Shown here in pieces: positions 1-64,000 of a stretch of 64,000 bases of DNA. The stretch comes from an uncultured Candidatus Saccharibacteria bacterium. GTDB taxonomy: Bacteria > Patescibacteriota > CPR2_A > CAYFQT01. The translations under genes were made by a program, and so were the position numbers. A model generated the notes under the pieces. It saw nothing but the letters and a program-made list of their open reading frames with translations, made no database searches and was not told where the DNA came from. How positions within the stretch are numbered: the stretch's first letter is position 1; the number at the start of each line of letters is the position of its first letter. The stretch is taken from NCBI GenBank assembly GCA_964345445.1, contig CAYFQT010000024.1, forward strand, positions 4,634 through 68,633. The letters are read 5' to 3'.

Positions 1-357
1 GAGGAAACAAAATTAACTCAGCAGTTTATTCAAGAGGAGATAAAAAAAGAAGAAGCTGCAGCCGCGAAAGCGCCCTCCTTCACTAAAGCTACGAAGGGTA
101 AACAAAAGGAGGCAAAAACACAAAGAGAAAAAGCTGCAATCACAAAGACGCAAAAACTTCGCAAAGACGTGAAAAAAGAGAAAGTAAAAAAACCATCTGT
201 AGTTAAAGCTTTAGAGGGTGAGGGAAAGAAAATAAAAGAAGAAAAGCCAAAGGTTATATCTAAAGAAAAGAAAAAATTTTTTGAGATAGAAAAAAGGCCA
301 AAAGTAAGAAAAAAAGAGTCATTTTTCAAAAAATTTTTTCGACGTAAATCTGTGTAG
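1..357 (+). CDS. 5'-partial Lys/Glu/Ala-rich low-complexity ORF, open from the window edge. By position it is the C-terminal extension of ribosomal protein L22 or a separate small basic protein
   Basis: Frame 1 is open from nt 1 to the TAG at 355-357. The translation is K/E-rich with no globular motif. It sits immediately upstream of rpsC, where rplV lies in the S10 operon. Confidence 0.35.
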   Translation, partial: EETKLTQQFIQEEIKKEEAAAAKAPSFTKATKGKQKEAKTQREKAAITKTQKLRKDVKKEKVKKPSVVKALEGEGKKIKEEKPKVISKEKKKFFEIEKRPKVRKKESFFKKFFRRKSV

Positions 358-490
358 CGGCTTCGCCACTACACAGATAGCCACAGATAAATTAATGATG
401 GACACGGATAACGGATAACGGGTCAAGTCAGTGATCAGTGGCTATCCGTAATCAATCAGTAAAAATCAGTGTTTTACTGGAGGTAAAAAT
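358..490 (+). repeat. Family-1 intergenic element (cacagat/cacggat/cagtgat word array), preceded by a post-stop hairpin and followed by a conserved pre-RBS leader
   Basis: tagcggcttcgccacta hairpin, then cacagatagccacagataaat...cagtgatcagtggctatccgtaatcaatcagtaaaaatcagtgttttactggaggtaaaaatATG. Confidence 0.8.
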
Positions 491-1174
491 ATGGGGCAAA
501 AAGTAAATCCAATAGGTTTAAGAATTGGTATCACAGATAGTTGGCGATCTAATTGGTTTGCTACCAAAGGATATACTAAATTCTTACATGAAGATATAAA
601 GCTACGTAATTTTATTCTTAAAAAATTATCTCGGCAAGGAGTAGCTTCTGTTTTAATTGAGAGATCAGCTAATAATATAATTGTTAATATTCATTCTTCT
701 AGACCTGGTGTGATTATTGGTAGAAAGGGTGAAGGTGTTGAAAAGTTAAGAGAACAACTGCAAAAGATAACTAAAACAAAAGTTCAGATTAATATTGAAG
801 AAGTTTCTGAACCAGAAAGCAATGCTTATTTGGTGGCTGAAAATATTGCTTCTCAGTTGGAAAAAAGAATTTCTTTTAGAAGGGCTTTAAAACAAACCAT
901 TGACCGAGCAATGAATACAAAAAGTTGCCAAGGAATAAAAATAACAGTTTGTGGAAGATTGGGGGGGATAGAAATGGCTAGATGTGAGACTTTAAATACT
1001 GGAAAGATGCCCTTGAATACTTTAAGATCCAATATTGATTATGCTTGTGTGCCTGCTTTTACAACTTATGGAGTAATTGGAGTAAAAGTTTGGATATATA
1101 AAGGTGAGATTTTTGAGAAGAAAGTTCAAAATGTTAAAAATGTTCAAGATGTTCAAAATTTTAGCAAGCGTTAG
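491..1174 (+). CDS. rpsC: 30S ribosomal protein S3
   Basis: N-terminus MGQKVNPIGLRIGI... is the S3 signature. RBS ggaggtaaaaat precedes the ATG. The C-terminal ~13 aa are encoded by the atgttcaa repeat array. Confidence 0.95.
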   Translation: MGQKVNPIGLRIGITDSWRSNWFATKGYTKFLHEDIKLRNFILKKLSRQGVASVLIERSANNIIVNIHSSRPGVIIGRKGEGVEKLREQLQKITKTKVQINIEEVSEPESNAYLVAENIASQLEKRISFRRALKQTIDRAMNTKSCQGIKITVCGRLGGIEMARCETLNTGKMPLNTLRSNIDYACVPAFTTYGVIGVKVWIYKGEIFEKKVQNVKNVQDVQNFSKR

Positions 1175-1243
1175 CGATAGAACAATTTGAACAAGGCCCA
1201 AGGGACCGATTGAACAATTAGAACATTTTCGGAGGAAATATTT
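1135..1243 (+). repeat. Family-4 element (atgttcaa / ttgaacat inverted word array), overlapping the rpsC 3' end
   Basis: aatgttaaaaatgttcaagatgttcaaaat ... atagaacaatttgaacaa ... ttgaacaattagaacatttt. Left and right arms are reverse complements. Confidence 0.75.
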
Positions 1244-1687
1244 ATGTTAATGCCTCGTAAGATAAAACATAGAAAACATCAAAGAGGAAGAATGTCGGGT
1301 AAATCTAGTCGAGGATCTTTAATTGCTTTTGGTCGTTTTGCTTTACTTTCTACTGGGCGTGCTTGGATATCTGCTCGTCAGATTGAAGCTGCTAGAAGAG
1401 CAATGACTCGTTATATAAAAAGAGGGGGAAAGATTTGGATTAGAGTTTTTCCTGACAAACCAGTAACCAAGAAAGGAGCAGAAACACCAATGGGAAGTGG
1501 AAAAGGATCTTTAGATCATTTTGTAGCTGTGGTAAAACCAGGAAAGATTTTGTTTGAAATGGATGGAGTCCCAGAGGATGTAGCTCGTGAAGCTATGAGA
1601 CTTGCTTCACATAAGTTATCTATTGGCACTAAATTTTTAGTTAAAGAAACTCCTGGTGAGGAGGAAACAAAAAATGAAGAAAATTAA
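1244..1687 (+). CDS. rplP: 50S ribosomal protein L16
   Basis: [17 protein letters not shown]...[25 protein letters not shown] is the L16 signature. RBS ggagg is present. Confidence 0.95.
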
Positions 1688-1922
1688 AGGCTTAAAAACG
1701 AAAAAAACAAGTGAATTAGTTTCTGAACTTAAAAAAACTCGTCAAAAATTAAGAGCTTTAAATTTTGATTTAGTGACTAAAAAGTTAAAAAATCATCAAG
1801 AAGTTACTTATACAAAAAGAAAGATTGCAATAATTTTGACAATTTTGTCAGAAAGAAGATTGGAAGAAATAGAAAAAATTGCAACCGCAGAGGTACAAAA
1901 AGAAGCAAAGAAGCAAAAGTAA
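1674..1922 (+). CDS. rpmC: 50S ribosomal protein L29
   Basis: [33 protein letters not shown]... is L29-like. ATG at 1674 is preferred over the track's GTG at 1656 (same frame) because RBS gaggagg lies upstream. Overlaps the rplP 3' end. Confidence 0.85.
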
Positions 1923-1986
1923 TTTAGCGACTTTGCTACAACAAATCAGTAACAATCTGTGTTTATCTAATGAATAGGAGATAATT
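1923..1986 (+). repeat. Short family-1-like leader (aatcagtaacaatctgtgttta)
   Basis: Same word set as the pre-RBS part of the family-1 spacers. Confidence 0.5.
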
Positions 1987-2235
1987 ATGGATAAAAAGAA
2001 AAAAAGGACTAAAATTGGTATGGTTGTAAGTGATAAAATGGATAAGACAGTTATTGTAGAAGTTGAAAGATTAAAAGAACACCCATTATATAAAAAAAAA
2101 TATAAAATAAATAGAAGATACAAAGCTCATGATTCTAAAAATGAGTATAAAAAAGGCGATAAAGTTGAAATAGAAGAGACAAGGCCTTTATCTCGTGAAA
2201 AGAGATGGAAAGTAGTGAGTAAAATATCCCAATAG
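1987..2235 (+). CDS. rpsQ: 30S ribosomal protein S17
   Basis: [29 protein letters not shown] is the S17 OB-fold signature. RBS ggagataatt is present. Confidence 0.9.
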
Positions 2236-2403
2236 CGGCTTTGCCACTACCATAAATAGCCACAGACCTACCTGTGCTCTACCAAAGGCGGACAGGCGGC
2301 AGGGCAGGTAAGTCACTGATGGCTACGGATCACAGATGGATCAGTGATTAATGGCTATCTGTAATCAATCCTTGTAAATCTGTGTTTTAGCGGAGATAAA
2401 AAT
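2236..2403 (+). repeat. Family-1 intergenic element with embedded GC-rich cctacctg...caggtaag palindrome
   Basis: tagcggctttgccacta hairpin; ...atagccacagacc; GC palindrome 2267-2322; gtcactgatggctacggatcacagatggatcagtgattaatggctatctgtaatcaatccttgtaaatctgtgttttagcggagataaaaatATG. Confidence 0.8.
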
Positions 2404-2772
2404 ATGATTCAATCTCAAACAAGATTAAAAGTAGCTGATAATACTGGAGCAAAAGAAATTATGTGTATCACAGTTTTAGGCGGCTCCCGAAAAAAATATG
2501 CAAAAATTGGAGATCTTATTACTGCTTCAGTTAAATCAGCTATACCCAATGGGGTGGTTAAAAAGAAAGATAAAGTTTTAGCAGTAATTGTGCGTACTAA
2601 TAAAGAATTTAGGAGGAAAGATGGAACAGTTGTACGTTTTGATGATAATGCAGCAGTAATTATAGGAAAAGATAGGGTTCCAAAAGGAACACGTATTTTT
2701 GGTCCTGTAGCACGAGAATTAAGAGAAAAAAGATTTTCTAAAATAATTTCCCAAGCGCCAGAGGTGCTTTAG
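2404..2772 (+). CDS. rplN: 50S ribosomal protein L14
   Basis: [22 protein letters not shown]... is the L14 signature. Confidence 0.95.
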
Positions 2773-2896
2773 CGGCTTCGCCGCTAAACACAGATTAGCT
2801 ACGGATAAATCAATGATGGCCACAGATTAAGGATTATGAATTACTAATTACTAATAACGAACCAGATCAGTAATCCGTGTTTAGAAGGAGGTGAAT
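2773..2896 (+). repeat. Family-1 intergenic element
   Basis: tagcggcttcgccgcta hairpin, then cacagattagctacggataaatcaatgatggccacagat... Positions 2805-2883 are identical to 3221-3299. Confidence 0.8.
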
Positions 2897-3205
2897 ATGA
2901 AAATAAAAAAGGATGATACAGTTTTAGTTATATGTGGGAAAGATCGAGGTAAGACAGGAAAAGTAGAAAAAGTTTTGCCTCAAAAAAATAAGATTGTAGT
3001 TTCAGGGGTTAATAAACTAAAAAAACATGTAAAACCTTCTTCTAAAAATCCACAAGGAGGAATTATTCAATTTGATGCTCCACTTGACATATCTAATGTA
3101 ATGTTATTATGTTCTCGATGTGATAGAACCACAAGAGTTGGATACAGAATATTAAAAGATGGAACAAAACAAAGGATTTGTAAAAAGTGTAAGGAAGCAG
3201 TATAA
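2897..3205 (+). CDS. rplX: 50S ribosomal protein L24 (KOW domain) with C-terminal CxxC...CxxC ribbon
   Basis: KIKKDDTVLVICGKDRGKTGKV is the KOW motif. ATG at 2897 follows RBS aaggagg. The C-terminus carries CSRC...CKKC. Confidence 0.85.
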   Translation: MKIKKDDTVLVICGKDRGKTGKVEKVLPQKNKIVVSGVNKLKKHVKPSSKNPQGGIIQFDAPLDISNVMLLCSRCDRTTRVGYRILKDGTKQRICKKCKEAV

Positions 3206-3386
3206 ACAGGATAGTTGCTGATAAATCAATGATGGCCACAGATTAAGGATTATGAATTACTAATTACTAATAACGAACCAGATCAGTAATCCGTGTTTAT
3301 TCGACTGAAAACTCGGGGTCCCAAAAATTGTAATGGAACAAAGCGGAATGTTAAGCAATTTTTGGGGTGAAAAAAAGAGGATAAAT
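3206..3386 (+). repeat. Family-1 intergenic element (contains exact 79-bp copy of 2805-2883)
   Basis: ataaatcaatgatggccacagattaaggattatgaattactaattactaataacgaaccagatcagtaatccgtgttta is identical in both spacers. Confidence 0.8.
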
Positions 3387-3932
3387 ATGGCTCGTCTCAA
3401 AGATAAATATGAGAAGGAAATTATTCCAAAATTAAAAGAAGAATTTGGTTATAAAAATGATTTACAAGCTCCCCGTATTTTAAAAGTGGTTATAAATAGT
3501 GGGGTAGGGAGATTTTCTAGAGATACAAAATATTTAGACCAAGTATCTCATGTTCTTGCACAAATTACTGGACAGAAACCTATTTCTAGGAATGCTAGAA
3601 AATCTATTGCCGGATTTAAAGTTAAGAAAGGAATGACTGTAGGCTATATGGTCACTTTAAGAGGGGTGCGGATGTATGAGTTTTTAGATAAATTAATTAA
3701 TATAGTTTTACCAAGAATTAGAGATTTTAAAGGGTTAGATCCAAAAGCTTTTGATGGGAAAGGAAATTATAATATTGGAATTACAGAACATACAGTTTTT
3801 CCAGAAATAAGCTACGAGGATGTTCAGCAGTCTTTTGGATTAGAAATTAGTATTATAACTACGGTTTCTGATAATAAAAAAGCAAAAAAACTCTTGGAAT
3901 TTTTAGGATTTCCCTTTAAAAAAGTATCATAA
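3387..3932 (+). CDS. rplE: 50S ribosomal protein L5
   Basis: [24 protein letters not shown]...VVINSGVG is the L5 signature. Start taken at the in-frame ATG 3387; the track start at 3333 lies inside the repeat spacer. Confidence 0.9.
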
Positions 3933-3952
3933 CGACCAAAGGGAGTAAAAAT

Positions 3953-4138
3953 ATGACTAATAAAGCACAGATTATAAAATCTCAAAAAAAACCTAAATAT
4001 AAAACTCGAAAAATAAATCGATGTAAAATATGTGGAAGGAAAAGAGCTTATATGCGTAAATTTGGAATGTGCCGGATTTGTTTTAGAGAGTTAGCTTCTC
4101 GTGGTGAGATACCAGGGATTACTAAATCAAGTTGGTAG
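3953..4138 (+). CDS. rpsZ: 30S ribosomal protein S14, type Z (zinc-binding)
   Basis: 61 aa with [25 protein letters not shown], the CxxC-x12-CxxC motif. Confidence 0.9.
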
Positions 4139-4419
4139 GTGCTGAAGGCACCTCCACAAATAACTCACAATTACAAAATATTACTCACAAATAGAAACTT
4201 GTTTGTCGGTTACGGTTACGAAACCCGCCCAGAAAGCTTTCTAGGCCCGTATCGTCTCTTGGTTACGAAGTTTGTCAATATAATGCTTGGATAACGTAGC
4301 CCTAACCGCCTCACGATACCCACTTCGTAACCCTAATCATAACTGATTAACTTTATAAAATAGTAATAGTGAGTCAAATGCTTGTTAAAGTGAGTAATAG
4401 TGATTTACCGGAGGTAAAT
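4139..4419 (+). repeat. Compound nested quasi-palindrome: family-3 arms (ttactcacaa / tagtgagtaa) flanking a family-6 core (ggttacg / cgtaacc)
   Basis: Left: aactcacaattacaaaatattactcacaaat. Core: cggttacggttacgaaacc...cgtaaccc. Right: aatagtaatagtgagtcaaatgcttgttaaagtgagtaatagtgatttaccggaggtaaatATG. Confidence 0.75.
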
Positions 4420-4857
4420 ATGACTGATCCAATAGCGGATATGTTAGTTAGAATAAGAAATAGTCAAATGGTTAAAAAAGAGTTTGTTATTGTTCCTTTT
4501 TCTAAAATTAAATGGGAAATAGGTAAAATTTTAGAAAAGGAAGGATTTATAAAAGATTGCAGTCGAATTAAGGCCAGTGATTTATATCAGGATAAGTCTT
4601 TTCGTCTCCGATTTTATAAAGGGAAAAATTTTCCTCAAATAAAAATTGAATTAAAATATTCTGATCAAAAACCAGCTGTATCTGGTCTTAGGCGAGTGAG
4701 TAAACCGGGCCGAAGAATTTATGTTAAAAAGGAAAAGTTACCTTATGTTTTAAGAGGATTAGGAATTGCTATTATTTCTACTTCTTTTGGTATAATGACT
4801 GACAAGGAGGCTAGGAAGAAGAAATTAGGAGGAGAAGTACTTTGTGAGATTTGGTAG
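4420..4857 (+). CDS. rpsH: 30S ribosomal protein S8
   Basis: [15 protein letters not shown]... is the S8 signature. ATG 4420 follows RBS ggaggtaaat. Confidence 0.9.
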
Positions 4858-4977
4858 ACACAATAATAAGTGTCAAGAGTGTCAAAAGTATCACAGGTGT
4901 CAAAGATATATTGCAATAATAACTGATACTTTTGATACATCTGATACCTCTGACACCTGCGACTGGAAGGAGCAAAT
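4858..4977 (+). repeat. Family-2 element: 10-bp-periodic gtgtca/gtatca words mirrored by tgatac/tgacac words around a tatata centre
   Basis: aagtgtcaagagtgtcaaaagtatcacaggtgtcaaagatatattgc...ctgatacttttgatacatctgatacctctgacacctgcgac. Confidence 0.8.
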
Positions 4978-5529
4978 ATGTCTAGAATAGGGAAAATGCC
5001 TATTAAAATCCCTGAAGGAATAAAAGTAAATATTCAAGGCAAAAAAATTACCACAAGTGGTCCTTGTGGAGAATTAAGCTATATTCTACCTGTTTGTATT
5101 GATGTGTTAGAGAAAGATAATAATTTAATTTTAAAAAGGAAAAATGAACAAAAAATTACTCGGAGCCTGCATGGCACTTCAAGAACTTTAATTTCTAATA
5201 TGATTTACGGAGTAACCAAAGGTTTTACAAAAGAATTAGAAATTTCTGGGATAGGTTTTAAAGCATCTAAAAAAGGTGATAATTTAGTATTACAAGTAGG
5301 ATTTTCTCATCCAGTAGAAATTAAACCTCCACAAGGAATAAGTTTTCAAGTTAACAAAAATATAATTACTGTTTTTGGAATTGATAAACAGAAAGTAGGT
5401 ACTATTGCTGCTAAAATCAGATCAGTTCGAAGGCCTGAACCTTATAAAGGCAAGGGAATTAAATATGTTGGGGAGGAAATAAAGAGAAAAGTAGGTAAGG
5501 CTGCTAAAGTAGGTACAGAAGGTCCATAG
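4978..5529 (+). CDS. rplF: 50S ribosomal protein L6
   Basis: MSRIGKMPIKIPEGIKV... is the L6 signature. RBS ggagcaaat is present. Confidence 0.9.
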   Translation: MSRIGKMPIKIPEGIKVNIQGKKITTSGPCGELSYILPVCIDVLEKDNNLILKRKNEQKITRSLHGTSRTLISNMIYGVTKGFTKELEISGIGFKASKKGDNLVLQVGFSHPVEIKPPQGISFQVNKNIITVFGIDKQKVGTIAAKIRSVRRPEPYKGKGIKYVGEEIKRKVGKAAKVGTEGP

Positions 5530-5610
5530 AAGTTAAAATTAGATTCCCTAAAAGAATGTTGCAGAGTGGGGGTGTAAAAAATTTCTGGGATGGTAAGAAG
5601 GGGTATAAGA

Positions 5611-5997
5611 ATGAGTAAATTAGATAAACAGAAATCTAGATTAAGACGAAAAAAAAGAATAAGATCAAAAGTTTTTGGTACAAAAAGAATACCTCGATTT
5701 TGTGTTACAATAAGTTTAAAACATATTTATGTGCAATTAATTAATGATGAGGAAGGAAAAACTATTTTAGCTGCTTGTGATAGCGAAATTGGAAAAAATA
5801 AAAAGTCTAAGAAAGATTTTAAAAAAAATAGTTTAAGTAGAAAAGTGGGATTGTCCTTTGAGGTAGGAAGGTTAGCAGCAAAGAAGGCAAAAGAGAAGAA
5901 AATAAAAAAGGTTGTTTTTGATCGCTCAGGATATAAATATCACGGTCGGGTAAAAGCAGTGGCTGAAGGGGCAAGAAAAGAAGGGTTGGAATTTTGA
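5611..5997 (+). CDS. rplR: 50S ribosomal protein L18
   Basis: MSKLDKQKSRLRRKKRIRSKVFGT...PRFCVTISLKHIYVQLI is the L18 signature. ATG 5611 is in frame with the track start 5590. Confidence 0.85.
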   Translation: MSKLDKQKSRLRRKKRIRSKVFGTKRIPRFCVTISLKHIYVQLINDEEGKTILAACDSEIGKNKKSKKDFKKNSLSRKVGLSFEVGRLAAKKAKEKKIKKVVFDRSGYKYHGRVKAVAEGARKEGLEF

Positions 5998-6149
5998 AGT
6001 CACTTTGTAACTTCCACTATCACTTACAGTTACAGACTATTACTCACAAATGAAATATATAATAGTGAGTTAAATGTATGTAATAGTGAGTAACTTGTGT
6101 TTGTCCGAAGGACAAAATAGTAAGTAATAGTGATTTGCCGGGGGCAAAT
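5998..6149 (+). repeat. Family-3 element (cactatcacttaca...ttactcacaaat // atagtgagttaa...tagtgagtaa)
   Basis: Nearly identical word order to 7785-7901 and 16030-16121. Ends in tagtgatttgccgggggcaaatATG. Confidence 0.75.
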
Positions 6150-6530
6150 ATGAATCGGAAAATTTTACTTTTAATTATATTTTTACTAGCAATTGCAGGA
6201 CTTCTTTTTACAGAACAGGGGAAAAGTATTATTGACAGGTTTCGTAGTTATCATCAGTTAACCATCCATCTTAAAGATTCTCAAAAAGAAAATGTTTCTT
6301 CAGCTGAAGTAGGGGTATTCAAAACTTCTGAAAGTGTTAATGAAACCATTGAATCGAAAGAAACAGATGAAAATGGAAAAGTAACATTTACTCTTCCAGA
6401 AGGAAGATATTATATTTGGGTAGCTAATCCTTTAGAACCTGCAAAGAGAGAAACTATTTTTTTTCCTGGGGACGGAGAAGGAGTTTCCTTGTTATATAAT
6501 AGAGAAATAGAGGTTGTTACTAGTCCTTAA
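6150..6530 (+). CDS. Hypothetical small signal-anchored/secreted protein with a beta-rich, Cna-B/carboxypeptidase-regulatory-like domain, inserted between rplR and rpsE
   Basis: MNRKILLLIIFLLAIAGLLF is a hydrophobic N-terminus. Motifs ENGKVTFTLPEGRYYIWV suggest a beta sandwich. There is no ribosomal-protein homology, and L30 would normally follow L18/S5 here. Confidence 0.5.
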   Translation: MNRKILLLIIFLLAIAGLLFTEQGKSIIDRFRSYHQLTIHLKDSQKENVSSAEVGVFKTSESVNETIESKETDENGKVTFTLPEGRYYIWVANPLEPAKRETIFFPGDGEGVSLLYNREIEVVTSP

Positions 6531-6565
6531 AATTAGCTTCTTAGGTTAAAAAAACAGGAGTTAAA

Positions 6566-7129
6566 ATGATTAAGAAGAAAAATGAGATAAAAGAAAAAAA
6601 TAATAAATCTTCTAGCAATTTAAAGAAAAAAGGAAATACAAAGACACCCGGGGTTGCAGAAGAGAAACCAGAGGAAATTAAAGAAAAAATAGTTCAGATT
6701 GATCGAGTGGCTCGAGTAGTTAAAGGTGGTAGAAGATTTAGATTTAGAGCAATTGTTGTGGTAGGAAATGAAAAAGGTAGAGTAGGAGTAGGAGTGGGGA
6801 AAGGAACAGAGGTATCTCTAGCAGTACAAAAAGCGAAGGCCAAAGCACAAAAAAATATGATTTCTGTTCCACTACAAGGCTTTACTATTCCTCATGAAAT
6901 TCAGGTTTCTTTTGGAAGTGCAAAAGTTCTCTTAAAACCAGCTTCACCTGGTACTGGGGTGATTGCTGGAGGAGCAGTAAGAGCAGTTGTAGAATTAGCT
7001 GGTGTAAAAGATATTCTAAGTAAAATTTTGGGATCAGCTAATAAAGTTAATAATGTCCAAGCAGCCTTTTTGGCTCTAAAAGAAATAAAGTCGCCTATTA
7101 ATACGGATAAGCCACGGATAAATCACTAA
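6566..7129 (+). CDS. rpsE: 30S ribosomal protein S5 with Lys-rich N-terminal extension
   Basis: [36 protein letters not shown] is the S5 signature. The last codons (NTDKPRINH) are read from cacggat/cacagat repeat words. Confidence 0.9.
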
Positions 7130-7235
7130 TAGCCACAGATTACCAATAACAAATAACTAATAATGAATCAAATCAGTGATCAGTGGCTATCTATAATAAA
7201 TCAGTGAAAATCTGTGTTTTACCGGAGGTAAAAAT
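7100..7235 (+). repeat. Family-1 element starting inside the rpsE 3' end
   Basis: aatacggataagccacggataaatcactaatagccacagat ... aaatcagtgatcagtggctatctataataaatcagtgaaaatctgtgttttaccggaggtaaaaatATG. Confidence 0.8.
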
Positions 7236-7784
7236 ATGCAGTTACATAAACTTAAATCAAGAAAATTAAAGAGTGTAAAAAGAGTAGGTAGAGGAATTTC
7301 AGCTGGGAGAGGGAAAACCTGTGGCCGAGGCACTAAAGGACAAAAATCCCGATCTGGTGCAAAAGCAAAACCAGGTTTTGAAGGTGGACAATCCTCCCTT
7401 ATTAAACGCTTGCCCAAAAAAAGAGGATTTTATAATATATTTTCTACACACTGGCAGATTGTTAATGTAGGTAAATTAAATGAGTTAAAAAATGGAACAA
7501 AAGTTAATATTAAATTATTATATAATAAAGGAATTATTAGAGATTTAAAAGATAAATTAAAAATTTTAGGTGATGGGGTATTGGATAAAAAGTTAGAAAT
7601 TTATGCCCATTCATTTTCCAAACAAGCTAGGAAGAAAATAGAACAAGCTGGAGGAAAGGCAGTTATAGTAAAGGTGTCACAAGTGTCAGGTGTATCACAG
7701 GTGTCAAAAGAGAAAAAAGCTGCAAACCTGAAAAAAACCACCCCGCAGAAACAGAACAAGCAAGAACGTAAAAAACCTAAGTAG
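7236..7784 (+). CDS. rplO: 50S ribosomal protein L15 with extended Lys-rich C-terminus
   Basis: LKSVKRVGRGISAGRGKTCGRGTKGQKSRSG is the L15 signature. It directly follows rpsE with no rpmD (L30) between. The C-terminal VKVSQVSGVSQVSKEKK is encoded by gtgtca repeat words. Confidence 0.9.
   Translation: MQLHKLKSRKLKSVKRVGRGISAGRGKTCGRGTKGQKSRSGAKAKPGFEGGQSSLIKRLPKKRGFYNIFSTHWQIVNVGKLNELKNGTKVNIKLLYNKGIIRDLKDKLKILGDGVLDKKLEIYAHSFSKQARKKIEQAGGKAVIVKVSQVSGVSQVSKEKKAANLKKTTPQKQNKQERKKPK
7676..7715 (+). repeat. Family-2 words inside the rplO coding sequence (encodes VKVSQVSGVSQVSK)
   Basis: aaggtgtcacaagtgtcaggtgtatcacaggtgtcaaaag. Confidence 0.6.
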
Positions 7785-7901
7785 CGGCTTCGCCGCTAGC
7801 ACTATCACTTACAATTACAGACTATTACTCACAAATGAAATATATAATAGTGAGTTAAACGTAGGTGATAGTGAGTAATAGTGATTTGCCAGAGGCAAAT
7901 A
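7785..7901 (+). repeat. Family-3 element with post-stop hairpin tagcggcttcgccgcta
   Basis: gcactatcacttacaattacagactattactcacaaatgaaatatataatagtgagttaaacgtaggtgatagtgagtaatagtgatttgccagaggcaaataATG. Confidence 0.8.
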
Positions 7902-9191
7902 ATGCTGGAGAAAATTAAACAAGTTTTTACCTACAAAGATTTAAGAAAGAAAATTTTATACACCATAGCTTTGTTAGTTATTTTTCGCATTGCTGCTTCT
8001 ATCCCTATTCCCTGGGTAAATTTAGAAGCATTAAGGGAATTCTTTACAAAAAGTAGAGTTTTAGGAATTTTAAATATTCTCTCTGGTGGAGCTATGAGTC
8101 GATTTTCTATTGTAATGATGGGTGTAGCTCCTTATATTAATGCTGTAATTATTATGGAACTTTTGACAATGATTATTCCGCGTCTTGAAGCTTTATCCAG
8201 AGAAGGAGAACAAGGACATAACAAAATTAATCGATATACTAGATATTTGACTGTTCCTTTAGCTGCTTTAGAATCTTTTGGGATGATTAAACTTTTACAG
8301 ACTCAAGGACAACAGGCAGGTCAGCAGATTTTACCACAGATTACTTTTTTTCAATGGATAGCTATGGTTATAACTATAACTTGTGGGACTATATTTGTAA
8401 TGTGGTTAGGGGAATTAATTTCTGAAAGCGGTATAGGCAATGGAATATCTTTAATTATTTTTGTGGGAATTATAGCTGGTGGACCGCAAGCTTTACAACA
8501 TGTTTTTGCTTCTTTAATGAATAAAGAACAAATTTTACAATTATTTATTTTTCTTTTTATAGCTTTGGTGGTAATTTTTGGAGTAGTTTTAGTAGACCGA
8601 GGACAACGGAAAATTCCTGTATCTTATGCTAAGCAGATTAGAGGAATGAAAATGTATGGCGGAGTAGCTTCTCATATTCCTTTAAAAGTAAATCAAGGCG
8701 GAGTGATCCCTATAATTTTTGCCATTTCTTTAATGCTCTTCCCAGGAATGGTTGCCAATTTTTTCACAACAGCCAAGACTGTTTGGATCGCTTCTGTTGC
8801 TTCATTTGTAGCTAATCTTTTTAAAAATCCTATTTTTTATGGAAGTTTATATTTTCTTTTAGTAGTTGGATTTACTTATTTTTATACAGCAATTGTTTTT
8901 AATCCTGAACGAATAGCAGAAAATCTTCAAAAACAAGGAGGATTTATACCTGGAATTCGTCCTGGTCCTTCTACTATAGAATATCTGCATAAGTTATTAA
9001 ATCGAATTAATTTAGCAGGGGGGGTATTTTTAGGAGCTATTGCTGTATTGCCCCTTTGTTTCCAAAGTTTAATTCCTGGTTTAGATTTAGCTATTGGAGG
9101 AACAGGACTTTTAATTGTAGTTAGTGTAATATTAGAAACCTCAGAACAAATAAAAGCTCAGGTTTTAATGCGGAGCTATGAGAGCTACTAA
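7902..9191 (+). CDS. secY: Preprotein translocase subunit SecY
   Basis: 10-TM profile with SecY motifs GIGNGISLIIF and GGVIPIIFA. ATG 7902 is preferred over the track's GTG 7881, which lies in the repeat spacer. Confidence 0.9.
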   Translation: MLEKIKQVFTYKDLRKKILYTIALLVIFRIAASIPIPWVNLEALREFFTKSRVLGILNILSGGAMSRFSIVMMGVAPYINAVIIMELLTMIIPRLEALSREGEQGHNKINRYTRYLTVPLAALESFGMIKLLQTQGQQAGQQILPQITFFQWIAMVITITCGTIFVMWLGELISESGIGNGISLIIFVGIIAGGPQALQHVFASLMNKEQILQLFIFLFIALVVIFGVVLVDRGQRKIPVSYAKQIRGMKMYGGVASHIPLKVNQGGVIPIIFAISLMLFPGMVANFFTTAKTVWIASVASFVANLFKNPIFYGSLYFLLVVGFTYFYTAIVFNPERIAENLQKQGGFIPGIRPGPSTIEYLHKLLNRINLAGGVFLGAIAVLPLCFQSLIPGLDLAIGGTGLLIVVSVILETSEQIKAQVLMRSYESY

Positions 9192-9374
9192 ATATAAAAT
9201 TCTAAATTCAAAATTATAAACACTAAACAATATCGAATGTTTTAAATCCAAATGTTCAAAAATAAATCTGATTTACAGAATAGTTTAAGACATTAAAAAA
9301 TTTAAATTTTGAATTTGTTTAGATATTAGAAATTAGATATTAGGATTTATTTCTTAAATTAATAAGAGATTTCT
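9192..9374 (+). repeat. Family-5 element (ttctaaat / aatcctaaat words mirrored by atttagaa / attaggatt)
   Basis: aaattctaaattcaaaatt...ttaaatccaaatgttc ... gaatttgtttagatattagaaattagatattaggatttatttc. Confidence 0.7.
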
Positions 9375-10037
9375 ATGAAGTCTTTAAACATTATTCTTTT
9401 TGGTCCTCCTGGAACAGGTAAAGGAACTCAGGCACAAAAGCTAGCACATAGACTTGGTTTGGAATATATTGCTACTGGGGACTTTGTTCGTGATTTTGCC
9501 AAAAAAAATGATAAACTAGGAAAAGAGGTAAAAAAATATTTGGATTCTGGAGAACTTGTTCCTAATGAAATAATTAATGATTATATAAGGAAGAAATTAA
9601 ATAAATTACCCAAATCTTCCGGAGTAATTTTTGATGGTTTTCCTAGGAATAGAAAACAAGCCGAAGATTTTAAGAAAATATTACAGGATACAAAAAGAAA
9701 TAATTTAAAGGTTATTTATATAAAAAGTAGTGAAAAAGCCTTAGTGGAAAGATTAAGTAATAGAAAGATTTGTAAAGAATGTAAGAAAATTTTTCCTAAT
9801 CCTCCGGCAGATATGAAGAAATGCCCTCAGTGTAGGGGCAAGTTATTTATTCGAAATGATGATAGACCTATGGTTGTTAGACAGAGACTTCATATATATA
9901 ATATTCGGACAAAACCATTAGTTGATTATTATAAAGAAGAAGGCAAATTAGTAGAGATTAATGGAGATCAGCCAATTGAAGAAGTTTTTGAGGAAATTTT
10001 AAGTAAAATTGGAAAAGATAATTGTTCAAAATGTTGA
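9375..10037 (+). CDS. adk: Adenylate kinase (zinc-lid type)
   Basis: IILFGPPGTGKGTQA is the P-loop. The LID carries CKECKK...CPQCRG, four Cys. Confidence 0.9.
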   Translation: MKSLNIILFGPPGTGKGTQAQKLAHRLGLEYIATGDFVRDFAKKNDKLGKEVKKYLDSGELVPNEIINDYIRKKLNKLPKSSGVIFDGFPRNRKQAEDFKKILQDTKRNNLKVIYIKSSEKALVERLSNRKICKECKKIFPNPPADMKKCPQCRGKLFIRNDDRPMVVRQRLHIYNIRTKPLVDYYKEEGKLVEINGDQPIEEVFEEILSKIGKDNCSKC

Positions 10038-10184
10038 AATTGTTCAAGATGTTCAAATTGAACAAGGACAAGTGAGCGGAGCGAACGATTGGACAAATGA
10101 ACGAAGTGAGTGATTGAACAAACGAAGTCCCGCTCAGCGGGACGAGCGATAGAACAACTCGAACATTTTTGGAGAAGACCCAAA
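10020..10184 (+). repeat. Family-4 element (ttgttcaagatgttcaaattgaacaa ... ttgaacaaacgaag ... agaacaactcgaacattttt) with central gtcccgctcagcgggac hairpin
   Basis: Same words as 1135-1243. Overlaps the adk 3' end. cccgctcagcggg is a perfect palindrome. Confidence 0.7.
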
Positions 10185-10952
10185 ATGATTATTATAAAAA
10201 AACCTGAAGAAATCGAAAAAATGCGCCAAGGGGGGAAAATTTTAACAGATATCTTAAGGTATATAAAAAAAGAGATTAAACCAGGAATAACTACAAAAAA
10301 ATTAGATAGTTTGGCAGAAAATTTGATATATAAAAATAATGCCACTCCTTCTTTTAAAAATTTTTCATCTAACTCTTATCAGGAAATAAAATACCCAGCT
10401 GCTTTATGTACTTCAGTCAATGATGAGGTAGTACATGGGATTCCTTCGAGTCGGAAATTAAAAGAAGGGGATATAATAGGTTTAGATTTAGGAATTTGTT
10501 TTAAAAGTTTTTATACAGATGCAGCTATTACTGCCCCAGTGGGAAAGGTTGGAAAAGAAGTTAAAAGATTAATTGATGTTACAAAAAAAGCTTTAAAGCA
10601 AAGCGTTAAAGAGGTAAAACCAAAAAATAGAATTGGAGATGTTTCTTCGGTTATTCAAAAAACAATAGAAGCTGCTGGTTTTTCACCAGTTAGAGATTGT
10701 GTAGGACACGGAGTGGGAAAATTTGTTCATGAGGAGCCTTCGATTCCTAATTATGGTGAGCCCGGGGTAGGCAAGTTATTAAAGACAGGAATGACTTTAG
10801 CTATTGAACCCATAGCTGATTTAAGAGAATATAAAGTAAAAGTTTGCCAGGACGGTTGGACAATCAGAACTTGTGATGGAAGCCCCTCAAGCCATTTTGA
10901 ATGGACAGTCGCTGTCACTGATGATGGATATGAGGTTTTGACACCGATTTAA
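10185..10952 (+). CDS. map: Methionine aminopeptidase type I
   Basis: M24 fold motifs GDIIGLDLG, VGHGVGKFVHEEP and LAIEP. ATG 10185 is in frame with the track start 10110, which lies within the repeat spacer. Confidence 0.9.
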   Translation: MIIIKKPEEIEKMRQGGKILTDILRYIKKEIKPGITTKKLDSLAENLIYKNNATPSFKNFSSNSYQEIKYPAALCTSVNDEVVHGIPSSRKLKEGDIIGLDLGICFKSFYTDAAITAPVGKVGKEVKRLIDVTKKALKQSVKEVKPKNRIGDVSSVIQKTIEAAGFSPVRDCVGHGVGKFVHEEPSIPNYGEPGVGKLLKTGMTLAIEPIADLREYKVKVCQDGWTIRTCDGSPSSHFEWTVAVTDDGYEVLTPI

Positions 10953-11140
10953 AGATAAAGTGTCACAAGTATCAAAGGTGTCAAAAGTAGCCACTTTTAG
11001 AAAATAATTAGAAAAGTCCTAAATCCGAAACAAATTATAATGTCCCAAATTCTAAATTATAAACTGTTTGAAACATTGGAACATTAGAATTTAGATATTG
11101 TTTAGAAATTATATATTAGAAATTAGGATTTTAAAAGCCT
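10953..11140 (+). repeat. Short family-2 block (gtgtcacaagtatcaaaggtgtcaaaag) followed by a family-5 element
   Basis: ...aagtcctaaatccgaaacaaattataatgtcccaaattctaaatt ... ttagaatttagatattgtttagaaattatatattagaaattaggatttt. Confidence 0.7.
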
Positions 11141-11259
11141 TGTAATCTACTGACTAATAGTAATAAAAATTAATTAAAATTGCCCCGTAATCCACTTACG
11201 TTACTACGGGGCCTCAGCCTTTGCAAGGAATAATTATAGCAAAGACTTCGGGAGGTTTT

Positions 11260-12078
11260 ATGGTCAAAGAAATTTTGCCTAAAAAGTATCGTTGGTTTAT
11301 TTGGTGTATTGTTATTATTGTTGCAGTTGGATTATCCTTAGCTGCATATGCTTACATTACTGGAATTAACATTGAAACAGAAACATCAGAAATTGTGGTT
11401 TCTTTTCGTGTTTTAAGAAAAGGTAAGATCAAAGTTGTTAGTAACCCAGATCAAGCTAAGATTTATCTAGATGGCAAAGATACAGGCAAAGAAACCAATG
11501 CCACAGTTTCTACTAAACCAGGAACCCATATTTTGAAACTGACCAAAGATGGTTATAAAGATTATATTGTAGAGATACAGGTTAAAAGAGGAGAAATAGC
11601 TCAGATATCTGTTGGGCTGGAAGAAGGAGAAGGAGTAACTTATCCCCAAGAAGTATCTGAAACTAGTGACTGGGAGACTTATACGAATGAAGAGTATGGA
11701 TATGAGATAAATTATCCGCAAGATTGGAAAATAGAAGATATTACAGCTCAAAAAGTTAATAGTGAAGGACCTTGGTATGTGACTTCTGAATATTTATTAA
11801 ATGTATTAAAAATTAGTAATAATGAAGGTTGGTTAGATATCTGGACATTAAGTAACAAAGAAGGAACTATTGATAATAAGTTTAGATTAGGAAGTGGGTT
11901 AGCTGATAAAGAGGAAATAAGTTTTACAGGAGAAGAAGCTTGGAAATATTCTAAAGATAATTATTATGAAATAGTTATTTTAAAAGGTACTTATATTTAT
12001 AGTATAACCTCAAATACTTATGATAAGAGTAAATCAGATATTGATCAGATGCTTTCTACTTTCCAATTCACGAAATAG
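11260..12078 (+). CDS. Hypothetical membrane-anchored protein with PEGA-like domain, inserted between map and infA
   Basis: N-terminal TM helix WFIWCIVIIVAVGLSLAAY. PEGA-like segment KVVSNPDQAKIYLDGKDTGKETNATVSTKPGTHILKLTKDGYKDY. ATG 11260 follows RBS gggagg. Confidence 0.6.
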   Translation: MVKEILPKKYRWFIWCIVIIVAVGLSLAAYAYITGINIETETSEIVVSFRVLRKGKIKVVSNPDQAKIYLDGKDTGKETNATVSTKPGTHILKLTKDGYKDYIVEIQVKRGEIAQISVGLEEGEGVTYPQEVSETSDWETYTNEEYGYEINYPQDWKIEDITAQKVNSEGPWYVTSEYLLNVLKISNNEGWLDIWTLSNKEGTIDNKFRLGSGLADKEEISFTGEEAWKYSKDNYYEIVILKGTYIYSITSNTYDKSKSDIDQMLSTFQFTK

Positions 12079-12250
12079 ATTTTCGTTAAGAGGTTAGGGT
12101 TATGAAATGTGTATCGTAGTTCGGTTACGGTTATGTGGAAATTAAATGACGTAACCGACTAACGTAACCGATACGGGCATCCTAACCTTAAACGTAACCG
12201 ATTTACAATCTCTAGTAAACTTTAGCAATATCTATCAACTATTTAGTAAC
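12079..12250 (+). repeat. Family-6 element (ggttagggttatg / ggttacggttatg mirrored by cgtaaccg x3 / cctaacc)
   Basis: gaggttagggttatgaaatgtgtatcgtagttcggttacggttatgtgg...gacgtaaccgactaacgtaaccgatacgggcatcctaaccttaaacgtaaccgat. Confidence 0.7.
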
Positions 12251-12378
12251 TAATATTAACCATTAATGTAGCTGCTCAATTTATTGAGCTAACAAAGCTG
12301 CTAATGCCGCTAAATCAGTAAGCTACTTGTTTCATATATAAAAGATTGCTATAATAAAGGAGTATCTAAACAAAATTT

Positions 12379-12657
12379 ATGGCAAAAAAAGAGAAGAAAA
12401 ATCCAAAATCGGCAACAGATAAGGATGAAATACAAGCCAAAAAGAAAAAAGAAGTGATCGAAGCCGAAGGAACCGTCCTAGAAACTTTGCCCAATGCTAC
12501 ATTCCGTGTAGAGTTAGAAAACGGGAATGTTATATTGGCTCATATTTCCGGTAGAATGCGAATGAATTATATCCGCATTATCCCTGGAGATAAAGTTACT
12601 GTGGAAATGACTCCTTATGATTTAACCAAAGGACGAATCACTTATAGACATAAGTAG
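12379..12657 (+). CDS. infA: Translation initiation factor IF-1 with Lys-rich N-terminal extension
   Basis: [60 protein letters not shown] is the IF-1 S1-fold signature. Confidence 0.9.
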
Positions 12658-12829
12658 CGACTTCGTCGCTACCACAGATAGCCACGGACAAATCACTGAT
12701 AACCACAGATCGCGGATCATAAATAACTGATAACGAATAATAGGTGATGAATAATAGATCAGTGATCAGTTGGCTATCCGTAACAAATCAGTGAAAATCC
12801 GCGTTTATCCGACTAAGGAGGATAATGGA
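12658..12829 (+). repeat. Family-1 element with covarying post-stop hairpin tagcgacttcgtcgcta
   Basis: ccacagatagccacggacaaatcactgataaccacagatcgcggatcat...gatcagtgatcagttggctatccgtaacaaatcagtgaaaatccgcgtttatccgactaaggaggataatgg. Confidence 0.8.
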
Positions 12830-12943
12830 ATGAAAGTTAGAGCTTCAGTTAAAAAAATATGTTCCAAATGTAAAATAGTCCGCCGCAAGGGGAAAGTGCG
12901 GGTTATTTGTGAAAATCCCAAGCATAAACAACGTCAGGGGTAA
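12830..12943 (+). CDS. rpmJ: 50S ribosomal protein L36 (not in the supplied ORF track)
   Basis: Manual translation gives [37 protein letters not shown], 37 aa with the canonical L36 Cys/His zinc motif. RBS aaggagg lies 6 nt upstream. It sits between infA and rpsM as expected. Confidence 0.85.
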
Positions 12944-13050
12944 GATGTCAGAAGTATCACAGGTGTCATTGGTGTCAAAGGATATATATGATAACCTCTG
13001 ATACTTTTGATACATTTGATACCTCTGACACCTGCGACGAAGGAGCAAAT
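12944..13050 (+). repeat. Family-2 element
   Basis: gatgtcagaagtatcacaggtgtcattggtgtcaaaggatatatatgataacctctgatacttttgatacatttgatacctctgacacctgcgac. Near-identical right arm to 4930-4970. Confidence 0.8.
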
Positions 13051-13437
13051 ATGGCACGTATTGCTGGTGTAAATATTCCCACTGATAAAAGAATAGAAAT
13101 TTCTTTAACCTATATTTATGGTATAGGCAGGAGTTTAAGTGGCAAAATTTTATCTCAAGCTAACATTGATCCAAATGTAAAGACTTCTGCTTTAACCGAG
13201 GAAGAAATAAATCGCCTTAGAGAAATAATAGAGAAAAATTATAAGGTAGAAGGAGATTTAAAAAGAGAAATAACTAAAAATATTAAGAGATTAAAAGATA
13301 TTAGTAGTTACAAAGGGGATAGACATAGGAGAAATCTTCCTACCAGAGGGCAAAGAACTAAAACTAATGCTAGAACAAAAAGAGGGAAGAAAGTTACTGT
13401 AGGAACCGGTCGTAGAAAACCACCCGAGAAAACTTAG
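13051..13437 (+). CDS. rpsM: 30S ribosomal protein S13
   Basis: [28 protein letters not shown] is the S13 signature. ATG 13051 follows RBS aaggagc. The track's upstream extension is read from repeat words. Confidence 0.9.
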
Positions 13438-13575
13438 GCGCCTACGGCGTCTCACGAGAGCCACGGATAAGTCACTGATGGCCGCGGCTCACGGATAACT
13501 AATGTCTAATCAGATCAGTGATCAGTGGCTATCCGTAATAAATTAGTGGCAATCTGTGTTTAAATGGGGAATAAA
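13438..13575 (+). repeat. Family-1 element with post-stop hairpin aggcgcctacggcgtct
   Basis: gagccacggataagtcactgatggccgcggctcacggataactaatgtctaatcagatcagtgatcagtggctatccgtaataaattagtggcaatctgtgtttaaatgggg. Confidence 0.8.
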
Positions 13576-13983
13576 ATGAAAGAGTCTAAAAAGAGAACAA
13601 TAAGTAGAAAGAAAAAAAAGCGCGAGATAAAGAGGGAAATTAAAAAAGGTCAGGCTTATATTCAGTCAACGTTTAATAATACTATTATTACTATCACTGA
13701 TTTAGAGGGAAATGCTATTTGTTGGGGAAGTGCTGGTACATTAGGATTTAAAGGGACTAGAAAAAGTACCCCTTATGCTGCTCAAATTACAGCCCAATCT
13801 ATAGCTGACAAAGTCAAAGGAAAAGGAATAGAAGAATTGGAAGTGTATGTAAAAGGAATAGGGGCAGGTAGAGAATCAGCAATTCGTGCTTTGGATGCTG
13901 CAGGAATTAATGTAATTTCTATTAAAGATAAAACTCCTATTCCTCATAATGGTTGCCGACCCAAAAAACCTAGACGGGTCTAG
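13576..13983 (+). CDS. rpsK: 30S ribosomal protein S11 with Lys-rich N-terminal extension
   Basis: [42 protein letters not shown] is the S11 signature. ATG 13576 follows tgggga; ATG 13564 is an in-frame alternative. Confidence 0.85.
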
Positions 13984-14244
13984 ACACAAAATATCACAAA
14001 AAGATACACAAAAATTCACTAATACGAAAGGTTACAAATATAATATTCGTAATAATTAGCGAGTGAAGACTACAGTTACGAATAACTACCTACCTGCGGC
14101 GGACAAATTACTATACGAATTAGATACAAATATATAATATTAGTGATTAATTAGTGAGCGGAAGTAAACAATCATAGCTATTTTAATATTTAATTTAAGT
14201 TCAAACAATACAAATAAGAATGCAAAATTAGTGAGGTTTAGTGT
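13984..14244 (+). repeat. Word-array spacer, private dialect (attcactaatacgaa / attcgtaataattagcgagtgaa / cgaattagatacaaat / ttagtgattaattagtgagcg)
   Basis: Inverted word symmetry around 14100. Occupies the whole 260-bp rpsK-rpsD spacer. Confidence 0.6.
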
Positions 14245-14862
14245 ATGAAAGACAATGTTTGTAAAAAATGTAGAAGAGAAGGTGTAAAACTCTTTTTGAA
14301 AGGCGAAAGGTGTCTTACTCCAAAGTGTTCTATAGTTCGCCGAAGTTATGCTCCAGGAGAGCATGGAATGCGGCCTATAAGACTTTCAGATTTTGGCGTC
14401 CAATTACGAGAAAAACAGAAAGTGCGTAAAATTTATGGAATTTCAGAAAGACAATTTAGAAATTATTTTAAAAAAGCTGACAGAAAAGAAGGGATTACTG
14501 GTGATATTTTATTTCAATTGCTAGAGATGAGATTAGATAATGTTGTATATAGATTAGGATTAGCAAGCTCTAGAAGGCAAGCAAGAATTTTAATTGACCA
14601 TGGACATTTTTTAATAAATGGTAAAAAAGTAGACATCCCTTCTTATCAAGTAAGAGAAGGAGATAAAATAGAAATAAAAAAGAGAAGTAAAGAAAGTTTT
14701 TTATTTAAACAATTGACTAAAAAACTTTCTAAATATAATCCTCCTTCTTGGCTTAAATTAGACTCTAAGAAATTAAAAGGAGAAGTTTTAAAAATCCCTG
14801 AACGTAAAGAAATAGATGCAAATATTGATGAATCACAAATTGTGGAGTTTTATTCAAGATAG
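14245..14862 (+). CDS. rpsD: 30S ribosomal protein S4 (zinc-ribbon N-terminus)
   Basis: CKKCRREGVKLFLKGERCLTPKC is the ribbon. SRRQARILIDHGHFLINGKKVDIPSYQV is the S4 domain. Confidence 0.9.
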   Translation: MKDNVCKKCRREGVKLFLKGERCLTPKCSIVRRSYAPGEHGMRPIRLSDFGVQLREKQKVRKIYGISERQFRNYFKKADRKEGITGDILFQLLEMRLDNVVYRLGLASSRRQARILIDHGHFLINGKKVDIPSYQVREGDKIEIKKRSKESFLFKQLTKKLSKYNPPSWLKLDSKKLKGEVLKIPERKEIDANIDESQIVEFYSR

Positions 14863-15054
14863 ACATGAATAGTAAATAGTTGAAGGTTAGAGCATCCGGT
14901 TTAGTTTTTGGTTTAAAGGCTATGGGTATAAAAAACTAATAGACTACTTACTACAGACTAAACCGGCTACCGAACCTAACAAACATAAACTATAGACTAA
15001 TAATTTATATTAAAATAACTGCGTATAAATTTGTAACTTATAAGGAGGACTTCA
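14863..15054 (+). repeat. Word-array spacer, private dialect (ccggtttagtttttggtttaaagg // ctaaaccggctaccgaacctaacaaac)
   Basis: Inverted arms around ctatgggtataaaaaactaatagactac. Confidence 0.55.
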
Positions 15055-16029
15055 ATGCCAGAAGATCAATTTTTACAAATTTTTCCCAAGATTAAAACTA
15101 TTTCACAAACAAAAGACAAAGGGGTTTTTATCATTGAACCATTTTATCCTGGTTATGGAATGACTATTGGTAATTCTCTCAGGAGAGTGCTTCTATCATC
15201 TTTAGAAGGATCAGCTATCACAGCAGTGAAAATTAAAGGGGTATCTCATGAATTTTCTGCTCTCCCTCATATAAAAGAAGATATAGTAGAGATTATTTTG
15301 AATTTAAAAACAATACGTATTAAATCTCATTCTAAAAAACCCATAACTCTTGAATTAAAAGCTAAAGGTAAAAAAAAGCTTAAAGCTGGTGATATTCAAA
15401 AATCTCAGGATATAGAAATTATCAATCCTGATTTACACATTGCTACTTTAGATAGTCCAAAAGCAGAGTTGATTATAGAAATGCGATTAGAAAAAGGAAG
15501 AGGCTATCTTCCAATAGAGGAAAGAGGAGATGAAAAATTATCTTCTGGAATGATTGCTATTGATGCTATTTTCACACCAATTAAGCGAGTTTCTTATAAT
15601 GTAGAGCATACTCGAGTAGGAAGAATGACCAACTTAGAAAAGTTAAATTTAGAAATTATGACGGATGGGACGGTTAGTCCTAAAGATGCTCTGCAACAAG
15701 CTTCTAAAATTTTGGTAGAACATTTTTCTCTTTTTACTCCAGAGGGTGTAGAGAAGAAAAAAGTTACAAAAACTCCTTCTCGTAAAACAATCCAAAGAGC
15801 TAAAGCTAAGAAATTTTCAGTTGAAGAAGTAGATTTTTCTCCCCGTGCTGCCAATGCTCTTTTAAATAATAAGATAAAAACAATGGGAGAAATTACTAAA
15901 TTAACCGAAGAAGAACTCGGACAACTTAAAGGTTTTGGTAATGTAGCTTTGGGTGAAATAAAAACTAAATTATCTGAATTAGGATTAAAATTAAAGGAGC
16001 CAAAGAAGTCAGAAACTCCTCACAAATAA
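15055..16029 (+). CDS. rpoA: DNA-directed RNA polymerase subunit alpha
   Basis: IEPFYPGYGMTIGNSLRRVLLSSLEGSAITAVKIKGVSHEFS is the RpoA N-terminal domain. A C-terminal domain is present. RBS aaggagg is present. Confidence 0.9.
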   Translation: MPEDQFLQIFPKIKTISQTKDKGVFIIEPFYPGYGMTIGNSLRRVLLSSLEGSAITAVKIKGVSHEFSALPHIKEDIVEIILNLKTIRIKSHSKKPITLELKAKGKKKLKAGDIQKSQDIEIINPDLHIATLDSPKAELIIEMRLEKGRGYLPIEERGDEKLSSGMIAIDAIFTPIKRVSYNVEHTRVGRMTNLEKLNLEIMTDGTVSPKDALQQASKILVEHFSLFTPEGVEKKKVTKTPSRKTIQRAKAKKFSVEEVDFSPRAANALLNNKIKTMGEITKLTEEELGQLKGFGNVALGEIKTKLSELGLKLKEPKKSETPHK

Positions 16030-16121
16030 CTCACTGTTACAGACTATCACTCACAAATATTAGTAACAGTGAGTAATATGTTAGTTAAAGTGAATAACAG
16101 TGGTTTTTATCGGAGATAAAA
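16030..16121 (+). repeat. Family-3 element
   Basis: ctcactgttacagactatcactcacaaatattagtaacagtgagtaatatgttagttaaagtgaataacagtggtttttatcggagataaaaATG. Confidence 0.75.
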
Positions 16122-16472
16122 ATGAGGCATCGGAAAAAGGGTAAAAAATTAAATTTATCTAAAGATAGACGAGAGGCTTTATTAAAAAATTTAGCTACTT
16201 CAGTTATTCTTTATGAAAAAGTAAAGACCACTGAAGCTAAAGCTAAAGCAGTACGTCCTATTGTTGAGAAGCTAATTACTATAGGTAAAAAAGGTAATTT
16301 ATCTGCACAAAGACAGCTTTTATCTTATTTACCTGACAGGAATGCTGTGCGGAAAATTATGGAAGAATTTGCTAAAAAATACAAAGATAAGCCTGGAGGT
16401 TATATAAGGATTTATAAAATCGGATATAGAGCTGGAGACAAAGCCAAAATGGTTTATATAGAACTTATTTAG
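16122..16472 (+). CDS. rplQ: 50S ribosomal protein L17
   Basis: MRHRKKGKKLNLSKDRREALLKNLATSVILYEKVKTTEAKAKAVRPIVEKLIT is the L17 signature. Confidence 0.9.
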   Translation: MRHRKKGKKLNLSKDRREALLKNLATSVILYEKVKTTEAKAKAVRPIVEKLITIGKKGNLSAQRQLLSYLPDRNAVRKIMEEFAKKYKDKPGGYIRIYKIGYRAGDKAKMVYIELI

Positions 16473-16641
16473 GTCCTTTGGACCCTCCACAGATAGCCAC
16501 GACCTGCCTGCTCCACCAAAAGCGGACAGGCGGCAGGCAAGTAAATCACTGATGGCCACGGATCGCAGATCACAACTTATGGATTATAGATTAATAATCA
16601 GTGACAATCCATGGTTATTTGACTGAAAGGAGAATAACAAG
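16473..16641 (+). repeat. Family-1 element with post-stop hairpin aggtcctttggaccct and embedded GC palindrome
   Basis: ccacagatagccacgacctgcctgctccaccaaaagcggacaggcggcaggcaagtaaatcactgatggccacggatcgcagatcacaact...aatcagtgacaatccatggttatttgactgaaaggag. Confidence 0.8.
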
Positions 16642-17070
16642 GTGAAGACTTACATTCCCAAAATTAAAAATATTCAAAGAAAATGGTATTTAATTGATGC
16701 CAGAGGCAAGAATTTAGGAAGGTTATCTTCTGAGATAGTAATGTTGCTTTGTGGTAAGAAGAAAGCTATTTTTACTCCGCATTTAGATTGTGGGGATTAC
16801 GTTGTTGTAATTAATGCTAAATATATAAAAGTTACAGGTTCAAAACAAAATAAAAAAGTTTATTTTCAACATAGTGGATATCCAGGAGGTGTTAAATCTG
16901 AAAGTTTTAAGCAACTTCTTCAAAAAAATCCTTCTGAGATTATTTATAAAGCAGTATGGGGTATGTTATCTCATAATAGGCTAGGAAGAGATATTATTAA
17001 AAAGTTAAAAATTTATCCAGAGTCTGAATATCCCCAAAAGAGTCAAAAATTGGAAAAATATGAAATTTAG
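16642..17070 (+). CDS. rplM: 50S ribosomal protein L13
   Basis: KWYLIDARGKNLGRLSSEIVMLLCGKKKAIFTPHLDCGDYVVVINAKYIKVTG is the L13 signature. GTG start follows RBS aaggag. Confidence 0.9.
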   Translation: MKTYIPKIKNIQRKWYLIDARGKNLGRLSSEIVMLLCGKKKAIFTPHLDCGDYVVVINAKYIKVTGSKQNKKVYFQHSGYPGGVKSESFKQLLQKNPSEIIYKAVWGMLSHNRLGRDIIKKLKIYPESEYPQKSQKLEKYEI

Positions 17071-17158
17071 TATTATATAGACTATTGACTATGATCTACA
17101 GTCTACAAATTACTGATTAAATTAAAATAATAAAATAATAAAAGGTCTATGTCTTTCT

Positions 17159-17704
17159 ATGACCATCGGGAAAATAGGGAAAACTATGCCAAAAGAAAAA
17201 AAAGCAACTATTCCAAAAAAAACGGGACAGGTAAAAAAACAAAAAAAACCGCAAAAACTACAGAAGAAAATAATTTCTTCAAAAGAGAAGGTTGAACAAA
17301 AGTCTTCTATCTCAAAGAAGAAATACTTTTATGCTGTTGGTAGAAGAAAATGTGCAGAAGCTCAGGTGCGTTTATATTCAGGAAAGGGGGAGATAATAAT
17401 AAATAATAAACCATGTAGGGAATATTTTCCTACTTTTTTTCTTCAGAAGATTATATATCAACCTCTTTTACTTGTAGGAGGTGAAAAAAAATTTAATATA
17501 GAAGTTAAGACAAAAGGTGGGGGTATGCGAGGTCAAGCTGAAGCTATTCGTCTGGGTATAGCCCGGGCTTTATTAAATTTTGATAAAAATCTAAAGAAGA
17601 CTGTGAAAAAAGCTGGATTCCTAACTCGTGATCCTAGAAAAAAAGAACGCAAAAAATATGGATATAGAGGGGCCCGTAGGGGTCGCCAGTTTAGAAAGAG
17701 ATAG
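17159..17704 (+). CDS. rpsI: 30S ribosomal protein S9 with ~50-aa Lys-rich N-terminal extension
   Basis: YFYAVGRRKCAEAQVRLYSGKG...GGGMRGQAEAIRLGIARALL...YGYRGARRGRQFRKR is the S9 signature. An alternative in-frame start is at 17186. Confidence 0.85.
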   Translation: MTIGKIGKTMPKEKKATIPKKTGQVKKQKKPQKLQKKIISSKEKVEQKSSISKKKYFYAVGRRKCAEAQVRLYSGKGEIIINNKPCREYFPTFFLQKIIYQPLLLVGGEKKFNIEVKTKGGGMRGQAEAIRLGIARALLNFDKNLKKTVKKAGFLTRDPRKKERKKYGYRGARRGRQFRKR

Positions 17705-18004
17705 TCATAGATAAGAAGCAAAAATCCTAAATACGAAATTCTAAACCCTAAACAATATCAAATTACCAAATGACCAAAATACCAAAGGGCTGAAGAACAA
17801 AGATTGTTATTAAGCTTACCTTTAGGAAATCGGAGGGTTATTACATTAATAATTTATTTAGTTTAGAACATTTGAATTTAGATATTAGGATTTGTTTAGA
17901 AATTAGATATTAGAAATTAGTATTTATTTCATCATATTGAGAAGTTAAGTTATATTTTTATATATGATAGTAACATAAGTTAGTGACCAAATTAGTAACT
18001 CATT
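17705..18004 (+). repeat. Family-5 element (aaaatcctaaatacgaaattctaaaccctaaacaatatc ... gaatttagatattaggatttgtttagaaattagatattagaaattagtattt)
   Basis: Left and right arms reverse-complementary. Fills the rpsI-cdaA spacer. Confidence 0.7.
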
Positions 18005-18883
18005 ATGCTTGAAGAATTTTTACAAGATTTACAACAATTATTTTCTAATATAAGCAATCCTTTCTCTTATAGTTTTGGTTTAAGGAGTAATTATTTATTT
18101 ACTATTTTAGATATAGTAATTGTAGCTTTACTTTTTTATTGGTTGTATATTTTAATTCGAGGCACAAAAGCTATCCGTATACTCTTAGGGATAGTGGTTT
18201 TAGTTGTTGTTATGATGATAAGTAGAATTTTAGGGTTGATTACTTTAAATTGGCTATTGCGATATTTGGTTACTATGCTAATTATTGCTATTCCTATTGT
18301 TTTTCAGCCAGAGTTACGAAGGGCTTTAGAAAAAATTGGACGAACCGGTTTTTTAGGGAGTCTTCGTTCAAATGAAGATAAATTAGAATATATTGTAGAT
18401 GAGATTATAAAAGCAATTGGTGAGATGTCTAAAAATAAAATTGGAGGTTTGTTAGTTTTAAAACGAAAGACTGAATTGGGAGAATATGTTGATACAGGTA
18501 CAAAAATTGACGGCAGGTTATCTTCTGAGTTAATTTTAAACATATTTTTTCCTCATTCCCCCTTACATGATGGAGCTATAATTATTGATGGTGATAAAGT
18601 TCTGTCAGCTGGTTCTATGTTACCACTTTCTGAGGAAGGAAAATTATCTTTTAATTTTGGTACAAGACACAGAGCCGCTCTAGGACTTTCTTTAGAAACT
18701 GATGCAGTGATAATTGTTATTTCAGAAGAGAAAGGTACTGTTTCTCTAGTATCTGAGGGCAAAATTACTAAGGATATAGATATTCCAAAATTACAAAAAA
18801 TACTTTTGAAGTTATTAAAAACCGACCAGAAAAAAGTTGGCCGGTCTTTTTTAAAAAAGGAAAGAAGAAAAACTAGAAGCTAA
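18005..18883 (+). CDS. cdaA: Diadenylate cyclase CdaA (DAC domain with N-terminal TM helices)
   Basis: DAC motifs HSPLHDGAIIIDGDKVLSAG and GTRHRAALGLSLETDAVIIVISEEKGTVSL. Three N-terminal TM segments are predicted. Confidence 0.8.
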   Translation: MLEEFLQDLQQLFSNISNPFSYSFGLRSNYLFTILDIVIVALLFYWLYILIRGTKAIRILLGIVVLVVVMMISRILGLITLNWLLRYLVTMLIIAIPIVFQPELRRALEKIGRTGFLGSLRSNEDKLEYIVDEIIKAIGEMSKNKIGGLLVLKRKTELGEYVDTGTKIDGRLSSELILNIFFPHSPLHDGAIIIDGDKVLSAGSMLPLSEEGKLSFNFGTRHRAALGLSLETDAVIIVISEEKGTVSLVSEGKITKDIDIPKLQKILLKLLKTDQKKVGRSFLKKERRKTRS

Positions 18884-18956
18884 TAATAACTAATAATTTT
18901 TATCCACCCCTGCCTGTCGGCAGACAGGCTTGGTGGAAATAACTAATAACCATACT

Positions 18957-20120
18957 ATGAGATTTTTTACAAAAAATATAGGTGTTAAAATTTTGGCTTT
19001 AGTTTTTGCTACCTCCCTGTGGGTATATGTAACCTCTGGAGAGGCTAAAACAGCTTCCTTCCCAGGTAGTATTCCTATCGAGGTAAGAAATACACCCAAA
19101 GATACTGCTTTAGTTGAGGAAATAGAAGATTTAAATTTAAAAATTAAAGCCCCTTATACTAGTTGGCAAAATCTTTCTGTTGATGATTTTACAGCTTATA
19201 TAGATTTAGAAGATTTAGAACAAGGAGCTTACAAAATAGATGTAGAGGTACAAGTTTCTGATCCACAAGTCCAAATTATAGAGAAAAACCCTTCACGAGT
19301 TTCTGTTCGTTTAGATCCTGTTGAAACAAAAAAAGTACCTGTTTCTGTAAAAATAGAAGGGGAGGCAGGTGAAGGTTTTGCTCCGGGAGAACCTAAAGTA
19401 GATACTGAAGAAGTAGAAATTAAAGGAGCAAAAACCAAGGTTGAAGAAGTTTCTTATGCCACTGCACCTGTTAAATTAGAGGGGGAAATGGCTAAAATTG
19501 AGAAATCAGTAAGGCTTACAGCTTTTGATTCCAGAGGCAAAGAGATAAAAAATATTATTTTTACTCCTGGTGTTGTTAAAGTTGCTATAAACATTGAACC
19601 AGCGGCTAATGTAAAAAATGTAGGTATAAAAGTAAATATAGTTGGTCAACCCAAAGCAGGTTACTGGGTTTCTAAAGTGACTACACAACCTGCCACAGTT
19701 AATATAAAAGGTGACCAAGAAGTAATGGAAAAAATTGAGTATTTAGAAACAGCCAATATAGATGTGAGTAATTTATCTTCAGGAATAAACAAAACAGCTG
19801 TTTTGTCTTTGCCAGAGGGGATAAGTTTAGTAGATGCTGATTTTAATATTTCCGTGAGAATTTATATATCCCAGGATTTAACTACTCGTACTATCCCAGC
19901 TAGTTTTACATTTTCTGGCGCTGGGTCTACTTCTAATATTGTTAATGTTACAGTCAGCGGTCCTTCATCTTCTGTAGATTCTTTAACTTCAGACAATATA
20001 GTGATTAATATAGGAGATAATATGGGAAATATTTCCATAACAAAAGATATGATTTCAGTTCCTTCTGATATAGAAATTATTGACTTTTCTCCCAAAGTGA
20101 TAAATGTGATTGTGGAATAA
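18957..20120 (+). CDS. cdaR: YbbR-like domain protein CdaR (regulator of CdaA)
   Basis: Signal-anchor then repeated YbbR-like beta modules, immediately downstream of cdaA in the conserved cdaA-cdaR arrangement. ATG 18957 is in frame with the track's TTG 18930. Confidence 0.7.
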   Translation: MRFFTKNIGVKILALVFATSLWVYVTSGEAKTASFPGSIPIEVRNTPKDTALVEEIEDLNLKIKAPYTSWQNLSVDDFTAYIDLEDLEQGAYKIDVEVQVSDPQVQIIEKNPSRVSVRLDPVETKKVPVSVKIEGEAGEGFAPGEPKVDTEEVEIKGAKTKVEEVSYATAPVKLEGEMAKIEKSVRLTAFDSRGKEIKNIIFTPGVVKVAINIEPAANVKNVGIKVNIVGQPKAGYWVSKVTTQPATVNIKGDQEVMEKIEYLETANIDVSNLSSGINKTAVLSLPEGISLVDADFNISVRIYISQDLTTRTIPASFTFSGAGSTSNIVNVTVSGPSSSVDSLTSDNIVINIGDNMGNISITKDMISVPSDIEIIDFSPKVINVIVE

Positions 20121-20198
20121 TCTGGTTGCTAAGTTTAATAAATTGCTAAAGTAATAAGGTTAAAGGCGATAAGTTTAAATATTGTTATTTGGATTTTT

Positions 20199-20226
20199 AC
20201 ACCCTTTTGGGTGTTTTTATTTTTTA
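20199..20226 (+). terminator. Rho-independent terminator after cdaR
   Basis: acaccc tttt gggtgt followed by tttttatttttt. Confidence 0.6.
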
Positions 20227-20327
20227 GGGTTTAAGATTGGGAGAGTTTTTAGTATAATGGTAGTATAAAATATAATTAGTTTTGATCTACCAGCCGGTCC
20301 GCCAGCCGGCGGAAAAAAGGGAGAAAT

Positions 20328-23207
20328 ATGTTCAAAAAAGTTAAATCTCAAGTTAATTTTCCTAAATTGGAGGAAAAAATTCTTCAATTTTGGAAGAAAA
20401 ACAAGATTTTTAAAAAAAGTCTGAGGCGGCGCAAAGATGCCAAAAATTTTGTTTTTTATGAAGGCCCACCTACAGCTAACGGCAAACCAGGGTCTCATCA
20501 TGTCCTATCCCGTGTTTTTAAAGATGTCATTCCCCGTTATAAAACAATGTGTGGATTTTATGTGGAAAGAAAAGGAGGATGGGATACCCATGGATTGCCA
20601 GTCGAGTTAGAAGTAGAAAAAGAAATTGGAATATCCGGAAAGCCAGAAATTGAAAAATATGGAATTGCTAAATTTAATAAAAAATGTAAACAAAGCGTTT
20701 TTAAATATGAAAAAGAATGGAAAAGAATGACTCAAAGAGTTGGTTTTTGGTTGGATATGGATAATCCTTACATTACTTATAGTAATGATTATATGGAGTC
20801 TGTATGGTGGGTAATAAAACAGATTTGGGACAAAGGCTTACTTTTTCGAGATTATAAAGTAGTTCCTTGGTGCCCTCGTTGTGGGACTGCCTTATCTTCA
20901 CATGAAGTAGCTTTAGGTTATCAGGATATTACAGAACCTTCTATTTATATTAAATTTAAATTAGAGGGAGAAAAAAATACTTATTTATTAGCCTGGACAA
21001 CTACTCCATGGACTTTGCCAGGCAATGTAGCTTTAGCTATCAATCCAAAGATTAAATATGTAAAAGCGAAAGTAGGAAAAGAATATTTTATTTTAGCTAA
21101 ATCAAGAGTTGAGGTTTTAGATAATTATAAAATAGTAGAGGAAATCACAACCAGTGATTTATTGGGGAAGAAATATAAACCACTATTTACTTTTACAAAT
21201 CCTGAAAAACCTTGTTGGTGTGTAATTTCTGGAGATTTTGTCACAACAGAAGATGGCACAGGCATTGTTCATATTGCTCCGGCCTTTGGGGAAGATGACT
21301 TAAATGTAGGCAAAGAAAATGATTTGCCTTTGGTTTGTGATGTTAGTTCTGAAGGAAAATTTACTTCTTCTGTTAAACCATATGCAGGAATGTTTGTAAA
21401 AGATGCTGACCCAAAGATTATTAAAGATTTAAAAGATAAAGGAGTTTTATATAAAGAGGAGAAATTTACCCACACTTATCCATTTTGCTGGCGTTGTGAT
21501 ACACATCTTTTGTATTTTGCCAAAAAAACATGGTTTATCCGAATGTCTTCTCAAAGAGAAAAGTTAATAAAGAATAATCGAAAGATAAATTGGTATCCTT
21601 CTCATATTAAAAATGGCCGTTTTGGAGAGTGGATATCATCTGCTAAAGATTGGGCTTTACTTCGAGAAAGATATTGGGGAACGCCAATTCCTATATGGAA
21701 ATGTGAAAAATGTAAAAAATTTATTTGTATTGGTTCTAAAAAAGAACTAAGGACACAATCGCTAACTAAATTTTCTAAAGATTTAGACCTCCACAGGCCC
21801 TACATTGATAAAATTAAATTAAGATGTAAATGTGGAGGCCACGCTTTTAGACTACCTTTTGTAATTGATTGTTGGTTTGATTCAGGTTCTATGCCTTATG
21901 CCCAATGGCATTATCCTTTTGAAAATCAAGAAAAGTTTAAAAAGCAGTTTCCTGCTGATTTTATTTCTGAAGCTATTGATCAAACAAGGGGTTGGTTTTA
22001 TACTCTTTTAGCAATTTCCACTCTTCTAGATTTAGGCCCAACTTACAGGAATGTTATTTGTCTAGGACACATTTTGGATGAGGGAGGGGTAAAGATGTCT
22101 AAATCAAAAGGAAATGTGGTTGATCCATGGGTTGTGCTTGAAAAGCATGGTGCTGATGCTTTTCGTTGGTATATGTATACAGCGACTAGTCCCGGAGATT
22201 CACGATGTTTCTCCGTTAATTTAGTTGAAGAAGTTGTGCGTAAATTTCTATCTACTTTGTGGAATACCTATTCATTTTTTATAATTTATGCAAAGATAGA
22301 TAAATTTGTTCCCAAAAATTCAAGTATATTCCATAAAAAGAGAGCTTTACTGGATAGATGGATTCTGTCAAAATTAAATGAGTTAGTTTTAAATATTAAT
22401 AAGAAAATGGATAATTATGACATCACATCAGCAGGTAGGGAGTTAGAAAAATTCATAGATGAACTTTCTAATTGGTATGTTAGAAGATCAAGAAGGAGGT
22501 TTTGGAAATCAGAAAACGATAAGGATAAACAAACGGCCTACCAAACTTTATATGAAGTTTTAGTTACTTTATCTAAACTACTTGCGCCATTTACTCCTTT
22601 TATTTCTGAAGAAATATATCAGAATTTGGTTTACTCTGTGGATAGAAAAGCACCAGATAGTGTTCATCTTTGTGATTATCCAAAAGCAGATAAAAAGTTA
22701 ATTGATAATAAATTAAATCAACAAATGGATAGTGTAAGAAAGGTTGTAGAGGTAGCATTAGCGGAAAGAGCAGAAGCCGGGATTAAAGTCAGGCAACCTC
22801 TTGCTTCCTGTAGAATTTATGGGATTAAAAAGTTAAATAAAGAATTAAGCGATTTGATTATTGACGAGATAAATGTTAAAAAACTGGAATTTGTATCAGG
22901 TAAAGAATTAAGAGTCAAATTAGATACTAAATTGACTCATAAATTAAAACAAGAGGGCATATCGCGAGATATAGTGCGAGTAGTTCAACAAATGCGCAAA
23001 AAAGCTGATTTTAATATTTCCGATAGAATTACAACTTTCTATTATACCTCTGATAAAGAAATACTTTCTGCAGTTGTGAAACATAATGATTATATTAAAA
23101 AAGAGACCTTATCTTTAAATTTAATTTTTAAAAAAGAAACCAAGGTTGATATCCAAGGCGCAAAAAAGCTGGGTAAAAAACAAATTTGGTTAGGATTAAA
23201 GAAATAA
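20328..23207 (+). CDS. ileS: Isoleucyl-tRNA synthetase (type 2)
   Basis: FYEGPPTANGKPGSHHV at the HIGH position. Editing-site motif WTTTPWTLPGNVALAI. KMSKSKGN is present. Zinc knuckles CPRCGT and WRCDTH. Size is 959 aa. Confidence 0.85.
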   Translation: MFKKVKSQVNFPKLEEKILQFWKKNKIFKKSLRRRKDAKNFVFYEGPPTANGKPGSHHVLSRVFKDVIPRYKTMCGFYVERKGGWDTHGLPVELEVEKEIGISGKPEIEKYGIAKFNKKCKQSVFKYEKEWKRMTQRVGFWLDMDNPYITYSNDYMESVWWVIKQIWDKGLLFRDYKVVPWCPRCGTALSSHEVALGYQDITEPSIYIKFKLEGEKNTYLLAWTTTPWTLPGNVALAINPKIKYVKAKVGKEYFILAKSRVEVLDNYKIVEEITTSDLLGKKYKPLFTFTNPEKPCWCVISGDFVTTEDGTGIVHIAPAFGEDDLNVGKENDLPLVCDVSSEGKFTSSVKPYAGMFVKDADPKIIKDLKDKGVLYKEEKFTHTYPFCWRCDTHLLYFAKKTWFIRMSSQREKLIKNNRKINWYPSHIKNGRFGEWISSAKDWALLRERYWGTPIPIWKCEKCKKFICIGSKKELRTQSLTKFSKDLDLHRPYIDKIKLRCKCGGHAFRLPFVIDCWFDSGSMPYAQWHYPFENQEKFKKQFPADFISEAIDQTRGWFYTLLAISTLLDLGPTYRNVICLGHILDEGGVKMSKSKGNVVDPWVVLEKHGADAFRWYMYTATSPGDSRCFSVNLVEEVVRKFLSTLWNTYSFFIIYAKIDKFVPKNSSIFHKKRALLDRWILSKLNELVLNINKKMDNYDITSAGRELEKFIDELSNWYVRRSRRRFWKSENDKDKQTAYQTLYEVLVTLSKLLAPFTPFISEEIYQNLVYSVDRKAPDSVHLCDYPKADKKLIDNKLNQQMDSVRKVVEVALAERAEAGIKVRQPLASCRIYGIKKLNKELSDLIIDEINVKKLEFVSGKELRVKLDTKLTHKLKQEGISRDIVRVVQQMRKKADFNISDRITTFYYTSDKEILSAVVKHNDYIKKETLSLNLIFKKETKVDIQGAKKLGKKQIWLGLKK

Positions 23208-23312
23208 TGTTCGCCTCGGTAAATAACGGGGCGGAAGAGGAGTAGTGAGCTGTAGACGGTAGTGATTTTTCAACGAAAATCATGGAAGTCGGAAGTTCAC
23301 TCCGACGAGACA

Positions 23313-24431
23313 ATGGCTTTTAATAAAATTAAAGTAAAAATTAGAGATTTTGATTGGATTATAGCAATTTTAAGTATAATTTTAGCTACTATAGGGGTTG
23401 TAATAATTTATAGTATTACTGTTGGCAAAGAAGGTAATTCTTTTCCTCAGTTAGCTGTCAATCAGATAGTTTTTGTTTGTTTAGGTATATTGACGATGGT
23501 TTTTTTTGTTTTTTTTGATTATAGATTGCTTAAAAATTTTACTGCTGTGTTATATTTTTTAATGATTGCTCTTTTAGTATTAGTATTATTTATAGGAAAA
23601 GGTGCAGGGGGTGCTACTCGCTGGATTAATTTAGGTTTTTTTCAATTACAACCCTCAGAGATTTCTAAAATAATTTTAATTATTGTCTTAGCAAAATACT
23701 TTTCTTCACATCAAAAAGATATTTATAAATTTCGCCACATTGTTATCTCAGGAATATTTGTCGCTGTTCCTCTGTTTTTGGTAGCTTCTCAACCTGATTT
23801 AGGAACAGCTTTAGTTTTTGTAGTTATTTGGGGTGGAATGCTTTTAATCTCAGGGATTAGAAATATATATATTTTCTTAACTAGTATTTTAGGTTTAGCT
23901 TTCCTGCCTATTTTTTGGTATTTTTTAAAAGACTATCAAAAAAATAGAATTTTGACTTTTTTAAATCCTACAGCTGATCCTTTGGGAGAAGGATATAATG
24001 TTATTCAGTCTAAGATTGCTATTGGTTCAGGAAAGCTTTTGGGAAGAGGATTAGGTCATGGCTCACAAAGTTATCTTAATTTTTTACCACAGGCTGCTCA
24101 ACACACAGATTTTATTTTTGCTGTTTTAGCTGAAGAATTGGGATTTTTAGGGGCAATTTTACTTCTTGGGCTATTTTTTATTCTTCTTATAAGAGGATTA
24201 AGAATAGCAAGACTTGCCCGAGATAATTTTGGGATGCTCTTGAGCATGGGGATTGTGGTTATGTTTACTTTCCAAATTTTAATTAATGTAGGAATGAATC
24301 TCGGTCTTATGCCTATAACGGGAATTCCTTTGCCTTTTGTAAGTTATGGAGGTAGTTCAATGGTTTTAGTATTTTGTGCCTTGGGAATCCTGCAGAATGT
24401 TATTGTTCGTCATCGTCAAATTGCATTTTAA
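23313..24431 (+). CDS. SEDS-family peptidoglycan glycosyltransferase (FtsW/RodA)
   Basis: 10-TM protein with SEDS motifs GATRWINLGFFQLQPSE and PDLGTALVF. ATG 23313 is in frame with the track start. Confidence 0.8.
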   Translation: MAFNKIKVKIRDFDWIIAILSIILATIGVVIIYSITVGKEGNSFPQLAVNQIVFVCLGILTMVFFVFFDYRLLKNFTAVLYFLMIALLVLVLFIGKGAGGATRWINLGFFQLQPSEISKIILIIVLAKYFSSHQKDIYKFRHIVISGIFVAVPLFLVASQPDLGTALVFVVIWGGMLLISGIRNIYIFLTSILGLAFLPIFWYFLKDYQKNRILTFLNPTADPLGEGYNVIQSKIAIGSGKLLGRGLGHGSQSYLNFLPQAAQHTDFIFAVLAEELGFLGAILLLGLFFILLIRGLRIARLARDNFGMLLSMGIVVMFTFQILINVGMNLGLMPITGIPLPFVSYGGSSMVLVFCALGILQNVIVRHRQIAF

Positions 24432-24627
24432 ATATGTAATTACTGTAGGAGACCTCCTCCTATTAAGCCATAGTAACCATTAGTAACCTCTAGTAACTTA
24501 TAGCAACTTCTAGTAACCTCTATTTATTTAACCTATATTAACTATCTGAATAATGGTTGACGATATAAAGACTATTTGTTATTATATGATCGTTATAAAT
24601 TTTAATCACTAAATAGAGAAGATAAAA
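24432..24627 (+). repeat. Word-array spacer, private dialect (tagtaacc / tagtaact repeats)
   Basis: ccatagtaaccattagtaacctctagtaacttatagcaacttctagtaacctctattt. Confidence 0.55.
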
Positions 24628-25089
24628 ATGCCTACAAAAAAATCTACTTCTACCTCTAAATCAGAACACCGTTTTAAAAAAAATAGGGCAAGGAAAAACA
24701 AAACGAAGGTTAATAAGAAAAAATCTACAAAAAAAATTGCCAAAAAAACTAAGAAGAAACTCGTTGAACCTTCTTTGTTTGCTGTTATAAAAACTGGGGG
24801 CAAACAATATAAATTAAAAGAAAAAGACATAATAAAAGTGAATAGGCTAGAGGCGAAAGAAGGGGATGAAGTAGAATTTAATGATGTATTGTTAATTGCT
24901 GATAAAGACAATATTAAAATTGGTACTCCTTGTGTTTCTAAAGCCAAAGTTAAAGCTCGTGTTTTAGAACAAGGGAAGGATAAAAAAATAATTGTCTTAA
25001 AATATAAACCCAAAAAACGTTATCGCAAAACCTATGGTCACAGGCAAAAATATACCAAGTTAGAGATTAAGAAGATATTAACAAAATAA
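24628..25089 (+). CDS. rplU: 50S ribosomal protein L21 with ~45-aa Lys-rich N-terminal extension
   Basis: FAVIKTGGKQYKLKEKDIIKVNRLEAKEGDEVEFNDVLLIAD...KIIVLKYKPKKRYRKTYGHRQKYTKLEI is the L21 signature. Confidence 0.9.
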   Translation: MPTKKSTSTSKSEHRFKKNRARKNKTKVNKKKSTKKIAKKTKKKLVEPSLFAVIKTGGKQYKLKEKDIIKVNRLEAKEGDEVEFNDVLLIADKDNIKIGTPCVSKAKVKARVLEQGKDKKIIVLKYKPKKRYRKTYGHRQKYTKLEIKKILTK

Positions 25090-25166
25090 TTTTTAAAAAG
25101 AGCCTATAGATTTGTAGACTCTTTTATATTATTTAATATCTTAAAAAATTGTGAAATGCCATCAGG

Positions 25167-25979
25167 CTATAATTGTGGTACTAAAGATTGTTGGTTTTGT
25201 AGGTTATATTCTGGGATTTGGATAATTTGCCAAGAGGAAAATGGCCAGGGTCTGATCCAAACTTTGCCGGCAATGTTGCTTTTAGAAACATTCCATCCTT
25301 CCCGAGAATCTCTAGATTGATTGGGTTCTCGGTTATCTCCTAAAACAAAATATTCATCGTCTTCCAAAGTTGTATATACATCACCTAAAGTTTCCACCTC
25401 TGGTTTAATATATGTTTCTTTTAATTTTACTCCCTTAGAATTTTCATCGTTATAAATGATAACATCTCCACCTTTTATTTCTACTTTTTCTCCTGGCAGT
25501 CCAATAATTCGTTTAATGAAATTCTTTTCAGGACTTTTAGGATATTTAAATACTATTACCTCACCTCGTCTAGGAGCTCTCAAGCGATAGGAAATTTTGT
25601 CAATTAAAAGATAATCACTTTCTGAAAAACTAGGCTCCATAGATGAACCTATAACTATAAATGGCTGAATTAGAAAAAAACGAATTAAAAAAGCAATTAT
25701 GAGTATTATATCTACAATTATTTTAGTACTATACCAACTAGAGAGAATTATAGGTTCTTCTGAGGTTGTTATAGAATAATTTCTAATAAAGTAATAAATA
25801 CTTAAAATTATTCCCACAGAAGCTAAAATAATAAAATTTATCAGTATTATATTTTCTACTGGTCCTAAAATATTTAAATTACGATTAAAATTATAAAAAA
25901 ATAAACCAGCAATTAAATTAATTAAAGCAATAGAAATGGATTTGATTCTCAGGTTCATTATTGCTCCCTTCGGTCGCAT
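25167..25979 (-). CDS. lepB: Signal peptidase I
   Basis: S26 motifs IVIGSSMEPSF, RGEVIVFKYP, IKRIIGLPGEKVEI and VLGDNREPNQSRDSREGW. Confidence 0.85.
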   Translation of the reverse strand: MRPKGAIMNLRIKSISIALINLIAGLFFYNFNRNLNILGPVENIILINFIILASVGIILSIYYFIRNYSITTSEEPIILSSWYSTKIIVDIILIIAFLIRFFLIQPFIVIGSSMEPSFSESDYLLIDKISYRLRAPRRGEVIVFKYPKSPEKNFIKRIIGLPGEKVEIKGGDVIIYNDENSKGVKLKETYIKPEVETLGDVYTTLEDDEYFVLGDNREPNQSRDSREGWNVSKSNIAGKVWIRPWPFSSWQIIQIPEYNLQNQQSLVPQL

Positions 25980-26060
25980 GTGTCAGACGTGTCAGATATA
26001 TTAAGTGTTTCAAAGGCTGTTATATTATATCCTTTGATACCCATAACACTTGTGATGTTT
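25980..26060 (+). repeat. Family-2 element upstream of minus-strand lepB
   Basis: tgtgtcagacgtgtcagatatattaagtgtttcaaaggctg...cctttgatacccataacacttgtgatgtttatgat. Confidence 0.65.
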
Positions 26061-26217
26061 ATGATAATTTAATTATACTGTAGAGATTATAGCATAAAAA
26101 TGCTTATCTTTCAATTTTTTTCTATTGTTTTTACTTTTTTTATGTTATAATATTCTAAGCCTAACTAATATGATGGGTCTTAATTTTTATATTTTAGTTT
26201 TTTAAAGGAATATATAA

Positions 26218-27579
26218 ATGGTGAGATTTTTCAATTTTACTCCCTTAGAGTTAAAGCGAAAAGTAATAGACACAAAACCTAAATTAAAGAAAAAACATTG
26301 GTATAAATTACCTCTTTTAATTTTAGTTATTCTGTTTTTAACTTCAGGGGGGTTATTTGCTTACAAAATATTAAGAGCTACAAAAAAAATAATTACAGAG
26401 AATCTTTCTAATTCTGCGCCTGCTATTGTGGGCGGAGTTGAACCTGATAAATTAAAAGGTGAGGGAGACGGAAGAATTAATATTTTACTTTTAGGGATAG
26501 GAGGTGAAGGTCACGATGCTCCAAATTTAACTGATACTATTATTGTAATGTCAATTGATCCTAAGAGTAAAACAGTATCCTTACTTTCTATACCCCGAGA
26601 TTTATATGTAAATATCCCTTCTTTTGGATATAACAGAATCAATAGTGCCTATGCACAAGGAGAGGAAAAAGGATATCAAGGTGGGGGGGCGACTTTAGCT
26701 AAAGAAGTAGTTAGTAATATTTTAGATTTACCTATTCATTATTACATTCATCTTGATTTTGCTGGATTTAAAAAAATAGTAGATACTTTAGGGGGGATTA
26801 CAGTGGAAGTAGAAAAAGATATTTATGACTGGGAATATCCTGATGATAGAGGTGGTTATGAGCCTTTTTATATTAAAGAAGGTATATATGATATGAATGG
26901 AGAGTTAGCTCTAAAGTTTGCCCGTTCTCGAAAAACTAGCTCAGATTTTGATAGAGCTCGTCGACAACAAAAAGTATTGTTAGCTATAAAAGAGAAATCC
27001 TTTGCTTTAGGAACAATTTTAAATCCTAAAAAAATAAATGAGATAATTAATGCTTTAGAGAATCATCTAAGAACAGACTTACAGCTTTGGGAAATAGAAA
27101 GACTTATTGAAATATCTTCTGATATCAATACAGATAATATAGTTCATAAAGTACTTGATAATACTCCAGAAGGACTTTTATATGATGATAATGTAGGAGG
27201 GATGTATGTCCTAAGGCCCAGAGCAGGAAACTGGAGCGAAGTTCGCAAACTTACCCATCAACTTTTTATAGATGCTTATATAAAAGAAGAGCAAGCTAAT
27301 ATTGAATTATTAAATGGAACTTCAAAAAGTAATATAGCTACTTCCATAAAAGAACTATTACAAAGTTATGGATATAATATAGTAGGAGTGGGATTTGCTG
27401 AAAGTCGTGATTTCAAACAATGTGTAATTTACGACTATAATGGAAGTAAACCTTATACTGTTACTTATTTAAGCAAAAGATTTAATGCTCAAGTAAAAAG
27501 GCAATTTTTAGGTAATAAACCAGAAGGAATAGATTTAAGGATTATAATAGGAGAAGATTATCTAAAAGTCATGGATTAA
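26218..27579 (+). CDS. LytR-CpsA-Psr (LCP) family cell-wall polymer transferase with LytR_C domain
   Basis: N-terminal TM, then INILLLGIGGEGHDAPNLTDTIIVMSIDPKSKTVSLLSIPRDLYVNIP (LCP core). C-terminal LytR_C-like segment NGTSKSNIATSIKELLQSYGYNIVGVG. Confidence 0.8.
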   Translation: MVRFFNFTPLELKRKVIDTKPKLKKKHWYKLPLLILVILFLTSGGLFAYKILRATKKIITENLSNSAPAIVGGVEPDKLKGEGDGRINILLLGIGGEGHDAPNLTDTIIVMSIDPKSKTVSLLSIPRDLYVNIPSFGYNRINSAYAQGEEKGYQGGGATLAKEVVSNILDLPIHYYIHLDFAGFKKIVDTLGGITVEVEKDIYDWEYPDDRGGYEPFYIKEGIYDMNGELALKFARSRKTSSDFDRARRQQKVLLAIKEKSFALGTILNPKKINEIINALENHLRTDLQLWEIERLIEISSDINTDNIVHKVLDNTPEGLLYDDNVGGMYVLRPRAGNWSEVRKLTHQLFIDAYIKEEQANIELLNGTSKSNIATSIKELLQSYGYNIVGVGFAESRDFKQCVIYDYNGSKPYTVTYLSKRFNAQVKRQFLGNKPEGIDLRIIIGEDYLKVMD

Positions 27580-27630
27580 TACAAAAATCGAGAGACTTTT
27601 AATCTATAATCATTCCATATTAAGGATAAA

Positions 27631-28401
27631 ATGGACAAAAAACAAGGAAAGGCAGATTTACATATTCATAGTATTTATAGTTATGATGGTACATCTACTA
27701 CCCAAGAAATTATAGATTTTGTTGAATATAATACAGATTTGGATATCATTGCTATTACTGATCATAATAAAATTCAAGGCGCTAAAGAAGCTCATAATTT
27801 ATCTTGTAATTATAGAGTTTCTGTAGTTATAGGGGAAGAAATTTTAACTAAAGAAGGAGAGATCTTAGCTTTATTTATTCATGAAAGAATTAAACCTTTT
27901 AGAAGTGTTACAAATACTATTTACGAAATTCATTCTCAAGGAGGATTAGCAATTGCTCCTCATCCTATAAGTTGGGTAAATCCCAGCATTCCTTTAAAGA
28001 CTTTATATAAAGTAAGTAATGGAGTTCCTGCAGCCTATCGTTTAGATGCTATTGAGATTTTAAATTCCAGTCTTTCTGGAAAATCTAGATATCAAAAAAG
28101 AAAGAGATTAAATAGCAAAGTTTTTACCCTGCCAGAAGTTGCTTCCAGTGATTCCCATTATGCTAAAAATATTGGTTGTGCTTATACTGTATTTCCTGGC
28201 AATACTCCGGAAGATTTATATAATAGTATTAAATTAGGACAAACTTCTACCCATGGAATTTTTCTACCAGTAAGTGATTTTTTCAAAATTTGTCACTTAA
28301 ATTTCAAAAAATATTGCAGAAAAGTTGCTAAACCTCCAGCTAGACCATATAAATTTTTTAAAAAAATAAAAGAAGAATTTGTAACTTTAGAAGATAAGTA
28401 G
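27631..28401 (+). CDS. PHP-domain metal-dependent phosphoesterase
   Basis: ADLHIHSIYSYDGTSTTQEIIDF...IAITDHN is the PHP signature. Confidence 0.7.
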   Translation: MDKKQGKADLHIHSIYSYDGTSTTQEIIDFVEYNTDLDIIAITDHNKIQGAKEAHNLSCNYRVSVVIGEEILTKEGEILALFIHERIKPFRSVTNTIYEIHSQGGLAIAPHPISWVNPSIPLKTLYKVSNGVPAAYRLDAIEILNSSLSGKSRYQKRKRLNSKVFTLPEVASSDSHYAKNIGCAYTVFPGNTPEDLYNSIKLGQTSTHGIFLPVSDFFKICHLNFKKYCRKVAKPPARPYKFFKKIKEEFVTLEDK

Positions 28402-28407
28402 TCCTAA

Positions 28408-29265
28408 ATGGCAACATTGGAAAATATTAAAATTAAACGAAAAAGTTTTCTTGTTACTTTTATTATATTTTTAGGTCTTCAAGCTTTGAGTGTAAGACCT
28501 GATTTATTTTTGAATTTATTCCCGAAATATAATTTGTTATTATGGTCGGGAATATTTAGTTTAATATTATGGTTGGGTGTTTTTTGGATTTGTAAGAATG
28601 TCCAATTTATTATTTCTTCTGAAAGATATTTGTTTAATAAAATTAAATTGCCTTTTAGAATAACTTCTATTCATCTTTTAATTTTGCCAACAATGTTGCT
28701 TTGGGGAAGTATTTTAAGTAATTTCTTTTTATTTTTTGAAGATTTATTGTTTCAACAAATAATTATTTTTTCTTCTACTATTTTACTTTATATTCTAATT
28801 TTTAAATTGGATTATAATATACAAAACCTTTCCATTTTATATCAAAATGTAATAAATATAACTATATTTTTTACTGTCTTTTTATGGTACTCTCTTATTT
28901 TTTATTTTTATTTATTTTTTGGTTGGCCTAAGTGGGCAGTTATACTTTCTGTTTTTATAATAAGTTTTTTGATTACCTATCAAGCTTTACTTAAGAAAAA
29001 TATTCCTTCAGTTGCTTCTTGGGTATATATTTTAATAACTGTTTTGATATTATCTGAGATAACTTGGGTTATAACTTTTTGGCCAGTGGTGTATTTAATA
29101 GGAGGAATGGTAATTCTAACTTCTTTTTATGTTGTTTGGGGATTAATACAAGATCATATCGATAATAAATTAGAACTCAAGATTATCTTGGAATATTTAG
29201 CTGTTGCTTTTACTATTTTAGCTATTGTTTTAGCAACTACTCGTTGGATTTCTCCTTATATGTAG
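28408..29265 (+). CDS. Hypothetical polytopic membrane protein
   Basis: About 8 hydrophobic helices and no recognisable catalytic motif. Translationally coupled to the PHP gene. Confidence 0.5.
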   Translation: MATLENIKIKRKSFLVTFIIFLGLQALSVRPDLFLNLFPKYNLLLWSGIFSLILWLGVFWICKNVQFIISSERYLFNKIKLPFRITSIHLLILPTMLLWGSILSNFFLFFEDLLFQQIIIFSSTILLYILIFKLDYNIQNLSILYQNVINITIFFTVFLWYSLIFYFYLFFGWPKWAVILSVFIISFLITYQALLKKNIPSVASWVYILITVLILSEITWVITFWPVVYLIGGMVILTSFYVVWGLIQDHIDNKLELKIILEYLAVAFTILAIVLATTRWISPYM

Positions 29266-29345
29266 ATATAAGTGTCGAAAGTATCAAAGGTGCCACAGGT
29301 GTCAGAAACATCAAAAGATATATAGTAATGTCTGATATTTTAATT
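29266..29345 (+). repeat. Family-2 element
   Basis: taagtgtcgaaagtatcaaaggtgccacaggtgtcagaaacatcaaaagatatatagtaatgtctgatatttt. Confidence 0.65.
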
Positions 29346-29396
29346 ATATTTCGCAAAGGGATTTTTAAGTAGTAATCTTTTAAATTTCAAATTAAA

Positions 29397-29912
29397 ATGA
29401 GTCAAGAATTAGATAATATAACCTTTAGCTTTTATTGTTCTTTTTTAAATTATTTCATAGTGATGAAAATAGACAAAAATGATATAATTAAAGAAGTAAC
29501 TTTGAGCAAAAAAGATATAAATATAAAAAGCAAAAAAAGTAATAAATTAACAAGTTCTTTAATTGGTGATTTTAAGAAATATTTTAAAGGACAGAAAATA
29601 AATTTTGGAAATTATAAAATTGATATAAGTGGTTATTCTACTTTTGAGAACAAAGTCTTAAAAGAAGTAAAAAATATACCCTATGCTCAAGAAGTTACTT
29701 ATAGGCAATTAGCCTATAAAATAAAAAGTCCTAAAGCTTATAGGTCAGTAGGTAAGACATTAAACAAAAATCAATTTTTTATTATTATCCCTTGTCATAG
29801 AGTAATAGGCAAAAGAAATATTGGGGGATTTAAATATCCAATTATTATTAAGAAAAAACTTTTAAAATTGGAGCAGAAAATACAACCGCAAAGACAAAAA
29901 AATAATTCTTAG
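29397..29912 (+). CDS. ogt: Methylated-DNA--protein-cysteine methyltransferase (Ogt/MGMT)
   Basis: VTYRQLAYKIKSPKAYRSVGKTLNKNQFFIIIPCHRVIG carries the PCHRV active-site cysteine motif. The true start may be an internal ATG (29463). Confidence 0.75.
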   Translation: MSQELDNITFSFYCSFLNYFIVMKIDKNDIIKEVTLSKKDINIKSKKSNKLTSSLIGDFKKYFKGQKINFGNYKIDISGYSTFENKVLKEVKNIPYAQEVTYRQLAYKIKSPKAYRSVGKTLNKNQFFIIIPCHRVIGKRNIGGFKYPIIIKKKLLKLEQKIQPQRQKNNS

Positions 29913-29962
29913 CGTTTTAGCGCCCGAAGGATTTAGTACTTTTGCGGTTACGGGGAGAATAT

Positions 29963-31165
29963 ATGGGTGTAAAAAATATCAAAATGATTTCTGAAGAAAA
30001 TTCGGATAAACCTATTAAAATAAAAAAGAGAAGGTCTAAAATTTGGGTAGTTTTGGGGGTTATTTTATTGAGTTTTATTTTTGGAATTTTAGGAGGAGGA
30101 GTCGCTGAGAAAGTAATTATACCTTTTATTTTAGGAAAATTAAAAAGCGATAAAAAAGTAGAAATAACAGAAAAGAAAGAAGAAGTTACAGTAGAAGAAC
30201 AATCAGGGATAATTGAGGCAGTAGATAAATTAAATCCTTCAGTAGTAAGTATTGTTTCCAGTAAAGAAGTATATGATTTTTGGGGTGATGTGTTCGAACA
30301 AAAAGGTGGGGGAACAGGTTTTGTTATAACTACTGACGGTTTAATTTTAACTAACAAACATGTGGTTTCAGATAAGAGTGCTGAATATACAGTGATTACT
30401 CATAATGGGAAAGATTTTGAAGCTAAAGTGCTCAGTTTAGATCCTATAAATGATTTAGCAGTAATTGATATCCAAGCAGATAATCTTACGCCGGTAGATA
30501 TTGGAGATAGTGATGACTTAAAAGTAGGTCAGAGGGTTATCGCTATAGGCAATGCTTTAGGAGAATATCAAAATACAGTGACAGAAGGAGTAATCAGTGC
30601 AAAAGGAAGAGCTATTATAGCTAGTGATGAAACAGGTCAAGGTGAAAGATTAGAAGGAGTTATTCAAACAGATGCAGCTATAAATCCTGGAAATTCCGGT
30701 GGCCCCTTGGTTAATATTAAAGGTCAAGTAGTAGGAATTAACACTGCTATAGAGCAAGGAGGTCAATTAATTGGTTTTGCTTTGCCTATTAATATAGTAA
30801 AGCCTATAGATAAATTTATAGAAAATATAAGAACAAGAGGTAAGATTGTTCGTCCTTTACTTGGCGTTCGGTATATTCCTATAACAAAAGAGTTTGCGTC
30901 TTTAAATGATTTAGATGTTACAGAAGGAGCTTTAGTAAGTGAAGGTAGAATGGGAGAAGCGGCAGTAATACCTGGTAGCCCAGCTGATCTTGCTGGAATT
31001 GAAGAAGGGGATATTGTAACTCATATTAATCAAGACAAAATTGATGAAAAGAATAGTCTTTCTTCTCTAATCCAAAAATACCAACCAGAGGAAGAAGTAG
31101 AGGTTACTTTATTAAGAGGTTCAAAAGAAATGAAAGTAAAAGCAACTTTAGAGGAGATGAAATAA
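29963..31165 (+). CDS. htrA: HtrA/DegP-family serine protease with C-terminal PDZ domain
   Basis: Catalytic triad context NKHVV (His), DLAVI (Asp), GNSGGPL (Ser). PDZ segment GALVSEG...PGSPADLAGIEEGDIVTHIN. ATG 29963 follows RBS cggggag. Confidence 0.85.
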   Translation: MGVKNIKMISEENSDKPIKIKKRRSKIWVVLGVILLSFIFGILGGGVAEKVIIPFILGKLKSDKKVEITEKKEEVTVEEQSGIIEAVDKLNPSVVSIVSSKEVYDFWGDVFEQKGGGTGFVITTDGLILTNKHVVSDKSAEYTVITHNGKDFEAKVLSLDPINDLAVIDIQADNLTPVDIGDSDDLKVGQRVIAIGNALGEYQNTVTEGVISAKGRAIIASDETGQGERLEGVIQTDAAINPGNSGGPLVNIKGQVVGINTAIEQGGQLIGFALPINIVKPIDKFIENIRTRGKIVRPLLGVRYIPITKEFASLNDLDVTEGALVSEGRMGEAAVIPGSPADLAGIEEGDIVTHINQDKIDEKNSLSSLIQKYQPEEEVEVTLLRGSKEMKVKATLEEMK

Positions 31166-31222
31166 TTTAGTGACAAGTAACAAGGAGTTAGTGACTAGGA
31201 TTTAGGAACTAGGGGATTGATA

Positions 31223-31256
31223 AAAAAGCTGGTTTTACCAGCTTTTTTAGTTTTAT
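31223..31256 (+). terminator. Rho-independent terminator after htrA
   Basis: aaaaagctgg ttttacc agcttttt, then tagtttt. Confidence 0.6.
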
Positions 31257-31286
31257 TTAGCGCAAATATTCGTTCTATTTGTGTTT

Positions 31287-31326
31287 AAAAAAAATAAGGG
31301 CAAAGACTTACAAGGAGTCTTGGCCC
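31287..31326 (-). terminator. Rho-independent terminator for the minus-strand prmC / K-rich ORF transcript
   Basis: Plus strand: aaaaaaaa taa gggcaaagactt acaagg agtcttggccc. On the minus strand this is a hairpin followed by a U-run. Confidence 0.5.
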
Positions 31327-31354
31327 TTTAAGGTTGTAAAAAAGTTGTCAAATA

Positions 31355-31738
31355 TTATTTCTTCTTTTTCTTTTTCCTCCGTTTCTTCTTTTTCTTACCC
31401 CCATTGTTTTTTGGTTTTATTATTTTAAATCGGGTATTACTTTTTTTGTCTTCCATTCCCTCGGATTTTTCTCCTTTAATAGAATTTTCTTCCGTTGTTT
31501 TTTGTATAGAATGAGAAACAATCACATTTCTATCTCTATATCCGAATAATAATCTTGAAATGAAACCTGGCTTTCTTTTTTTCTCTCCATTTTTCTTACT
31601 ATACATTGCAATTTCTTTTTCTATTTCCTCTAAATTTTGGTTACATTCAGCAAGATCTTTTTCTAATTTCTCCTCGATTTTTAACTTTCCTGTAGAGAAA
31701 TTTGTATTCTCTTTCATCTTTGTCCACCCCCACTTCAA
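31355..31738 (-). CDS. Hypothetical small basic protein with coiled-coil N-terminus and poly-Lys/Arg C-terminal tail
   Basis: Ends in GGKKKKKRRKKKKKK. No conserved domain was recognised. Confidence 0.4.
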   Translation of the reverse strand: MKWGWTKMKENTNFSTGKLKIEEKLEKDLAECNQNLEEIEKEIAMYSKKNGEKKRKPGFISRLLFGYRDRNVIVSHSIQKTTEENSIKGEKSEGMEDKKSNTRFKIIKPKNNGGKKKKKRRKKKKKK

Positions 31739-31917
31739 AATCTTTCTTTTCTTGCTTATTACTTTGCTTTCTGCGATGGTTAATAGGAAATATATTTCCT
31801 ATTCCAACTACACTAGTCCCCCAAGCCATCACAATTCCTCCTTTTCCCAAGATATGTTGTTAAACTACAATATTATATTTTCAATTAGATTACATCTTAA
31901 CAAAATTTCAGATAATG

Positions 31918-32826
31918 TCAAGAAGAAATTAAAACTATCCTATCTAGTCTTGAATAATCCTTTTTAATTTCTATCTTGCCTTGAGGGAAATATTTTTTAG
32001 CTATTATTTTGACTAAGTCAGTTTGATAGGGGCTAATCTCTAAAAATATTTTAACTTTTTTATTAAGGTATTTTCTAATTTGATATAGTAATTTTTTATA
32101 GTAATCTAAACCTTCTTTTCCACCATAAAGAGCAGTTTTTGGTTCATATTTTTTAATGCCATTAGGCAATTTTTCCATTTCTTGATCTTTTACATAAGGT
32201 AAATTAGCAACAATAATATCAATTCTTGTCTCTTGTATCTTATCGCTTGTCACTGGAATTAATAAATCTCCTTGCAGGAAAGTTATTCTATTTTGTACAT
32301 TGTGTTTTTTGGCATTTAATTTGGCTACTTCCAGGGCTTTTTTAGAAATATCCGTAGCATAAATAGTTAATTGCTTGTTGCTTATTGCTAATTTTTTAGC
32401 TAAAGAAATTGCAATACAACCAGAACCAGTTCCCACATCTACAATATTAAATCTTATCTCATATCTCATATCTCTTATCGCTTTTAATACTTCTTCTACA
32501 AGTAATTCGGTTTCTGGACGGGGGATTAAAAGACTATTGTTAACATAAAAATCCAATCCATAAAATTCTTTTTTACTTGTGATATAAGCAACTGGTTCAT
32601 ATCTAGCTCTCTTTTCTATTATTTTTTTATATTTTCTATAGGCTGTAGACGGTAGTCTGTATGCCGAGTTAGCATAAATCCACTCCTTTGTTACATTTGT
32701 TACTTCTGTTACCTTTGTCACATTTAATAAATAGCATAATAAAACCTCCGCATCTAAGTGTGCCGAGGGGATATTTTTGCTTTTTAATTTTTGATTTGCC
32801 CAGCTTAAAGCTTGTTTTATAGTCAT
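31918..32826 (-). CDS. prmC: Release factor glutamine N5-methyltransferase PrmC (HemK)
   Basis: SAM-binding VDVGTGSGCIAISLA. Catalytic IVANLPYV, an NPPY-type motif. Lies directly downstream of prfA. Confidence 0.85.
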   Translation of the reverse strand: MTIKQALSWANQKLKSKNIPSAHLDAEVLLCYLLNVTKVTEVTNVTKEWIYANSAYRLPSTAYRKYKKIIEKRARYEPVAYITSKKEFYGLDFYVNNSLLIPRPETELLVEEVLKAIRDMRYEIRFNIVDVGTGSGCIAISLAKKLAISNKQLTIYATDISKKALEVAKLNAKKHNVQNRITFLQGDLLIPVTSDKIQETRIDIIVANLPYVKDQEMEKLPNGIKKYEPKTALYGGKEGLDYYKKLLYQIRKYLNKKVKIFLEISPYQTDLVKIIAKKYFPQGKIEIKKDYSRLDRIVLISS

Positions 32827-32929
32827 TTATTAAGTATCAATATTGGTTATTAGGAATATGGAATCAGTATAAGATATTTATAATTTTCCTAATTTCCAAT
32901 TCCGTATTCCTTATTACTATAACTTATTA

Positions 32930-34000
32930 TCACTTATTCTCTAAGGTCAATTTCTTAGTCTGATCTTCTTCAATCAATTTCTCAATAATTTTATCCAGAT
33001 TACCAGATAAAACGGATTCTATATTATGTACAGATAACTTAATCCGATGGTCTGTTATTCTATCTTGAGGAAAATTATAGGTTCTGATTTTTTCTGATCT
33101 ATCTCCTGTGCCAATTTGTATTTTTCTTTCCTCACCTCTAGCTTTTTGCTGTTCTTCTTGTTTTTTTACAAAAAGTCTTGATCTTAATATAGATAAAGCC
33201 TTGTTTTTATTTTTTAATTGAGATTTTTCATCTTGACAAGAAACATTAATTTGTGAAGGTAGGTGAGTGATACGTACAGCTGAATCAGTAACATTGGCAT
33301 GTTGACCACCAGGCCCTGAAGATCTAAAAGTATCAATTTTCAAATCGCGAGGTGAAATTTCAATATCAATTTCTTCTGCTTTAGGTAAAATAGCCACTGT
33401 TGCACAAGATGTATGAATTCTTCCACTTGATTCTGTAATTGGTATTCTTTGCACTCTGTGGACTCCGCTTTCATATTTTAGCCTAGAATAAGGGGAACTT
33501 CCTTTAATTTCAAAAATAATCTCTTTAAAACCACCTTTTTCACTTACTGAAGAGCTTAAAATTTCTATATTCCAGCCTTTTTGTTGGGCATAACGAGAAT
33601 ACATTTTAAAAAGGTCAGAGGCAAATAAAGCTGCTTCTTCTCCTCCAGTGCCGGCTCGGATTTCCATAATTACATCCTTTTCATCATTAGGATCAGAAGG
33701 CAAAAGGTCTATTTCTAGCTCTTTTTCCAATTTTTCTTTTTCTTTTTCCAATTTTTCTATCTCTATTTCAGCCAATCGAACCAGCTCAAAATCTTTTTCT
33801 TTAAGAATAATTTCTTTAGATTCAGCTAAATTCTTGTTTATTTTTTGTAACTTTTCCTGCTTTTTTATTATTTTTTTAAATTCAGTATGTTTTTTTGTTA
33901 ATTTCTGATATTCTTTTTGATTGGAAATAACTTCTGGCTGGCTTAATTTTTTTTCCAGTTGTTTATATTCTTTTTTAATTTCTTCTATTTTTTTTAGCAT
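32930..34000 (-). CDS. prfA: Peptide chain release factor 1
   Basis: GGQ motif [21 protein letters not shown]1-type P-x-T tripeptide in RIPITES. Followed by prmC. Confidence 0.9.
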
Positions 34001-34096
34001 TTTTTCACTCGGTTATTAAAAACCAAGCATACACTTGGTTTTTTAGCACTAAGTATTTGACCTAAGGTCAATTATCCTTAGTGCCTTATTTAAAAC

Positions 34097-34351
34097 TTAT
34101 TTCCCAGAATTTTTCCCTTTTTCCCTTTTTCCTTTTTCAGTTTTCTTTCTTTCAGCATGAGCTATTTTAGCTTTAAATTTGTCCACCCTTCCTGCTGTGT
34201 CCACTAATTTTTGTTTTCCAGTATAAAAAGGGTGGCACTGGGAACAGATTTCCACCTTTAAATGAGGGATAGTGGCTCTGGTTTCAAAACTATAACCACA
34301 AGCACATTCAACTTGGGCTTTTATATATTTTGGATGAATATCTTTTTTCAT
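34097..34351 (-). CDS. rpmE: 50S ribosomal protein L31 (zinc form) with Lys-rich C-terminal tail
   Basis: [59 protein letters not shown] is the L31 signature. Confidence 0.9.
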
Positions 34352-34600
34352 TTTTACCTCTCTATTTCCGATTAACTTTTGTTAATCGGAACGAGCCGTT
34401 CTAGTCGCTTGCAAGCGACTAGAAATAGGCCGAAAAACACGGATTTACACAGATTTTTTATGGATAGCCACTGATCACTGATTTGGTCCATTACTCGTTA
34501 TCCGTTATTAGTTATCCGTGATCTGTGGCTATCAGTGATTTACCTGCCTGCCGGCAGGTCCGTGGCTATCTGTGGTAGAGCAGTGAAACTGCTACATATA
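34352..34600 (-). repeat. Family-1 element in minus orientation forming the 5' leader of rpmE
   Basis: Reverse complement reads gtagcagtttcactgctac (hairpin) caccacagatagccacggacctgccggcaggcaggtaaatcactgatagccacagatcacggataactaataacggataacg...aaatcagtgatcagtggctatccataaaaaatctgtgtaaatccgtgttttt...gagaggtaaaaATG. Confidence 0.8.
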
Positions 34601-34629
34601 ATTATACTAAATAAAAACCTTCTTAGCAA
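34601..34629 (-). promoter_or_regulatory. Candidate promoter for rpmE-prfA-prmC (TTGCTA-17-TATAAT on the minus strand)
   Basis: The minus strand reads TTGCTAagaaggtttttatttagTATAATtatatgtagcag. The predicted TSS falls at the gtagcagtttcactgctac hairpin that heads the family-1 leader. Confidence 0.45.
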
Positions 34630-34779
34630 TAAGAATTTGATAACATAAGAATTTGATAATTTACTTAATTAATTTTGATATATTTTAACTTTAGAGTCAT
34701 AAGTAAGACAAAAATTGGTAATTTCTTCCATACTTTCAAGTATGAGAGTTTTTTCCATTTTTTCATAATTAAATTTTTC

Positions 34780-34807
34780 TTGCATTTTGGGTTTAATTTG
34801 GTATACT
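34780..34807 (+). promoter_or_regulatory. Candidate promoter for rpsB-tsf-pyrH-frr (TTGCAT-16-TATACT)
   Basis: cTTGCATtttgggtttaatttggTATACTg, 180 nt upstream of rpsB. The leader contains hairpin cccgatgactatcggg. Confidence 0.4.
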
Positions 34808-34988
34808 GTTTTTTGTTTGGAAATTTCTTGATTCTATTTTAAAATTTGTTTATACTATTATTGAATATAGATATAAGAGATAAGAGATAAGTTCTAATCA
34901 CACACGTCTTCAGACTATCTTTTCCTTGCCCCGATGACTATCGGGATCATAAGATAGGGAGAAGGAGGCGGCGGAAAGAAAGGAAAAA

Positions 34989-35750
34989 ATGAAAAGTATT
35001 TCTATGGAAAAAATGTTAGAGGCTGGTTTGCATTTTGGGCATCAAGCACAAAGATGGAATCCCAAGATGGAGCCTTTTATTTTTGGGCAAAGAGCTGGTG
35101 TTCATATAATTAATTTAGAAAAAACAGCAGAAAAATTAAAAAAAGCCACAGATTTTATAAAAAAAATATCTTCTGAAGATAAAATTATTTTATTTATAGG
35201 TACTAAAAAACAAGCACAGCAAATAATAGCTTCTGAAGCTACCCGATGTAAAATGCCTTATGTATCAGAACGTTGGTTGGGAGGAATGTTAACAAATTTT
35301 ACAACTATCTGCAGGAATATTAAAAAACTTAAAGAATTAGAAAAGATTAAAAATAGCAATCAGATTCAAAGATTTACTAAGAAAGAAAAAATTAATTTTC
35401 AAAAAAATTTAGGGAAGCTGGAAGATACATTACAGGGGGTAAAAGAAATAAATAGATTGCCTGATGTTTTGTTTGTAGTTGATGTAGTAAAAGAAAATAC
35501 TGCAATAGGTGAAGCTTGTAAATTAGGCATTCCTATTGTAGCAATTTGTGATACTAATGCAGATCCTTCAGGAATTGATTATATCATTCCTGCCAATGAT
35601 GATGCTATTAAGTCTATAAGATTTTTAGTCTCTCATGTAGCTGATGCTGTATTAGAAGGAAAAAAGAAAGTTAAAAAATCTAAAACTATATCTAAAAAAA
35701 CAGTTGGCAAGGAAAAAATAGTTAAAGAGAAAATTGTTGCTGGAAAATAA
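34989..35750 (+). CDS. rpsB: 30S ribosomal protein S2
   Basis: MLEAGLHFGHQAQRWNPKMEPFIFGQRAGVHIINLEKT is the S2 signature. Confidence 0.9.
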   Translation: MKSISMEKMLEAGLHFGHQAQRWNPKMEPFIFGQRAGVHIINLEKTAEKLKKATDFIKKISSEDKIILFIGTKKQAQQIIASEATRCKMPYVSERWLGGMLTNFTTICRNIKKLKELEKIKNSNQIQRFTKKEKINFQKNLGKLEDTLQGVKEINRLPDVLFVVDVVKENTAIGEACKLGIPIVAICDTNADPSGIDYIIPANDDAIKSIRFLVSHVADAVLEGKKKVKKSKTISKKTVGKEKIVKEKIVAGK

Positions 35751-35777
35751 TTTTTTTCTTAGATTTATGGAGATTAT

Positions 35778-36284
35778 ATGAGTAAAATTAATGAGAAAAT
35801 AAAAGAACTTCGCAAATTAACTTCTGCCTCAATTTCAGATTGCAAAAAAGCTTTAGAAGAAGCAAAAGATGATTTAGATAAAGCAAAAGATATATTGCGC
35901 AGGAGAGGTCAAAAGATAGCCTCCAAAAAAGCAGAAAGAGAAACTACCGAGGGCTTGATTGAAAATTATATTCATTCTAATAATAAAATAGGGGTTTTGT
36001 TGGAAATAAACTGTGAAACTGATTTTGTGGCAAAAAATACTGAATTTAGACAATTAGCCCATGATATTGCTATGCATATTGCCGCAATGGATCCTCAATA
36101 TATAAAACCTGAGGAAGTGAAAAGTAAACCTAAAGATAAAAAACCAGAAGAAATTTCTCTTTTGACTCAACCCTTTATTAAAAATCCCGAAATTACTATT
36201 GGTGAAAAAATAAACGAGGCAATTTCTCATTTAGGCGAAAATATTCAAATAAAAAGATTTATAAGATATGAAGTTGGAGAATAG
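35778..36284 (+). CDS. tsf: Elongation factor Ts (short form)
   Basis: IKELRKLTSASISDCKKALEEAKDDLDKAKDILR is the UBA-like N-terminus. GLIENYIHSNNKIGVLLEINCETDFVAKN is the Ts signature. Confidence 0.85.
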   Translation: MSKINEKIKELRKLTSASISDCKKALEEAKDDLDKAKDILRRRGQKIASKKAERETTEGLIENYIHSNNKIGVLLEINCETDFVAKNTEFRQLAHDIAMHIAAMDPQYIKPEEVKSKPKDKKPEEISLLTQPFIKNPEITIGEKINEAISHLGENIQIKRFIRYEVGE

Positions 36285-36387
36285 AAAATAAGGTGTCAAA
36301 TGTGTCAAAAGTATCAGAGGTTATTATAATATCTTATGATACTTGTGATACCTTTGATACTTATGATACCTGCAAGGTAGGAGCATT
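36285..36387 (+). repeat. Family-2 element
   Basis: aaggtgtcaaatgtgtcaaaagtatcagaggttattataatatcttatgatacttgtgatacctttgatacttatgatacctgcaaggtaggagcattATG. Confidence 0.8.
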
Positions 36388-37134
36388 ATGAAGCCTAAAT
36401 ATAAAAGAGTATTACTTAAACTTTCTGGTGAAGCTTTATTAGGCAATCGTCAATATGGAATTGATCCTAAAGTAGTTTTAAAAATTGCTAAACAGATTAA
36501 AGAGATAGATAAATTAGGCGTTCAGGTGGCAGTTATAATTGGAGGAGGAAATATTTTTCGAGGATATACAGCAGCGGCTTCGGGTATGGATCGAGCCACA
36601 GCTGACTATATGGGAATGTTAGCTACAGTAATGAATGCTTTGGCTTTACAAGATGCTATAGAAAGCGAAGGAATTCCTTCAAGAGTTCAATCAGCTATTT
36701 CTATGCCAGAAGTAGCTGAATCTTATATTCGTCGTAGAGCTATAAGACATTTGGAAAAGAAAAGAGTTGTGATTTTTGCTGCTGGTACTGGTAACCCTTA
36801 TTTTTCTACTGATACTGCTGCATCTTTACGAGCTTTAGAAATTGATTGCGAAATAATTCTAAAAGCCACTAAAGTAGATGGGGTATATGATAAAGATCCT
36901 ATTTTATACAAAAAAGCCAAAAAAATAGATAAGTTGACTCATATTCAGGTTTTAAATAATAATTTAAAAGTTATAGATTCCACAGCTATATCTTTGTGTA
37001 TGGATAATAACCTGCCAATTATTATTTTTAATTTATTAAAGGATGGAAATATTAAAAAAGCAATCTATGGAGAAAAAATTGGGACAATTATTATCCCTAG
37101 TCAAACTAAATTAAAACTTGATAGAAATAAATAA
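36388..37134 (+). CDS. pyrH: UMP kinase
   Basis: [13 protein letters not shown] and [10 protein letters not shown] are PyrH motifs. Upstream of frr as usual. Confidence 0.9.
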
Positions 37135-37147
37135 TGGAGATTTTAAT

Positions 37148-37708
37148 ATGATTGAACAAATTTTGGATAGTATAAAGCCTAAGGCGAAAAAGACTATTGA
37201 GCATTTAAAAGATGAACTTAAAACTATTCGTACTGGACGAGCCACTCCTTCTTTAGTAGAAGAAGTTCCAGTTTCTTATTATGGAACTAAAGTTCCTTTG
37301 AAACAAGTGGCTACAATTAACGTTCCCAGTCCTCGTTTAATTATGATTCAACCTTGGGATAAAAATAGTTTGGCGGATATTCAGACAGCTATTTCTAAAA
37401 ATTCTGTGTTGGGAGTAACTCCAACAAATGATGGCAAAGTTATCCGTTTAAATATCCCTGCTTTAAGTGAAGAACAGAGAGAAGAATTTATTAAATTAGT
37501 TCATAGGAAAGTAGAAGAAGCTCGTATTTCTTTACGAAATATTCGTCACGAGGCAAAAGAAGAAATTCGCTATCAAAAAGATGAAGGAAAGATTTCTGAA
37601 GATGATATGTATAAAGGCGAAGAAAAGCTACAAAAAAATATTGGTGAATTTATCAAGAAGATAGATGAAATATCTTCAAAAAAAGAAAAAGAGATTAAAG
37701 AGGTATAG
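37148..37708 (+). CDS. frr: Ribosome recycling factor
   Basis: LKTIRTGRATPSLVEEVPVSYYGTKVPLKQVATINVPSPRLIMIQPWDKN is the RRF signature. ATG 37148 is in frame. Confidence 0.9.
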   Translation: MIEQILDSIKPKAKKTIEHLKDELKTIRTGRATPSLVEEVPVSYYGTKVPLKQVATINVPSPRLIMIQPWDKNSLADIQTAISKNSVLGVTPTNDGKVIRLNIPALSEEQREEFIKLVHRKVEEARISLRNIRHEAKEEIRYQKDEGKISEDDMYKGEEKLQKNIGEFIKKIDEISSKKEKEIKEV

Positions 37709-37717
37709 GGGAATATA

Positions 37718-38440
37718 ATGATAAGAGAACAAAAAATGAAAAATCTTGTTCATGTAGCTATTATTTTAGATGGTAACCGTCGCTGGGCCAAAAAAAGAGG
37801 ATATAATCCTTGGATAGGGCATGAATATGGAGCTAGGAAAGTTGAGGAGATACTTAAGGTTGCTTTAGATTTAAAAATCCCTTACATATCTTTATGGGGT
37901 TCTTCTTTGGATAATTTAGCAAAGCGCTCTAAACGAGAAACTTCATTTTTATTAGGAATATTTAAAAAAGAATTTATAAAATTAGCTAAAGATAAAGATA
38001 TTCATAAAAATAAAGTAAGAATAAAAGTATTAGGACGATGGAATCAGATGTTTCCCGAGGAAGTAAAAAAATCAATCCAACAAGCTATAGATAAAACAAA
38101 AAATTATAACAATATGTTTTTGACTTTCTTTCTTGCTTATAGCGGAGTTGATGAAATGATGCAAGCAATAAAAAATATTGTTAGGCTAGCTCGGAATAAA
38201 AAAGATCTTAAAATAACTTCCCAACTTATTAAAGATAATCTTTTTACTTATGATTTGCCTCCAGTGGATTATCTCATCCGAACAGGAGGCGAACCCCATC
38301 TTTCTTGTGGGTTTATGATGTGGGATATTGCTGATACCAGATTATATTTTTCTAATAAACTTTGGCCTGATTTTACTAAAAAAGATTTTATATGTGCTAT
38401 CGAGCAATACAAAAAGGTAGAAAGAAGATTTGGGAAATAA
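37718..38440 (+). CDS. uppS: Undecaprenyl diphosphate synthase
   Basis: HVAIILDGNRRWAKKRG and ISLWGSSLDNL are cis-prenyltransferase motifs. Confidence 0.85.
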   Translation: MIREQKMKNLVHVAIILDGNRRWAKKRGYNPWIGHEYGARKVEEILKVALDLKIPYISLWGSSLDNLAKRSKRETSFLLGIFKKEFIKLAKDKDIHKNKVRIKVLGRWNQMFPEEVKKSIQQAIDKTKNYNNMFLTFFLAYSGVDEMMQAIKNIVRLARNKKDLKITSQLIKDNLFTYDLPPVDYLIRTGGEPHLSCGFMMWDIADTRLYFSNKLWPDFTKKDFICAIEQYKKVERRFGK

Positions 38441-38542
38441 TAAGAGTATAGGTGTCATAAGTATCATTGGTGTCAGAGGTGTCAGTTATATAATATGATA
38501 CTTTTGATACATCTGACACATTTGACACCTTTAGAGTTTTGT
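38441..38542 (+). repeat. Family-2 element
   Basis: ataggtgtcataagtatcattggtgtcagaggtgtcagttatataatatgatacttttgatacatctgacacatttgacaccttt. Confidence 0.8.
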
Positions 38543-39622
38543 ATGTTCACTATATTAATTTTTATTTTAGTTTTAAGTCTGCTTATTTTTGTTCATGAAA
38601 TAGGTCATTTTATTTTTGCTAAAAAAGCAGGAGTTGTTGTAGAAGAATTTGGTTTTGGCTTTCCACCAAGAATTTGGGGGATTAAAAGAGGAAACACTAC
38701 TTATTCTATAAATACTATTCCTTTTGGGGGATTTGTAAAAATGCGTGGTGAGGACCAGAAAGATACATCACCAGGAAGTTATTGGAATAAGTCTATTTTT
38801 GATAGAGCAAAAATAATAGCTTTTGGTCCAATAATGAATTTTTTGTTGGCGCTTGTTTTTTTATCTTTAATTTACAGTATAGGATTTAATCCATTTATTC
38901 CTGGAATGGAAAAACATTTTGGGGTTGTGAATAATCAAAAAGTTTTTGTAAAAGAAGTAGAGGAAAATACCCCAGCTGTTCAAGCAGGTATTAAAGAAGG
39001 AGATATAATAACTGCTGTTGATGACAAAGAAGTTTTTACGGATTTAGAATTAATTCTTTTAATTCAGGAAAGGAAAGGAGAGGAAGTAAATCTTAAAATT
39101 AACCGAGATGGGGAAATAATTAATAAAAATTTAACTCCTTATAAGACAGAACTAGAAGGTTATGAGGGTGATTATTTCCGATTAGGAGTATTAATTGAAA
39201 CAGAAGGTAAAGTATCCTGTCCTTTTTATTTAAGCCCCTATGTTGCTTTTGTAGAAATGATAAGAGTTACAAAATTAGTCTTTATAGCTCTGGGTAATTT
39301 TTTCAAAAATTTATTCTTATTTTTTACTGTTCCTCCTGGGGTAGCTGGTCCTGTAGGTATTGTTAATTTGACTGGCAAATTTGCCAATTTAGGATGGTTT
39401 TATCTTATCCAATTTGTTGCTTTCTTAAGTATTAATTTAGGAGTGATTAATTTAGCCCCTTTCCCTGCTTTAGATGGAGGAAGATTACTGTTTTTGACAA
39501 TTGAGAAAATTAGAGGCAAAAGAATAAATCAAAAAGTAGAAAATTTAATTAATAATATAGGATTTGCTTTATTAATAATATTAATTTTAATACTAACCTA
39601 TCATGATATTTTGAGATTTTGA
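38543..39622 (+). CDS. rseP: Site-2 zinc metalloprotease RseP/MmpA with PDZ domain
   Basis: MFTILIFILVLSLLIFVHEIGHF carries HExxH. PDZ segment QAGIKEGDIITAVDDK. C-terminal LDGG. The track's upstream extension (38495-38542) is translated from gatac/gacac repeat words, so ATG 38543 is preferred. Confidence 0.85.
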   Translation: MFTILIFILVLSLLIFVHEIGHFIFAKKAGVVVEEFGFGFPPRIWGIKRGNTTYSINTIPFGGFVKMRGEDQKDTSPGSYWNKSIFDRAKIIAFGPIMNFLLALVFLSLIYSIGFNPFIPGMEKHFGVVNNQKVFVKEVEENTPAVQAGIKEGDIITAVDDKEVFTDLELILLIQERKGEEVNLKINRDGEIINKNLTPYKTELEGYEGDYFRLGVLIETEGKVSCPFYLSPYVAFVEMIRVTKLVFIALGNFFKNLFLFFTVPPGVAGPVGIVNLTGKFANLGWFYLIQFVAFLSINLGVINLAPFPALDGGRLLFLTIEKIRGKRINQKVENLINNIGFALLIILILILTYHDILRF

Positions 39623-39701
39623 TAGTCAGGAATTTGTGCTAATAAAATGTATAATTTATATCACTAATTAATCACTAATATTAATATAATTTGGGAGTTG
39701 A

Positions 39702-41144
39702 ATGGAAAAAGAATATGTAAAGAAAATTACTAAGAAAAGTAAAGATTTTGCTAAATGGTATACTGATGTTATAACCAGAGCAGAATTAGCTGACTATGCA
39801 CCAGTAAAAGGCTGTATGGTTATTCGTCCTTATGGTTTTAAGTTATGGGAAAATATTCAAAAAATTCTTGATTTGAAAATTAAAAAAGAAGGGGTGCCTA
39901 ATGCTTATTTCCCTCTTTTTATTCCTGAAAGTTTTCTTAGGAAAGAATCTGAACATGTAGAAGGTTTTGCTCCTGAGGTGGCTTGGGTAACTCATGGTGG
40001 GGGTAAAAAACTAAAAGAAAAATTAGCTATTCGTCCAACCTCAGAGACTATTATATATTCTATGTTTTCTCGTTGGATTCAATCTTATCGAGACCTGCCG
40101 TTGAAGGTTAATCAATGGGCTAATATTGTAAGATGGGAGATGAGAACTAGACTATTTATCAGAACAGCAGAATTTTTGTGGCAGGAAGGTCATACTGCTT
40201 ATGGTAGCCTTAAAGAAGCTGACAAAGATACTATAAGAATGTTAGAGATGTATCAAGATTTTTGTGAGAATTATTTAGCAATACCGGTTGTAATAGGTAA
40301 AAAATCTGAATTAGAGAAATTTGCTGGAGCTCTATATACCACGACAGTGGAAGCTTTAATGACTGATGGTAAAGCCTTGCAGATGGGAACATCGCATAAT
40401 TTAGGACAGAATTTTTCCAAACCATTTGAAATAGAATATCTTGACCGGGAAGGAAAAAGACAATTTGTTTGGCAAACTAGCTGGGGAGTTTCCACTCGAC
40501 TTATTGGGGGAATTATTATGGCTCATGGTGATAATCAAGGGCTTATTTCTCCTCCTCGTGTAGCACCTATTCAAATTATTATTATTCCTATTTGGGCTAA
40601 TAGTAAAGAAAAGAAAGCAATAGGCAAAAAAGTTGATAAAATTAGAAAAATTTTAGGCAATAAATTTAGAATAGAAGTTGACAGTTGTGAAGAATATACT
40701 CCTGGTTGGAAATTCAATCAGTGGGAATTAAAAGGTGTTCCATTAAGATTAGAAATTGGACCAAAAGATATTCAAAAAAATCAAATAGTTTTAGTCAGAA
40801 GAGATAACAGAGAAGAAAAAATAGTAGAAGAAAATAAATTATTTGAAACTGTTAATGTTTTACTCAAAGACATTCAAAAAAGTTTATTTAAGAAGGCAAA
40901 GAAATTCCAAGAAGATAATACACATAAAGTAGATAATTTTGATCAGTTTAAAAAGATTATAGATAAAAATCAAGGATTTATAAAAGCTTATTGGTGTGGA
41001 GAGGAGAAATGTGAACAGAAGATAAAAGATTTAACAGGTGCTAGTATTCGTTGCATTCCTTTAAAGCAGGAATCCAAAACAGGCAAATGTATAAAATGTG
41101 GTAAGAAGTCAAAAGATTTAGTTTATTTTGCCAGAGCATATTAA
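39702..41144 (+). CDS. proS: Prolyl-tRNA synthetase, archaeal/eukaryotic-type
   Basis: Class II motifs FRPYGFKLW and WQTSWGVSTRLIGGIIMAHGD. About 480 aa with no INS domain. C-terminal Cys cluster CGEEKC...CIKCGKK ending in Tyr. Confidence 0.85.
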   Translation: MEKEYVKKITKKSKDFAKWYTDVITRAELADYAPVKGCMVIRPYGFKLWENIQKILDLKIKKEGVPNAYFPLFIPESFLRKESEHVEGFAPEVAWVTHGGGKKLKEKLAIRPTSETIIYSMFSRWIQSYRDLPLKVNQWANIVRWEMRTRLFIRTAEFLWQEGHTAYGSLKEADKDTIRMLEMYQDFCENYLAIPVVIGKKSELEKFAGALYTTTVEALMTDGKALQMGTSHNLGQNFSKPFEIEYLDREGKRQFVWQTSWGVSTRLIGGIIMAHGDNQGLISPPRVAPIQIIIIPIWANSKEKKAIGKKVDKIRKILGNKFRIEVDSCEEYTPGWKFNQWELKGVPLRLEIGPKDIQKNQIVLVRRDNREEKIVEENKLFETVNVLLKDIQKSLFKKAKKFQEDNTHKVDNFDQFKKIIDKNQGFIKAYWCGEEKCEQKIKDLTGASIRCIPLKQESKTGKCIKCGKKSKDLVYFARAY

Positions 41145-41351
41145 TTCGCATTACTCTTGTAATTTTTTTCATTTATTGATACACTGAAATATCTAATAGT
41201 TAGTAGTTTATAGTTAACTCTTCAACTATGTTTATGGTAGACAGTTAAAAATTGATGACTGACAGTTTGCAAATAATAATGTACAATAGTATTGCTATGA
41301 GTAATTTTTTGTTCCTCCGGTAGACCACCAAGAGGAATAGGGAGGTAATAA

Positions 41352-42407
41352 GTGGTAGTTAATAAAATTTTAGGAGTTTTTTCTTCTGACATAGGAATAG
41401 ATTTAGGAACAGCCAATACTTTAGTATATGTTCGAGGAAGGGGGATAATTATTAATGAACCTTCTGTTGTGGCTATAAATCTTAAGAATAAGCAGATATT
41501 AGCCATTGGTGATGAAGCTAAAAAAATGGTTGGACGGACACCGTCTAATATTATAGCTAATCGTCCTTTAGTTGATGGGGTTGTTTCTGATTTTGAAGTT
41601 ACTGAACAAATGCTTCGTTATTTTATTGAAAAAGTTCATCAGAAGGCATTTACTTTCTTGCCCCGTCCACGCGTCGTTATAGGTATTCCTTCAGGAGTGA
41701 CTGAAGTAGAGAAAAGAGCGGTAGAAGAAGCTACAACAAATGCTGGTGCCCGGCAAGCATTTTTGATTGAGGAACCTATGGCAGCGGCTATTGGGTCAAG
41801 ATTACCTGTTCAAGATGCCTCCGGCTCTATGATTGTAGACATTGGTGGAGGGACAACTGAAGTGGCGGTTATTTCTTTAGGAGGTATTGTTTCTAATAAA
41901 TCTATTCGAGTAGCTGGTGATGAATTAAATGAAGATATTATTCAATTTGGTAAAGATGAATTTAATTTACTTCTAGGAGAAAGAACAGCCGAAGATATTA
42001 AAATTAGAATTGGTTCAGCTTACCCTCTAGAAGATAAGCTGGAAATGACAATGCGAGGTAGAGATTTGGTCACTGGATTACCTAAAGCTGTTATTGTAAA
42101 TGATGCACATATAAGAAGTGCTTTATCTAAATCAGTTCAGATTATAGTAGATGCTATAAAGACTACTATTGAACAAACTCCCCCAGAACTTGTTGCTGAT
42201 ATTATGGATAGAGGTATTATGTTAGTAGGAGGGGGAGCATTACTTCGAGGACTAGATAAGTTAATAGCTGAACAGACTCAAATGCCCGTGGCTGTAGCTG
42301 ATGATCCTATGACCTGTGTTGTTAGGGGCACAGGATTGGTTTTAGAAGACATTGAGTCTCTAAAAGAAGTTTTAGTAACAACTCAATACGAAAAAGCCCC
42401 AAGATAA
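41352..42407 (+). CDS. mreB: Rod-shape determining protein MreB
   Basis: DIGIDLGTANTLVYVRGRGIIINEPSVVA is the actin-fold phosphate-1 motif. GTG start. Confidence 0.9.
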   Translation: MVVNKILGVFSSDIGIDLGTANTLVYVRGRGIIINEPSVVAINLKNKQILAIGDEAKKMVGRTPSNIIANRPLVDGVVSDFEVTEQMLRYFIEKVHQKAFTFLPRPRVVIGIPSGVTEVEKRAVEEATTNAGARQAFLIEEPMAAAIGSRLPVQDASGSMIVDIGGGTTEVAVISLGGIVSNKSIRVAGDELNEDIIQFGKDEFNLLLGERTAEDIKIRIGSAYPLEDKLEMTMRGRDLVTGLPKAVIVNDAHIRSALSKSVQIIVDAIKTTIEQTPPELVADIMDRGIMLVGGGALLRGLDKLIAEQTQMPVAVADDPMTCVVRGTGLVLEDIESLKEVLVTTQYEKAPR

Positions 42408-42611
42408 TCACAAAAATAATCAATTAAGAAACAAAATCCTAAATCCGAAATCCTAAATACTAAACAATTTCAAAATTCCAATATTCTAATGTTCTAAACA
42501 TTTGTTTTGGTCATTTGGATTTTCCGCCAGAGGCGAATCAGCCTTTGGCTGAAGATATTAGGATTTGTTTAGGATTTAGTGCTTAGAAATTAGATATTAT
42601 TTTCTTATATT
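42408..42611 (+). repeat. Family-5 element
   Basis: aaaatcctaaatccgaaatcctaaatactaaacaatttcaaaatt ... gatattaggatttgtttaggatttagtgcttagaaattagatattattttc. Confidence 0.7.
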
Positions 42612-43418
42612 ATGCGAAAAATATTTACTAAACATTTTATCTTATTTATTATTCTTATAGCAGTTTGTATACTGCTTATTATTTTATATCAGATAAGTTT
42701 TTTAGCTCCGGTAAATAGTGTAGTATATAAAATAACTGTTCCTTTTCGGGTTGCATTTATAAAAATATCTGATACAATTTCTGGAAACTTTAACATTATT
42801 TTTACAGCCAAAAACCTGCAGAAAGAAAATCAAGAGTTAAAAAAACAAGTTGATGAACTTACTGCTGAAGTATCTCAATTGAAAGAGTTTAAAGTAGAAA
42901 ATGAAATTTTAAGAAAACAATTAGATTTTGCTCAACATGAAGAATTTATGTTAGTTCCTTGTGAAATTATAAGTTATGAGCCTAGTAATTTTTTAAAAAA
43001 TTTTGAAATTAATAAAGGAAAAAATCAAGGAATAGATGAAAAAATGGCTGTAATTTCCTCAGGACTTTTAGTAGGGCAGGTAATTGAAGTGAGTGATGAT
43101 TTTTCTAAAGTTTCTTTGATTACTGATTCTGAAAGTAAAATAGGGGGGATAGTTCAAGATACCCGAGCTACAGGAATAGTAAAAGGGCAACTGGGCTATG
43201 GAATAGTAATGGATTCTATTCCTCAAGATGAATTAATAGAATCAGGACAGAAAGTAATTACTTCTGGTTTAGGCGGAGAAATGCCCAAAGGAATAGTTAT
43301 CGGCTATATCCAAGATATTTCTGGAAAACCTACTGAAGTTTTCCAACAAGCTACTGTACGTCCGGCAGTAGATTTCCGACATCTAGAGATGGTATTTGTG
43401 ATAGTGGGAAGTAAGTAA
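42612..43418 (+). CDS. mreC: Rod-shape determining protein MreC
   Basis: N-terminal TM, coiled coil (LQKENQELKKQVDELTAEVSQLKE), C-terminal beta domain. Position between mreB and mreD. Confidence 0.75.
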   Translation: MRKIFTKHFILFIILIAVCILLIILYQISFLAPVNSVVYKITVPFRVAFIKISDTISGNFNIIFTAKNLQKENQELKKQVDELTAEVSQLKEFKVENEILRKQLDFAQHEEFMLVPCEIISYEPSNFLKNFEINKGKNQGIDEKMAVISSGLLVGQVIEVSDDFSKVSLITDSESKIGGIVQDTRATGIVKGQLGYGIVMDSIPQDELIESGQKVITSGLGGEMPKGIVIGYIQDISGKPTEVFQQATVRPAVDFRHLEMVFVIVGSK

Positions 43419-43570
43419 AAAGTATCAAAGGTGTCAGATGTATCAATAAAAAAATGTCAAGCGTGTCAAATATGTCAGAAGTGTCAAATGTTATTATATA
43501 TTCTTTGACACCATTGATACCTGTGATACTTTTGATACCTATTATTAATGCTTATGATACTTGTTATTTT
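43419..43570 (+). repeat. Family-2 element (longest instance)
   Basis: aaagtatcaaaggtgtcagatgtatcaataaaaaaatgtcaagcgtgtcaaatatgtcagaagtgtcaaatgttattatatattctttgacaccattgatacctgtgatacttttgatacctattattaatgcttatgatacttg. Confidence 0.8.
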
Positions 43571-43620
43571 GGCACTAGTAGCACACTTGCAATACTAATA
43601 TTTTATTAAGGTGAATATTC

Positions 43621-44178
43621 ATGAAGACTTTTTTAAGTGGAATAATTATATTTTTTGCTGTGATTTTGCAAGTTACAATTTTGCCTAAAATAACTATTTG
43701 GGAAGTAATGCCTAATTTAATTCTTCTATTGATTGTTTGCCAAAGTGCAATTAAAGGATATAAAGAAGGAATGGTTTGGGCTTTCTCTTGTGGGCTTCTT
43801 TTGGATTTTTTCTCCAATGTATATTTTGGAATTTTCTCTTTAATTTTTTTGTTTATTGCTTTTATTGTTAGTTTTGTAACCAAAAAATTTTTGGGAAAGA
43901 TTGGTTTATTATCCATAATAATTATTTCTGTAATTTCTACTATAATGTTTGATTTTATTTTTCTCTCAGTTATAAAAATTAATGTTTTAAGTTCAGAAGT
44001 TATTTTGGATTTTATTCGTTCTACTTTTCCTGAGTATTTTATTCAAATAATATTTAAAGAAATAATCTTCAATGCTTTTCTAGCAATTATTGTTTATCTT
44101 TTATTGTTTAAATTTAATGATTGGTTAAAATATTATGAAGGTAGGGTTAGATTACCTGGTGATTTTTATCGAAGATAG
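43621..44178 (+). CDS. mreD: Rod-shape determining protein MreD-like polytopic membrane protein
   Basis: Small 5-TM protein following mreC. Assigned mainly by synteny. Confidence 0.6.
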   Translation: MKTFLSGIIIFFAVILQVTILPKITIWEVMPNLILLLIVCQSAIKGYKEGMVWAFSCGLLLDFFSNVYFGIFSLIFLFIAFIVSFVTKKFLGKIGLLSIIIISVISTIMFDFIFLSVIKINVLSSEVILDFIRSTFPEYFIQIIFKEIIFNAFLAIIVYLLLFKFNDWLKYYEGRVRLPGDFYRR

Positions 44179-44224
44179 TAATTTTTCGAATGAGATGAGA
44201 AAAATTCTACACCGGAGGTGCAAG

Positions 44225-46204
44225 ATGAAAAAAAATAACATTTTTGGAGAACATTACGAAGGTATTTCCAAAGATAATAAAAAAAGATTTATTGATGGAA
44301 ACATTGATAATTTAGAAGAAGACTGGACAGATGCATTAACACATTCAGATGAAGAAATGCCTGAAAGTGAAACAAAAGTTAGTTTTAGGAGCATCGTTTT
44401 CTTTCATCTGGTTATTTTTTTGATTTTTGTTTTTTTATCTTCTGGACTCTGGTATCTTCAAATTTTAAATGGAAAATATAATCTTTCTTTAGCTGAAGGT
44501 AATCGCATCCGTACAACAACCGTAAGAGCTAAAAGAGGAATAATCTATGATAGAAACAAAAAACAACTTACAGAGAATACCCCTAACTTTGAAATCAGTA
44601 TAGTTCCCGCAGATTTACCTAAGGATGAAAGCCAAAGAGATAATTTTTATAATAATCTAGCAGCAGTTTTAGGGATAGATCCCCAGGAAATTAAAAAAAT
44701 GGTAGAAGAAAAAGGATATGATACCTATGAACCTGTAATAATCAAAAAAGATGTAGACAGAGATACTAAGATGATGTTTGAGCTTAAACATAATCAGTTT
44801 TACCAGGCTCATTTATCTGAAAATCCTACCCGAGAATATACCGAAAAAAATATATTTTCCCATATTATTGGTTATATAAGTAGGATTGATGAGAAAGAAC
44901 TAGAAGAGAAAAGAAATTCTCCCGAAGAAGCTGATATTAATTATGCTTTGAATGATTATATTGGCAAAACTGGTTTAGAATATTCTTATGAATCTACATT
45001 ACATGGGAAAAATGGAAGAGAAAGGGTAGAAGTAGATGCAGATGGAAAAGTAATCAAGGTTCTAGCTTCAGAACCACCCCAGCCAGGAGAAAGTCTGGTC
45101 CTATCTATAGATTCTGATTTGCAAAAAGAAGTAACTAAATATTTACAAGAAGGAATTGCTAATGTTAGGTCAACTTCTGGGGCTGCTGTTGCTTTAAATC
45201 CTCAGACAGGGGAAGTTTTAGCTTCAGTTTCTCTGCCAGATTTTGATAATAATTTGTTTGCTAAAGGTATATTGCCTGAAGATTACCAGAGCCTACTTAT
45301 TGATTCTAAAAAACCTTTATTTAATAGAGTAATTTCTGGCACTTATCCTTCTGGATCCACTATTAAGCCAGTTGTTGGGGCTGCAGGTCTTCAGGAAGGA
45401 ATAATAAGTTCAGGTTCATATATTCACTGTCCAGGGGTGATTGAAGTTCCTAATCAATATAATCCGGAAATTATTTATAAATTTCCCTGTTGGAATTTAG
45501 CAGGGCATGGCTCAGTTGCTATAATTGATGCTATTGCCCAATCTTGTGATGTGTTTTTCTACACGGTAGGTGGAGGATATCAAGGAAGAAAGAGTTTGGG
45601 TTTAGAAAAACTTAGACATTATATGGCCCTTTTTGGACTGGGGGAGCAGACAGGTATTGATTTACCTAATGAAGATTCTGGGTTGGTTCCTTCCGAGGAA
45701 TGGAAAATAAATGCAAAGGGAGAAACTTGGTATCAAGGAGACACTTATCATATGTCTATAGGGCAAGGAGATCTCCTGGCTACCCCTTTACAAGTGGCAA
45801 ATTTCACAGCAACTGTTGCCAATGGTGGTAAATTATATAAACCTCAGGTTGTTCGTCAAATAATAGATGTAAATGGTCAGGTAACAAGAGATTTTACTCC
45901 TTTTGTAATTCGAGAAAATTTTATTTCTGAAAGTAACATTAATCTTGTTCGTCAAGGGATGCGCAAGGTAGTGACATCAGGCACTGCCAGGAGCTTAAAT
46001 TCCTTACCTGTTCCTGCAGCTGGAAAAACAGGTACAGCTGAATATGGATTTTATGGTGAAAAAAAGCATGCTTGGTTTACTTGCTTTGCTCCCTATGATA
46101 ATCCTCAAATTGCTTTAGTTGTTTTAATTGAAGGTGGGGGAGAGGGTCATGATGCTGCTGTTCCCGTAGCCGGTAAAATATTACAATATTATTTCACCCG
46201 TTGA
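44225..46204 (+). CDS. mrdA: Penicillin-binding protein 2 (elongation transpeptidase)
   Basis: Dimerisation domain YLQILNGKYNLSLAEGNRIRTTTVRAKRGIIYDRN. Transpeptidase motifs SGSTIKP (SxxK), SIGQGD and KTGTAE. ATG 44225 follows RBS ccggaggtg; the track start 44135 overlaps mreD. Confidence 0.85.
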   Translation: MKKNNIFGEHYEGISKDNKKRFIDGNIDNLEEDWTDALTHSDEEMPESETKVSFRSIVFFHLVIFLIFVFLSSGLWYLQILNGKYNLSLAEGNRIRTTTVRAKRGIIYDRNKKQLTENTPNFEISIVPADLPKDESQRDNFYNNLAAVLGIDPQEIKKMVEEKGYDTYEPVIIKKDVDRDTKMMFELKHNQFYQAHLSENPTREYTEKNIFSHIIGYISRIDEKELEEKRNSPEEADINYALNDYIGKTGLEYSYESTLHGKNGRERVEVDADGKVIKVLASEPPQPGESLVLSIDSDLQKEVTKYLQEGIANVRSTSGAAVALNPQTGEVLASVSLPDFDNNLFAKGILPEDYQSLLIDSKKPLFNRVISGTYPSGSTIKPVVGAAGLQEGIISSGSYIHCPGVIEVPNQYNPEIIYKFPCWNLAGHGSVAIIDAIAQSCDVFFYTVGGGYQGRKSLGLEKLRHYMALFGLGEQTGIDLPNEDSGLVPSEEWKINAKGETWYQGDTYHMSIGQGDLLATPLQVANFTATVANGGKLYKPQVVRQIIDVNGQVTRDFTPFVIRENFISESNINLVRQGMRKVVTSGTARSLNSLPVPAAGKTGTAEYGFYGEKKHAWFTCFAPYDNPQIALVVLIEGGGEGHDAAVPVAGKILQYYFTR

Positions 46205-46272
46205 TATAAATATCAAGGTTCAAAAATCAAAATTTAAAATGTAAAATATATATTTGATTTTTTAATAAAACT

Positions 46273-46301
46273 CTTGACATGTTTAAAAAAATTTGCTAAT
46301 A
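46273..46301 (+). promoter_or_regulatory. Sigma70-type promoter (TTGACA-17-TAATAT) with extended AACTCTTGACA box, driving the 46.3-47.65 kb ORF-free region
   Basis: aaactcTTGACAtgtttaaaaaaatttgcTAATATcag. Confidence 0.5.
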
Positions 46302-46309
46302 TCAGACCC

Positions 46310-47350
46310 TACTGACTAATTTTTGAAATTTGACAAAGAATTAATAGTTTGTTAATATATTTTTTACATAACGAACATTGAAAATTAATATATAAATGTC
46401 TTCCATTTTAATCTAGCGAGAGGCAAAAATTGCTGGCTCGAGGAATCGGATCTGGCTCAGTATCTGAGCCGGGCCGCATTTTGCGCTTGATTCTATTCGT
46501 ACTATTAAATCGCTGAAAAAGAGCCAGCTTTCCTACTAGCTATCTTCGCGTCAGTTGTCTATAGTTTTCAATTATGTATAGACAGTTGCATACATGCCCC
46601 AGTTAACTGGATATATAGAATTGCATGTATGAGCGTGGCGCGTCAATGATCTGTAGTTGTCAATTATGTACAGATGGTTGCATATATGCCCCGGAATATC
46701 CGGATAGGTAGAATTGCATATGTGAGCCCAAGCTAGTAGGAAATATGATGAGAGGGGAAGGGAGACTCTGTTCTGGAAGGAATAAAAGGGTTTTAGGCTA
46801 AATATTCAGGGAGAGTACTGTTCTCTTGACAGTTGCCAGGCATTATAGATCAAATGTTGAATCTCTTCTTGGGCATCTTTTTTACTTAGAAAAAATTTGA
46901 GTCTTGTTCAACCAGCCCAGAAGAACAAGATTTATACCCCTCTCATTACCTTTTTTGATTTCAGTTTGGACTGGGTGGTAAGTAAAATTATAGGAAAGGT
47001 GGCATAACCTCCTGAGATTTCAAAATTGGATATTTTTATTAAGCCACCCAGTCCACCAAAGTTGTACCTGGGGATTGTAAGTGATGGGTAGGGAAGTCCG
47101 AACTTCTCCATCCCCGATAATTTCGTCCGAAAGGACTAGGAAAAAGCGGACTAACCCAGGCACATACTTAGCAACAGATTTGTTTTTTGCAGCTTTATAT
47201 CTAAGGATATAAGGTGCTAGGGTGTAATTTACAAGCTGTTGCTGGACATTTCTTATTGTGATAAAATTCGCCGCGTGTAACACAGGGAGAAAGGGAATTT
47301 TGGAGATTTCCCTAGTGATTGAAAAAATTTTCCTTCTCTCTGGTCAACTC
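46310..47350 (+). ncRNA. Candidate large structured non-coding RNA or very long structured 5' leader (ORF-free, GC-elevated)
   Basis: No credible ORF over ~1.3 kb; local GC is well above the ~30% background. Immediately downstream of the consensus promoter. Many perfect hairpins: 46454-46470; the domain 46532-46740 with two covarying modules; 46903-46929; the 11-bp inverted repeat 46968-46978 / 47044-47054. Confidence 0.35.
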
Positions 47351-47424
47351 AACAGCAAAGATGTAGTGTTTTTGCACAACATTTCCCATCTTTGCTGTTT
47401 TTTAAATCTTCAATATTATCTTGT

Positions 47425-47470
47425 AAATATATAAAAGTATCGCGGTCGCGATAAAATAATATATTTTGAT
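47425..47470 (-). repeat. Third, inverted copy of the AT-flanked cgcg-core element (aaagtatcgcggtcgcgataaaataatatatttt)
   Basis: Near-identical to the reverse complement of copies A/B (one substitution in the core). Contains the quasi-palindrome ATCGCGgtCGCGAT. Confidence 0.7.
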
Positions 47471-47507
47471 ATTTTAAGTTATTGTTAAAAAGACAGTTTA
47501 ATGCTAT

Positions 47508-47654
47508 ACTTTTTAATAATGGAAACTCTGCGGGCAAATACCCGCATTTTCCCAAAGAAACTGTTTTCTTATTGTACCGAGAAAATTTTACCAAATTCTC
47601 CCATAGTTTATGCCAAGATTTTTATTCGGTACAGTATAAAAGGAGCATAGATTT
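47508..47654 (+). promoter_or_regulatory. Leader RNA element copy A (aaactctgcgggc...acccgcattttcccaaag...tgtaccgagaaaat...cggtacagtataaaaggagc) upstream of folD
   Basis: Homologous to 49276-49466. Stem gcggg/cccgc. Stem tgtaccgag/tcggtaca flanks the RBS. Confidence 0.45.
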
Positions 47655-48500
47655 ATGGCCGCTAAAATTTTAGATGGAAAAAAAATAGCAGAAAAAATTT
47701 TAAGCAAGGTAGGAAAAGAAACAGAGAATTTTAAAAAACAAGGAATTATTCCTTGCTTAGCTTGTATTCTAGTAGGCCAAAATCCTGCCTCCCAAATTTA
47801 TGTAAGAAATAAAAAAGAAGCTTGTGCTAAAACTGGGATAGTTTTTCGATTGTTTTCTTTTTCTGAAAATGTGACTGAAGAGGAAATTCTTGATAAAATA
47901 AGGGAATTTAATTTAGATAAATCAATTCATGGAATTATAGTTCAACTACCTTTACCAGAATATATTAATAACCAGAAAATTATAGAATCTATTTCACCCC
48001 AAAAAGATGTAGATGGATTTCATCCTCAAAATTGGGGAAAATTAGCCTATAATGAAAAAGGATTTGTCCCAGCTACTCCAGCAGGTATTTTAAGATTATT
48101 AGATGAATATAATATTTCACTAGCTGATAAATATGTTGTGGTTGTTGGTATGAGTAATATCGTGGGGAAACCTTTGGCTTTGCTTTGTCTGCAGAGAAAT
48201 GCTACAGTAACTGTTTGCCATAAAAAAACTAAAAATTTAAAAAATCATACCAGAGGTGCTGATATTTTGATTTCGGCAACCGGAGTTCCTAAATTAATTA
48301 AAAAAGATATGGTTGGTAAAGATGCCGTTGTGGTTGATGTAGGAATAAATAGAGTTGATGGTAAAATAACAGGCGATGTAGATTTTGATAATGTAAAAAA
48401 TATTGCCAGTTTTATAACTCCCGTACCTGGCGGAGTAGGACCAATGACAGTAACTATGCTTCTGGTAAATGTAATTTTTGCAATAAATAAAAATACTTGA
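47655..48500 (+). CDS. folD: Bifunctional methylene-THF dehydrogenase/methenyl-THF cyclohydrolase
   Basis: MAAKILDGKKIAEKIL...CLACILVGQNPASQIYVRNKKEACAKTGI...GIIVQLPLP are FolD signatures. Confidence 0.9.
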   Translation: MAAKILDGKKIAEKILSKVGKETENFKKQGIIPCLACILVGQNPASQIYVRNKKEACAKTGIVFRLFSFSENVTEEEILDKIREFNLDKSIHGIIVQLPLPEYINNQKIIESISPQKDVDGFHPQNWGKLAYNEKGFVPATPAGILRLLDEYNISLADKYVVVVGMSNIVGKPLALLCLQRNATVTVCHKKTKNLKNHTRGADILISATGVPKLIKKDMVGKDAVVVDVGINRVDGKITGDVDFDNVKNIASFITPVPGGVGPMTVTMLLVNVIFAINKNT

Positions 48501-48524
48501 CAAGATTTTATAATATGTTAATAT
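48497..48524 (+). promoter_or_regulatory. Candidate promoter (TTGACA-16-TAATAT) downstream of folD
   Basis: tacTTGACAagattttataatatgtTAATATcgg. Confidence 0.35.
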
Positions 48525-48807
48525 CGGATTAATATCAAAAGAATTTTTTTTAAATATTTATAATTTAAGAGTCGAGAATCTGAAATACTTGACTCTATTT
48601 TTCATACACGAAAGAGCACGAAAATTTGCATAAATATTCACTAACACAAAAAGTTACAAACACGAAAATGTTTGTTTCACAAAAGGATTTTTTTATAGAC
48701 AAAATTAAGTATGAATGAATTGCACGAGAAGTTACTAAGATTATAGAATATTTTTAGTATTAATTCCTTTATGTTTCGTGTCATTTAGTGTCAAGGAGGG
48801 TAAAAAA

Positions 48808-49275
48808 ATGATACAGAGAAAAATATTTTTAACTAAAGAAGGTTTAGAAAAAATAAAAAAAGAATTGGATGAACTTATCAATAAAAAACGTCCAGAAGTA
48901 ATTAAGAGAATTAAAGAAGCCAAGGCCTATGGAGATCTTTCAGAAAATTCTGAATATGAAGATGCTAAAAATGAACAGTCATTTATTGAAGGAAAGATTT
49001 CTGAACTTCAAAATATGATTAAAAATGCTCAAATAATTGATAAAAAAGATAAAAAAAGCAATATTATATCTTTAGGTTCTACAATTATTGCATCTTTAGA
49101 TGGAAAAGATAATGAATACACAATCGTTGGTTCTGCAGAAGCTGATCCTTCAAAAGGAAAGATTTCTAATGAATCTCCTATTGGTGAAGCGCTTTTGGGT
49201 AAAAAAGCAGGGGATGAGGTAGAAGTAGAGGTTCCTGCTGGTAAAATTAAATTTAAAATCAAAAACATAAAATGA
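48808..49275 (+). CDS. greA: Transcription elongation factor GreA
   Basis: KIFLTKEGLEKIKKELDELIN...RIKEAKAYGDLSENSEYEDAKNEQSFIEGKISEL is the GreA coiled-coil signature. ATG 48808 follows RBS aaggaggg. Confidence 0.85.
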   Translation: MIQRKIFLTKEGLEKIKKELDELINKKRPEVIKRIKEAKAYGDLSENSEYEDAKNEQSFIEGKISELQNMIKNAQIIDKKDKKSNIISLGSTIIASLDGKDNEYTIVGSAEADPSKGKISNESPIGEALLGKKAGDEVEVEVPAGKIKFKIKNIK

Positions 49276-49466
49276 AAACTCTGCGAGCATCTGCCCGCCA
49301 ATAACTTCCTGCCCGATCGTGCCTCGCAGTGGCAGGCGGGCATACCCGCATATTCCCGAAGATATAGTTTTCATACTGTACTGAGAAAACTAGCGCCAGA
49401 TTAGTCCCAAAAGCTTTGACTACGAGTTTTCTCTGGTACAGTATAGAAGCTAAAATAGGAAATTGA
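49276..49466 (+). promoter_or_regulatory. Leader RNA element copy B (longer, with ~35-nt insertion) upstream of the membrane protein gene
   Basis: aaactctgcgagcatctgcccgcc...ctcgcagtggcaggcgggcatacccgcatattcccgaag...actgtactgagaaaact...gagttttctctggtacagtatagaagc. Complementary stems ctgcgag/ctcgcag and ctgcccgcc/ggcgggcat. Confidence 0.45.
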
Positions 49467-50087
49467 ATGCTAAAGATATTATCAAAAAGCTTTCAAGTAT
49501 TTCTGCGGCTTAAAAAAATAATAATTTTGGTATTTTTATTATATATTTTTTCTTTTTTAGTTGGATATATTTTAGTAGGGGTATATAAGCTGGAATGGAT
49601 TTTAGAATATAGAGAAAATATAGTCCAAGATATTTTTCAAACAGGTCCTTTTAAACAGATTATTATTTTTTTATTTCAAGAAAAGTTTATATTATCAATT
49701 ATTTTGACTTTTGGTTATAATTTAATTATAGGAGCTTTCCTAACCACGACTTTAGTTGGAGTGGTATTTTTTATTCCACTTATTGTTACTGCATTAAGAG
49801 GTTGGATTTCCGGAATTATTTTTTTTGGAGTTTTTACTACTTTTGGAAGAACTGTCTTAGCTTTAGGAACTTTATTTTTAGAATTTCTAGCTTATTCTTT
49901 ATCCGCAGCCGGAGGTATACATATAGGGCTTTCTCTTATTAAACCCTGTCGATATAAAACAAAAAGGCGCATAAAAGGTTTAATTTTAGCATCTCTTGAT
50001 GTACTCTATTTATATTTATTTATTGTGATATTATTAGCATTGGGTGCAGTTTGGGAAATAATAGGAATTGTTTTATTAAATTTTTAA
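49467..50087 (+). CDS. Hypothetical polytopic membrane protein
   Basis: About 6 TM helices and no motif recognised. Preceded by the structured leader element at 49276-49466. Confidence 0.5.
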   Translation: MLKILSKSFQVFLRLKKIIILVFLLYIFSFLVGYILVGVYKLEWILEYRENIVQDIFQTGPFKQIIIFLFQEKFILSIILTFGYNLIIGAFLTTTLVGVVFFIPLIVTALRGWISGIIFFGVFTTFGRTVLALGTLFLEFLAYSLSAAGGIHIGLSLIKPCRYKTKRRIKGLILASLDVLYLYLFIVILLALGAVWEIIGIVLLNF

Positions 50088-50097
50088 GAGGAAAAAA

Positions 50098-51642
50098 ATG
50101 ACTTTTTGGGCAGATAAAATTGCTTTGGAAATTATTAAACAAAAAGGCAAAGAACAAAATATTGCCACGGGGATTACTCCTTCTGGACCTATTCATATTG
50201 GAAATATAAAAGAAGTGATTACAGCCTTTGCTATTTTAAAAGAATTGGAGGATCAAAAAGCAAAACCAAAACTGATTTATATTGCTGATGATTTTGATCC
50301 TTTACGCCGACTATATCCTTTTTTGCCTAAAAAATTTGCTCAACATGTGGGTAAACCTCTATTTTTAATTCCTGATCCTTTTGAATGCTGTGAAAATTAT
50401 GCCCAGCACTTTTTGAAGCCTTTTTTTGAGTCATTATCAGAGCTTAAAATTAAACCTCAGATTTTTTATGCCAGCGAGATGTATGAAGAAGGTTTATATA
50501 CGCCATATATTAAAGAAGTTTTATCTAATATCAATAGAATTAAAAAGATTATTGAGGAAGTTTCTGGGAGGAAAGTTAAAGAAGATTGGATTCCTTATAA
50601 TCCTCTATGTAAAAAATGTAATAAGATAACAGATACTAAAGTCACCAATATAAATTTAAATAAGAGTTATGTTCAGTATGAATGTGACTGTGGTTATTCT
50701 GGTAAAGCTGATTTAAAAAAAGCAGAGGGTAAATTGCCTTGGCGAATTGACTGGCCAGCCAGATGGAAGATTTTGAAAATAACAGCAGAGCCTTTTGGTA
50801 AAGACCATGCTGCCCCGGGCGGTTCCTATGATACCGGCCAAAAAATCTCTAAAGAGATTTTCTCTTTCTCCCCACCTTTTCCTGTTTTCTATGAATGGAT
50901 TTATTTAAAAGGGAAAGGCGCTATGTCTTCATCTCGCGGAGTATTTTTTGAAGCCAATGATTTTTTTTCTATTTTACCTCCTGAAATTTTAAAATATTTA
51001 ATTTTGAAAGTAAGACCAGAAAAACATATAACTTTTGATCCTTCTGAAGGGCTGGCAAATTTAGTTGATGAATTTGCTGAATTGGAGGAAAAATATTATA
51101 AAAAGAAGGAAAAATCCAAAAGAAGTAAGATTTACCAGTTAAGTCAAATTCAGATTAAAAAAAGAGTTCTACCTCCTGTTTCTTTTAGGCATTTAGTTAA
51201 TGCAACACAAGCAGCAAATGGCAAATTTGATGAAATGTGTAGAATTTTGGAAAGAACAGGTCATAAAAAGGCCACAAAAGATAAAAATTTGTTAAAAAAA
51301 CAAACAAGAAGAATAGAAAATTGGCTTAAAAATTATGCTCCTGATAATTTAAAATTTCAAGTTTCAAAAAATTTACCTGAACAAGTTAAAGATTTGAATA
51401 AAAAACAGAAGGAATTTTTAAAAAAATTAGCAGAAAGTTTTAAAAAGCAAAAATGGGAAGCGGAAAAACTGCATAACAAAATTTATGAGATATTGAAAGA
51501 TTTAAATCTAGAACCATCTTTGGCTTTTAGTGCTATATATATTTCTCTATTAGGTCAAGAAAGTGGTCCCAAAGCAGGGTGGTTCCTGACGGTTTTAGAT
51601 AAAGATTTTGTAGTTGAAAGATTCAAACGAGCCGCCAAATAA
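50098..51642 (+). CDS. lysK: Lysyl-tRNA synthetase, class I (LysK-type)
   Basis: GITPSGPIHIGNIKEV is the HIGH-type motif. GKGAMSSSRGV is the KMSSS variant typical of class I LysRS. About 514 aa. A central Cys cluster is present. Confidence 0.8.
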   Translation: MTFWADKIALEIIKQKGKEQNIATGITPSGPIHIGNIKEVITAFAILKELEDQKAKPKLIYIADDFDPLRRLYPFLPKKFAQHVGKPLFLIPDPFECCENYAQHFLKPFFESLSELKIKPQIFYASEMYEEGLYTPYIKEVLSNINRIKKIIEEVSGRKVKEDWIPYNPLCKKCNKITDTKVTNINLNKSYVQYECDCGYSGKADLKKAEGKLPWRIDWPARWKILKITAEPFGKDHAAPGGSYDTGQKISKEIFSFSPPFPVFYEWIYLKGKGAMSSSRGVFFEANDFFSILPPEILKYLILKVRPEKHITFDPSEGLANLVDEFAELEEKYYKKKEKSKRSKIYQLSQIQIKKRVLPPVSFRHLVNATQAANGKFDEMCRILERTGHKKATKDKNLLKKQTRRIENWLKNYAPDNLKFQVSKNLPEQVKDLNKKQKEFLKKLAESFKKQKWEAEKLHNKIYEILKDLNLEPSLAFSAIYISLLGQESGPKAGWFLTVLDKDFVVERFKRAAK

Positions 51643-51648
51643 ATAACT

Positions 51649-51677
51649 CTTGACAAGGATTATATATCTTTATAAAA
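51649..51677 (+). promoter_or_regulatory. Candidate promoter (AACTCTTGACA-17-TAAAAT) abutting the lysK terminator hairpin
   Basis: taactcTTGACAaggattatatatctttaTAAAATaaaacttgcc. Ambiguous because the terminator hairpin starts 4 nt downstream. Confidence 0.3.
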
Positions 51678-51680
51678 TAA

Positions 51681-51710
51681 AACTTGCCTTTAAAAATAGG
51701 CAAGTTTTTT
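51681..51710 (+). terminator. Rho-independent terminator after lysK
   Basis: aacttgcc tttaaaaata ggcaagtt tttttg. Confidence 0.5.
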
Positions 51711-52385
51711 GAAAATTGAATTTAATTATCCCAGGTAGGTGGCAAAAAAACAAGAACACTGCTCCTTATTCCTTTTCGGGGAAAAGGAGAGATGTTATCA
51801 TGTGTTCTATTGTGGCGCTCAAGTTTTAAAACCCTATTCTTTAGGATTAAAGAACAAGAGTGTACCACCAGCACTTATCTGGGATGCAATTTATGCCGCG
51901 GTAAAGTAAGAAGTGAAAGAGCGATAAATTGAAAAAAATAAGCCCAAAATAAAAGCGAAAGAGGGGATTTGAGGCTAGAAAATATTCAAAAAAACCTTCA
52001 CTTGTTTGCTTTTTTGCCGCGGCGCCAGCTTCCCCATGGTTAACAGAAGCATGGGTCTCGAAAACCAAGGGGAATGAATTGAATCTTGGGGAGGACAGTT
52101 AAAAAAGATGTGAGTAACTACCTCAAATGTGGATTAGATCTTTATTTGAGGTTATTATTGTCCTCCCCGCCAAGTTTGGAGAGAAGTAGTGTAAATTCCA
52201 CATTTTCCTCATGTTGTCCCTTGCAGCATGACCTCCTTTGGCTGTACTACATGAACCTCTCCTTTTTTCTTTTTACCCTTGATAATTGAGGGTATTTTTT
52301 TTATACTTATATTAGCACACAGCACACCTGCCTGCCGGCAGACAGGTAGCATATAGCCCAAGTCTAATTTCATTATGGAGTAATT

Positions 52386-53636
52386 ATGTTAGATATAAAA
52401 TTCATCCGCAAAAATCCTCAAAAAGTGAAGAAGTCAGCCAAAGATAAAGGGGTTAGTGTTGATATTGCTAAACTTTTAAAATTAGACAAAAAGAGAGTGG
52501 ATTTGATTCAAAGAAGAGATCATTTAAGATCAAAAAGAAAATCTCCCAAAAAACCTACTAAAAGTGAAATAACAAAAATTAAAAATATTAAAAAAGATTT
52601 GGGAAAAATAGAAAAAGATCTTTCGGAGATTGAAAAAGAATTTAAAAATTTAATGTTACAGATTCCTAATCCTGCTCGCCCTGATGTAAAAATAGGAAAA
52701 GACGAGTCAGATAATGAAGTGATTAAAAAAGTTGGTAAGCCAACAAAATTTTCTCATAAACTTAGAGATTATATGCAAATAAGCAAGGATTTAGATTTGA
52801 TTGATATCGAACGAGCTTCTGTTACTTCTGGCACTCGTTTTGGCTACCTGAAAAATCAAGTGGCTCTTTTGGAATTCGCTATTGTTTCTTATACATTAAA
52901 TACATTGACTAAGGAAGGATTTATTCCTGTTGTTCCTCCAGTAATGGTCAAAGAGCAAGCTATGGCGGCAATGGGATATCTAGAGCATGGTGGGGGAGAA
53001 GAGATATACCACTTGCAAAAAGATAAATTATATTTAGTGGGAACTTCTGAACAATCTGTTGGACCAATGCATTCAGATGAAATTTTATCCGAAGATGAGC
53101 TACCTAAGCGATATACAGCTTTTTCCACTTGTTTTCGGAGAGAAGCAGGTTCTTATGGAAAAGACACTAAAGGAATTTTTAGAGTACATCAGTTTGATAA
53201 AGTGGAAATGTTTTCTTTTACCAAGCCTGAAGACTCAGATTCGGAACATGAATATTTTTTAAGTTTGGAAGAAAAATTAACCAAAAGTTTAGGTTTGTCT
53301 TATCAAGTGGTAAAAATGTGTACAGGGGATTTAGGTAATCCCGCAGCTCGGAAGTATGATATTGAATGTTGGATTCCATCTGAAAATAGATATAGAGAGA
53401 CACATTCTACTTCAACTTGTACAGATTTTCAAGCTCGAAGATTAAATATTCGCTATAAGGACAAAAAAACAGGCAGAAACGAATTTGTGCATACTATAAA
53501 TGGCACTGCCTTTGCTATTGGTAGGATTATCATTGCTATTTTAGAGAATGGTCAACAAAAGGATGGAAGTGTAAAAATTCCTGAGGTTTTACAAAAATAT
53601 TGTGGTTTTAAAGTTATAAGAAAGGAGGGAAAGTGA
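52386..53636 (+). CDS. serS: Seryl-tRNA synthetase
   Basis: N-terminal coiled coil, then class II motifs FRREAGSYGKDTKGIFRVHQF and TGDLGNPAARKYDIECWIP. Confidence 0.85.
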   Translation: MLDIKFIRKNPQKVKKSAKDKGVSVDIAKLLKLDKKRVDLIQRRDHLRSKRKSPKKPTKSEITKIKNIKKDLGKIEKDLSEIEKEFKNLMLQIPNPARPDVKIGKDESDNEVIKKVGKPTKFSHKLRDYMQISKDLDLIDIERASVTSGTRFGYLKNQVALLEFAIVSYTLNTLTKEGFIPVVPPVMVKEQAMAAMGYLEHGGGEEIYHLQKDKLYLVGTSEQSVGPMHSDEILSEDELPKRYTAFSTCFRREAGSYGKDTKGIFRVHQFDKVEMFSFTKPEDSDSEHEYFLSLEEKLTKSLGLSYQVVKMCTGDLGNPAARKYDIECWIPSENRYRETHSTSTCTDFQARRLNIRYKDKKTGRNEFVHTINGTAFAIGRIIIAILENGQQKDGSVKIPEVLQKYCGFKVIRKEGK

Positions 53637-54025
53637 GGATTTTTATTAAATCTAAAAACTTCAAAATTACCCCCCAAATAAAAGATTATATTGGAGAGAA
53701 AATTGGACGACTTTCAAAATATGAGAGTAAAATTTTAAACACCCATATAAAAATTACTTCTGGTAAAGAGAAGCATTCAGATAGCAAATTTCGAGCAGAA
53801 GTAACTATGCATCTGCCAGGAAAGATTTTCATCAGAGCTGAAGAAGCCGGATCTACGCCCCAGGCAGCCATTGATTTAGTTTCTGAAGATTTAGAAAGAC
53901 AAGTAGAAAAGAGGATGAAGAAAATGGGGAGATTGGGGATAAAGGAAAAAGACCAGCAGGCAATTACAGGCTCTTTTCCTTCAGAAGTGGAGATAGAGGA
54001 AATAGAAGAGGAGGAGTCTACCTAG
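53633..54025 (+). CDS. hpf: Ribosome hibernation promoting factor / RaiA family
   Basis: MRIFIKSKNFKITPQIKDYIGEKIGRLSKYESKILNTHIKIT...AAIDLVSEDLERQ is the YfiA/HPF fold. GTG start overlaps the serS stop. RBS aaggaggg is present. Confidence 0.8.
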   Translation: MRIFIKSKNFKITPQIKDYIGEKIGRLSKYESKILNTHIKITSGKEKHSDSKFRAEVTMHLPGKIFIRAEEAGSTPQAAIDLVSEDLERQVEKRMKKMGRLGIKEKDQQAITGSFPSEVEIEEIEEEEST

Positions 54026-54048
54026 AGTTATTATTTAAATGTTATTTT

Positions 54049-54087
54049 GGCGGTAAAATATGCTTTTTACCGCTAATTTTATATTTT
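54049..54087 (+). terminator. Rho-independent terminator after hpf
   Basis: ggcggtaaaa tatgc ttttaccgc, then taattttatattttt. Confidence 0.5.
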
Positions 54088-54175
54088 TAAGATTTATTTA
54101 AGTATGAAAAAATGGTAAAATAAATAGGTGTAGGATTAAAATGATGAATAAGAATTTAATATAAAGGAGCTTTTA

Positions 54176-56737
54176 ATGGGAATTTTAGGTAAAATAATGG
54201 GAGATCCTAATAAGAAAGTTTTGGATAGGCTACAGCCACAAGTTGATAAGATAAATGAACTAGAGCCAGAATTTGAAAGACTGAAAGATGGGGATCTTCG
54301 TAAGAAAACTGATGAATTTAAAAAACGCCTTAAGGAAGGTGAAACATTAGATGATTTATTATCGGAAGCATTTGCAGCAGTAAGAGAAGCATCTAAAAGA
54401 ACCATTGGCCAGCGTCATTTTGATGTACAGCTTTTGGGAGGAATTGTTTTACACAAAGGAATGATTGCCGAAATGAAAACTGGTGAAGGAAAAACATTGG
54501 CCGCTACCTTACCTTTATATTTAAATGCTTTAAGTGGCTGTGGCACTCATGTTGTTACTGTCAATGATTATTTAGCCAAGCGAGATACCCAATGGATGGG
54601 TCCTATTTATAATCTGTTAGGTTTATCTTGTGGCTGTATTCAGCATGAAAAAGCCTATTTATTTGAAGATCGGGGGGAGAAAGGATTGGAAGGAGAAAAC
54701 AATTTAGTGCCAGTAGAAAGGAAAGAGGCTTATAATGCCGATATTACTTACGGCACTAATAATGAATATGGCTTTGATTATCTAAGAGATAATATGGTAT
54801 CAGATATTTCCCAATGTTCACAAAGAGAACTTTTCTATGCCATTGTTGATGAAATAGACAGTATTTTAATTGATGAAGCGCGAACTCCCCTTATAATTTC
54901 TGCTCCTGCTGAGGAGTCAACGGAAAAATATTATCAATTTGCTCGGCTTGTTCCTAGACTTATAGAAAATATAGATTACAATATTGATGAAAAAATGAAA
55001 GCAACAACTTTAACTGATTCAGGAATTTCTAAAATGGAACAATGGTTAGGTGTAAAAAATATTTATACAGAGAGAGGGATAGAAGATGTGCATCATATTG
55101 AGCAAGCATTAAAAGCGCATACTTTATTTAAAAAAGATCGGGATTATGTCGTTCGTGATGGAGAAGTGGTTATTGTTGATGAATTTACTGGAAGATTAAT
55201 GTTTGGACGGAGATATTCAGAGGGCTTACATCAAGCCATTGAAGCGAAAGAGAAAGTGGAAATTAAAAAAGAAAGTAGAACCCTAGCTACAATTACTTTT
55301 CAGAATTATTTTAGAATTTATAAAAAACTTGCCGGAATGACTGGTACAGCAGCAACAGAAGCCGAAGAATTTCATAAAATTTATAATTTGGATGTGGTAA
55401 TTGTTCCCACTAATAAACCAATGATCCGTGATGATTTTCAAGATAAGATTTATAAAACAGAAGAAGCTAAGTTTAAAGCAGTAGTTGAAGATATTATCAC
55501 CCATCACGGACAAGGTCAGCCAGTTTTGGTGGGAACAGTATCTATTGAAAAAAATGAACTTTTAGGAGATATGCTTAGGCGAAGAGGAATTCCTTATGAA
55601 ATTTTAAATGCCAAAAATCATGAAAATGAAGCAAAAATTATTGCCCAGGCTGGAAAGGTAGGGTCAGTTACTGTGGCTACTAATATGGCTGGACGAGGTG
55701 TAGATATTATGTTGGGAGGTAATCCTCCAGATCAAAAAGAGCATGAAAAAGTTATCTCCCAAAGCGGTTTATATGTAATTGGCACAGAAAGACACGAAGC
55801 TCGGAGGATTGATAATCAACTGCGAGGTCGTTCAGGACGTCAAGGAGATCCCGGCTCTTCTTGTTTTTATGTATCTTTGGAAGATGACCTGATGCGACTT
55901 TTTGGTTCAGAAAAGGTTGCTTCCATTATGGAGCGCCTTAGATTTCCAGAAGACCAGCCTATTGAACATTCTATAATAACTCGTTCCTTAGAATCTGCTC
56001 AAAAGAAAGTGGAAGGACATAATTTTGATATTAGAAAACATCTTTTAGAATATGATGATGTAATGAATAAACATAGGGAAGTAGTTTATAAAAAAAGAAG
56101 AGAAATTTTAAAATCAAAAAATTTAAAATCAGAAGTTCAAGAGATGATAGAAAGTGAAATTAACGAATCAGTTTCTATTCATTTTTCAGAAAATAGAAAA
56201 GAAATTTATGAAATTTTAAACACTATTTTTTCTTTATCGGATGAGGCAAAAGAAAAAGTAGAAAAAGCACGAGAACAAGAAGAATTAATTAAATATTTAA
56301 AAGACCAGGCACAAAAATCATATGATGAAAAGGAAAAAGAATTAGGAGAAGAAACAATGAGATTTTTAGAAAAAGCACTAATGTTGCGCAGTATTGATAC
56401 TTTATGGATAGAACACTTGGAGATTACAGATGCTTTACGAGAAGGGATTTCACTCCGGGCATATGGTCAAAAAGATCCTTTGGTGGAATTTAAAAAAGAA
56501 GGCCACCTGATGTTTCAGAAACTTCTTGCTAATATTCAAAACAATGTTGTTTACTCTATTTATAAAGTAAATGTTATAAAAAAACCTTCTCTAATGGAAA
56601 GCCAGCAGATTCGTGAAAGTCGAGGAGGAGAGGGGGGAAGAAGACAGGAGGTAAAAAGAGAGGGTGAAAAAGTAGGCCGTAATGACCCCTGCCCTTGTGG
56701 AAGTGGAAAGAAATATAAAAAATGCTGTGGAAAATAA
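54176..56737 (+). CDS. secA: Preprotein translocase ATPase SecA
   Basis: MKTGEGKTL is Walker A. The DEAD-like motor, preprotein cross-linking domain and HSD/HWD domains are present. C-terminal zinc finger [14 protein letters not shown]. Confidence 0.95.
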
Positions 56738-56791
56738 TCTAATCTAGAAATATAAAATATAAATAGAGAATATTATTATTAATAATAAATA

Positions 56792-56831
56792 ATATATAAA
56801 TATACCGCGACCGCGATAGAAATATATATTT
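56792..56831 (+). repeat. 40-bp direct repeat, copy A (atatataaatataccgcgaccgcgatagaaatatatattt)
   Basis: Identical to 57464-57503. GC core ccgcgaccgcg sits in pure AT context. Lies 40 bp upstream of the PaaX-like gene. Confidence 0.85.
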
Positions 56832-56870
56832 ATATAAAAAGTATAAAAGTATAAAAAAATAGGAGTTATT

Positions 56871-57425
56871 ATGAAACTTACTCTTACTGAAAAATTATTA
56901 ATTGTTCTAAATGAAATTTTTGAAGATATAGATGATGTAGTCACCACGCATACCTGGAATGATTATTTTAAAAAAATATACAATAAGACACCTGTTAGAG
57001 AAAGAGTAAGATCAACAATTCAATATTTGGAAAAAAAGAAATATGTTGAGGTATATAAGGGAGAAAAAGGAAAATTATATAAGATTACTCCATATGGTAG
57101 AAATAAAATTCGTAGTTATATATTTTCTGAAGAAAACTGGGACAAAAAATGGAGGATTGTTATATTTGATATTCCGGAAGACAAGAAGAATGATAGGGAT
57201 TATTTTAGATATAAATTAAAAGAATTAGGATTTAAAAAATTACAAAAGAGCGTCTGGGTTTGTCCTTTTGATATAATAGATGAAACAAAAGAATTAGTAA
57301 ATAAACTTAGAGTAAAATCATATGTAAAATGTATATTGGCAGACTATATTGATGATCAAGAAAAATTTCTATCTAAATTTATAGTTGATAATAAATCATT
57401 AACAGTAAAGAATAAAAAATATTAA
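56871..57425 (+). CDS. PaaX-like regulator: N-terminal winged-helix plus C-terminal Cas2/VapD-fold (PaaX_C-like) domain
   Basis: N-terminal wHTH-like segment STIQYLEKKKYVEVYKGEKGKLYKITPYG. C-terminal WRIVIFDIPEDKKNDRDYFRYKLKELGFKKLQKSVWVCP matches the Cas2/PaaX_C beta-alpha-beta pattern. The gene is bracketed by identical 40-bp direct repeats. Confidence 0.6.
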   Translation: MKLTLTEKLLIVLNEIFEDIDDVVTTHTWNDYFKKIYNKTPVRERVRSTIQYLEKKKYVEVYKGEKGKLYKITPYGRNKIRSYIFSEENWDKKWRIVIFDIPEDKKNDRDYFRYKLKELGFKKLQKSVWVCPFDIIDETKELVNKLRVKSYVKCILADYIDDQEKFLSKFIVDNKSLTVKNKKY

Positions 57426-57463
57426 AAATTTTAAGAATATTATTAATATATAAAATATATAAA

Positions 57464-57503
57464 ATATATAAATATACCGCGACCGCGATAGAAATATATA
57501 TTT
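57464..57503 (+). repeat. 40-bp direct repeat, copy B
   Basis: Identical to copy A. Lies 39 bp downstream of the PaaX-like gene stop. Confidence 0.85.
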
Positions 57504-57696
57504 GAAATTTTTGAATTTACAACCAATTTTAGTTTTTTAAATTTATAAAGAATTTTTCTAAGATTTTTATCTGTTTGATAAAAATCTTTTTTTATATTTG
57601 AATAGGTTTTTTAAATTATATAACTTTTATATTAATTTTGGATAAGGGCTTGAAAACCCTTATAAATAGGCAAAAAAAAGTTTTTTAAAAAAACTC

Positions 57697-57725
57697 TTGA
57701 CAAGTGAAGAATAATTTGTTACAAT
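57697..57725 (+). promoter_or_regulatory. Consensus sigma70-type promoter (TTGACA-17-TACAAT) with extended AACTCTTGACA box
   Basis: aaaactcTTGACAagtgaagaataatttgtTACAATact, preceded by an A/T tract. Confidence 0.55.
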
Positions 57726-57731
57726 ACTATC

Positions 57732-58139
57732 TTCTAAATTAAAAATAAAATAATACAAAAACCCTTCTATGTTTCTGCGGACAAGAAAGCTTTGGAGGAC
57801 AGTCCCTAAACCAAAAATCAATTCAGGGCAAGCAGAAACAAAAAACAAAAACCAACAAAATACAGTTTTGAGTTTGAGTATTTAGTCTGAGTTTATTTAT
57901 ACTCATAGTTCCAACTCTAAGCTCAAAACTACACCGTTGGTTTTTTAATTTGCACATTAAATTTTTTATCTTGTTTTTATCTTATCTCGATCTTTATCGA
58001 GATGACGTGGGGGCGTTGAACTATGATCTGTAATTGGTCACTTGGATTATAGGGAGCCAGTAGTGAAACCGGCCACAAATTAGCTTTTAGCACTTAGCAC
58101 ATAGTGCTTAGCTAAAAGATATAAAGGCCGGTTTTTTTA
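57732..58139 (+). ncRNA. Candidate small/medium non-coding RNA transcribed from the 57697 promoter and ending at the 58068-58139 terminator
   Basis: No ORF. 5' stem gtttctgc...gcagaaac encloses ggac...gtcc. Hairpin atctcgatctttatcgagat. Terminal hairpin aaaccggcc...agcttttagcacttagcac atag tgcttagctaaaag...ggccggttttttt. Confidence 0.3.
58068..58139 (+). terminator. Long compound terminator hairpin
   Basis: aaccggcc ... ggccggtt plus a U7 run, with the inner perfect stem agcttttagcacttagcac / gtgcttagctaaaag. Confidence 0.5.
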
Positions 58140-58378
58140 TAACACGGATTAACGCGGATTGGTTACGGATAGACACGGATATTATATAGTGTGTAGAATT
58201 CTGCGTAGGTAATTTAGTCTGTCTACCGTCCTTGGCAGACTACAAATTTACCTATGCAGATTCCTATTCATTATATTAGTTCTTTGATATTTTAAAAATA
58301 AATATAAGGTAATCCTCGGGGGAACTTGAGGGCGAAAACTTGATTATAAAATATTGTAGTCAAATTTTCGTCCTTAAA

Positions 58379-58404
58379 GGGCCCCGCGAGGGGCCCTTTA
58401 TTTG
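58379..58404 (+). terminator. Rho-independent terminator (GC-clamp hairpin)
   Basis: gggcccc gcga ggggccc followed by tttattt. Confidence 0.55.
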
Positions 58405-58664
58405 GATTTTGTTGTTAAGGACGAAAAGGACGAAAATATCAAAAGATGAAAACTTTTTACCCTGATGCTCTCCAACTCTGGAGGAGCATTCTGGCCCAGA
58501 AGGGAAAAGTGGAAATCTTTTGTTAAGTTTTACTGTTTGGCTTCCGTATTTAATTTACGGAAATTTGATCCAGAGTCGAAATAGATGTTTTTGGTTCGAT
58601 GGTACAGTCCATCGAACTGTAGATCTAGTCGAAATTTCTGATTTAAAAGGAAGGAGTGAAGAAC

Positions 58665-60035
58665 ATGTCTATAAAAGACAGATTGTCGAGTTTTTGGGGC
58701 TGGCTGAGAAGATTGCGCCGTGAGACGCGAAGCCAGCTTAAGCTCTGTTGGATTCCGTTTACAGCAGTTGTAGTAATGTTAGCAGTAATAGCTAGTACAA
58801 ATTATTATGCTATAGCGTCAGTTAGACAAACACCAGCTGAAGCAAAAGAAATTTTAAAAGACATCAAGACAGAACGAAAAACATTCAAGCAAGATATGCG
58901 TAGGGAACGAGAAGCCTTTTTTGAAGAGTTTAAGAAGGCACGAGAGGAGCAAGGAGCTAAAACTGAGGTAGTTGAAACAACTGAAGCAAAAGCAACCCAG
59001 GCAGCGGCAGTTCAGGTGACTGAGGAGTATCCATTAATGATGAGTGGAATCCCCTGTGAAATGACAGCAAAGAACATTAAGAAATTAGTGGCGGCACAAC
59101 CTGTGGCGATCCAGCAGGCTTACAATGATCGGGCACAGAGCCTGGGATATTCTGACTTTCAGAGTATTCCTAAAGGTGATATGAGTTTTGAAACCCTTCA
59201 GTATGGAGGGATGTATAAAAACTCATATTACAAAGGTGGGGTAGTGCGCTTCGTCCGGATGTATATTGCATCTGGTACCCCTGTTCTAGTAGTAGAGGGT
59301 AATGTTTTCGCCAAGACTAATTGCGGAAACATTTTGTACCCAGCACCAGCTCCAAAACCAGCCCCGAGTCGGAGAGTTGTGCACAGAGTAGAGCGGGTGG
59401 AAGTCAAGGAATATGAGACAGTCATTATTCGTATTTTTGAGAAAGAAGAATATATAGAGAAGATTGTCAAAGTTCCTTGTGAAAAGCCTGTTGTAGAACA
59501 AAAACCTTGCCAGGTTCCACCACAGTTTCCACCAACTCAGGAACAGAAGGATTTCGAGCAAGAGCAAAAAGATAAAGAGCCTACAAAGAAGCCTTGTCCT
59601 CCTAAGGAACCAAAACCAAAAGAGCCGCAAGAACCTCAAGAACCTCAGGAGCCACAAGAACCAGACCAAAAGCAAGAGCCTGATCAGAAACAAGAACCTG
59701 ATCAGAAACAAGAACCAGACCAAAAGCAAAAGCCAACAGTAACGCAGAATCAAACTGAAGTTCAGCAGGATCAGAAGCAGGATACAAAACAGGAAGAACA
59801 GCAAGTACAGGAACAAAAAGAACAGCCGACAAAACAAGAATCAACAGTAAAACAGCAAGAAGAAACAAAACAGGAGCAGCAGCAATCACCAAAGCAAGAA
59901 ACTCAGCAACAACAGACCCAGACTCAGCAAAAGCAAACTCAACAACAGAACCAGCAACAACAGAACAATCAGCAGAATCAACAGCAAAATCCAGTACAAC
60001 AAAACTCGGTACAGCAAGCACCAAACACAAGTTAA
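58665..60035 (+). CDS. Hypothetical signal-anchored secreted protein with globular central domain and long P/E/Q/K-rich low-complexity C-terminus
   Basis: TM at WIPFTAVVVMLAVIAS. Repeats PKEPQEPQEPQEPQEPDQKQEPDQKQ then a poly-Gln tail. Region GC is higher than the genome background. ATG 58665 follows RBS aaggag. Confidence 0.5.
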   Translation: MSIKDRLSSFWGWLRRLRRETRSQLKLCWIPFTAVVVMLAVIASTNYYAIASVRQTPAEAKEILKDIKTERKTFKQDMRREREAFFEEFKKAREEQGAKTEVVETTEAKATQAAAVQVTEEYPLMMSGIPCEMTAKNIKKLVAAQPVAIQQAYNDRAQSLGYSDFQSIPKGDMSFETLQYGGMYKNSYYKGGVVRFVRMYIASGTPVLVVEGNVFAKTNCGNILYPAPAPKPAPSRRVVHRVERVEVKEYETVIIRIFEKEEYIEKIVKVPCEKPVVEQKPCQVPPQFPPTQEQKDFEQEQKDKEPTKKPCPPKEPKPKEPQEPQEPQEPQEPDQKQEPDQKQEPDQKQEPDQKQKPTVTQNQTEVQQDQKQDTKQEEQQVQEQKEQPTKQESTVKQQEETKQEQQQSPKQETQQQQTQTQQKQTQQQNQQQQNNQQNQQQNPVQQNSVQQAPNTS

Positions 60036-60235
60036 TTAATTAGCTTCTAGCTTCTCTTGATTATTCCATTGGCCAGAGTGGAGAAAAATAGTTAGGAAGT
60101 GAGTTAGATGCTCAAAAAGTACGACCTTTTTAGCGCTAAGAAGGGGCGAAAAAAGTATTATTGAATAAATTTATTATTCAATCTTTTTCGCCCCTAGACT
60201 AAATCACATTTTTTGGAATTAATTACAAAATTATT

Positions 60236-60362
60236 AAAAGTGGTATAATGAAATTGTTAGACGGTTACGGGTTAGGAAGTGCGTATCGTCAAACGGTTAT
60301 GTTAGACGTTAAATTTTAAACAATACGGGTTTCGTAACCATAACCTTAACCATAAATAATTT
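60236..60362 (+). repeat. Family-6 element (cggttacgggttagg / cggttatgttagacg mirrored by cgtaacc / taacc)
   Basis: gacggttacgggttaggaagtgcgtatcgtcaaacggttatgttagacgtt...gggtttcgtaaccataaccttaaccataaataatttATGgagg. Confidence 0.65.
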
Positions 60363-60374
60363 ATGGAGGTGAAC

Positions 60375-62123
60375 ATGAATAGAAAATTTACAAAACTAAA
60401 TAAATTATCTCAGAAGGCAATTATACTTTTGTTAATTGTCAGTTTAGTTATGCCTGCTGGTTTAACTTGGGCAGGGAAAGTTGTTTATGCAGCGACCGGA
60501 ACTTCTAAAGTTACTTTGTCAGCCAATCCTCAGATAATCACAGCCGGTCAAGCATCTACCTTATCAGGACAACTTTCTCCCTATCATTCCGGGGTATATA
60601 TTTATCTATATTATTGGAATGGTTCAAATTGGGTTTTAGTTGAGAAGAAAAAAACTGATAGTTATTCTAAATTTTCATTTCAAGTAAAACCTACAAAAGA
60701 TACTTATTACACAGCCCTATGGGCTGGAGATACAGATCATAATTGGTCATATTCTGAATATATAAAAGTTAAGGTGCAGCAGGAAACCAGAGAGTCTCAA
60801 ATTACTTTATCAGCCAATCCAGATGTTGTTGCCCCAGGCGAATATTCAGTTTTATCCGGAACACTGTCTCCTTCACATAATAATATTTCTGTTTATCTAT
60901 ATTATTGGGATGGTTCTGATTGGAAATATTTAACTCAGACTAAGACTAATCTTAATTCCAAATTTTCCTTCACTGTAAAGCCTACTCAAGATACTTACTA
61001 TACAGCTTTATGGGTAGGTGATTCTGACCATAATTGGTCCTATTCTGAATATATCCAAGTTAAAATTCAACAGGAAACTTCAGAGTCTCAAATTACTTTA
61101 TCTGCTAATCCTCAAACTGTTCAACCTGGGCAACAGACAACTTTATCTGGAGAGATTTCCCCATCACATCCTAATGTACAAGTCTATTTATATTATTGGA
61201 ATGGAGAAGATTGGGTTTATATACAAAATACAAAAACTAACAGCCAATCTAAATTTTCTTTCACAGCCGAACCTCAAAATAATACTTATTATTGTGCCTT
61301 ATGGTCTGGGGATTCAAGTCACTCATGGGCTTACTCAGAATTTGTCTATGTAACTGTTGAGGAAGATGGGGGAGGAACATCTTATGTTCCTTGGTCAGGA
61401 TGGTGGTGGCCATATTTAGATACAATTAACCCTAATCTTTATGATTCAGGCGGTCCTTTGGATAAATATGATAAATATGTAGGAAATACCCGAGGATATA
61501 ATCCTTCAAGTCGCAGTTGGGAATATGGCAATCACTATACTTTAAATCCTTCAGCCACCTGGTGGGGACATTGCCATGCGCTGGCTGCTGCATCTATCTT
61601 GGAGCCTGAACCTAGAACAAATCGTAATAAAGGAGGGATTTCCTTCCAAGTTGCCGATCAAAAAGGAATGATAACAGAATTATATTATAGTCCTCAATCC
61701 TTGATGTGGGGAGATAGATATGGTGATGGAAGAGGTTCAGAAGATTTTTCTGATATTGCTCCAGGTGCTTTCCATAGCCTTTTGTTAAATTATATTAAAA
61801 GCCAGAAGAAGTCCTTGGTTTTCGATACCAATGCTGGATATCAAGTATGGAATTTCCCTGCTTATAAATATAGTATGACATCTCAAGAAGAAGGTGGTCG
61901 CACATATTATACAACAACTGTTTGGTTTGCAAATTACACAAGCCCTAATTCTGTAGGAACTAGTTCATTTACCAAGACATACACTTATTGGATTTCCGGC
62001 AATCAAAGCGGCTGGACAGGGTCAAGTATAAATGATCATCCAGATTTTGTATGGTTGCCTACTGGTAGATATCAGCAAGGGAATCCAATAAATTACAATA
62101 TTGTTAAAGAAATATTAAATTAA
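60375..62123 (+). CDS. Secreted protein: signal peptide, three tandem ~97-aa Ig-like repeats, C-terminal transglutaminase/papain-like Cys-core domain
   Basis: Signal peptide KAIILLLIVSLVMPAGLTWA. Three repeats of ...TLSANP...TLSG.LSP.H..V.IYLYYWNG.DW...TKT...SKFSF...P..DTYY.ALW.GDS.H.W.YSE... The C-terminal domain contains WWGHCHALAAAS, a G-x-C-x-x-L-A transglutaminase-like catalytic Cys context. Confidence 0.55.
   Translation: MNRKFTKLNKLSQKAIILLLIVSLVMPAGLTWAGKVVYAATGTSKVTLSANPQIITAGQASTLSGQLSPYHSGVYIYLYYWNGSNWVLVEKKKTDSYSKFSFQVKPTKDTYYTALWAGDTDHNWSYSEYIKVKVQQETRESQITLSANPDVVAPGEYSVLSGTLSPSHNNISVYLYYWDGSDWKYLTQTKTNLNSKFSFTVKPTQDTYYTALWVGDSDHNWSYSEYIQVKIQQETSESQITLSANPQTVQPGQQTTLSGEISPSHPNVQVYLYYWNGEDWVYIQNTKTNSQSKFSFTAEPQNNTYYCALWSGDSSHSWAYSEFVYVTVEEDGGGTSYVPWSGWWWPYLDTINPNLYDSGGPLDKYDKYVGNTRGYNPSSRSWEYGNHYTLNPSATWWGHCHALAAASILEPEPRTNRNKGGISFQVADQKGMITELYYSPQSLMWGDRYGDGRGSEDFSDIAPGAFHSLLLNYIKSQKKSLVFDTNAGYQVWNFPAYKYSMTSQEEGGRTYYTTTVWFANYTSPNSVGTSSFTKTYTYWISGNQSGWTGSSINDHPDFVWLPTGRYQQGNPINYNIVKEILN
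60507..61375 (+). repeat. Three tandem ~291-bp repeats inside the CDS, encoding Ig-like modules
   Basis: DNA and protein self-similarity: ...actttatcagccaatcc... x3 and ...tattattgg(a/g)atgg... x3. Confidence 0.75.
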
Positions 62124-62139
62124 AAGGACGGTACAAAAT

Positions 62140-62817
62140 ATGAAGAGGAAATTAACAATTGCGATAGTTATTATAATTTGGATAGCAGTGGGTTTTGTTG
62201 GGTTGAAAATAAAATGGTCAAAGAATGAAGAGAAGGAACCCACAAAGAATGACTCTCAGGTAGAAAAACAAGAGCGACAGGAAGGATCAGAAAATCTTTT
62301 GGGCTGGGAAAAAGGAGACTGGTGGGAAGTTCAAACAAGTCAGTATTCTGCTTGGATAGCTCAGCCGGAATGGATGCCTGGCCCCAAATTGAAATTTGAA
62401 GTAGAAAATATAAAAGAAGATGAAGGACAAAAAAAGGCAGAAATTCTTGTAACTTATTCGGATAAAGAAAATCAGCCAGAATTGACACGCGAAGATTTTA
62501 CAAAAGTAATTTATAATTTAGAAAATTTTCAGATTTTAGAAATCCAAGCCCGAGTTTACGGAGAAGATTCAAATTTTGAAAATTCTAATATGCAGTTTGC
62601 TCCTTATTATTCTTTGTGCCGACTGCCTGAAAAACCTCACCAAGAAGGAAATGATACTATATTTAAACTTACAGAGGGAAAATTAAAAGATCAATTGCTA
62701 ACTGGCAGAAAAATTTCTATAGATAGCAGTTTTCAGATTTGGCATGAGAATATTCCTTGGTGGGCATATTATGAGGATGAGAATACAAAAGGAGAAATTA
62801 TAAATTGGCAATTATAA
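62140..62817 (+). CDS. Hypothetical signal-anchored protein
   Basis: N-terminal TM LTIAIVIIIWIAVGFVGL. Acidic, Trp-rich ectodomain with no known motif. Confidence 0.45.
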   Translation: MKRKLTIAIVIIIWIAVGFVGLKIKWSKNEEKEPTKNDSQVEKQERQEGSENLLGWEKGDWWEVQTSQYSAWIAQPEWMPGPKLKFEVENIKEDEGQKKAEILVTYSDKENQPELTREDFTKVIYNLENFQILEIQARVYGEDSNFENSNMQFAPYYSLCRLPEKPHQEGNDTIFKLTEGKLKDQLLTGRKISIDSSFQIWHENIPWWAYYEDENTKGEIINWQL

Positions 62818-63005
62818 AAATATCAGTTTAATAATAAATAAAGGTCGATATTAAAAAAGAAAATAATTAATAATTTAAAAACAGTTTACCCCTGAAAATA
62901 CTTTAGTATTTTCAGAGAAAAGGAGGAAGGAACTGAAGATGCGAGTTCCGGTAAATACCGGAACGAAGGTCGGAAGTGCCTTCCGACGAGACAAGGAGGT
63001 GAATT

Positions 63006-63743
63006 ATGAAAAGATTAATTTCTATTTTAAAAACAGCAAAGATTGATGAAGCCACAAAAGAGAGATTTAAATTGGCAGAGGCAAAATTTGCTTATCGTTT
63101 AGGCAAAAGCAGGAAAATAGTTGCTGTATTAGTTGTTATTTTGTTTGTGGCTCAAATAGGAGTTGGCATTAGTCAGAGTATGGCCTCAGGCGAGGAACCT
63201 AATAAGACTCAAAAGGTAGAAGAGAAAAAACCTACTCAGCCAGAGCAACCTGACAAAAAAGGTGAACCTACTCAACCAGAAAAACCGCAAGAGCCTGAAA
63301 AACCTCAGGAACCAGAAAAACCGCAAGAGCCTGAAAAACCTCAGGAACCTGAAAAACCGCAAGAGCCTGAAAAACCTCAGGAACCAGAAAAATTAAAACC
63401 AGAATTACCCAAAATAGAAGAACCAATAATTGAAAAGAAACCTCAATTGCCTAAGATAGAAAAACCAGAAGAACCCAAGATTCCTCAGCCACCTGTACCA
63501 TCTCAAGATCAGCAGCAACAAATTCAGCAAGAACCAGAGAAACCTCAAGAACCACAGGAGCCACAAAAGCCTCAGGTTCCTTCAGAGCCAGAACCACAGG
63601 TTTTAGGTACTAAGACTCTGCCCCGAGTAGGAGCAGGTTTAAACATCTTATTAGGAATTTTTCTGGTATTAGCTAGTGGATATCTTTATTTTCGAGAGAA
63701 AATTTTATTTAAGTTAGCTTTAAAGAAGGTAAAAGTTAATTAA
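63006..63743 (+). CDS. Proline-rich surface protein with (P)EKPQEP tandem repeats and C-terminal LPxxG-type sorting-signal-like anchor
   Basis: N-terminal TM. At least 6 copies of EKPQEP encoded by an 18/36-bp DNA repeat. The C-terminus is LPRVGAG + hydrophobic stretch LNILLGIFLVLASGYLYF + basic REK, resembling a sortase substrate cell-wall sorting signal. Confidence 0.55.
   Translation: MKRLISILKTAKIDEATKERFKLAEAKFAYRLGKSRKIVAVLVVILFVAQIGVGISQSMASGEEPNKTQKVEEKKPTQPEQPDKKGEPTQPEKPQEPEKPQEPEKPQEPEKPQEPEKPQEPEKPQEPEKLKPELPKIEEPIIEKKPQLPKIEKPEEPKIPQPPVPSQDQQQQIQQEPEKPQEPQEPQKPQVPSEPEPQVLGTKTLPRVGAGLNILLGIFLVLASGYLYFREKILFKLALKKVKVN
63276..63392 (+). repeat. Tandem 36-bp (2 x 18 bp) repeat encoding (EKPQEP)n
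   Basis: ccagaaaaaccgcaagagcctgaaaaacctcaggaa repeated about 3.3 times with perfect identity. Confidence 0.8.
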
Positions 63744-63775
63744 AAAGTGGCGCCTGTCGTGTTTTAAATATATAA

Positions 63776-63803
63776 AAGAGACCCCCAAGGGTCTCTTTTG
63801 TGA
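63776..63803 (+). terminator. Rho-independent terminator after the surface-protein gene
   Basis: aaagagaccc ccaa gggtctcttt tg. Confidence 0.6.
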
Positions 63804-64000
63804 TATAATATTAACAAATATCAAAATTCAAAGTGTAAAGTGCAAAATGAAAATGTAAAATTTAAAATATTTTTTATTTGTAATTTTATTTTTTGATTTT
63901 TAATATTTGATATTATTGATAGGAGGATTGATATCATGAAAGAATTACTTACAGAATTTAAAGAATTAAACAAGAAAATTGAACATACAAAGGGGTGTCT

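Follow-up and report, generated by a model that had tools for sequence, protein, structure and literature searches.

The 64-kb stretch of DNA analysed here (the window) contains an S10-spc-alpha ribosomal-protein cluster whose gene junctions are filled with short words followed by their reverse complements, which raises the question of what these spacers are and how they came to lie there. They had been described preliminarily as hairpins selected at the RNA level, one at each junction.

Expanded junctions and repeat families

Spacers are expanded across the cluster, as that description stated: 24 of the 27 junctions counted measure at least 60 nt, with a median of 133 nt and a sum of 3820 nt, as compared with a median of 11 nt in the relative L007 (SecY identity 63%). 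Expansion is, however, not peculiar to the ribosomal genes, as the median spacer in the rest of the window is 104 nt. Nor does every junction hold a hairpin: rplP and rpmC overlap, just 20 nt separate rplE from rpsZ and 35 nt hyp from rpsE, and four spacers (rpmC-rpsQ, rplF-rplR, rplM-rpsI and rpsK-rpsD, the latter at 13984–14244) gave no significant symmetry in the shuffle test. Members of at least six dispersed repeat families occupy approx. 20–21 of the 27 cluster junctions. Recognised family elements were counted at approx. 21 of 27 junctions there versus approx. 8 of 30 elsewhere in the window (Fisher p ~2e-4, on a rough count).

The families (Table 1) are composed of words of 7–11 nt and then their reverse complements. 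Periods assigned by TRF are 9 nt for GTGTCA and GTTCAA, 7 nt for TCCTAAA and GGTTACG, and 10 nt for TAATAGTGAG and TAGTAACC. Family 1 has 10 copies in the 64 kb and families 2–6 have 2–9 copies each. Their consensus sequences span 100–170 nt and are 75–93% identical at unlinked loci, including the non-repetitive centres and flanking modules, and three unlinked family 1 copies possess the same nested GC mini-palindrome. The CACNGAT words are conserved as sequence, with a variable central base that is not complementary between the arms. Half-elements and decayed copies are common, and some elements have no second copy in the window. The family-specific vocabularies, their reuse at many loci and the occupation of the most conserved operon had thus been described correctly, as had the recurrence outside the cluster (last loci of Table 1, and 29266–29341). 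Among three proposed private dialects, the palindrome at 14884–14980 stood, whereas 13984–14244 lacks significant symmetry and 24432–24627 repeats its 10-nt unit in direct orientation, with no inverted arm (direct-only arrays at 24471–24522).

Table 1. Palindromic elements and their remnants in the window (SD, Shine-Dalgarno; shuffles, dinucleotide shuffles matching the palindrome score)
Element	Location	Coordinates	Strand	Remarks
Family 1	rplV-rpsC	355..490	+	z -3.8; 0/200 shuffles; 122 bits (+ strand); TAG-containing small hairpin (355-371), CACNGAT arm, AT-rich centre, ATCNGTG arm, SD hairpin adjoining ATG at 491
Family 4	before rplP	1111..1243	+	GTTCAA / TTGAAC, 9-nt period; 5' arm translated as rpsC C-terminal tail VQNVKNVQDVQNFSKR; SD hairpin TTTTCGGAGGAAA precedes rplP
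Family 1, 3' arm remnant	rpmC-rpsQ	1936..1968	+	14.8 bits
Family 1	rpsQ-rplN	2233..2403	+	nested GC-rich mini-palindrome ~2266-2309; rpsQ tail (VVSKISQ) derives from family 3 arm remnant
Family 1	rplN-rplX	2770..2896	+	93% identical over 99 nt to rplX-rplE junction
Family 1	rplX-rplE	3206..3303	+	followed by separate leader module 3304-3386 (upstream of secY in L005)
Composite	rpsZ-rpsH	4139..4419	+	z -3.0; outer arms family 3 (4139-4196, 4360-4419), family 6 nested (4196-4350)
Family 2	rpsH-rplF	4858..4977	+	z -5.0; 0/200 shuffles; GTGTCA/GTATCA x4, then TGATAC/TGACAC x4, 9-nt period
Family 3	rplR-hyp	5998..6149	+	z -4.1; SD hairpin 6133-6149
Family 1	rpsE-rplO	7091..7235	+	129.6 bits; SD hairpin 7217-7233; 5' arm encodes rpsE tail and stop codon
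Family 2, orphan 5' arm	within rplO C-terminal extension	7671..7710	+	VSQVSGVSQVS
Family 3	rplO-secY	7785..7901	+	z -5.3; post-stop hairpin 7782-7798; SD hairpin 7884-7900
Family 5	secY-adk	9192..9374	+	TCCTAAA / TTTAGGA, 7-nt period
Family 4	adk-map	10016..10184	+	166.7 bits; 5' arm gives adk tail and stop
Family 2, orphan 5' arm	map-PEGA gene	10953..10995 (region 10953..11135)	+	0/200 shuffles
Family 5	map-PEGA gene, after orphan arm	11014..11135	+	
Family 6	downstream of PEGA gene	12081..12209	+	GGTTACG / CGTAACC
Family 1	infA-rpmJ	12655..12829	+	134.7 bits
Family 2	rpmJ-rpsM	12942..13050	+	best hairpin in region: z -6.2, z_pal 10.3
Family 1	rpsM-rpsK	13435..13575	+	0/200 shuffles; 132.1 bits
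Single-copy ('private')	within rpsD-rpoA spacer	14884..14980	+	1/200 shuffles
Family 3	rpoA-rplQ	16016..16121	+	0/200 shuffles; SD hairpin 16104-16122; 5' arm supplies rpoA stop
Family 1	rplQ-rplM	16470..16641	+	nested GC mini-palindrome ~16502-16542
Family 5	rpsI-cdaA	17705..17952	+	1/200 shuffles; 176.5 bits
Family 2	next to start of signal-peptidase gene (- strand)	25961..26066	-	46.2 bits on -, 26.5 on +; family 3' tail ...GACACATGCGACCGAAGGGAGCAAT reads on minus strand
Family 1	upstream of minus-strand rpmE	34430..34600	-	105.9 bits on -, 22.1 on +; nested GC mini-palindrome ~34542-34559
Family 2	tsf-pyrH	36285..36387	+	
Family 2	downstream of uppS	38441..38545	+	
Family 5	mreB-mreC	42408..42612	+	168.1 bits
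Family 2, element(s)	mreC-mreD	43419..43560	+	orientation ambiguous
Family 6	upstream of ORF at 60363	60251..60351	+	79.8 bits

Symmetry, orientation and translation signals

The symmetry between words and their reverse complements surpasses that of dinucleotide shuffles: in 13 of 25 spacers the palindrome score was matched by at most one of 200. The MFE z-scores of the spacers average -2.7 (best values -6.2, -5.3 and -5.0). The proposed dependence of arm pairing on G-U does not hold as a general rule, since Watson-Crick pairs number 1154 in unbiased arm alignments, against 94 G·U and 120 A·C. G·U pairs make up 10.0% of the MFE folds on the sense strand and 9.9% on the antisense strand, whose folding is no weaker (mean z -3.3 vs -2.7). 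No compensatory changes were found in the long arms among seven family 1 copies; the small post-stop hairpin does show them among its copies. Given the lack of a G·U bias, the equal folding of both strands and the absence of compensatory changes in the long arms, the arm symmetry is DNA-level. These data speak against the suggested selection on RNA structure rather than DNA, as does the sister genome L020, which lacks an element at six junctions filled in the window.

Elements are oriented as the gene downstream of them, including both informative minus-strand copies (25961..26066 and 34430..34600). The order of modules (stop hairpin, long hairpin, SD hairpin) is repeated across elements, which provide the upstream gene with a variable C-terminal tail and a stop codon (in many cases a TAG in the small hairpin) and the downstream gene with an SD in a hairpin loop. 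Between the window and the related genome L004, homology is lost 40–95 nt ahead of the upstream gene's stop codon and picks up again 5 nt short of the ATG, which indicates that the element supplies tail, stop and SD. Neither plus-strand terminators nor promoter enrichment were found in the spacers, and the latter are therefore probably co-transcribed with the cluster genes.

Related genomes and independent assemblies

L020 shares its gene order with the window (89% amino-acid identity in SecY and 84% in rpoA, based on our own alignment), but its junctions are 3–34 nt long at six sites where the window has 92–261 nt, namely rpsE-rplO (3 nt), secY-adk (19 nt), rpoA-rplQ (19 nt), rplQ-rplM (21 nt), rplR-hyp (34 nt) and rpsK-rpsD. 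In addition, the family 6 element downstream of the PEGA gene is absent from L020, and at rpsD-rpoA the flanking spacer is present and the private element missing. The more distant relatives L007 and L001 have compact junctions. At rpsH-rplF, the orthologous family 2 copies of the window and L020 share 88% identity, compared with 62% at 1375 four-fold sites, a difference suggestive of constraint, gene conversion or recent exchange; the L020 copy has lost most of the fold (z -1.2). Decayed family 2 elements were also seen in L020 as the orthologue of the rpmJ-rpsM element and at the junction of the rplO orphan arm.

Families turn over at orthologous sites. The window and L004 share family 5 at secY-adk, where L005 has a CGTAGTA family and L020 is empty; infA-rpmJ holds family 1 in the window and a AATAACTAAAT-family element in L005 and L020; adk-map carries family 4 in L005 as in the window. 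The composite of family 6 within family 3 lies at rpsZ-rpsH in the window and at rpsE-rplO in L004. The rplO tail has four words in the window and approx. two in L004.

In the closest relatives (L003, L004 and L005), short contigs start or end inside elements, as expected of multi-copy repeats, and NN gaps adjoin or interrupt elements in L008 and L009. Palindromic repeats disturb assembly, and such gaps could be taken to favour an artefact or chimera. This reading is refuted: the element sequences and their structure recur in three independent assemblies (L003, L008 and L009; 97.7–100% identity), and four related genomes have analogous elements. CPR bacteria include TIGR arrays (PMC12045711), but a guide-RNA array of TIGR or CRISPR type is, like an artefact, next to inconceivable here, as neither 36-nt units with variable dual spacers nor a box C/D pattern, Nop-domain or Cas gene was found in the window.

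Origin and persistence of the elements

We consider it probable that the spacers hold small (~100–280 bp) non-coding palindromic dispersed repeats, non-autonomous mobile or copy-pasted, with a recent lineage-specific spread. The related genomes are decisive for this reading, with their empty junctions, differing families at one site, composites at non-orthologous sites and contigs that break within elements. The mini-palindrome common to unlinked copies, the composite at differing junctions in two genomes and the 93% identical 99-nt neighbour copy are copy-paste signatures and argue for such elements, as do the dispersed families with their consensus sequences, the orientation with the gene, the supply of tail, stop and SD, and the DNA-level symmetry. 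Counted against them are the lack of transposase, RAYT and TnpB genes in the 64-kb window, of a clearly definable target-site duplication, the single-copy elements, the compensatory changes in the post-stop hairpin, the conservation at rpsH-rplF and the cluster enrichment, which is not expected of a purely deleterious parasite. Several of these points would suit selected RNA punctuation, with hairpins kept for folding or cutting the polycistronic mRNA at junctions, e.g. by RNase III. Protection of the upstream 3' end would fall to the post-stop hairpin and that of the downstream 5' end to the SD hairpin, leaving cistrons independently stable and translated, as with the chloroplast intercistronic inverted repeats, in which gene association is conserved and sequence is not (PMC4226036). 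The modular architecture, strict orientation, covarying small hairpin, one orthologous element conserved beyond four-fold sites, density in the cluster and probable co-transcription agree with it. However, balanced G·U and A·C mismatches, equal antisense folding, long arms without compensatory changes, the empty L020 junctions, the mostly lost fold of the shared element and the frequent half-elements and decayed copies make this account unlikely.

Somewhat less probable still is an origin in situ, by local replication slippage of tandem 7–11-nt words and intrastrand template switching copying the arms, with no movement between loci and with shared vocabularies reflecting convergent mutational bias. 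Clear short periods, the differing word number in the rplO tail, the private palindrome and the direct-only arrays fit this origin, and template switching could also yield the DNA-level symmetry and the small-hairpin covariation; yet it does not account for consensus sequences of 100–170 nt at unlinked loci, nested insertions common to unlinked copies or an identical composite at different junctions in two genomes. Some transposon ends typically carry subterminal repeated binding motifs, and the words (e.g. CAC-N-GAT at 10–11-nt spacing, GTRTCA at 9 nt) might be bound on DNA or RNA by a transposase, nucleoid protein or modular repeat protein, the inverted layout being binding symmetry. Words conserved as sequence, with the non-complementary CACNGAT centre, and periods near one helical turn in families 1–4 favour binding; but at least 7–8 unrelated vocabularies would each require a protein of their own, the period is 7 nt in families 5 and 6 and a candidate gene is absent from the window, and we regard such arrays as very improbable.

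The host is a small-genome bacterium of CPR (Patescibacteria-like) type, and the palindromic mobile-type elements would have proliferated recently in one narrow lineage, entering nearly every junction of the ribosomal-protein cluster. Copies would persist in essential operons because each runs with transcription and carries the needs of its junction. The 5' arm is open and can be translated as a short C-terminal extension; a stop codon follows, in many copies a TAG enclosed by a small GC hairpin; and the 3' end presents an SD in a small hairpin loop, suitably spaced from the start codon. With native stop and SD gone, imprecise loss would be lethal, and the expected fate of an element would be replacement, nested insertion or slow decay, not clean excision. 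The dispersed families, their orientation, the empty and filled sites, the family turnover and the nested subfamilies are direct observations; this ratchet and the mode of mobility we infer. The transcribed 30–50-bp hairpins may also affect mRNA processing, stability or translational uncoupling.

The earlier statement that no described system matches was too strong, as REP/BIME, ERIC, Correia, MIRU and cyanobacterial STRR hairpins share major features with the window elements (PMC3184786, PMC3733652, PMC2649163, PMC12548453, PMC2670836), which we liken to the MITE, REP-BIME, ERIC and STRR kind. The filling of junctions would then represent selfish DNA of a familiar kind taken to an extreme, and not a new RNA system.

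Palindromic repeat families in the gene junctions

The filling of the gene junctions is a genuine and striking feature, and it is an extreme, multi-family case of a known class rather than a new kind of system. By their architecture and genomic behaviour, which are like those of MITEs and ERIC/IRU, the elements concerned are probably mobile, small, non-autonomous palindromic repeats.

The S10-spc-alpha ribosomal-protein cluster, in a window that is AT-rich (G+C approximately 32%), also holds secY, adk, map, infA, rpoA and two extra ORFs. Its closest protein matches belong to Patescibacteria/CPR, with SecY sharing 49% identity with a CPR2 genome and 57-64% with many MAGs designated 'Patescibacteria group'. 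The expansion of its spacers noticed in the preliminary description was confirmed: 24 of 27 junctions are at least 60 nt long, with a median of 133 nt and a sum of 3820 nt. As the homologous cluster of the relative L007 (SecY identity 63%) has a median spacer of 11 nt, and that of the CPR2 genome L001 is likewise mostly compact, the expansion is real and lineage-specific. It is not special to the ribosomal cluster, since the median is 104 nt for same-strand junctions elsewhere in the window. Both extra ORFs keep their position in the relatives L004, L005 or L020, and the homologues of the 126-aa ORF in L004 and L020 are without a recorded Pfam match.

Fold energies, compared for each spacer with 100 dinucleotide shuffles, gave z-scores of -2 to -6 for most spacers (rpmJ-rpsM, -6.2; rplO-secY, -5.3; rpsH-rplF, -5.0) and of about 0 for rpsC-rplP alone, rpmC-rpsQ, rplF-rplR, rpsK-rpsD and rplM-rpsI. 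Palindromy at the DNA level was scored by aligning each spacer locally with its own reverse complement and taking the best score, against 200 shuffles. The arm symmetry that had been ascribed to every spacer stood out in 13 of 25 (score matched by at most 1 of 200 shuffles); inverted arms align with their own reverse complements, as in CACAGATAGCCAC...GTGGCTAT...ATCTGTG. Two 'private dialects' fared less well: 13984-14244 has no significant palindromy, and 24432-24627 is a direct array from which the inverted arm is absent.

Alignments and profile (nhmmer) searches of the window show that the 'vocabularies' of short words are dispersed repeat families with consensus sequences, with ten copies of family 1 in 64 kb, approximately nine of family 2 and two to five of each of families 3-6. 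Word periods determined by TRF were 9 nt for GTGTCA/GTATCA and GTTCAA (families 2 and 4), 7 nt for TCCTAAA-type words and GGTTACG (families 5 and 6) and 10 nt for TAATAGTGAG (family 3) and the TAGTAACC arrays. The family 1 unit, of approximately 135 nt, consists of a small hairpin with TAG (e.g. TAGCGGCTTCGCCGCTA), a 5' arm CACAGATAGCCACGGATAAATCACTGATGGCCACAGAT..., an AT-rich centre, a 3' arm ...ATCAGTGATCAGTGGCTATCCGTAATAAATCAGTGAAAATCTGTG and a hairpin TTTTACCGGAGGTAAAA, the loop of which shows the GGA of the Shine-Dalgarno (SD) sequence, with the ATG a few bases on; families 2-6 behave in the same manner as family 1. Perfect hairpins with an SD in the loop number seven, where 0.8 would be expected; in the cluster, five of the seven directly adjoin a start codon. 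As the sister genome L020 has such hairpins too, in short spacers that hold no element, they may be a habit of the lineage carried by the elements, not the elements' own invention.

Every clear copy is oriented with the downstream gene. Most genes lie on the plus strand, so two minus-strand copies are informative; both score higher on the strand of the minus-strand gene that they precede (Table), and the family 2 copy shows the family-typical tail ...GACACATGCGACCGAAGGGAGCAAT when read on the minus strand.

Table. Positions of the cluster, selected elements and other features in the window.
Feature	Position	Strand	Remarks
S10-spc-alpha cluster	1-17704	+	rplV 3' end to rpsI
Family 1 copy	2233-2403		nested mini-palindrome at about 2266-2309
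Extra ORF	6150-6530		126 aa, hydrophobic N-terminus; between rplR and rpsE
Extra ORF	11260-12078		PEGA-domain protein; between map and infA
Direct 10-nt-period array	12215-12270		TAGTAACCNN x5
Alpha_RBS match (RF00140)	12967-13083	+	sub-threshold, 23.5 bits vs cut-off 38, E 0.084
Family 1 copy	16470-16641		nested mini-palindrome at about 16502-16542
Mini-palindrome CCTGCCTGYCGGCAGRCAGG	18909-18929		solitary
Direct 10-nt-period array	24471-24522		TAGTAACCNN x5
Family 2 copy	25961-26066	-	abuts signal-peptidase gene (-); 46.2 bits (-) vs 26.5 (+)
Family 1 copy	34430-34600	-	upstream of rpmE (-); 105.9 bits (-) vs 22.1 (+); nested mini-palindrome at about 34542-34559
Stretch without convincing ORF	46205-47019		815 nt; tandem units at about 46540-46640 and 46645-46745
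Motif TATACCGCGACCGCGATAGAAATATATATTT	47412-47466		palindromic core
Structured non-coding stretch	49276-49466		MFE -58 (+), -64 (-)
Structured non-coding stretch	51643-52085
Mini-palindrome CCTGCCTGYCGGCAGRCAGG	52327-52346		solitary
Motif TATACCGCGACCGCGATAGAAATATATATTT	56777-56831		palindromic core
PaaX_M / Cas2-like-domain gene	56871-57425
Motif TATACCGCGACCGCGATAGAAATATATATTT	57449-57503		palindromic core
c-di-GMP-II riboswitch aptamer	58000-58083	+	RF01786, 69.9 bits vs cut-off 53.5
Palindrome and CACGGAT words	58140-58180		family-1-like
ORF	58656-60035		Pro/Glu/Gln-rich 9/18-nt repeats at 59596-59730
ORF	60363-62123		transglutaminase-elicitor-like domain
291-nt tandem repeat	60603-61288		2.4 copies, 70% identity; inside ORF 60363-62123

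Some further features of the window deserve mention. The riboswitch is followed by a palindrome with family-1-like words and, approximately 570 nt downstream, by a repeat-containing ORF with no Pfam match. The stretch 46205-47019, of higher G+C than its surroundings and without an Rfam match at E<=0.1, has two tandem units of approximately 100 nt inside inverted CCTACTAGC / GCTAGTAGG and may be an undescribed structured RNA; two other non-coding stretches with strong predicted structure had no Rfam match either. Two copies of the conserved motif TATACCGCGACCGCGATAGAAATATATATTT flank the gene for a PaaX_M / Cas2-like-domain regulator and look like candidate operator sites for it. The direct arrays, which are not hairpins, immediately precede promoter-like TTGCTATAAT of infA and rplU. 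They are kept as arrays in L005 (4130-4230) and may serve as binding sites or as phased upstream promoter elements.

Gain, turnover and probable spread of elements among relatives

The window sequence is repeated in three other assemblies, L003 (100% identity), L009 (99.5%) and L008 (97.7%, a BLAST figure that includes a scaffold-gap artefact), which excludes an assembly artefact. The L009 contig reaches 4.6 kb further upstream, where rplC-rplD-rplW-rplB-rpsS-rplV are separated by elements of known and further families; no rpsJ is found directly upstream of rplC on it. A conserved leader of approximately 110 nt precedes rplC and rplW on this contig (reverse complement, about 570-690 and 2195-2300), with two hairpins, then GGAAGTTTACTTTGAC, then the start codon, and may be another repeat module or a common regulatory leader. 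Scaffold gaps (NN) in public contigs coincide with apparent indels (L008, 3184-3185; L009, near the rpsQ 3' end), and a 45-nt 'indel' between L008 and the window, which removes 45 nt of rplP, lies beside such a gap and was discarded as an artefact. Public assemblies of the clade need careful reading around repeats.

The junctions of L004 (SecY identity 92%) and L005 (84%) are expanded too, often with another family at a given junction. The rpsE-rplO junction holds family 1 in the window and, in L004, family 3 with family 6 nested inside it; at rplO-secY, the window has family 3 and L004 a CGTAGTA/TACTACG family of which the whole window has no copy. In L005, the secY-adk junction holds the CGTAGTA family (family 5 in the window) and infA-rpmJ a AATAACTAAAT family (family 1 in the window), and adk-map holds family 4 in both.

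The sister genome L020 (GCA_004196295.1; amino-acid identities 89% for SecY and 84% for rpoA) has its genes in exactly the order of the window, the two extra ORFs included. At six junctions, L020 is compact (3-34 nt) and the window filled (92-261 nt): rpsE-rplO (3 vs 106 nt), secY-adk (19 vs 183), rpsK-rpsD (32 vs 261), rpoA-rplQ (19 vs 92), rplQ-rplM (21 vs 169) and the junction of rplR with the hypothetical ORF (34 vs 152). With L007 as the outgroup, all six are gains in the window lineage, and secY-adk was entered independently by two families in two lineages. Orthologous family 2 elements are shared by L020 and the window at rpsH-rplF and rpmJ-rpsM. L020 also has a decayed family 2 copy at rplO-secY, which explains the rplO tail VSQVSGVSQVS of the window as an orphan family 2 arm. 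Despite the mostly compact cluster of L001, AT-rich word-built hairpins follow its rplO and secY (9803-10003 and 11315-11462), that after secY with family-5-like TTAGAAA/TTAGGAT words; as L001 is a distant CPR2 genome, low-density versions of element-filled junctions may be widespread in CPR bacteria.

Homology between the window and L004 breaks off ahead of the upstream stop codon, at a distance of 40-95 nt, and restarts 5 nt before the ATG. It is thus the element that supplies the SD, the stop codon and a C-terminal tail of variable sequence, which explains both the orientation rule and the tolerance of elements in essential operons. TAG is the usual stop codon of genes before family 1; rpsE ends in TAA then TAG, the partial copy after rplX follows a TAA, and infA and rplQ of L020 end in TAA. 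Short element-derived tails on rpsC, rpsE, rplO, rpsQ, rpoA and adk differ between close relatives: that of rpsE is ...NTDKPRINH in the window, ...ILSHLRDSTNGSQSQTTTHK in L004 and ...KKIPANKKG in L020, and those of rpsC and adk in the window are VQNVKNVQDVQNFSKR and DNCSKC. Long Lys/Glu-rich C-terminal extensions of rplV and rpsS (window 1-357; L009 reverse complement 3653-4138) do not derive from the repeat families. Replacement of native signals by elements could act as a ratchet, in which only a precise replacement would be viable once the native signals had been lost.

Spread between sites is suggested by a CCTGCC...GGCAGG mini-palindrome, found at the same internal position in three unlinked family 1 copies (Table), which therefore descend from one modified master copy. 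A composite of family 6 in family 3, which lies at rpsZ-rpsH in the window, has its match in L004 in the rpsE-rplO spacer, and the adjacent rplN-rplX and rplX-rplE spacers have a 99-nt copy in common (93% identity). Short contigs of L003, L004 and L005 begin or end inside elements, as expected for multi-copy repeats. L009 has an extra family 6 segment at the rpsQ 3' end, between ATGGAAAGTA and ATGGTAAGTA; relative to it, the window may, tentatively, represent a deletion between these repeats, with an NN gap within the segment. The GC-rich mini-palindrome CCTGCCTGYCGGCAGRCAGG, which is solitary at two sites, nested in family 1 copies and present inside another family in L020 infA-rpmJ, may represent a unit of its own, very small and either mobile or REP-like.

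Comparison of filled sites of the window with empty sites of L020, and with L004, revealed no consistent target-site duplication, the native spacers, of only 3-34 nt, being too short to resolve one; a possible TAA at the family 5 copy after secY is the sole hint. Pfam detected no transposase domain in the 40 longest ORFs of the stretch from 18 to 64 kb, and the window ORFs encode no RAYT, TnpB, integrase, Cas, Nop-domain or Tas protein.

DNA palindromes and RNA structure

Pairing of G with U between the arms had been taken as a sign of selection on RNA secondary structure. A G·U position is a wobble in sense RNA, and an A·C position is a wobble in antisense RNA only. With 5' arms aligned to the reverse complements of the 3' arms and both transition types scored equally, we counted 1154 Watson-Crick positions, 246 transversion mismatches, 94 G·U and 120 A·C; the two are balanced, and the argument falls. 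Family 2 alone was slightly towards G·U (30 vs 20), and families 1 and 5 had the opposite lean. Antisense strands fold at least equally well (mean z -3.3 vs -2.7 for sense), and G·U made up 10.0% of MFE pairs in sense and 9.9% in antisense strands. A sense-strand RNA signature was rejected, mismatches, z-scores and MFE G·U fractions all being symmetric. In seven aligned family 1 copies, none of 19 consensus long-arm pairs had a compensatory double change, only invariance or breakage, and three of four pairs of the post-stop hairpin had compensatory changes. Given the symmetry of mismatches and folds and the lack of long-arm covariation, palindromy is a property of the DNA; selection on sense RNA is not demonstrated, with the small hairpin perhaps excepted, and templated repair of a DNA palindrome could be an alternative cause of its covariation.

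That the elements are primarily functional RNA punctuation is unlikely. Conservation between the window and L020 gives mixed evidence on constraint. Identity is 62% at four-fold degenerate sites (n=1375) and 66% in the element-free rplF-rplR spacer, compared with 88% for the family 2 element at rpsH-rplF and 75%, with a large deletion, for that at rpmJ-rpsM. The L020 rpsH-rplF element folds poorly (z -1.2 vs -5.0 in the window), and high identity with a lost fold argues against strong structural selection in L020; the pattern could also stem from gene conversion or from a recent exchange in the segment, within which local four-fold identity is 0.77-0.94. A promoter scan showed no enrichment of promoter-like sites in the spacers, and a terminator scan revealed no sense-strand terminators there. 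This rules out the elements as terminators or obvious promoters, and the cluster is thus probably still transcribed through them.

In-situ slippage with template switching, to which the short tandem words of the arms would be congenial and the mini-palindrome common to three unlinked copies would not, we regard as very unlikely. Mobile palindromic repeats, the reading preferred here, agree with several of the features by which MITEs are recognised: the elements form small, non-coding, dispersed sequence families with terminal inverted repeats and presence/absence polymorphism.

Known repeats and the meaning of a repeat-saturated operon

Like ERIC/IRU, other enterobacterial units and MITEs, the elements are imperfect palindromes of approximately 100-170 bp, non-coding and non-autonomous, with many dispersed copies in transcribed intergenic regions, which form long mRNA hairpins and may enter ORFs, adding peptide tails (reviewed in PMC3184786, PMC2229807, PMC2759123). 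They differ in having no sequence relation to these (no Rfam or BLAST match), in arms made of 7-11-nt tandem words, in the co-occurrence of at least six families, in carrying a stop codon and SD and in saturating a ribosomal-protein cluster; a parent IS and target-site duplication were not identified.

REP/BIME, with proposed roles in mRNA stability, are based on an imperfect, GC-rich palindrome of 20-40 bp that bears a GTAG or CGTC tag left unpaired (PMC3733652). They resemble the elements in that small GC-rich hairpins immediately follow stop codons within operons, larger structures arise from inverted pairs and transcription is probable. However, the small hairpins of the elements measure 15-20 nt (post-stop hairpins of the TAGCGGCTTCGCCGCTA type, 15-17 nt), their TAG is paired in the stem and used as the stop codon, no unpaired GTAG/CGTC tag was found (a G precedes TAG in only some copies), the bulk of an element is an AT-rich word array and the window has no RAYT gene. 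The STRR of filamentous cyanobacteria, short 7-bp tandem words and their complements, likewise form intergenic hairpins within operons between co-transcribed genes, e.g. hupS-hupL, with transcript stability or translational coupling proposed (PMC2670836). The elements differ from STRR in phylum, words, periods (7, 9, 10-11), longer consensus units, flanking modules and clear family turnover. To our knowledge, their words are unrelated to published STRR heptamers.

MIRU are also mobile-looking, placed between operon genes in a fixed orientation near start codons and preserve downstream expression, in their case by a small ORF with overlapping stop/start (-4 coupling) in direct tandem units (PMC12548453, PMC3184786). 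The elements, in contrast, are long palindromes with their own stop and SD; no bridging ORF of the MIRU type was found, and they begin with or contain a stop and end with an SD and 5-9 nt before the ATG. Neisseria Correia elements are similar in size (approximately 100-150 bp), inverted ends, co-transcription with neighbours and presence/absence by strain, and their hairpins are targets of RNase III, which binds or cuts them, with strain differences altering regulation (PMC2649163); their 26-bp terminal inverted repeats, TA duplication, IHF sites and promoter-forming ends were not found in the elements. Chloroplast inverted repeats share hairpins tied to gene ends, conserved in position and not in size or sequence, and serve 3' processing and stability of polycistronic transcripts; they are single short stems of approximately 25 bp, mostly at operon ends, and the 24-gene ribosomal operon has one repeat, at its terminus (PMC4226036).

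TIGR arrays, known from CPR bacteria, have tandem units of approximately 36 nt with two variable 8-12-nt spacers, box C/D and a Nop-domain Tas gene (PMC12045711). A TIGR/CRISPR-like array was rejected in view of constant words with approximately three variable bases, periods of 7-11 nt and no Nop/Tas domain in the window. An integron cassette array was likewise rejected, as core ribosomal genes stand in the ancestral order common to element-free relatives and the window has no integrase. Rfam covariance models gave no match at the gathering threshold in 1-18100; the sole match at E<=1 was Alpha_RBS, at the place expected of the S4-binding leader (rpsM start), where it overlaps a family 2 3' arm. 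A family 1 18-mer was absent from viral contigs and a phage BLAST gave nothing, and ten viral matches to the family 2 arm pattern proved unrelated, being coding 9-nt repeats (Asp-Thr-X) without inverted arms. A metagenome scan with a family 1 24-mer hit only two contigs, both from the window's own population, and so says nothing on wider spread. Full-text searches of the Patescibacteria/CPR literature on MITE, REP, palindromic or intergenic repeats, and on repeats within S10/spc operons, yielded no account of the phenomenon.

It is quite unlikely that the elements are not mere passengers and have turned a coupled, overlapping super-operon into a 'punctuated' one, or that their word arrays are read by a modular nucleic-acid-binding protein. 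If the operon were punctuated, interchangeable hairpin cassettes, each with a stop hairpin, a long double-stranded RNA stem and an SD shown in a loop, would guide endonucleolytic cleavage. Every cistron would then have protected ends of its own and be initiated independently, and mobile DNA would have furnished bacteria with an analogue of the intercistronic processing of chloroplasts.

The elements have practical consequences, for they fragment metagenome assemblies of the clade and cause gene callers to extend ORFs falsely and to choose wrong start codons. Streamlining is held to be typical of CPR/Patescibacteria genomes, and S10-spc-alpha is the classic example of genes packed tightly and coupled in translation. 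Close relatives here span the range from a compact cluster to one almost saturated with palindromic repeats, and form a natural series that bears on how selfish DNA may enter essential, highly expressed operons by bringing its own stop and ribosome-binding signals, how insertions may add tails to ribosomal proteins and whether transcribed hairpins come to be co-opted for mRNA processing.

What the first reader, a model, noticed from the sequence alone, without database searches (positions are those of the whole stretch)
358..490. Family-1 spacers share a three-part architecture: covarying post-stop hairpin, word array, and near-identical pre-RBS leader
Nine spacers begin right after the stop codon with a 6-7-bp hairpin whose stem covaries between copies. 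The hairpins are tagcggcTTCgccgcta (2773, 7785), tagcgacTTCgtcgcta (12658, compensatory g>a and c>t), aggcgccTACggcgtct (13438), ggtccTTTggacc (16473) and gtagcagTTTCActgctac (34575-34593, minus strand). The nine spacers are at 358, 2236, 2773, 3206, 7100, 12658, 13438, 16473 and 34352-34600 on the minus strand. Each ends with a nearly invariant segment (a)atcagtgaaaatctgtgtttta(c/g)cggag(g/a)taaaaatATG placed directly on the RBS. For rpmE the predicted -10/-35 puts the transcription start exactly at this hairpin. So the module can be the 5' end of an mRNA. Compensatory base changes in the hairpins are the signature of a conserved RNA structure. The conserved pre-RBS segment looks like a shared translational-control or processing site across many ribosomal-protein genes.
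Basis: seen in the sequence. Interest (0 to 1): 0.7.

Follow-up and report, generated by a model that had tools for sequence, protein, structure and literature searches.

The report
Palindromic repeat elements filling ribosomal-operon spacers
The nine spacers are copies of one roughly 100-175-base palindromic repeat that has been inserted between ribosomal-protein genes of an uncultured, AT-rich bacterium; it behaves like a small mobile element carried inside the operon transcript rather than a dedicated ribosomal-protein regulator.

Summary
The repeat family is real. A covariance model recovers exactly the nine listed spacers in the window. It also finds one more copy upstream on the same genome and one copy in an 83%-related organism, at a different gene junction.

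The 'word array' and most of the 'pre-RBS leader' are the two arms of a single long imperfect palindrome, TAAACACAGAT...ATCTGTGTTTA (34 pairs, 89% paired). Two small hairpins flank it. One contains the UAG stop codon. The other presents the Shine-Dalgarno sequence (UUUUACC-GGA-GGUAAAA). Both small hairpins covary; the long one does not.

Family 1 is one of at least five word-built palindromic families that fill nearly every spacer of this ribosomal-protein cluster. Close relatives carry other families, or almost no spacer, at the same junctions. At S5-L15 the element even encodes the last 12 codons of S5. The hairpins are equally stable on both strands. No Rfam family matches.

The best reading is a MITE-like insertional repeat that is co-transcribed and tolerated because it folds away. 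It may have been recruited for mRNA processing, stability or translational coupling, but that is untested. I rate it a new variant of a known kind, of moderate interest.

The parts
348..378 (+). Copy 1 (L22-S3): stop-codon hairpin. The core is UAGCGGCUUCGCCACUA at 355-371. It extends to a 14-nt-arm hairpin that covers the last L22 codons.
   Evidence: (arms 348-361/365-378, 93% complementary)
372..471 (+). Copy 1: long imperfect palindrome. Left arm CACAGATAGCCACAGAT..., apical 7-nt words (ACGGATA x2.6), right arm ...ATCAGTGGCTATCCGT...ATCAGTG.
472..490 (+). Copy 1: Shine-Dalgarno hairpin UUUUACU-GGA-GGUAAAA, directly before the S3 ATG at 491.
1922..1986 (+). Minimal copy (L29-S17). It has a small hairpin at 1925-1938 and the right-arm segment ATCAGTAACAATCTGTGTTTA at 1945-1965, with no long palindrome.
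   Evidence: (D10); below the covariance-model threshold
2233..2403 (+). Copy 2 (S17-L14): stop hairpin 2233-2249, palindrome with a nested GC-rich hairpin insert at 2265-2309, and Shine-Dalgarno hairpin 2385-2401.
   Evidence: (110.5 bits)
2770..2896 (+). Copy 3 (L14-L24), short form: stop hairpin 2770-2786 and terminal inverted repeats CTAAACACAGATTA / TAATCCGTGTTTAG at 2784-2797 and 2871-2884.
   Evidence: (52.4 bits, not in the training set)
3203..3299 (+). Copy 4 (L24-L5), short form, 93% identical to copy 3 over 99 nt. It has no stop hairpin; the L24 stop TAA is the first three bases of the element. A separate hairpin leader of L5 follows at 3300-3386.
   Evidence: D11; 39.5 bits
7088..7235 (+). 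Copy 5 (S5-L15). The left arm lies inside the S5 coding sequence and encodes its last 12 residues and its stop (7127-7129). Shine-Dalgarno hairpin at 7217-7233.
   Evidence: 124.5 bits; the junction is 3 nt in relative L083
12655..12829 (+). Copy 6 (IF1-L36): stop hairpin 12655-12671 (G>A and C>U relative to 2770), palindrome, and a Shine-Dalgarno hairpin with a larger loop at 12805-12825.
   Evidence: (133.8 bits)
13435..13575 (+). Copy 7 (S13-S11): stop hairpin 13436-13452 and palindrome whose right end is at 13552-13562.
   Evidence: (132.7 bits)
16470..16641 (+). Copy 8 (L17-L13): stop hairpin 16472-16484, nested GC-rich hairpin insert 16501-16538, and a degraded right arm.
   Evidence: (88.4 bits)
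34433..34595 (-). Copy 9, in the 5' UTR of rpmE (L31): hairpin 34575-34595, nested GC hairpin 34542-34561, palindrome, and right end at 34433-34444. The promoter-like site at 34601-34629 lies just outside the element.
   Evidence: (134.9 bits)

Best explanation
Family 1 is a non-coding, MITE-like palindromic repeat of about 100-175 nt. Its terminal inverted repeats are TAAACACAGAT...ATCYGTGTTTA. It has spread by insertion or cassette exchange into the stop-to-start junctions of the S10/spc/alpha ribosomal-protein cluster of an uncultured, CPR/Patescibacteria-like bacterium.

It is one of at least five such word-built palindromic families in this genome. The element is co-transcribed with the operon. 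No promoters or sense-strand terminators are associated with it.

In the RNA, the two arms should fold into one long imperfect hairpin. This brings the upstream stop codon and the downstream ribosome-binding site close together, so the insertion is tolerated in an essential operon.

Two short hairpins at the ends are kept by compensatory changes. One contains the UAG stop codon. The other presents GGA(GG) of the Shine-Dalgarno sequence in its loop. I infer that these hairpins adapt the insertion to expression, by protecting the 3' end of the upstream cistron and by presenting or gating the downstream ribosome-binding site. The long double-stranded stem may also be cut by a double-strand-specific RNase.

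Shown here: the family, the palindrome, the covariation of the end hairpins, the insertion relative to relatives, and the turnover.

Inferred only: co-transcription, folding in vivo, and any processing or translational role.
For: - Family and palindrome: covariance-model hits. In the structure count, 40 pairs are 88.9% paired, against 20-43% when the partners are slid. Inverted repeats are found in every copy.
- Recent copying: spacers 2785-2883 and 3201-3299 are 93% identical.
- Insertion: the S5-L15 junction is 106 nt here but 3 nt in L083 and overlapping in L086. The S5 tail [12 protein letters not shown] is encoded by the element.
- S3 C-terminal tails change with whichever repeat family lies downstream.
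- Turnover: the same junctions carry other families in relatives with 83-90% S3 identity, and an F1 copy sits at S3-L16 in L090.
- Median spacer length rises from 5 nt (L086) to 27 (L085), 66 (L083) and over 100 nt (L089, L090); the window's cluster spacers run about 60-330 nt.
- The core 20-mer was found only in the organism's own contig in the metagenome scan.
- Strand symmetry: sense and antisense folding energies do not differ (mean difference 0.06 kcal/mol, Wilcoxon p = 0.63). The long stem has only 2 of 34 pairs with changes on both sides.
- General phenomenon: 29 spacers have a mean folding z-score of -2.7, against -0.1 for coding controls.
- Nested GC-rich hairpins sit at the same position in three copies.
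- Rfam has no match.
- There is no excess of promoter-like sites and there are no sense-strand terminators in the spacers.
- The features match those listed for bacterial MITEs: under 200 bp, terminal inverted repeats, TA at the termini, long stem-loop transcripts, and fusions to open reading frames (PMC2229807).
Against: - No transposase or parent element is present in the 64 kb window.
- No clean target-site duplication could be demonstrated. The TA flanks are ambiguous in an AT-rich genome.
- All ten full or short copies (nine in the window, one in L001) have the same orientation relative to transcription, including the one on the minus strand. This indicates selection at the RNA or expression level rather than purely selfish spread.
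- The stop hairpin varies far more between copies than the rest of the element, yet stays paired. Simple copying does not predict this.
- Replacement of one family by another at the same junction looks more like cassette exchange or gene conversion than classical transposition.
- The arms are built from 7-10-nt words, which is not typical of described MITEs.
Confidence: 0.6

Rival explanations
1. It is a selected intercistronic RNA-processing and stabilisation module. The long stem is cut by RNase III or a similar enzyme. The stop-codon hairpin then protects the new 3' end of the upstream cistron. The Shine-Dalgarno hairpin together with ribosome binding protects the new 5' end of the downstream cistron. 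This would set the relative amounts of the ribosomal proteins, like selective RNA processing and stabilisation in Clostridium or the RNase III sites of phage T7.
For: - The module runs exactly from the stop codon to the ribosome-binding site.
- Orientation relative to transcription is strictly conserved in all ten copies.
- The two end hairpins covary.
- The stems contain about 20 bp of near-continuous duplex.
- Spacers of all families are significantly structured.
- Relatives keep hairpins at the same junctions even when the sequence family differs.
- Stem-loops flanking intergenic processing sites are known to tune subunit stoichiometry (PMC4423207).
Against: - There is no sense-strand bias in stability or in G.U pairs.
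- The long stem does not covary.
- More distant relatives manage with junctions of 0-30 nt.
- No transcript data are available.
- This reading is compatible with exaptation of a mobile repeat, so it is not strictly exclusive of the best explanation.
Confidence: 0.2
2. It is a translational-coupling or translational-control device. The left arm (or the stop hairpin) is opened by the ribosome finishing the upstream gene. This releases the right arm and remodels the Shine-Dalgarno hairpin, so that downstream translation stays coupled despite a spacer of more than 100 nt. In a variant, an RNA-binding protein that recognises GGA in a hairpin loop (CsrA-like), or a ribosomal protein, binds the shared Shine-Dalgarno hairpin. 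This is closest to the first reader's idea.
For: - The Shine-Dalgarno hairpin is the best-supported structure: 13 examples, 95.6% paired, 6 of 7 pairs covary.
- It places GGA in the loop.
- In several spacers the left arm lies inside the end of the upstream coding sequence, in S5 and S3.
- The stop hairpin lies within a terminating ribosome's footprint (established knowledge of ribosome footprints).
Against: - The 13 hairpins were picked by eye, so ascertainment bias is possible.
- The hairpin is also a DNA palindrome, and the right-arm end may simply be complementary to the genome's consensus ribosome-binding region GGAGGTAAAAAT.
- Copies 3206 and 34433-34595 lack it.
- No binding protein was identified.
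- The element precedes nine different genes and is not conserved at those genes in relatives.
Confidence: 0.12
3. The words are DNA-level or RNA-level binding-site arrays for a sequence-specific protein (a nucleoid protein, a transposase or a repressor). Alternatively, they are simple products of replication slippage, like the heptamer tandem repeats (TAACTGA, STRR) seen upstream of genes in Beggiatoaceae and cyanobacteria. In this reading the palindromic symmetry is secondary.
For: - Short-period tandem units are detected in the spacers: period 7 with 2.1-2.7 copies in F1, and period 9-10 in other families.
- The words share the frame CAC-N-GAT / ATC-N-GTG.
- The hairpins are strand-symmetric.
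- TAACTGA repeats occur inside ribosomal-protein operons of Beggiatoaceae (PMC4679880).
Against: - The arrays are short and imperfect.
- The dominant signal is inverted symmetry over about 34 pairs, not direct repetition.
- Each family has its own words, so several binding proteins would be needed.
Confidence: 0.08

Closest known systems
Bacterial MITEs: Correia/NEMIS of Neisseria, ERIC/IRU of enterobacteria, RUP, and Rickettsia palindromic elements (review PMC2229807)
   Same: - About 100-200 bp and non-coding.
- Terminal inverted repeats with TA at the ends.
- Many dispersed copies, mostly between genes.
- Co-transcribed, with transcripts predicted to form long stem-loops.
- Can fuse in frame to the ends of genes.
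- Nested and short/long variants exist.
- Present or absent at a given site between relatives.
   Different: - The arms are built from 7-10-nt words.
- At least five families share one architecture and saturate a ribosomal-protein cluster.
- Orientation relative to transcription is strict.
- An extra stop-codon hairpin and a Shine-Dalgarno hairpin covary.
- No transposase partner or target duplication has been shown.
- Families appear to replace one another at the same junction.
Neisseria REP2 and Borrelia IR repeats (PMC3184786)
   Same: These repeats sit immediately upstream of genes, bring a ribosome-binding site up to the ATG, and contain internal stem-loops.
   Different: - REP2 carries its own promoter and has no terminal inverted repeats.
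- F1 shows no promoter signal.
- F1 is a full-length palindrome and lies inside operons.
Intergenic stem-loops of selective RNA processing and stabilisation (Clostridium cellulolyticum cip-cel, PMC4423207) and RNase III sites between phage T7 genes (from my own knowledge)
   Same: Stable hairpins placed between cistrons of one transcript, which could define processed ends and relative transcript stability.
   Different: Those are single-copy, site-specific structures with mapped cleavage sites. F1 is a multi-copy repeat with no transcript data.
TAACTGA heptamer direct repeats of marine Beggiatoaceae, cyanobacteria and Bacteroidetes (PMC4679880)
   Same: Short-period word repeats just upstream of start codons, including inside ribosomal-protein operons. 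Their function is unknown, and a role in translation has been proposed.
   Different: Those are perfect direct tandem arrays without inverted symmetry. F1 has only 2-3 imperfect 7-nt units at the tip of a palindrome.
Ribosomal-protein autoregulatory leaders (Rfam r-protein leader families)
   Same: Structured RNA directly upstream of ribosomal-protein genes.
   Different: Those are gene-specific rRNA mimics conserved across taxa. F1 precedes nine different genes, has no Rfam match, and is not conserved at those genes in close relatives.

Membership tests
Bacterial MITE (Correia/ERIC/RUP type) | Small (about 100-200 bp) with no coding capacity of its own | tested here: met
   The copies span 97-175 nt between the stop codon and the ribosome-binding site.
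Bacterial MITE (Correia/ERIC/RUP type) | Terminal inverted repeats | tested here: met
   CTAAACACAGATTA / TAATCCGTGTTTAG, 14 nt and 93% complementary. The outer helix CACAGAT/ATCTGTG is 85.7% paired across 8 copies.
Bacterial MITE (Correia/ERIC/RUP type) | TA at the termini and target-site duplication | tested here: inconclusive
   TA is present at both inferred ends in about 7 of 10 copies (read). The boundaries are ambiguous, TA is common at 32% GC, and the filled and empty S5-L15 sites are too diverged to show a duplication.
Bacterial MITE (Correia/ERIC/RUP type) | Multiple dispersed copies, present or absent at orthologous sites | tested here: met
   Nine copies in the window and one in L001. 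S5-L15 is empty in L083, L085 and L086. A copy sits at S3-L16 only in L090/L091.
Bacterial MITE (Correia/ERIC/RUP type) | A cognate transposase or parent insertion sequence with the same ends | not testable with these tools
   Only 64 kb of the genome is available and it holds no transposase domain.
Bacterial MITE (Correia/ERIC/RUP type) | Transcript folds into a long stem-loop | tested here: met
   In silico only: MFE -23 to -91 kcal/mol, with z-scores from about -0.4 (2773 short form) to -8.4 against shuffles. The consensus has 34 pairs in the long stem.
REP / REPIN with RAYT transposase | A short GC-rich palindrome of conserved sequence at high copy number, in inverted pairs | tested here: not met
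   The stop hairpin is REP-sized, but its sequence differs between copies and it occurs singly.
Ribosomal-protein autoregulatory leader | Matches a described leader family | tested here: not met
   Rfam gives no hit on any F1 copy in gathering or E-value mode.
Ribosomal-protein autoregulatory leader | Tied to one gene and conserved there across relatives | tested here: not met
   The element precedes nine different genes, and the orthologous junctions in L083, L089 and L090 carry other sequences.
Neisseria REP2 / Borrelia IR type repeat | The repeat supplies a promoter, a ribosome-binding site and the ATG context | tested here: not met
   The ribosome-binding hairpin is continuous with the right arm in most copies. 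There is no excess of promoter-like sites: 60 found against 67.5 expected, and none recurs in F1.
RNase III / selective-processing stem-loop | About 20 bp or more of duplex RNA between cistrons | tested here: met
   A predicted 17-pair near-continuous helix lies within the 34-pair stem.
RNase III / selective-processing stem-loop | Mapped processing sites in the transcript | not testable with these tools
   No transcriptome data are available for this organism.
Heptamer tandem repeats (TAACTGA / STRR type) | Arrays of perfect direct heptamer repeats upstream of start codons | tested here: not met
   Only 2.1-2.7 copies of various 7-nt units (ACGGATA, AATTACT, AATAACA) are found, and there is no TAACTGA array.

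The most novel reading that the evidence does not exclude
In this lineage the intercistronic spacers of essential operons may have been rebuilt into a modular RNA 'punctuation' system. Each junction would carry a stop-codon hairpin, a long double-stranded stem of interchangeable sequence family, and a Shine-Dalgarno hairpin. Together these would direct cleavage of the polycistronic ribosomal-protein transcript into stabilised single-gene mRNAs, or maintain translational coupling across spacers longer than 100 nt. The repeat families would then be the evolvable raw material of a genome-wide expression mechanism, not passengers. This would be a bacterial counterpart of organellar intercistronic processing.
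Probability: 0.2. Interest if true: 0.8.

Novelty: new variant of a known kind. Interest (0 to 1): 0.5.

Why it matters
Ribosomal-protein operons are among the most compact and conserved gene arrays in bacteria, and candidate-phyla bacteria have small, streamlined genomes. Here almost every junction of that array (spacers of 60-330 nt, against 0-30 nt in more distant relatives) is filled with fast-evolving palindromic repeats that even rewrite protein C-termini. Either selfish elements can colonise the most constrained operon of a reduced genome when they fold out of the way, or the lineage has adopted hairpin cassettes to control processing and stoichiometry of ribosomal-protein mRNAs.

There are practical consequences too. 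These elements create false ORF starts and extended tails: the apparent S13 start at 12988 lies inside a repeat, as do the S3 and S5 tails. They can also mislead searches for new regulatory RNAs, because repeat copies look like 'conserved' motifs.

Tried and rejected
- Genome-collection scan with S3.
- Metagenome scan with the 20-mer core. It returned only the organism's own contig.
- Cluster look-up for organism names. No names were returned.
- Rfam in gathering and permissive modes. Nothing matches the spacers. The only weak hit is Alpha_RBS, below threshold, at 12967-13083.
- Sense-versus-antisense stability, tested as a sign of RNA-level selection. There is no difference, so I dropped the claim that the long stem is an RNA-selected structure.
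- Promoter and terminator scan. There is no promoter enrichment and no sense-strand terminators in the F1 spacers, so I rejected the ideas that the repeats are promoter carriers (like Correia or REP2) or terminators.
- Near-identical contigs L001/L002, checked for strain polymorphism. The only differences are assembly gaps.
- Orthologous S8-L6 spacers, window against L083. The changes are partly wobble-compatible and partly disruptive, which is not decisive.
- Specificity of F1 for ribosomal-protein genes. All 9 copies precede such genes, but 21 of 27 genes in the cluster are ribosomal, so p is about 0.06 by my own hand calculation. I do not claim specificity.
- A first attempt to align the extra motif before rpmE used wrong coordinates for two L083 copies. 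It was not pursued further.

Full report
CONTEXT

The window is AT-rich (26-42% GC, mostly 30-35%). Positions 1-17,700 hold the S10/spc/alpha ribosomal-protein cluster on the + strand. The rest of the window is housekeeping genes.

Several features point to an uncultured CPR/Patescibacteria-like organism. There is no L30 gene between S5 and L15. The lysyl-tRNA synthetase is class I. A DUF5656 protein is present, and a PEGA-domain gene sits inside the cluster.

No species representative in the genome collection has more than about 56% S3 identity. The same sequence occurs in two independent NCBI metagenome assemblies (L001 and L002, 99.5-100% identical), so it is not an assembly artefact. The only differences between them are assembly gaps.

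CHECKING THE OBSERVATION

All nine listed spacers are related (alignment A1). I built a covariance model from eight full-length copies. It finds, in the window, exactly the nine listed places on the sense strand at 39-135 bits. This includes the two short copies that were not used for training.

The model also finds a copy between L23 and L2 on L001. It finds a copy at 86.6 bits in L090/L091, an organism with 83% S3 identity, where it lies between S3 and L16.

The 14-mer core occurs 10 times against 0.13 expected, on both strands within the same spacers. The quoted hairpins are present and stable.

- Only six of the nine copies begin with a hairpin at the stop codon.
- The 22-mer 'leader' is within three mismatches in only three copies.
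- The hairpin cited at 7785 belongs to another family.

A minimal tenth copy at 1922-1986 was overlooked.

ANATOMY

RNAalifold on eight copies predicts two things. The first is the small hairpin at the stop codon. The second is a long helix that pairs GATGGCCACAGATCACGGAT on the left with ATCAGTGATCAGTGGCTATC on the right.

I extended this outwards by hand. The result is 34 pairs in one long imperfect hairpin. Together with the stop hairpin, 88.9% of cells are paired, against 20-43% when the partners are slid by 1-3 columns. Inverted repeats are found in every copy.

The short copies define the ends. They are CTAAACACAGATTA and TAATCCGTGTTTAG, 14 nt and 93% complementary. Similarity between copies 2785-2883 and 3201-3299 (93% identical) stops right after GTGTTTA.

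So the 'word array' and most of the 'pre-RBS leader' are the two arms and the tip of one palindrome. The tip carries 2-3 imperfect 7-nt units. Three copies carry a nested GC-rich hairpin (CCTGCC...GGCAGG) at the same position.

COVARIATION

The stop hairpin contains the UAG itself and differs in sequence between copies while staying paired. Five of its six pairs have changes on both sides.

The last 17 nt before the spacer to the ATG form a second small hairpin, UUUUACC-GGA-GGUAAAA, with GGA of the Shine-Dalgarno sequence in the loop. I collected 13 examples from this genome and from relatives. They include spacers of another family and one internal copy that does not precede a gene. In this set 95.6% of cells are paired, six of seven pairs have double changes, and no shuffle out of 500 reaches the observed values. 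The caveat is that I picked these examples by eye.

The long stem behaves differently. Only 2 of its 34 pairs show a double change, and the rest are invariant or change on one side.

IT IS NOT SPECIAL TO FAMILY 1

Nearly every spacer of the cluster is long (60-330 nt) and built the same way from other words:
- GTGTCA / TGATAC
- ACTCACAAATA / TAATAGTGAGT
- AAATCCTAAAT / ATTAGGATTT
- GTTCAA / TTGAAC
- GGTTAC / GTAACC

Twenty-nine spacers have a mean folding z-score of -2.7 against dinucleotide shuffles. Coding controls give -0.1.

Stop-codon hairpins of -5 kcal/mol or better occur at 9 of the 28 genes in the cluster and at none of the other 36 genes. They accompany three different families.

EVOLUTION

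I retrieved relatives through their S3 proteins. The median spacer is 5 nt in L086 (62% S3 identity), 27 nt in L085 (66%), 66 nt in L083 (83%), and 104-155 nt in L089 and L090. In the window the cluster spacers run about 60-330 nt.

The same junction carries different families in different relatives.
- L22-S3 is F1 in the window, a CACGAAT family in L089, an AGTACT family in L090, and a short spacer in L083.
- S3-L16 is the GTTCAA family in the window and in L083, the CACGAAT family in L089, and F1 in L090.

At S5-L15 the relatives have 3 nt or an overlap. The window has a 106-nt F1 copy whose left arm encodes the last 12 residues and the stop codon of S5. The C-terminal tail of S3 after YKGEIF likewise changes with the family downstream.

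The F1 core 20-mer occurs nowhere else in the metagenome collection except the organism's own contig. These are the marks of insertion and rapid turnover, not of an ancient regulatory RNA.

RNA OR DNA

The hairpins are as stable on the antisense strand as on the sense strand (mean difference 0.06 kcal/mol, p = 0.63). The covariance model also scores the antisense strand of the same loci at 21-63 bits. The long stems therefore look like DNA-level palindromes. There is no sign that sense-strand G.U pairs were favoured.

Orientation is nevertheless constant. The stop hairpin is always on the 5' side, and the A-rich tip words and the Shine-Dalgarno hairpin are always on the 3' side. This holds in all ten copies, including the one in front of the minus-strand gene rpmE. 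Expression therefore constrains which way the element sits.

The spacers show no excess of promoter-like sites (60 found against 67.5 expected) and no sense-strand intrinsic terminators. They are most probably transcribed as part of the operon. The rpmE copy lies directly behind the best promoter-like site in its region (TTGCTA-17-TATAAT, 10 of 12 matches). It also shows that the 'UAG' of the first hairpin belongs to the element rather than to an upstream gene.

COMPARISON WITH WHAT IS KNOWN

No Rfam family matches.

The features listed for bacterial MITEs are size under 200 bp, terminal inverted repeats, TA at the termini, long stem-loop transcripts, location mostly between genes, and in-frame fusion to gene ends (PMC2229807). 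F1 meets these, with two exceptions. A target duplication is ambiguous, and a partner transposase cannot be looked for in 64 kb.

Other partial parallels exist. Neisseria REP2 and Borrelia IR repeats bring a ribosome-binding site and ATG context to downstream genes, but they carry a promoter and lack terminal inverted repeats (PMC3184786). Correia and ERIC transcripts are reported to be targets of RNase III and RNase E (PMC2229807). Stem-loops at intergenic processing sites tune subunit stoichiometry in Clostridium (PMC4423207). TAACTGA heptamer arrays occur inside ribosomal-protein operons of Beggiatoaceae with unknown function (PMC4679880).

Four things are unusual here:
- The arms are built from short words.
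- Several families share one architecture.
- They saturate the most conserved operon cluster of a reduced genome.
- Two end hairpins covary while the body does not.

I found no description of such elements in CPR bacteria in the searchable literature.

VERDICT

The interpretation as a shared regulatory site of ribosomal-protein genes is only partly supported.

The best-supported explanation (0.6) is a MITE-like palindromic repeat family that inserts at stop-to-start junctions, is co-transcribed and folds away. Its end hairpins are maintained by selection. A selected role in processing (0.2) or in translational coupling or control (0.12) remains open and may coexist with mobile origin.

I rate it a new variant of a known kind, with interest 0.5.

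Noticed in passing
window 4855-4980, 12944-13062, 10950-10990, 29253-29311, 36274-36376, 38442-38535, 43403-43554: A second palindromic spacer family built from 9-nt words: GTGTCA/GTATCA on the left and TGATAC/TGACAC on the right. It has its own ribosome-binding context, CACCTGCGAC-GAAGGAGCAAATATG. The apparent S13 ORF start at 12988 lies inside this repeat; the real start is probably near 13050.
   Followed up: partly
window 4136-4425, 5995-6152, 7782-7904, 16027-16124: A third family (ACTCACAAATA... / TAATAGTGAGT...). It shares the stop-codon hairpin and the Shine-Dalgarno hairpin with family 1. The L18-unk126 spacer holds two tandem units, including an internal 'Shine-Dalgarno hairpin' (GTTTGTCCGAAGGACAAA) that precedes no gene.
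   Followed up: partly
window 1115-1246 and 10020-10187; L001 4136-4250: A fourth family (GTTCAAAAT x4 / TTGAACAA). Its left arm lies inside the 3' end of the upstream gene, giving S3 the tail VQNVKNVQDVQNFSKR. A fifth family (AAATCCTAAAT / ATTAGGATTT) is at 9189-9377, 11000-11145, 17702-18007 and 42433-42611.
   Followed up: partly
window 34357-34431 (- strand); L083 7970-8050, 9710-9788, 15985-16068: A separate structured motif lies directly before the Shine-Dalgarno sequence of rpmE: GGCCUAUUUC - hairpin - GAACGGCUCGUUC - hairpin - GAAAUAG-AGAGG. Three further copies in relative L083 sit before L14, S8 and the PEGA gene, and their hairpins covary. It has no Rfam match. It may be another repeat family or an undescribed cis-regulatory RNA. 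My one alignment attempt used imperfect coordinates.
   Followed up: partly
window 2265-2309, 16501-16538, 34542-34561, 18905-18940; L090 900-1060: Small GC-rich hairpins (CCTGCC...GGCAGG) are nested at the same position inside three family-1 copies. They also occur alone in other spacers and in a relative. They look like a second layer of small palindromic insertions.
   Followed up: no
window 6135-6530; L083 11389-11772: An extra ORF of about 126 aa lies between L18 and S5 in the spc operon and is conserved in the 83% relative. Its only Pfam hit is weak (prealbumin-like SpaA fold, E = 7e-5). CPR genomes lack L30, but a new gene at this position is unusual.
   Followed up: no
window 11221-12078; L083 16066-16784: A PEGA-domain protein gene is inserted between map and infA inside the ribosomal-protein cluster. 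It is conserved in the relative.
   Followed up: no
window 1-25000 (stop codons): TAG is the commonest stop codon in the ribosomal-protein cluster (about 16 of 26 genes) even though the genome is about 32% GC. Over the whole window the counts are 31 TAA, 23 TAG and 9 TGA. Many of these TAGs are the first bases of the repeat's hairpin, so the elements may supply or select the stop codon.
   Followed up: partly
window 58000-58083 and 58140-58185: A c-di-GMP-II riboswitch (69.9 bits, above the gathering score) lies far upstream of a 459-aa proline/glutamate/lysine-repeat protein (58656-60035). A run of family-1-like words (ACACGGAT, ACGCGGAT, ACGGAT, ACACGGAT) follows it.
   Followed up: no
window 46205-47654 and 51643-52385: Two long stretches have no convincing ORF and no Rfam match, even in permissive mode. 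They could hold divergent non-coding RNA genes or decayed genes.
   Followed up: partly
window 12967-13083: A weak, sub-threshold Rfam match to the Alpha operon ribosome-binding site (23.5 bits against 38 required, E = 0.083) lies before S13, where the S4-binding leader sits in E. coli. It overlaps a family-2 palindrome and may be spurious.
   Followed up: no
window 47412-47466, 56777-56831, 57449-57503: Another small repeat has a GC palindrome in an AT-rich frame (ATATACCGCGACCGCGATAGAAATATATATTT). Two of the three copies are 91% identical, and they flank the PaaX/Cas2-like gene at 56871-57425.
   Followed up: no

Follow-up and report, generated by a model that had tools for sequence, protein, structure and literature searches.

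The ends of several genes at this locus raise the question of whether they derive from the repeats that surround them. A first-pass annotation had proposed that repeat arrays extend into coding regions and supply the C-terminal tails of conserved proteins, among them those encoded by rpsC, rplO and rpsE; the reverse would be that the repeat words derive from coding sequence. Here we followed up this proposal in a 64 kb stretch of DNA (the window) and at the orthologous gene junctions of relatives. The host of the window has a small, low-GC genome and looks CPR-like: the L30 gene is absent between rpsE and rplO, and the few named S5 matches include a Patescibacteria-group MAG at 64% identity. 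A scan of species-representative genomes with S3 returned only relatives of at most 56% identity, from unrelated phyla; the comparison was made with the handful of relatives present in databases (L083, L085, L086, L091, L092 and L093, and the repeat-free L088, L089 and L090). Literature searches on the candidate phyla radiation and Patescibacteria turned up no relevant account of such repeats.

Results

Dispersed palindromes in the spacers of ribosomal-protein operons

The spacers of the ribosomal-protein operons are filled by dispersed imperfect palindromes of approximately 100-170 nt, which belong to several families (here named F1 to F6). An element has a short run of 7-9-nt words in one arm and the reverse complement of this run in the other; the reverse strand of each family is matched by its own profile, indicating terminal inverted repeats that form a long stem-loop. 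Profile searches with nhmmer detected approximately 9 F1, 9 F2, 4 F3 and 2 F4 copies within the 64 kb, with 60-93% identity between copies of a family, and many of these copies lie far from any tail-bearing gene (e.g. 25973, 29266, 36286, 43446 and 34430). The hairpins folded better than shuffled sequence (z = -2.5, -4.4, -3.1 and -3.1). Being shorter than about 300 bp, non-coding and present in many diverged copies per genome, the elements fall into the MITE-like size class, and their presence or absence varies at orthologous sites across relatives, as for MITE-like repeats. A scan of 19 window proteins found no transposase domain. No target-site duplication could be clearly recognised: the sole candidate polymorphic insert, at the rpsQ 3' end (2205-2214) in L001 versus the window, has the flanks GGAAAGTA and GGTAAGTA and contains NN, and the other filled and empty sites are too diverged to compare. 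Rfam yielded no family matching any spacer element, and tRNAs are absent. Of two metagenome pattern scans based on F1 cores, the first gave no match and the second only one more contig of the same organism (L094).

Elements had been placed exactly at gene boundaries, where they could set the stop codon, and this is what we found: rpsC, rpsE and adk end inside elements. The features concerned are listed in Table 1. Family profiles were trained without the copy under test, the F4 copy at the adk/map junction being part of the training set. Held-out profiles matched gene ends in the window for F1 on rpsE (E 5.3e-26), F2 on rplO (E 1.2e-7) and F4 on rpsC (1128-1224; E 2.9e-5, only moderately significant, the F4 family being small), and in relatives for F1 on S3 of L086 (E 3e-26) and F3 on S5 of L091 (E 2e-10, 50 nt of the match being coding sequence). 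In uS3, uS5, uL15 and Adk the Pfam domains are preserved intact, while the ends of the genes are element-encoded.

Table 1. Genes, repeat elements and hairpin modules of the window (positions are those of the window).
Feature	Position	Strand	Evidence or remark
rplV (uL22), 3' part	1..357	+	K/E-rich C-terminal extension, conserved; L001 has the full 232-residue L22
Full-length F1 element	355..479	+	Spans rplV TAG stop to rpsC ribosome-binding site; profile positions 2-135; adds no tail
rpsC (ribosomal protein uS3) CDS	491..1174	+	ORF; Pfam KH_2 and Ribosomal_S3_C, domain end at residue 202 of 227
Element-encoded uS3 tail VQNVKNVQDVQNFSKR and stop (F4 left arm)	1124..1174	+	9-nt array; pattern excess; held-out profile
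Loop of this F4 element and its right arm with TTGAACAAT-type words	1175..1230	+	Fold; minus-strand word matches
Separate hairpin element (GGGGTCCCAAAAATTG ... CAATTTTTGGGG)	3311..3368	+	Holds false rplE start 3333; true start 3387
rpsE (uS5) CDS	6566..7129	+	ORF; Pfam
F1 element without 5' TAG-hairpin module	7103..7224	+	nhmmer profile positions 20-135, copy held out; alignment
Hairpin TTTTACC-GGA-GGTAAAA, 3' module of the elements	7217..7233	+	Half-buries the rplO Shine-Dalgarno sequence
rplO (uL15) CDS	7236..7784	+	C-terminal extension of ~36 residues
Orphan F2 left arm, four 9-nt words, encoding VSQVSGVSQVSK	7668..7711	+	nhmmer match to left arm only
Stop-codon hairpin TAGCGGCTTCGCCGCTA at the rplO end	7782..7798	+	Same module at 355, 2233, 2770, 4136, 12655, 13435 and 16470
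adk CDS	9375..10037	+	Last ~6 codons (DNCSKC) are F4 words in another frame
F4 element, adk/map junction	10020..10169	+	Tandem Repeats Finder array 10020-10066; fold z = -3.1; nhmmer match (training copy)
F2 element, rpmJ/rpsM junction	12942..13038	+	Right arm holds ATG 12988; false 21-residue uS13 extension
F2 element 5' of rseP	38444..38532	+	Right arm holds ATG 38495; 16-residue extension probably false

Element words at the ends of uS3, uS5 and Adk

The rpsC CDS ends in ...EKKVQNVKNVQDVQNFSKR. Tandem Repeats Finder reported a 9-nt array of GTTCAAAAT (x4, 85% matches) at 1124-1159, and the two-word pattern GTTCAARATGTTCAA (at most 2 mismatches) occurred 8 times in the window against 0.71 expected, a number reached in 0 of 100 shuffles. 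All eight matches are confined to the rpsC/rplP and adk/map junctions. The words of the uS3 tail pair with reverse-complement words at 1178-1230 (1129-1160 with 1205-1230; fold z = -2.5), and the right arm stops just 5' of the rplP Shine-Dalgarno sequence. Array, pattern excess and held-out profile thus bear out that the last codons of rpsC are family-4 words. Comparison by eye of the F4 copies that the window and L083 have at orthologous positions showed no convincing compensatory changes.

The rpsE gene ends with the first 27 nt of the F1 element, the source of the uS5 tail TDKPRINH and of the stop codon. This tail (7103-7129) lies within a 122-nt F1 match and pairs with the right arm (z = -4.4), and its assignment to family-1 words is confirmed by the held-out profile and the fold. 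For both proteins the positions and sequences previously reported for the tails proved correct. The Adk tail KDNCSKC (10020-10037), made of F4 words, is an additional case; Adk of relatives ends approximately 6 residues earlier. F4 words are used in phase 0 in rpsC (VQN) and in phase 1 in adk (CSK), and F1 words yield DSHG or PRINH depending on the frame. The translation of one and the same F4 word into VQN in S3 and CSK in Adk indicates that the DNA word has precedence.

Repeats are hard to assemble, two independent assemblies (L001 and L002) have N runs and indels elsewhere, and ATGs inside elements do give false N-termini; the tails might accordingly be artefacts of assembly or gene calling, with the true stops located earlier and no real ORF sequence beyond them. 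However, L001 and L002 encode an identical S3 protein from DNA near-identical to the window, which speaks against an assembly error. Three assemblies agree exactly on the rpsC 3' end, and another contig (P0242) has the identical uL15 tail. Moreover, the ORFs are uninterrupted and the same type of fusion occurs in relatives from other samples, and we regard an artefact as barely conceivable.

An orphan half-element in uL15

The rplO tail had been attributed to family-2 words. The words are indeed those of F2, and 7668-7711 is 86% identical over 35 nt to the copy at the rpsH/rplF junction (4870-4904), but they do not form the end of the protein: 24 further codons follow, and the words lie 74 nt 5' of the stop codon. 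Neither a right arm nor a hairpin was found in this region (fold z = +0.9). Two words are present in L091, four in the window, and one plus two degenerate words in L083; their presence in degenerate form in both close relatives indicates that they are old. The rplO words appear to be an old orphan half-element lying inside the C-terminal extension.

This variation in word number, together with a period of 9 nt (three codons) in the rplO array, would also be expected if tails had grown in situ through microsatellite-like slippage of short words during replication, with no part played by the intergenic elements. L3 of this genome contains a run of three words (KVQDVQNVQ), the only internal case seen, which is missing from L083 and fits slippage as well. 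On the other hand, the tails of rpsC, rpsE and adk are continuous with complete elements, including loops and right arms, the word order in rplO is that of the F2 family consensus, and slippage leaves unexplained that three unrelated word families are found at one junction. We consider slippage an unlikely source of the tails.

Tails and elements change together among relatives

The junction with three word families is that between S3 and L16. S3 protein homology ends at ...KGEIF in all four genomes (window, L083, L085 and L086). Beyond this point, tails of the ...VQN... type accompany an F4 element in the window and L083, the tail NHQHKLDTNL accompanies an element of CACGAAT words in L085, and the tail ...SPDSHG accompanies an F1 element in L086; four close relatives thus display three element families and three matching tails. 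A similar picture was obtained for S5, with four element-derived tails and one element-free relative: an F1 element with the tail NTDKPRINH in the window, an F1 element with ...NSHG in L092, a small hairpin within the coding sequence in L093, and in L091 a 20-residue read-through of an F3/F6 composite, which stops at the internal TAG of that element; L083 is element-free, with a 3-nt spacer and the tail IPANKKG.

Such differences extend to most of the junctions. The window and L083 share a family at only 2-3 of approximately 14 junctions, L083 having spacers of 3-34 nt where the window has 106-183 nt, and at most junctions, comparison with L083, L085, L086, L091, L092 and L093 reveals a different family or no element. 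L088, L089 and L090 have spacers of approximately 0-60 nt at nearly all junctions, background word counts and unrelated tails, and family profiles gave no match in these three genomes at E<=0.01. Orthologues with the same tails in repeat-free relatives would have pointed to words derived from coding sequence, as the first-pass annotation had noted; the tails are absent from all three.

Together, the gene ends belong to element families, tails are exchanged with the family of the element, both are absent in repeat-free relatives, and one word is used in two reading frames. The comparison across relatives decides the direction of cause, from element to tail, for rpsC, rpsE and adk. Derivation of the words from coding sequence is rejected for these three genes on the basis of relatives, frame use and held-out profiles; rplO lies outside this verdict. 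Where close relatives have another element at the same junction, their tail is another one too and matches that element, which upholds the earlier view of lineage-specific tails as a by-product. The tails of S3, S5 and L15 are variable to begin with, and elements mostly replace an existing tail or add a few residues to it instead of creating one.

If instead the tails were selected, functional protein extensions from which the spacer words had been copied, one would understand why the uS3 tail has been conserved together with its element in the window and L083 (83% S3 identity), in a lineage that has conserved ribosomal-protein extensions (L22 and S19). But tails differ totally among relatives whose proteins are 74-90% identical, repeat-free relatives lack them, many family copies are distant from these genes, and different genes use one word in different frames. 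Selected tails are very improbable, and since the same word is already seen in shifted frames, we regard the copying of words from coding sequence as refuted for rpsC, rpsE and adk.

The uL22 extension and false N-termini

The K/E-rich ORF at the start of the window had been suggested to be an extreme case of a repeat-encoded tail. It is not: it is an extension of L22, present in 6 of 6 other relatives examined, three repeat-free ones among them. L22 ends in ...FFKKFFRRKSV or a close variant in three close relatives, regardless of the content of the downstream spacer, and in ...FQRIFRRKSM or ...FFRRKGG in distant relatives. Only the last 3 codons of rplV and its TAG pair into the stop hairpin of the next element.

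N-terminal extensions called for rpsM, rseP and rplE had likewise been considered false and repeat-encoded; an origin from word families applies to the first two, the rseP extension being probably false. In rpsM, 12988-13050 consists of F2 right-arm words; the true start is at 13051, preceded by GGAGCAAAT, and the Pfam S13 domain starts at residue 24 of the long ORF. In rseP, 38495-38542 consists of F2 right-arm words, and the likely start at 38543 puts 16 residues before the HEIGH motif. The false rplE extension (3333-3386), in contrast, includes no word family and lies within a different hairpin element, a second copy of which is found 5' of rplO in L093.

Hairpins at stop codons and ribosome-binding sites

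Eight TAG stops of the window are folded into stems of -5 to -11 kcal/mol; the stem sequences differ and are not conserved, and the base 5' of TAG is G in about half of them. Ribosome-binding-site hairpins with at least 6 of 7 pairs were found in 7 of 26 scorable genes (0 of 2000 permutations reached 7), and their stems differ by compensatory changes. TAG occupies the same alignment column in 8 of 10 F1 copies. The six full F1 copies of the window begin at profile position 2, which is the TAG stop itself, while both tail-adding copies begin at position 18-20, so that the TAG hairpin is missing. Most F1 copies span from the TAG stop hairpin to the ribosome-binding-site hairpin of the next gene, and tails are found where the 5' module is missing.

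All scorable F1 copies of the window (9/9), and the one further copy provided by L094, are co-oriented with their genes. F2 arms are asymmetric (G:A 19:9 on the left, C:T 5:15 on the right; p = 0.008), indicating that G.U pairs form in the sense RNA only, and the paired columns of F1 alternate between A-U and G-U. On the F1 alignment, which is spoiled by indels in the arms, RNAalifold retrieved the central stem alone, with a single compensatory pair. Intrinsic terminators were rejected, no terminator-like site being present on the sense strand of any element in 1-16200.

Several of these properties are those expected of functional RNA modules, which would process or stabilise mRNA or couple stop codon and ribosome-binding site, the overlap with gene ends being selected because it places the start of the hairpin at the stop: direction along transcription, G.U pairs restricted to the sense strand, alternating pairs in F1, stop hairpins with differing stems, compensated ribosome-binding-site hairpins in excess of all permutations, a constant extent between stop codon and Shine-Dalgarno sequence, and no resemblance to terminators on the sense strand. 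Yet close relatives lack elements at the same junctions, as illustrated by the short spacers of L083 and by L088, L089 and L090, which have no element; the family at a given junction is not conserved, and transcription-linked C-to-T mutation could account for the strand asymmetry. We consider selection for such a function possible but not probable. It is compatible with the origin of tails from fused elements, to which it adds a purpose of the elements.

Discussion

We consider it quite probable that dispersed palindromes fused to gene ends supply terminal residues and stop codons, and that the tails are a by-product rather than the purpose of the elements. A typical F1 or F3 copy runs exactly from the upstream stop codon, a TAG in a small GC-rich hairpin, to the next ribosome-binding site, also in a small hairpin, and adds no residues. 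Elements would turn over fast by gain, loss and replacement. When a copy becomes joined without its own in-frame TAG, translation would enter the left arm and proceed to the first in-frame stop; possible routes are a 5'-truncated copy, deletion of the original stop or, for F4, a left arm that lies upstream of the stop. The fused element would then contribute the last 5-20 residues and the stop codon. Such fusions are presumably tolerated because the C-terminal tails of uS3, uS5, uL15, uS17, uL29 and Adk vary freely among relatives, which argues for tails as a by-product. The mechanism of fusion, the neutrality of the tails and the action of elements as folded RNA in the sense transcript are what we infer from these patterns.

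It appears rather doubtful that the elements are undescribed modular cassettes reaching from stop to ribosome-binding site, with their own TAG in a 5' hairpin and a half-buried Shine-Dalgarno sequence at the 3' end. If they were, their folding would join the sites of termination and re-initiation, or make processing sites, and they would organise ribosomal-protein operon expression in a CPR lineage, protein termini being continually rewritten as a side effect. The architecture of stop hairpin and ribosome-binding-site hairpin, if functional, would represent a new mode of organising polycistronic expression in reduced genomes.

The locus provides a clear comparative example of selfish or structural intergenic repeats that alter the ends of universal, highly expressed proteins (uS3, uS5, uL15, uS17, uL29 and Adk) over very short evolutionary distances. 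As practical consequences, ATGs within right arms lead to false N-termini and thereby to mis-called start sites, what appear to be lineage-specific extensions of ribosomal proteins in metagenome-assembled genomes may result from read-through of repeats, and alignments of marker proteins should be trimmed at these ends.

The behaviour is of a known kind, of which the window is a new instance, comparable to Coxiella QMITEs, Rickettsia RPEs and TAACTGA repeats. Old and diverged palindromic spacer families are also known from Methanocaldococcus jannaschii (MJRE; Suyama et al. 2005, cited in PMC2229807), a few copies of which lie inside coding regions with the frame unbroken (PMC2229807). The window elements resemble them as old palindromic repeat families in spacers; however, the host of MJRE is an archaeon, and neither tandem-word arms nor stop or ribosome-binding-site modules have been described for MJRE. 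RPEs and the related ERIC, YPAL and 107-bp Correia fusions were reviewed by Delihas (PMC2229807), and fusions of the RPE type are tolerated because they land at the protein periphery (PMC2229807). Compared by description rather than by sequence, RPEs share with the window elements the in-frame fusion to genes of conserved proteins whose core is kept. But RPEs typically insert internally and are read right through, whereas the window fusions are almost all C-terminal and end within a few codons, because two of the three frames of the F1 left arm contain stops.

REP/BIME sequences of enterobacteria are imperfect GC-rich palindromes within operons that carry a 5' (G)TAG motif; they act at the RNA level on the upstream message, and REPs near stop codons have been reported to affect translation. 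The likeness is that of a palindrome with a 5' TAG between genes of one operon, but the TAG hairpin of the window elements measures 14-18 nt, is one module of a larger element and varies freely in stem sequence.

TAACTGA heptamers form direct repeats in marine Beggiatoaceae and cyanobacteria, in spacers that include those of ribosomal-protein operons; the arrays lie just 5' of start codons, 13 overlap the stop of the upstream gene and some encode terminal residues (PMC4679880). Tandem 7-nt words in spacers and a similar position are common to both systems. In contrast to those direct arrays of one unit with no inverted partner, the window arrays are paired with a reverse-complement array to give a long hairpin, comprise many unit sequences with periods of 7-9 nt and keep the canonical GGAGG.

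QMITE1 and QMITE2 of Coxiella burnetii are small, dispersed, mostly intergenic stem-loop repeats that extend 1-50 bp into the 3' ends of functional genes, supplying the last amino acids and/or the stop; in the Dugway strain, 33 element-encoded residues are added to enhC (PMC5896051). The window elements are likewise small stem-loop repeats that provide gene 3' ends. Unlike for QMITEs, no IS partner or target duplication was found for them. Furthermore, their arms are runs of 7-9-nt words, several of the families share a 5' TAG-hairpin module and a 3' ribosome-binding-site hairpin, and they fill most ribosomal-protein operon junctions of a reduced, CPR-like genome.

Palindromic elements fill the spacers of the ribosomal-protein gene cluster

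The first 16 kb of the window (GC ~33%) carry a + strand cluster of ribosomal-protein genes that begins with the end of rplV, continues with rpsC and reaches rpoA. The L30 gene is absent between rpsE and rplO, and one of the few named S5 matches, with 64% identity, comes from a Patescibacteria-group MAG, which makes the organism a probable candidate-phyla-radiation member. Spacers within the cluster are unusually long (mostly 60-300 nt). Printed side by side they reveal a common design, with a run of 7-9-nt words followed by an AT-rich loop and a reverse-complement word run, the latter (right arm) stopping directly before the GGAGG of the next gene. Six families were distinguished by their words: F1 (CACGGAT/CACAGAT/GATAGCC), F2 (GTGTCANNN/TGATACNNN), F3 (ACTCACA/TAGTGAG), F4 (ATGTTCAAA/TTGAACAAT), F5 (TCCTAAA/TTAGAAA) and F6 (GGTTACG/CGTAACC). 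The 28 most spacer-enriched 7-mers account for 11% of non-coding versus 1.1% of coding DNA, and element regions fold better than shuffled sequence (z = -2.5, -4.4, -3.1 and -3.1). Since copies are 60-93% identical, can be aligned to a consensus and are retrieved by profile HMMs, the elements are true dispersed families and share more than a style. Their size, copy number, palindromy and presence or absence among relatives are those of MITEs; Rfam returned no match to any of the families.

Across 99 nt, the F1 copies on the two sides of rplX reach 93% identity, a value far above that of other copy pairs and suggestive of recent duplication, or of gene conversion, between neighbouring spacers. 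GC-rich palindromes (CCTGCC...GGCAGG or GCGGACAGGCGGCAGG), nested in some F1 copies and standing alone elsewhere, form a second, smaller repeat layer.

Coordinates of the features discussed (window positions unless a genome is named)
Feature	Position	Remark
rpsC 3' end, four 9-nt words	1124-1159
rpsC end, F4 profile match	1128-1224	E 2.9e-5
rpsE end, F1 profile match	7103-7224	E 5.3e-26
rplO words, F2 profile match	7668-7711	E 1.2e-7; left arm alone
TAG stop hairpins	355-371, 2233-2249, 2770-2786, 4136-4153	TAG = first 3 bases; small, GC-rich
TAG stop hairpins	7782-7798, 12655-12671, 13435-13452, 16470-16486	TAG = first 3 bases; e.g. TAGCGGCTTCGCCGCTA
F1 copy headed by TAG hairpin	34430-34593	minus strand; TAG ends no long ORF
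Shine-Dalgarno hairpins	472-488, 2385-2401, 4401-4417, 7217-7233, 7883-7899, 16103-16119	7-bp, AU-rich, NNNNNCC-GGA-GGNNNNN
F1 copies flanking rplX	2785-2883, 3201-3299
GC-rich palindromes	2262-2310, 16503-16537, 34543-34558, 18905-18929, about 52340
rpsM, long-ORF and favoured start	12988, 13051
rseP, long-ORF and favoured start	38495, 38543
rplE false extension	3333-3386
K/E-rich ORF (L22)	1-357
L3 loop, three F4 words	913-945 of L001	upstream of window
S19/L22 region	3671-4138 of L001
rpsQ 3' end	6805-6880 of L001; 2205-2214	~77 extra bases in L001
Small protein, rplR/rpsE	6135-6530	131 residues
PEGA-domain protein	11221-12078	between map and infA
Long non-coding regions	46205-47654, 51643-52385, 57426-58655
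Direct repeat, first long region	46547-46634, 46639-46727	80% identical
folD leader; gene	47538-47585; 47655
Leader of unannotated gene; gene	49342-49389; 49467	206 residues
Cyclic-di-GMP-II riboswitch	58000-58083	69.9 bits, gathering score 53.5
F1-type word run	58139-58180	3' of riboswitch
18-nt repeats	59596-59729, 63229-63596	two neighbouring ORFs
291-nt tandem repeat	60603-61288	2.4 copies

Elements encode the ends of conserved proteins

The first-pass annotation had proposed that repeat arrays enter coding regions and supply the C-terminal tails of conserved proteins. The observation was confirmed, with coordinates and peptide sequences correct, and the interpretation was largely right; corrections were needed for the L22 ORF, for where the rplO words lie and for the extension of rplE. 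For rpsC, which ends in ...EKKVQNVKNVQDVQNFSKR, the F4 profile was built from other copies only, and the two-word pattern is 11-fold over-represented with matches confined to the rpsC/rplP and adk/map junctions. The rpsE copy was matched by an F1 profile from which it had been left out, which places the final 27 nt of rpsE inside the element. The final codons of adk (DNCSKC), overlooked previously, are likewise F4 words.

False N-terminal extensions of rpsM and rseP had also been read as repeat-encoded, and indeed both long ORFs start at an ATG within ATGATAC right-arm words; the downstream starts are favoured by Pfam domains, by GGAGCAAAT before the rpsM start and by HEIGH motif spacing. The extension of rplE, likewise taken to be repeat-encoded, is part of another hairpin element, present in one copy in the window and also upstream of rplO in the relative L093.

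Tails follow the downstream element among relatives

The lineage is scarce in public databases, and contigs of relatives were obtained through exact-protein look-ups. Two further assemblies of the window organism (L001, L002) represent the same strain, with an identical S3 protein; they confirmed the rpsC end and supplied the upstream genes. S3 proteins of relatives (74-90% identity) share a common sequence up to ...KGEIF and diverge beyond, and at the DNA level the tail in each genome is the left arm of whichever element stands 3' of the gene. S5 tails track the downstream element in the same way. In L091 the composite shares homology with the window rpsN/rpsH spacer (F3 profile, E 2.4e-10), and its read-through ends at an internal TAG. 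Further element-type tails were found in uS17 (L085) and uL29 (L083).

C-terminal tails of S3 and S5 with the element at the gene end
Protein	Genome	Element	Tail
S3	window, L083	F4	...VQN...
S3	L085	CACGAAT/CACAAAT words	NHQHKLDTNL
S3	L086	F1	...SPDSHG
S5	window	F1	NTDKPRINH
S5	L092	F1	...TNSHG
S5	L093	small hairpin within coding sequence	KATDK
S5	L091	F3/F6 composite	20-residue read-through
S5	L083	none, 3-nt spacer	IPANKKG

At nearly every junction of three more distant, repeat-free relatives (L088, L089, L090) the spacer measures about 0-60 nt; word frequencies in these genomes are at background, and profile matches are absent. Their tails are short, K/E-rich and unrelated to those of the window. 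This comparison, proposed in the first-pass annotation, supports the view that the repeats supply the tails. Moreover, rpsC uses the F4 word GTTCAARAT in phase 0 (V-Q-N) and adk uses it in phase 1 (C-S-K), and F1 words are translated as D-S-H-G or P-R-I-N-H according to frame. As the same words are translated in different frames, the primary unit is the nucleotide word and not the peptide.

Tails would arise when the stop-codon module is missing

When F1 copies are aligned, eight of ten have the upstream gene's TAG stop in one and the same column (one of the eight, on the minus strand upstream of a minus-strand gene, has a TAG that ends no long ORF), and six full-length window copies begin at profile position 2, which is this TAG. 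Eight TAG stops of the window are folded in 5-7-bp GC-rich stems of differing sequence, and this module heads both F1 and F3 elements. Normally, then, the stop codon comes with the element and nothing is added to the upstream protein. The two tail-adding F1 copies, at window rpsE and L086 S3, match the profile only from positions 20 and 18 onwards and so are without the module; translation would then continue until the left arm provides a stop. Two of three F1 frames run into a stop (TAA or TGA) within about 10 codons, which accounts for the shortness of tails. The in-frame TAG may have been lost by deletion or by 5'-truncated insertion, while in F4 the left arm would lie upstream of the stop.

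Element turnover is fast: of about 14 junctions, just 2-3 have an element of one family in both the window and L083. The rpsQ 3' end of L001 contains an extra stretch with F6-type GGTTACG words that includes NN, giving a uS17 tail of VKSRIKGE versus VVSKISQ in the window; the stretch reflects either insertion polymorphism in the population or a scaffolding error.

Word runs within proteins and clade-specific extensions

The tail of rplO had been derived from family-2 words. The F2 left-arm match, obtained with a profile built without this copy, bears this out; the words are not at the protein's end, however, as 24 codons follow. No hairpin is found at this region (z = +0.9), and the words are evidently an orphan half-element within a C-terminal extension. 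The uL15 run comprises four words in the window, two in L091 (ASKVSK), and one plus two degenerate words with unrelated codons between them in L083. Being found in both close relatives in unequal word numbers, the run is old and varies by whole 9-nt units; a captured F2 arm is its candidate origin. Similarly, three F4 words (GTTCAAGAT GTTCAAAAT GTTCAAGTT) encode KVQDVQNVQV in a variable K/E-rich loop of L3 of the same genome, a run not present in the L083 orthologue.

The 5'-partial K/E-rich ORF, suggested to be an extreme repeat case, represents the C-terminal half of L22, a 232-residue protein in L001. It lacks word clusters, and its contribution to the stop hairpin of the next element is limited to the pairing of its final three codons and TAG. 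The extension is found in 6/6 other relatives examined, three repeat-free ones included, ending in ...FFKKFFRRKSV or a close variant in three close relatives regardless of downstream spacer content, and in ...FQRIFRRKSM or ...FFRRKGG in distant ones. By this distribution it is a lineage trait and not a repeat product. Long K/E/P-rich C-terminal extensions give S19 131-155 and L22 211-245 residues in L001, L083, L085, L086 and the repeat-free L089 and L090; both proteins are shorter in L088, the third repeat-free relative (109 and 171 residues). Together, the S19 and L22 extensions are a clade trait independent of spacer elements.

Features of the sense RNA

F1 orientation equals gene orientation in 9/9 scorable window copies and in one on another contig of the same organism (L094), and paired F1 columns alternate between A-U and G-U. 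In F2 the preferred words are GTGTCA for left arms and TGATAC for right arms (19:9 versus 5:15, p = 0.008), giving G.U pairs in the sense transcript versus A.C mismatches in the antisense. In seven genes 3' of elements a 6-7-bp stem around GGA buries half of the Shine-Dalgarno sequence, varying by compensatory changes (TTTTACC/GGTAAAA, ATTTGCC/GGCAAAT, TTTTATC/GATAAAA). These seven have at least 6/7 pairs; permutations averaged 1.8 such genes, and 0/2000 reached seven. These features point to selection on sense RNA, although the strand asymmetry may be mutational in origin, and the same junctions in relatives without elements speak against an essential role. A functional RNA role, compatible with tails as a by-product, is therefore a tentative and rather unlikely reading. 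A reading of the elements as sense-strand terminators was rejected, as no terminator-like site on that strand coincides with an element in 1-16200.

Further features of the window

Three non-coding regions are unusually long for a reduced genome, the first with an internal direct repeat; besides the cyclic-di-GMP-II riboswitch, which lies within 1.2 kb of non-coding DNA, they yielded no tRNA or Rfam family. The short word run beyond the riboswitch reads ACACGGAT, ACGCGGAT, TACGGAT, ACACGGAT. The leaders of folD and of an unannotated gene are 83% identical over 48 nt, embedded in larger similar leaders (AAACTCTGCGRGCA ... ACCCGCAT ... GGTACAGTATA); the stretch has no Rfam match and may be an unrecognised cis-regulatory RNA. 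An apparently secreted small protein in the spc operon, with weak Pfam matches to prealbumin-like/SpaA and Big_1, is kept at the rplR/rpsE position in L083, L091 and L092, and a PEGA-domain protein is also present. The gene with the 291-nt repeat has a transglutaminase-elicitor-like domain, and the ORFs with proline/glutamine/glutamate-rich 18-nt repeats have no Pfam match; all look like repetitive surface proteins.

Comparison with known repeat systems

The principle is already established elsewhere, and the window offers a clear, practically relevant example. Small stem-loop repeats of Coxiella, QMITE1/2, overlap gene 3' ends, giving terminal residues and stops, and include a strain-specific 33-residue extension of EnhC (PMC5896051). 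Rickettsia RPEs, and also ERIC, YPAL and Correia elements, form in-frame fusions with conserved genes (PMC2229807), and TAACTGA heptamer arrays of Beggiatoaceae lie within ribosomal-protein operons and adjoin start codons, with an overlap at 13 upstream stops (PMC4679880). The window elements differ from the QMITE, RPE and TAACTGA systems in their host, in their inverted, word-built arms, in the near-saturation of ribosomal-protein junctions, and in the stop-hairpin and ribosome-binding-site-hairpin modules common to several families; of the whole finding, this cassette architecture has the best chance of being new.
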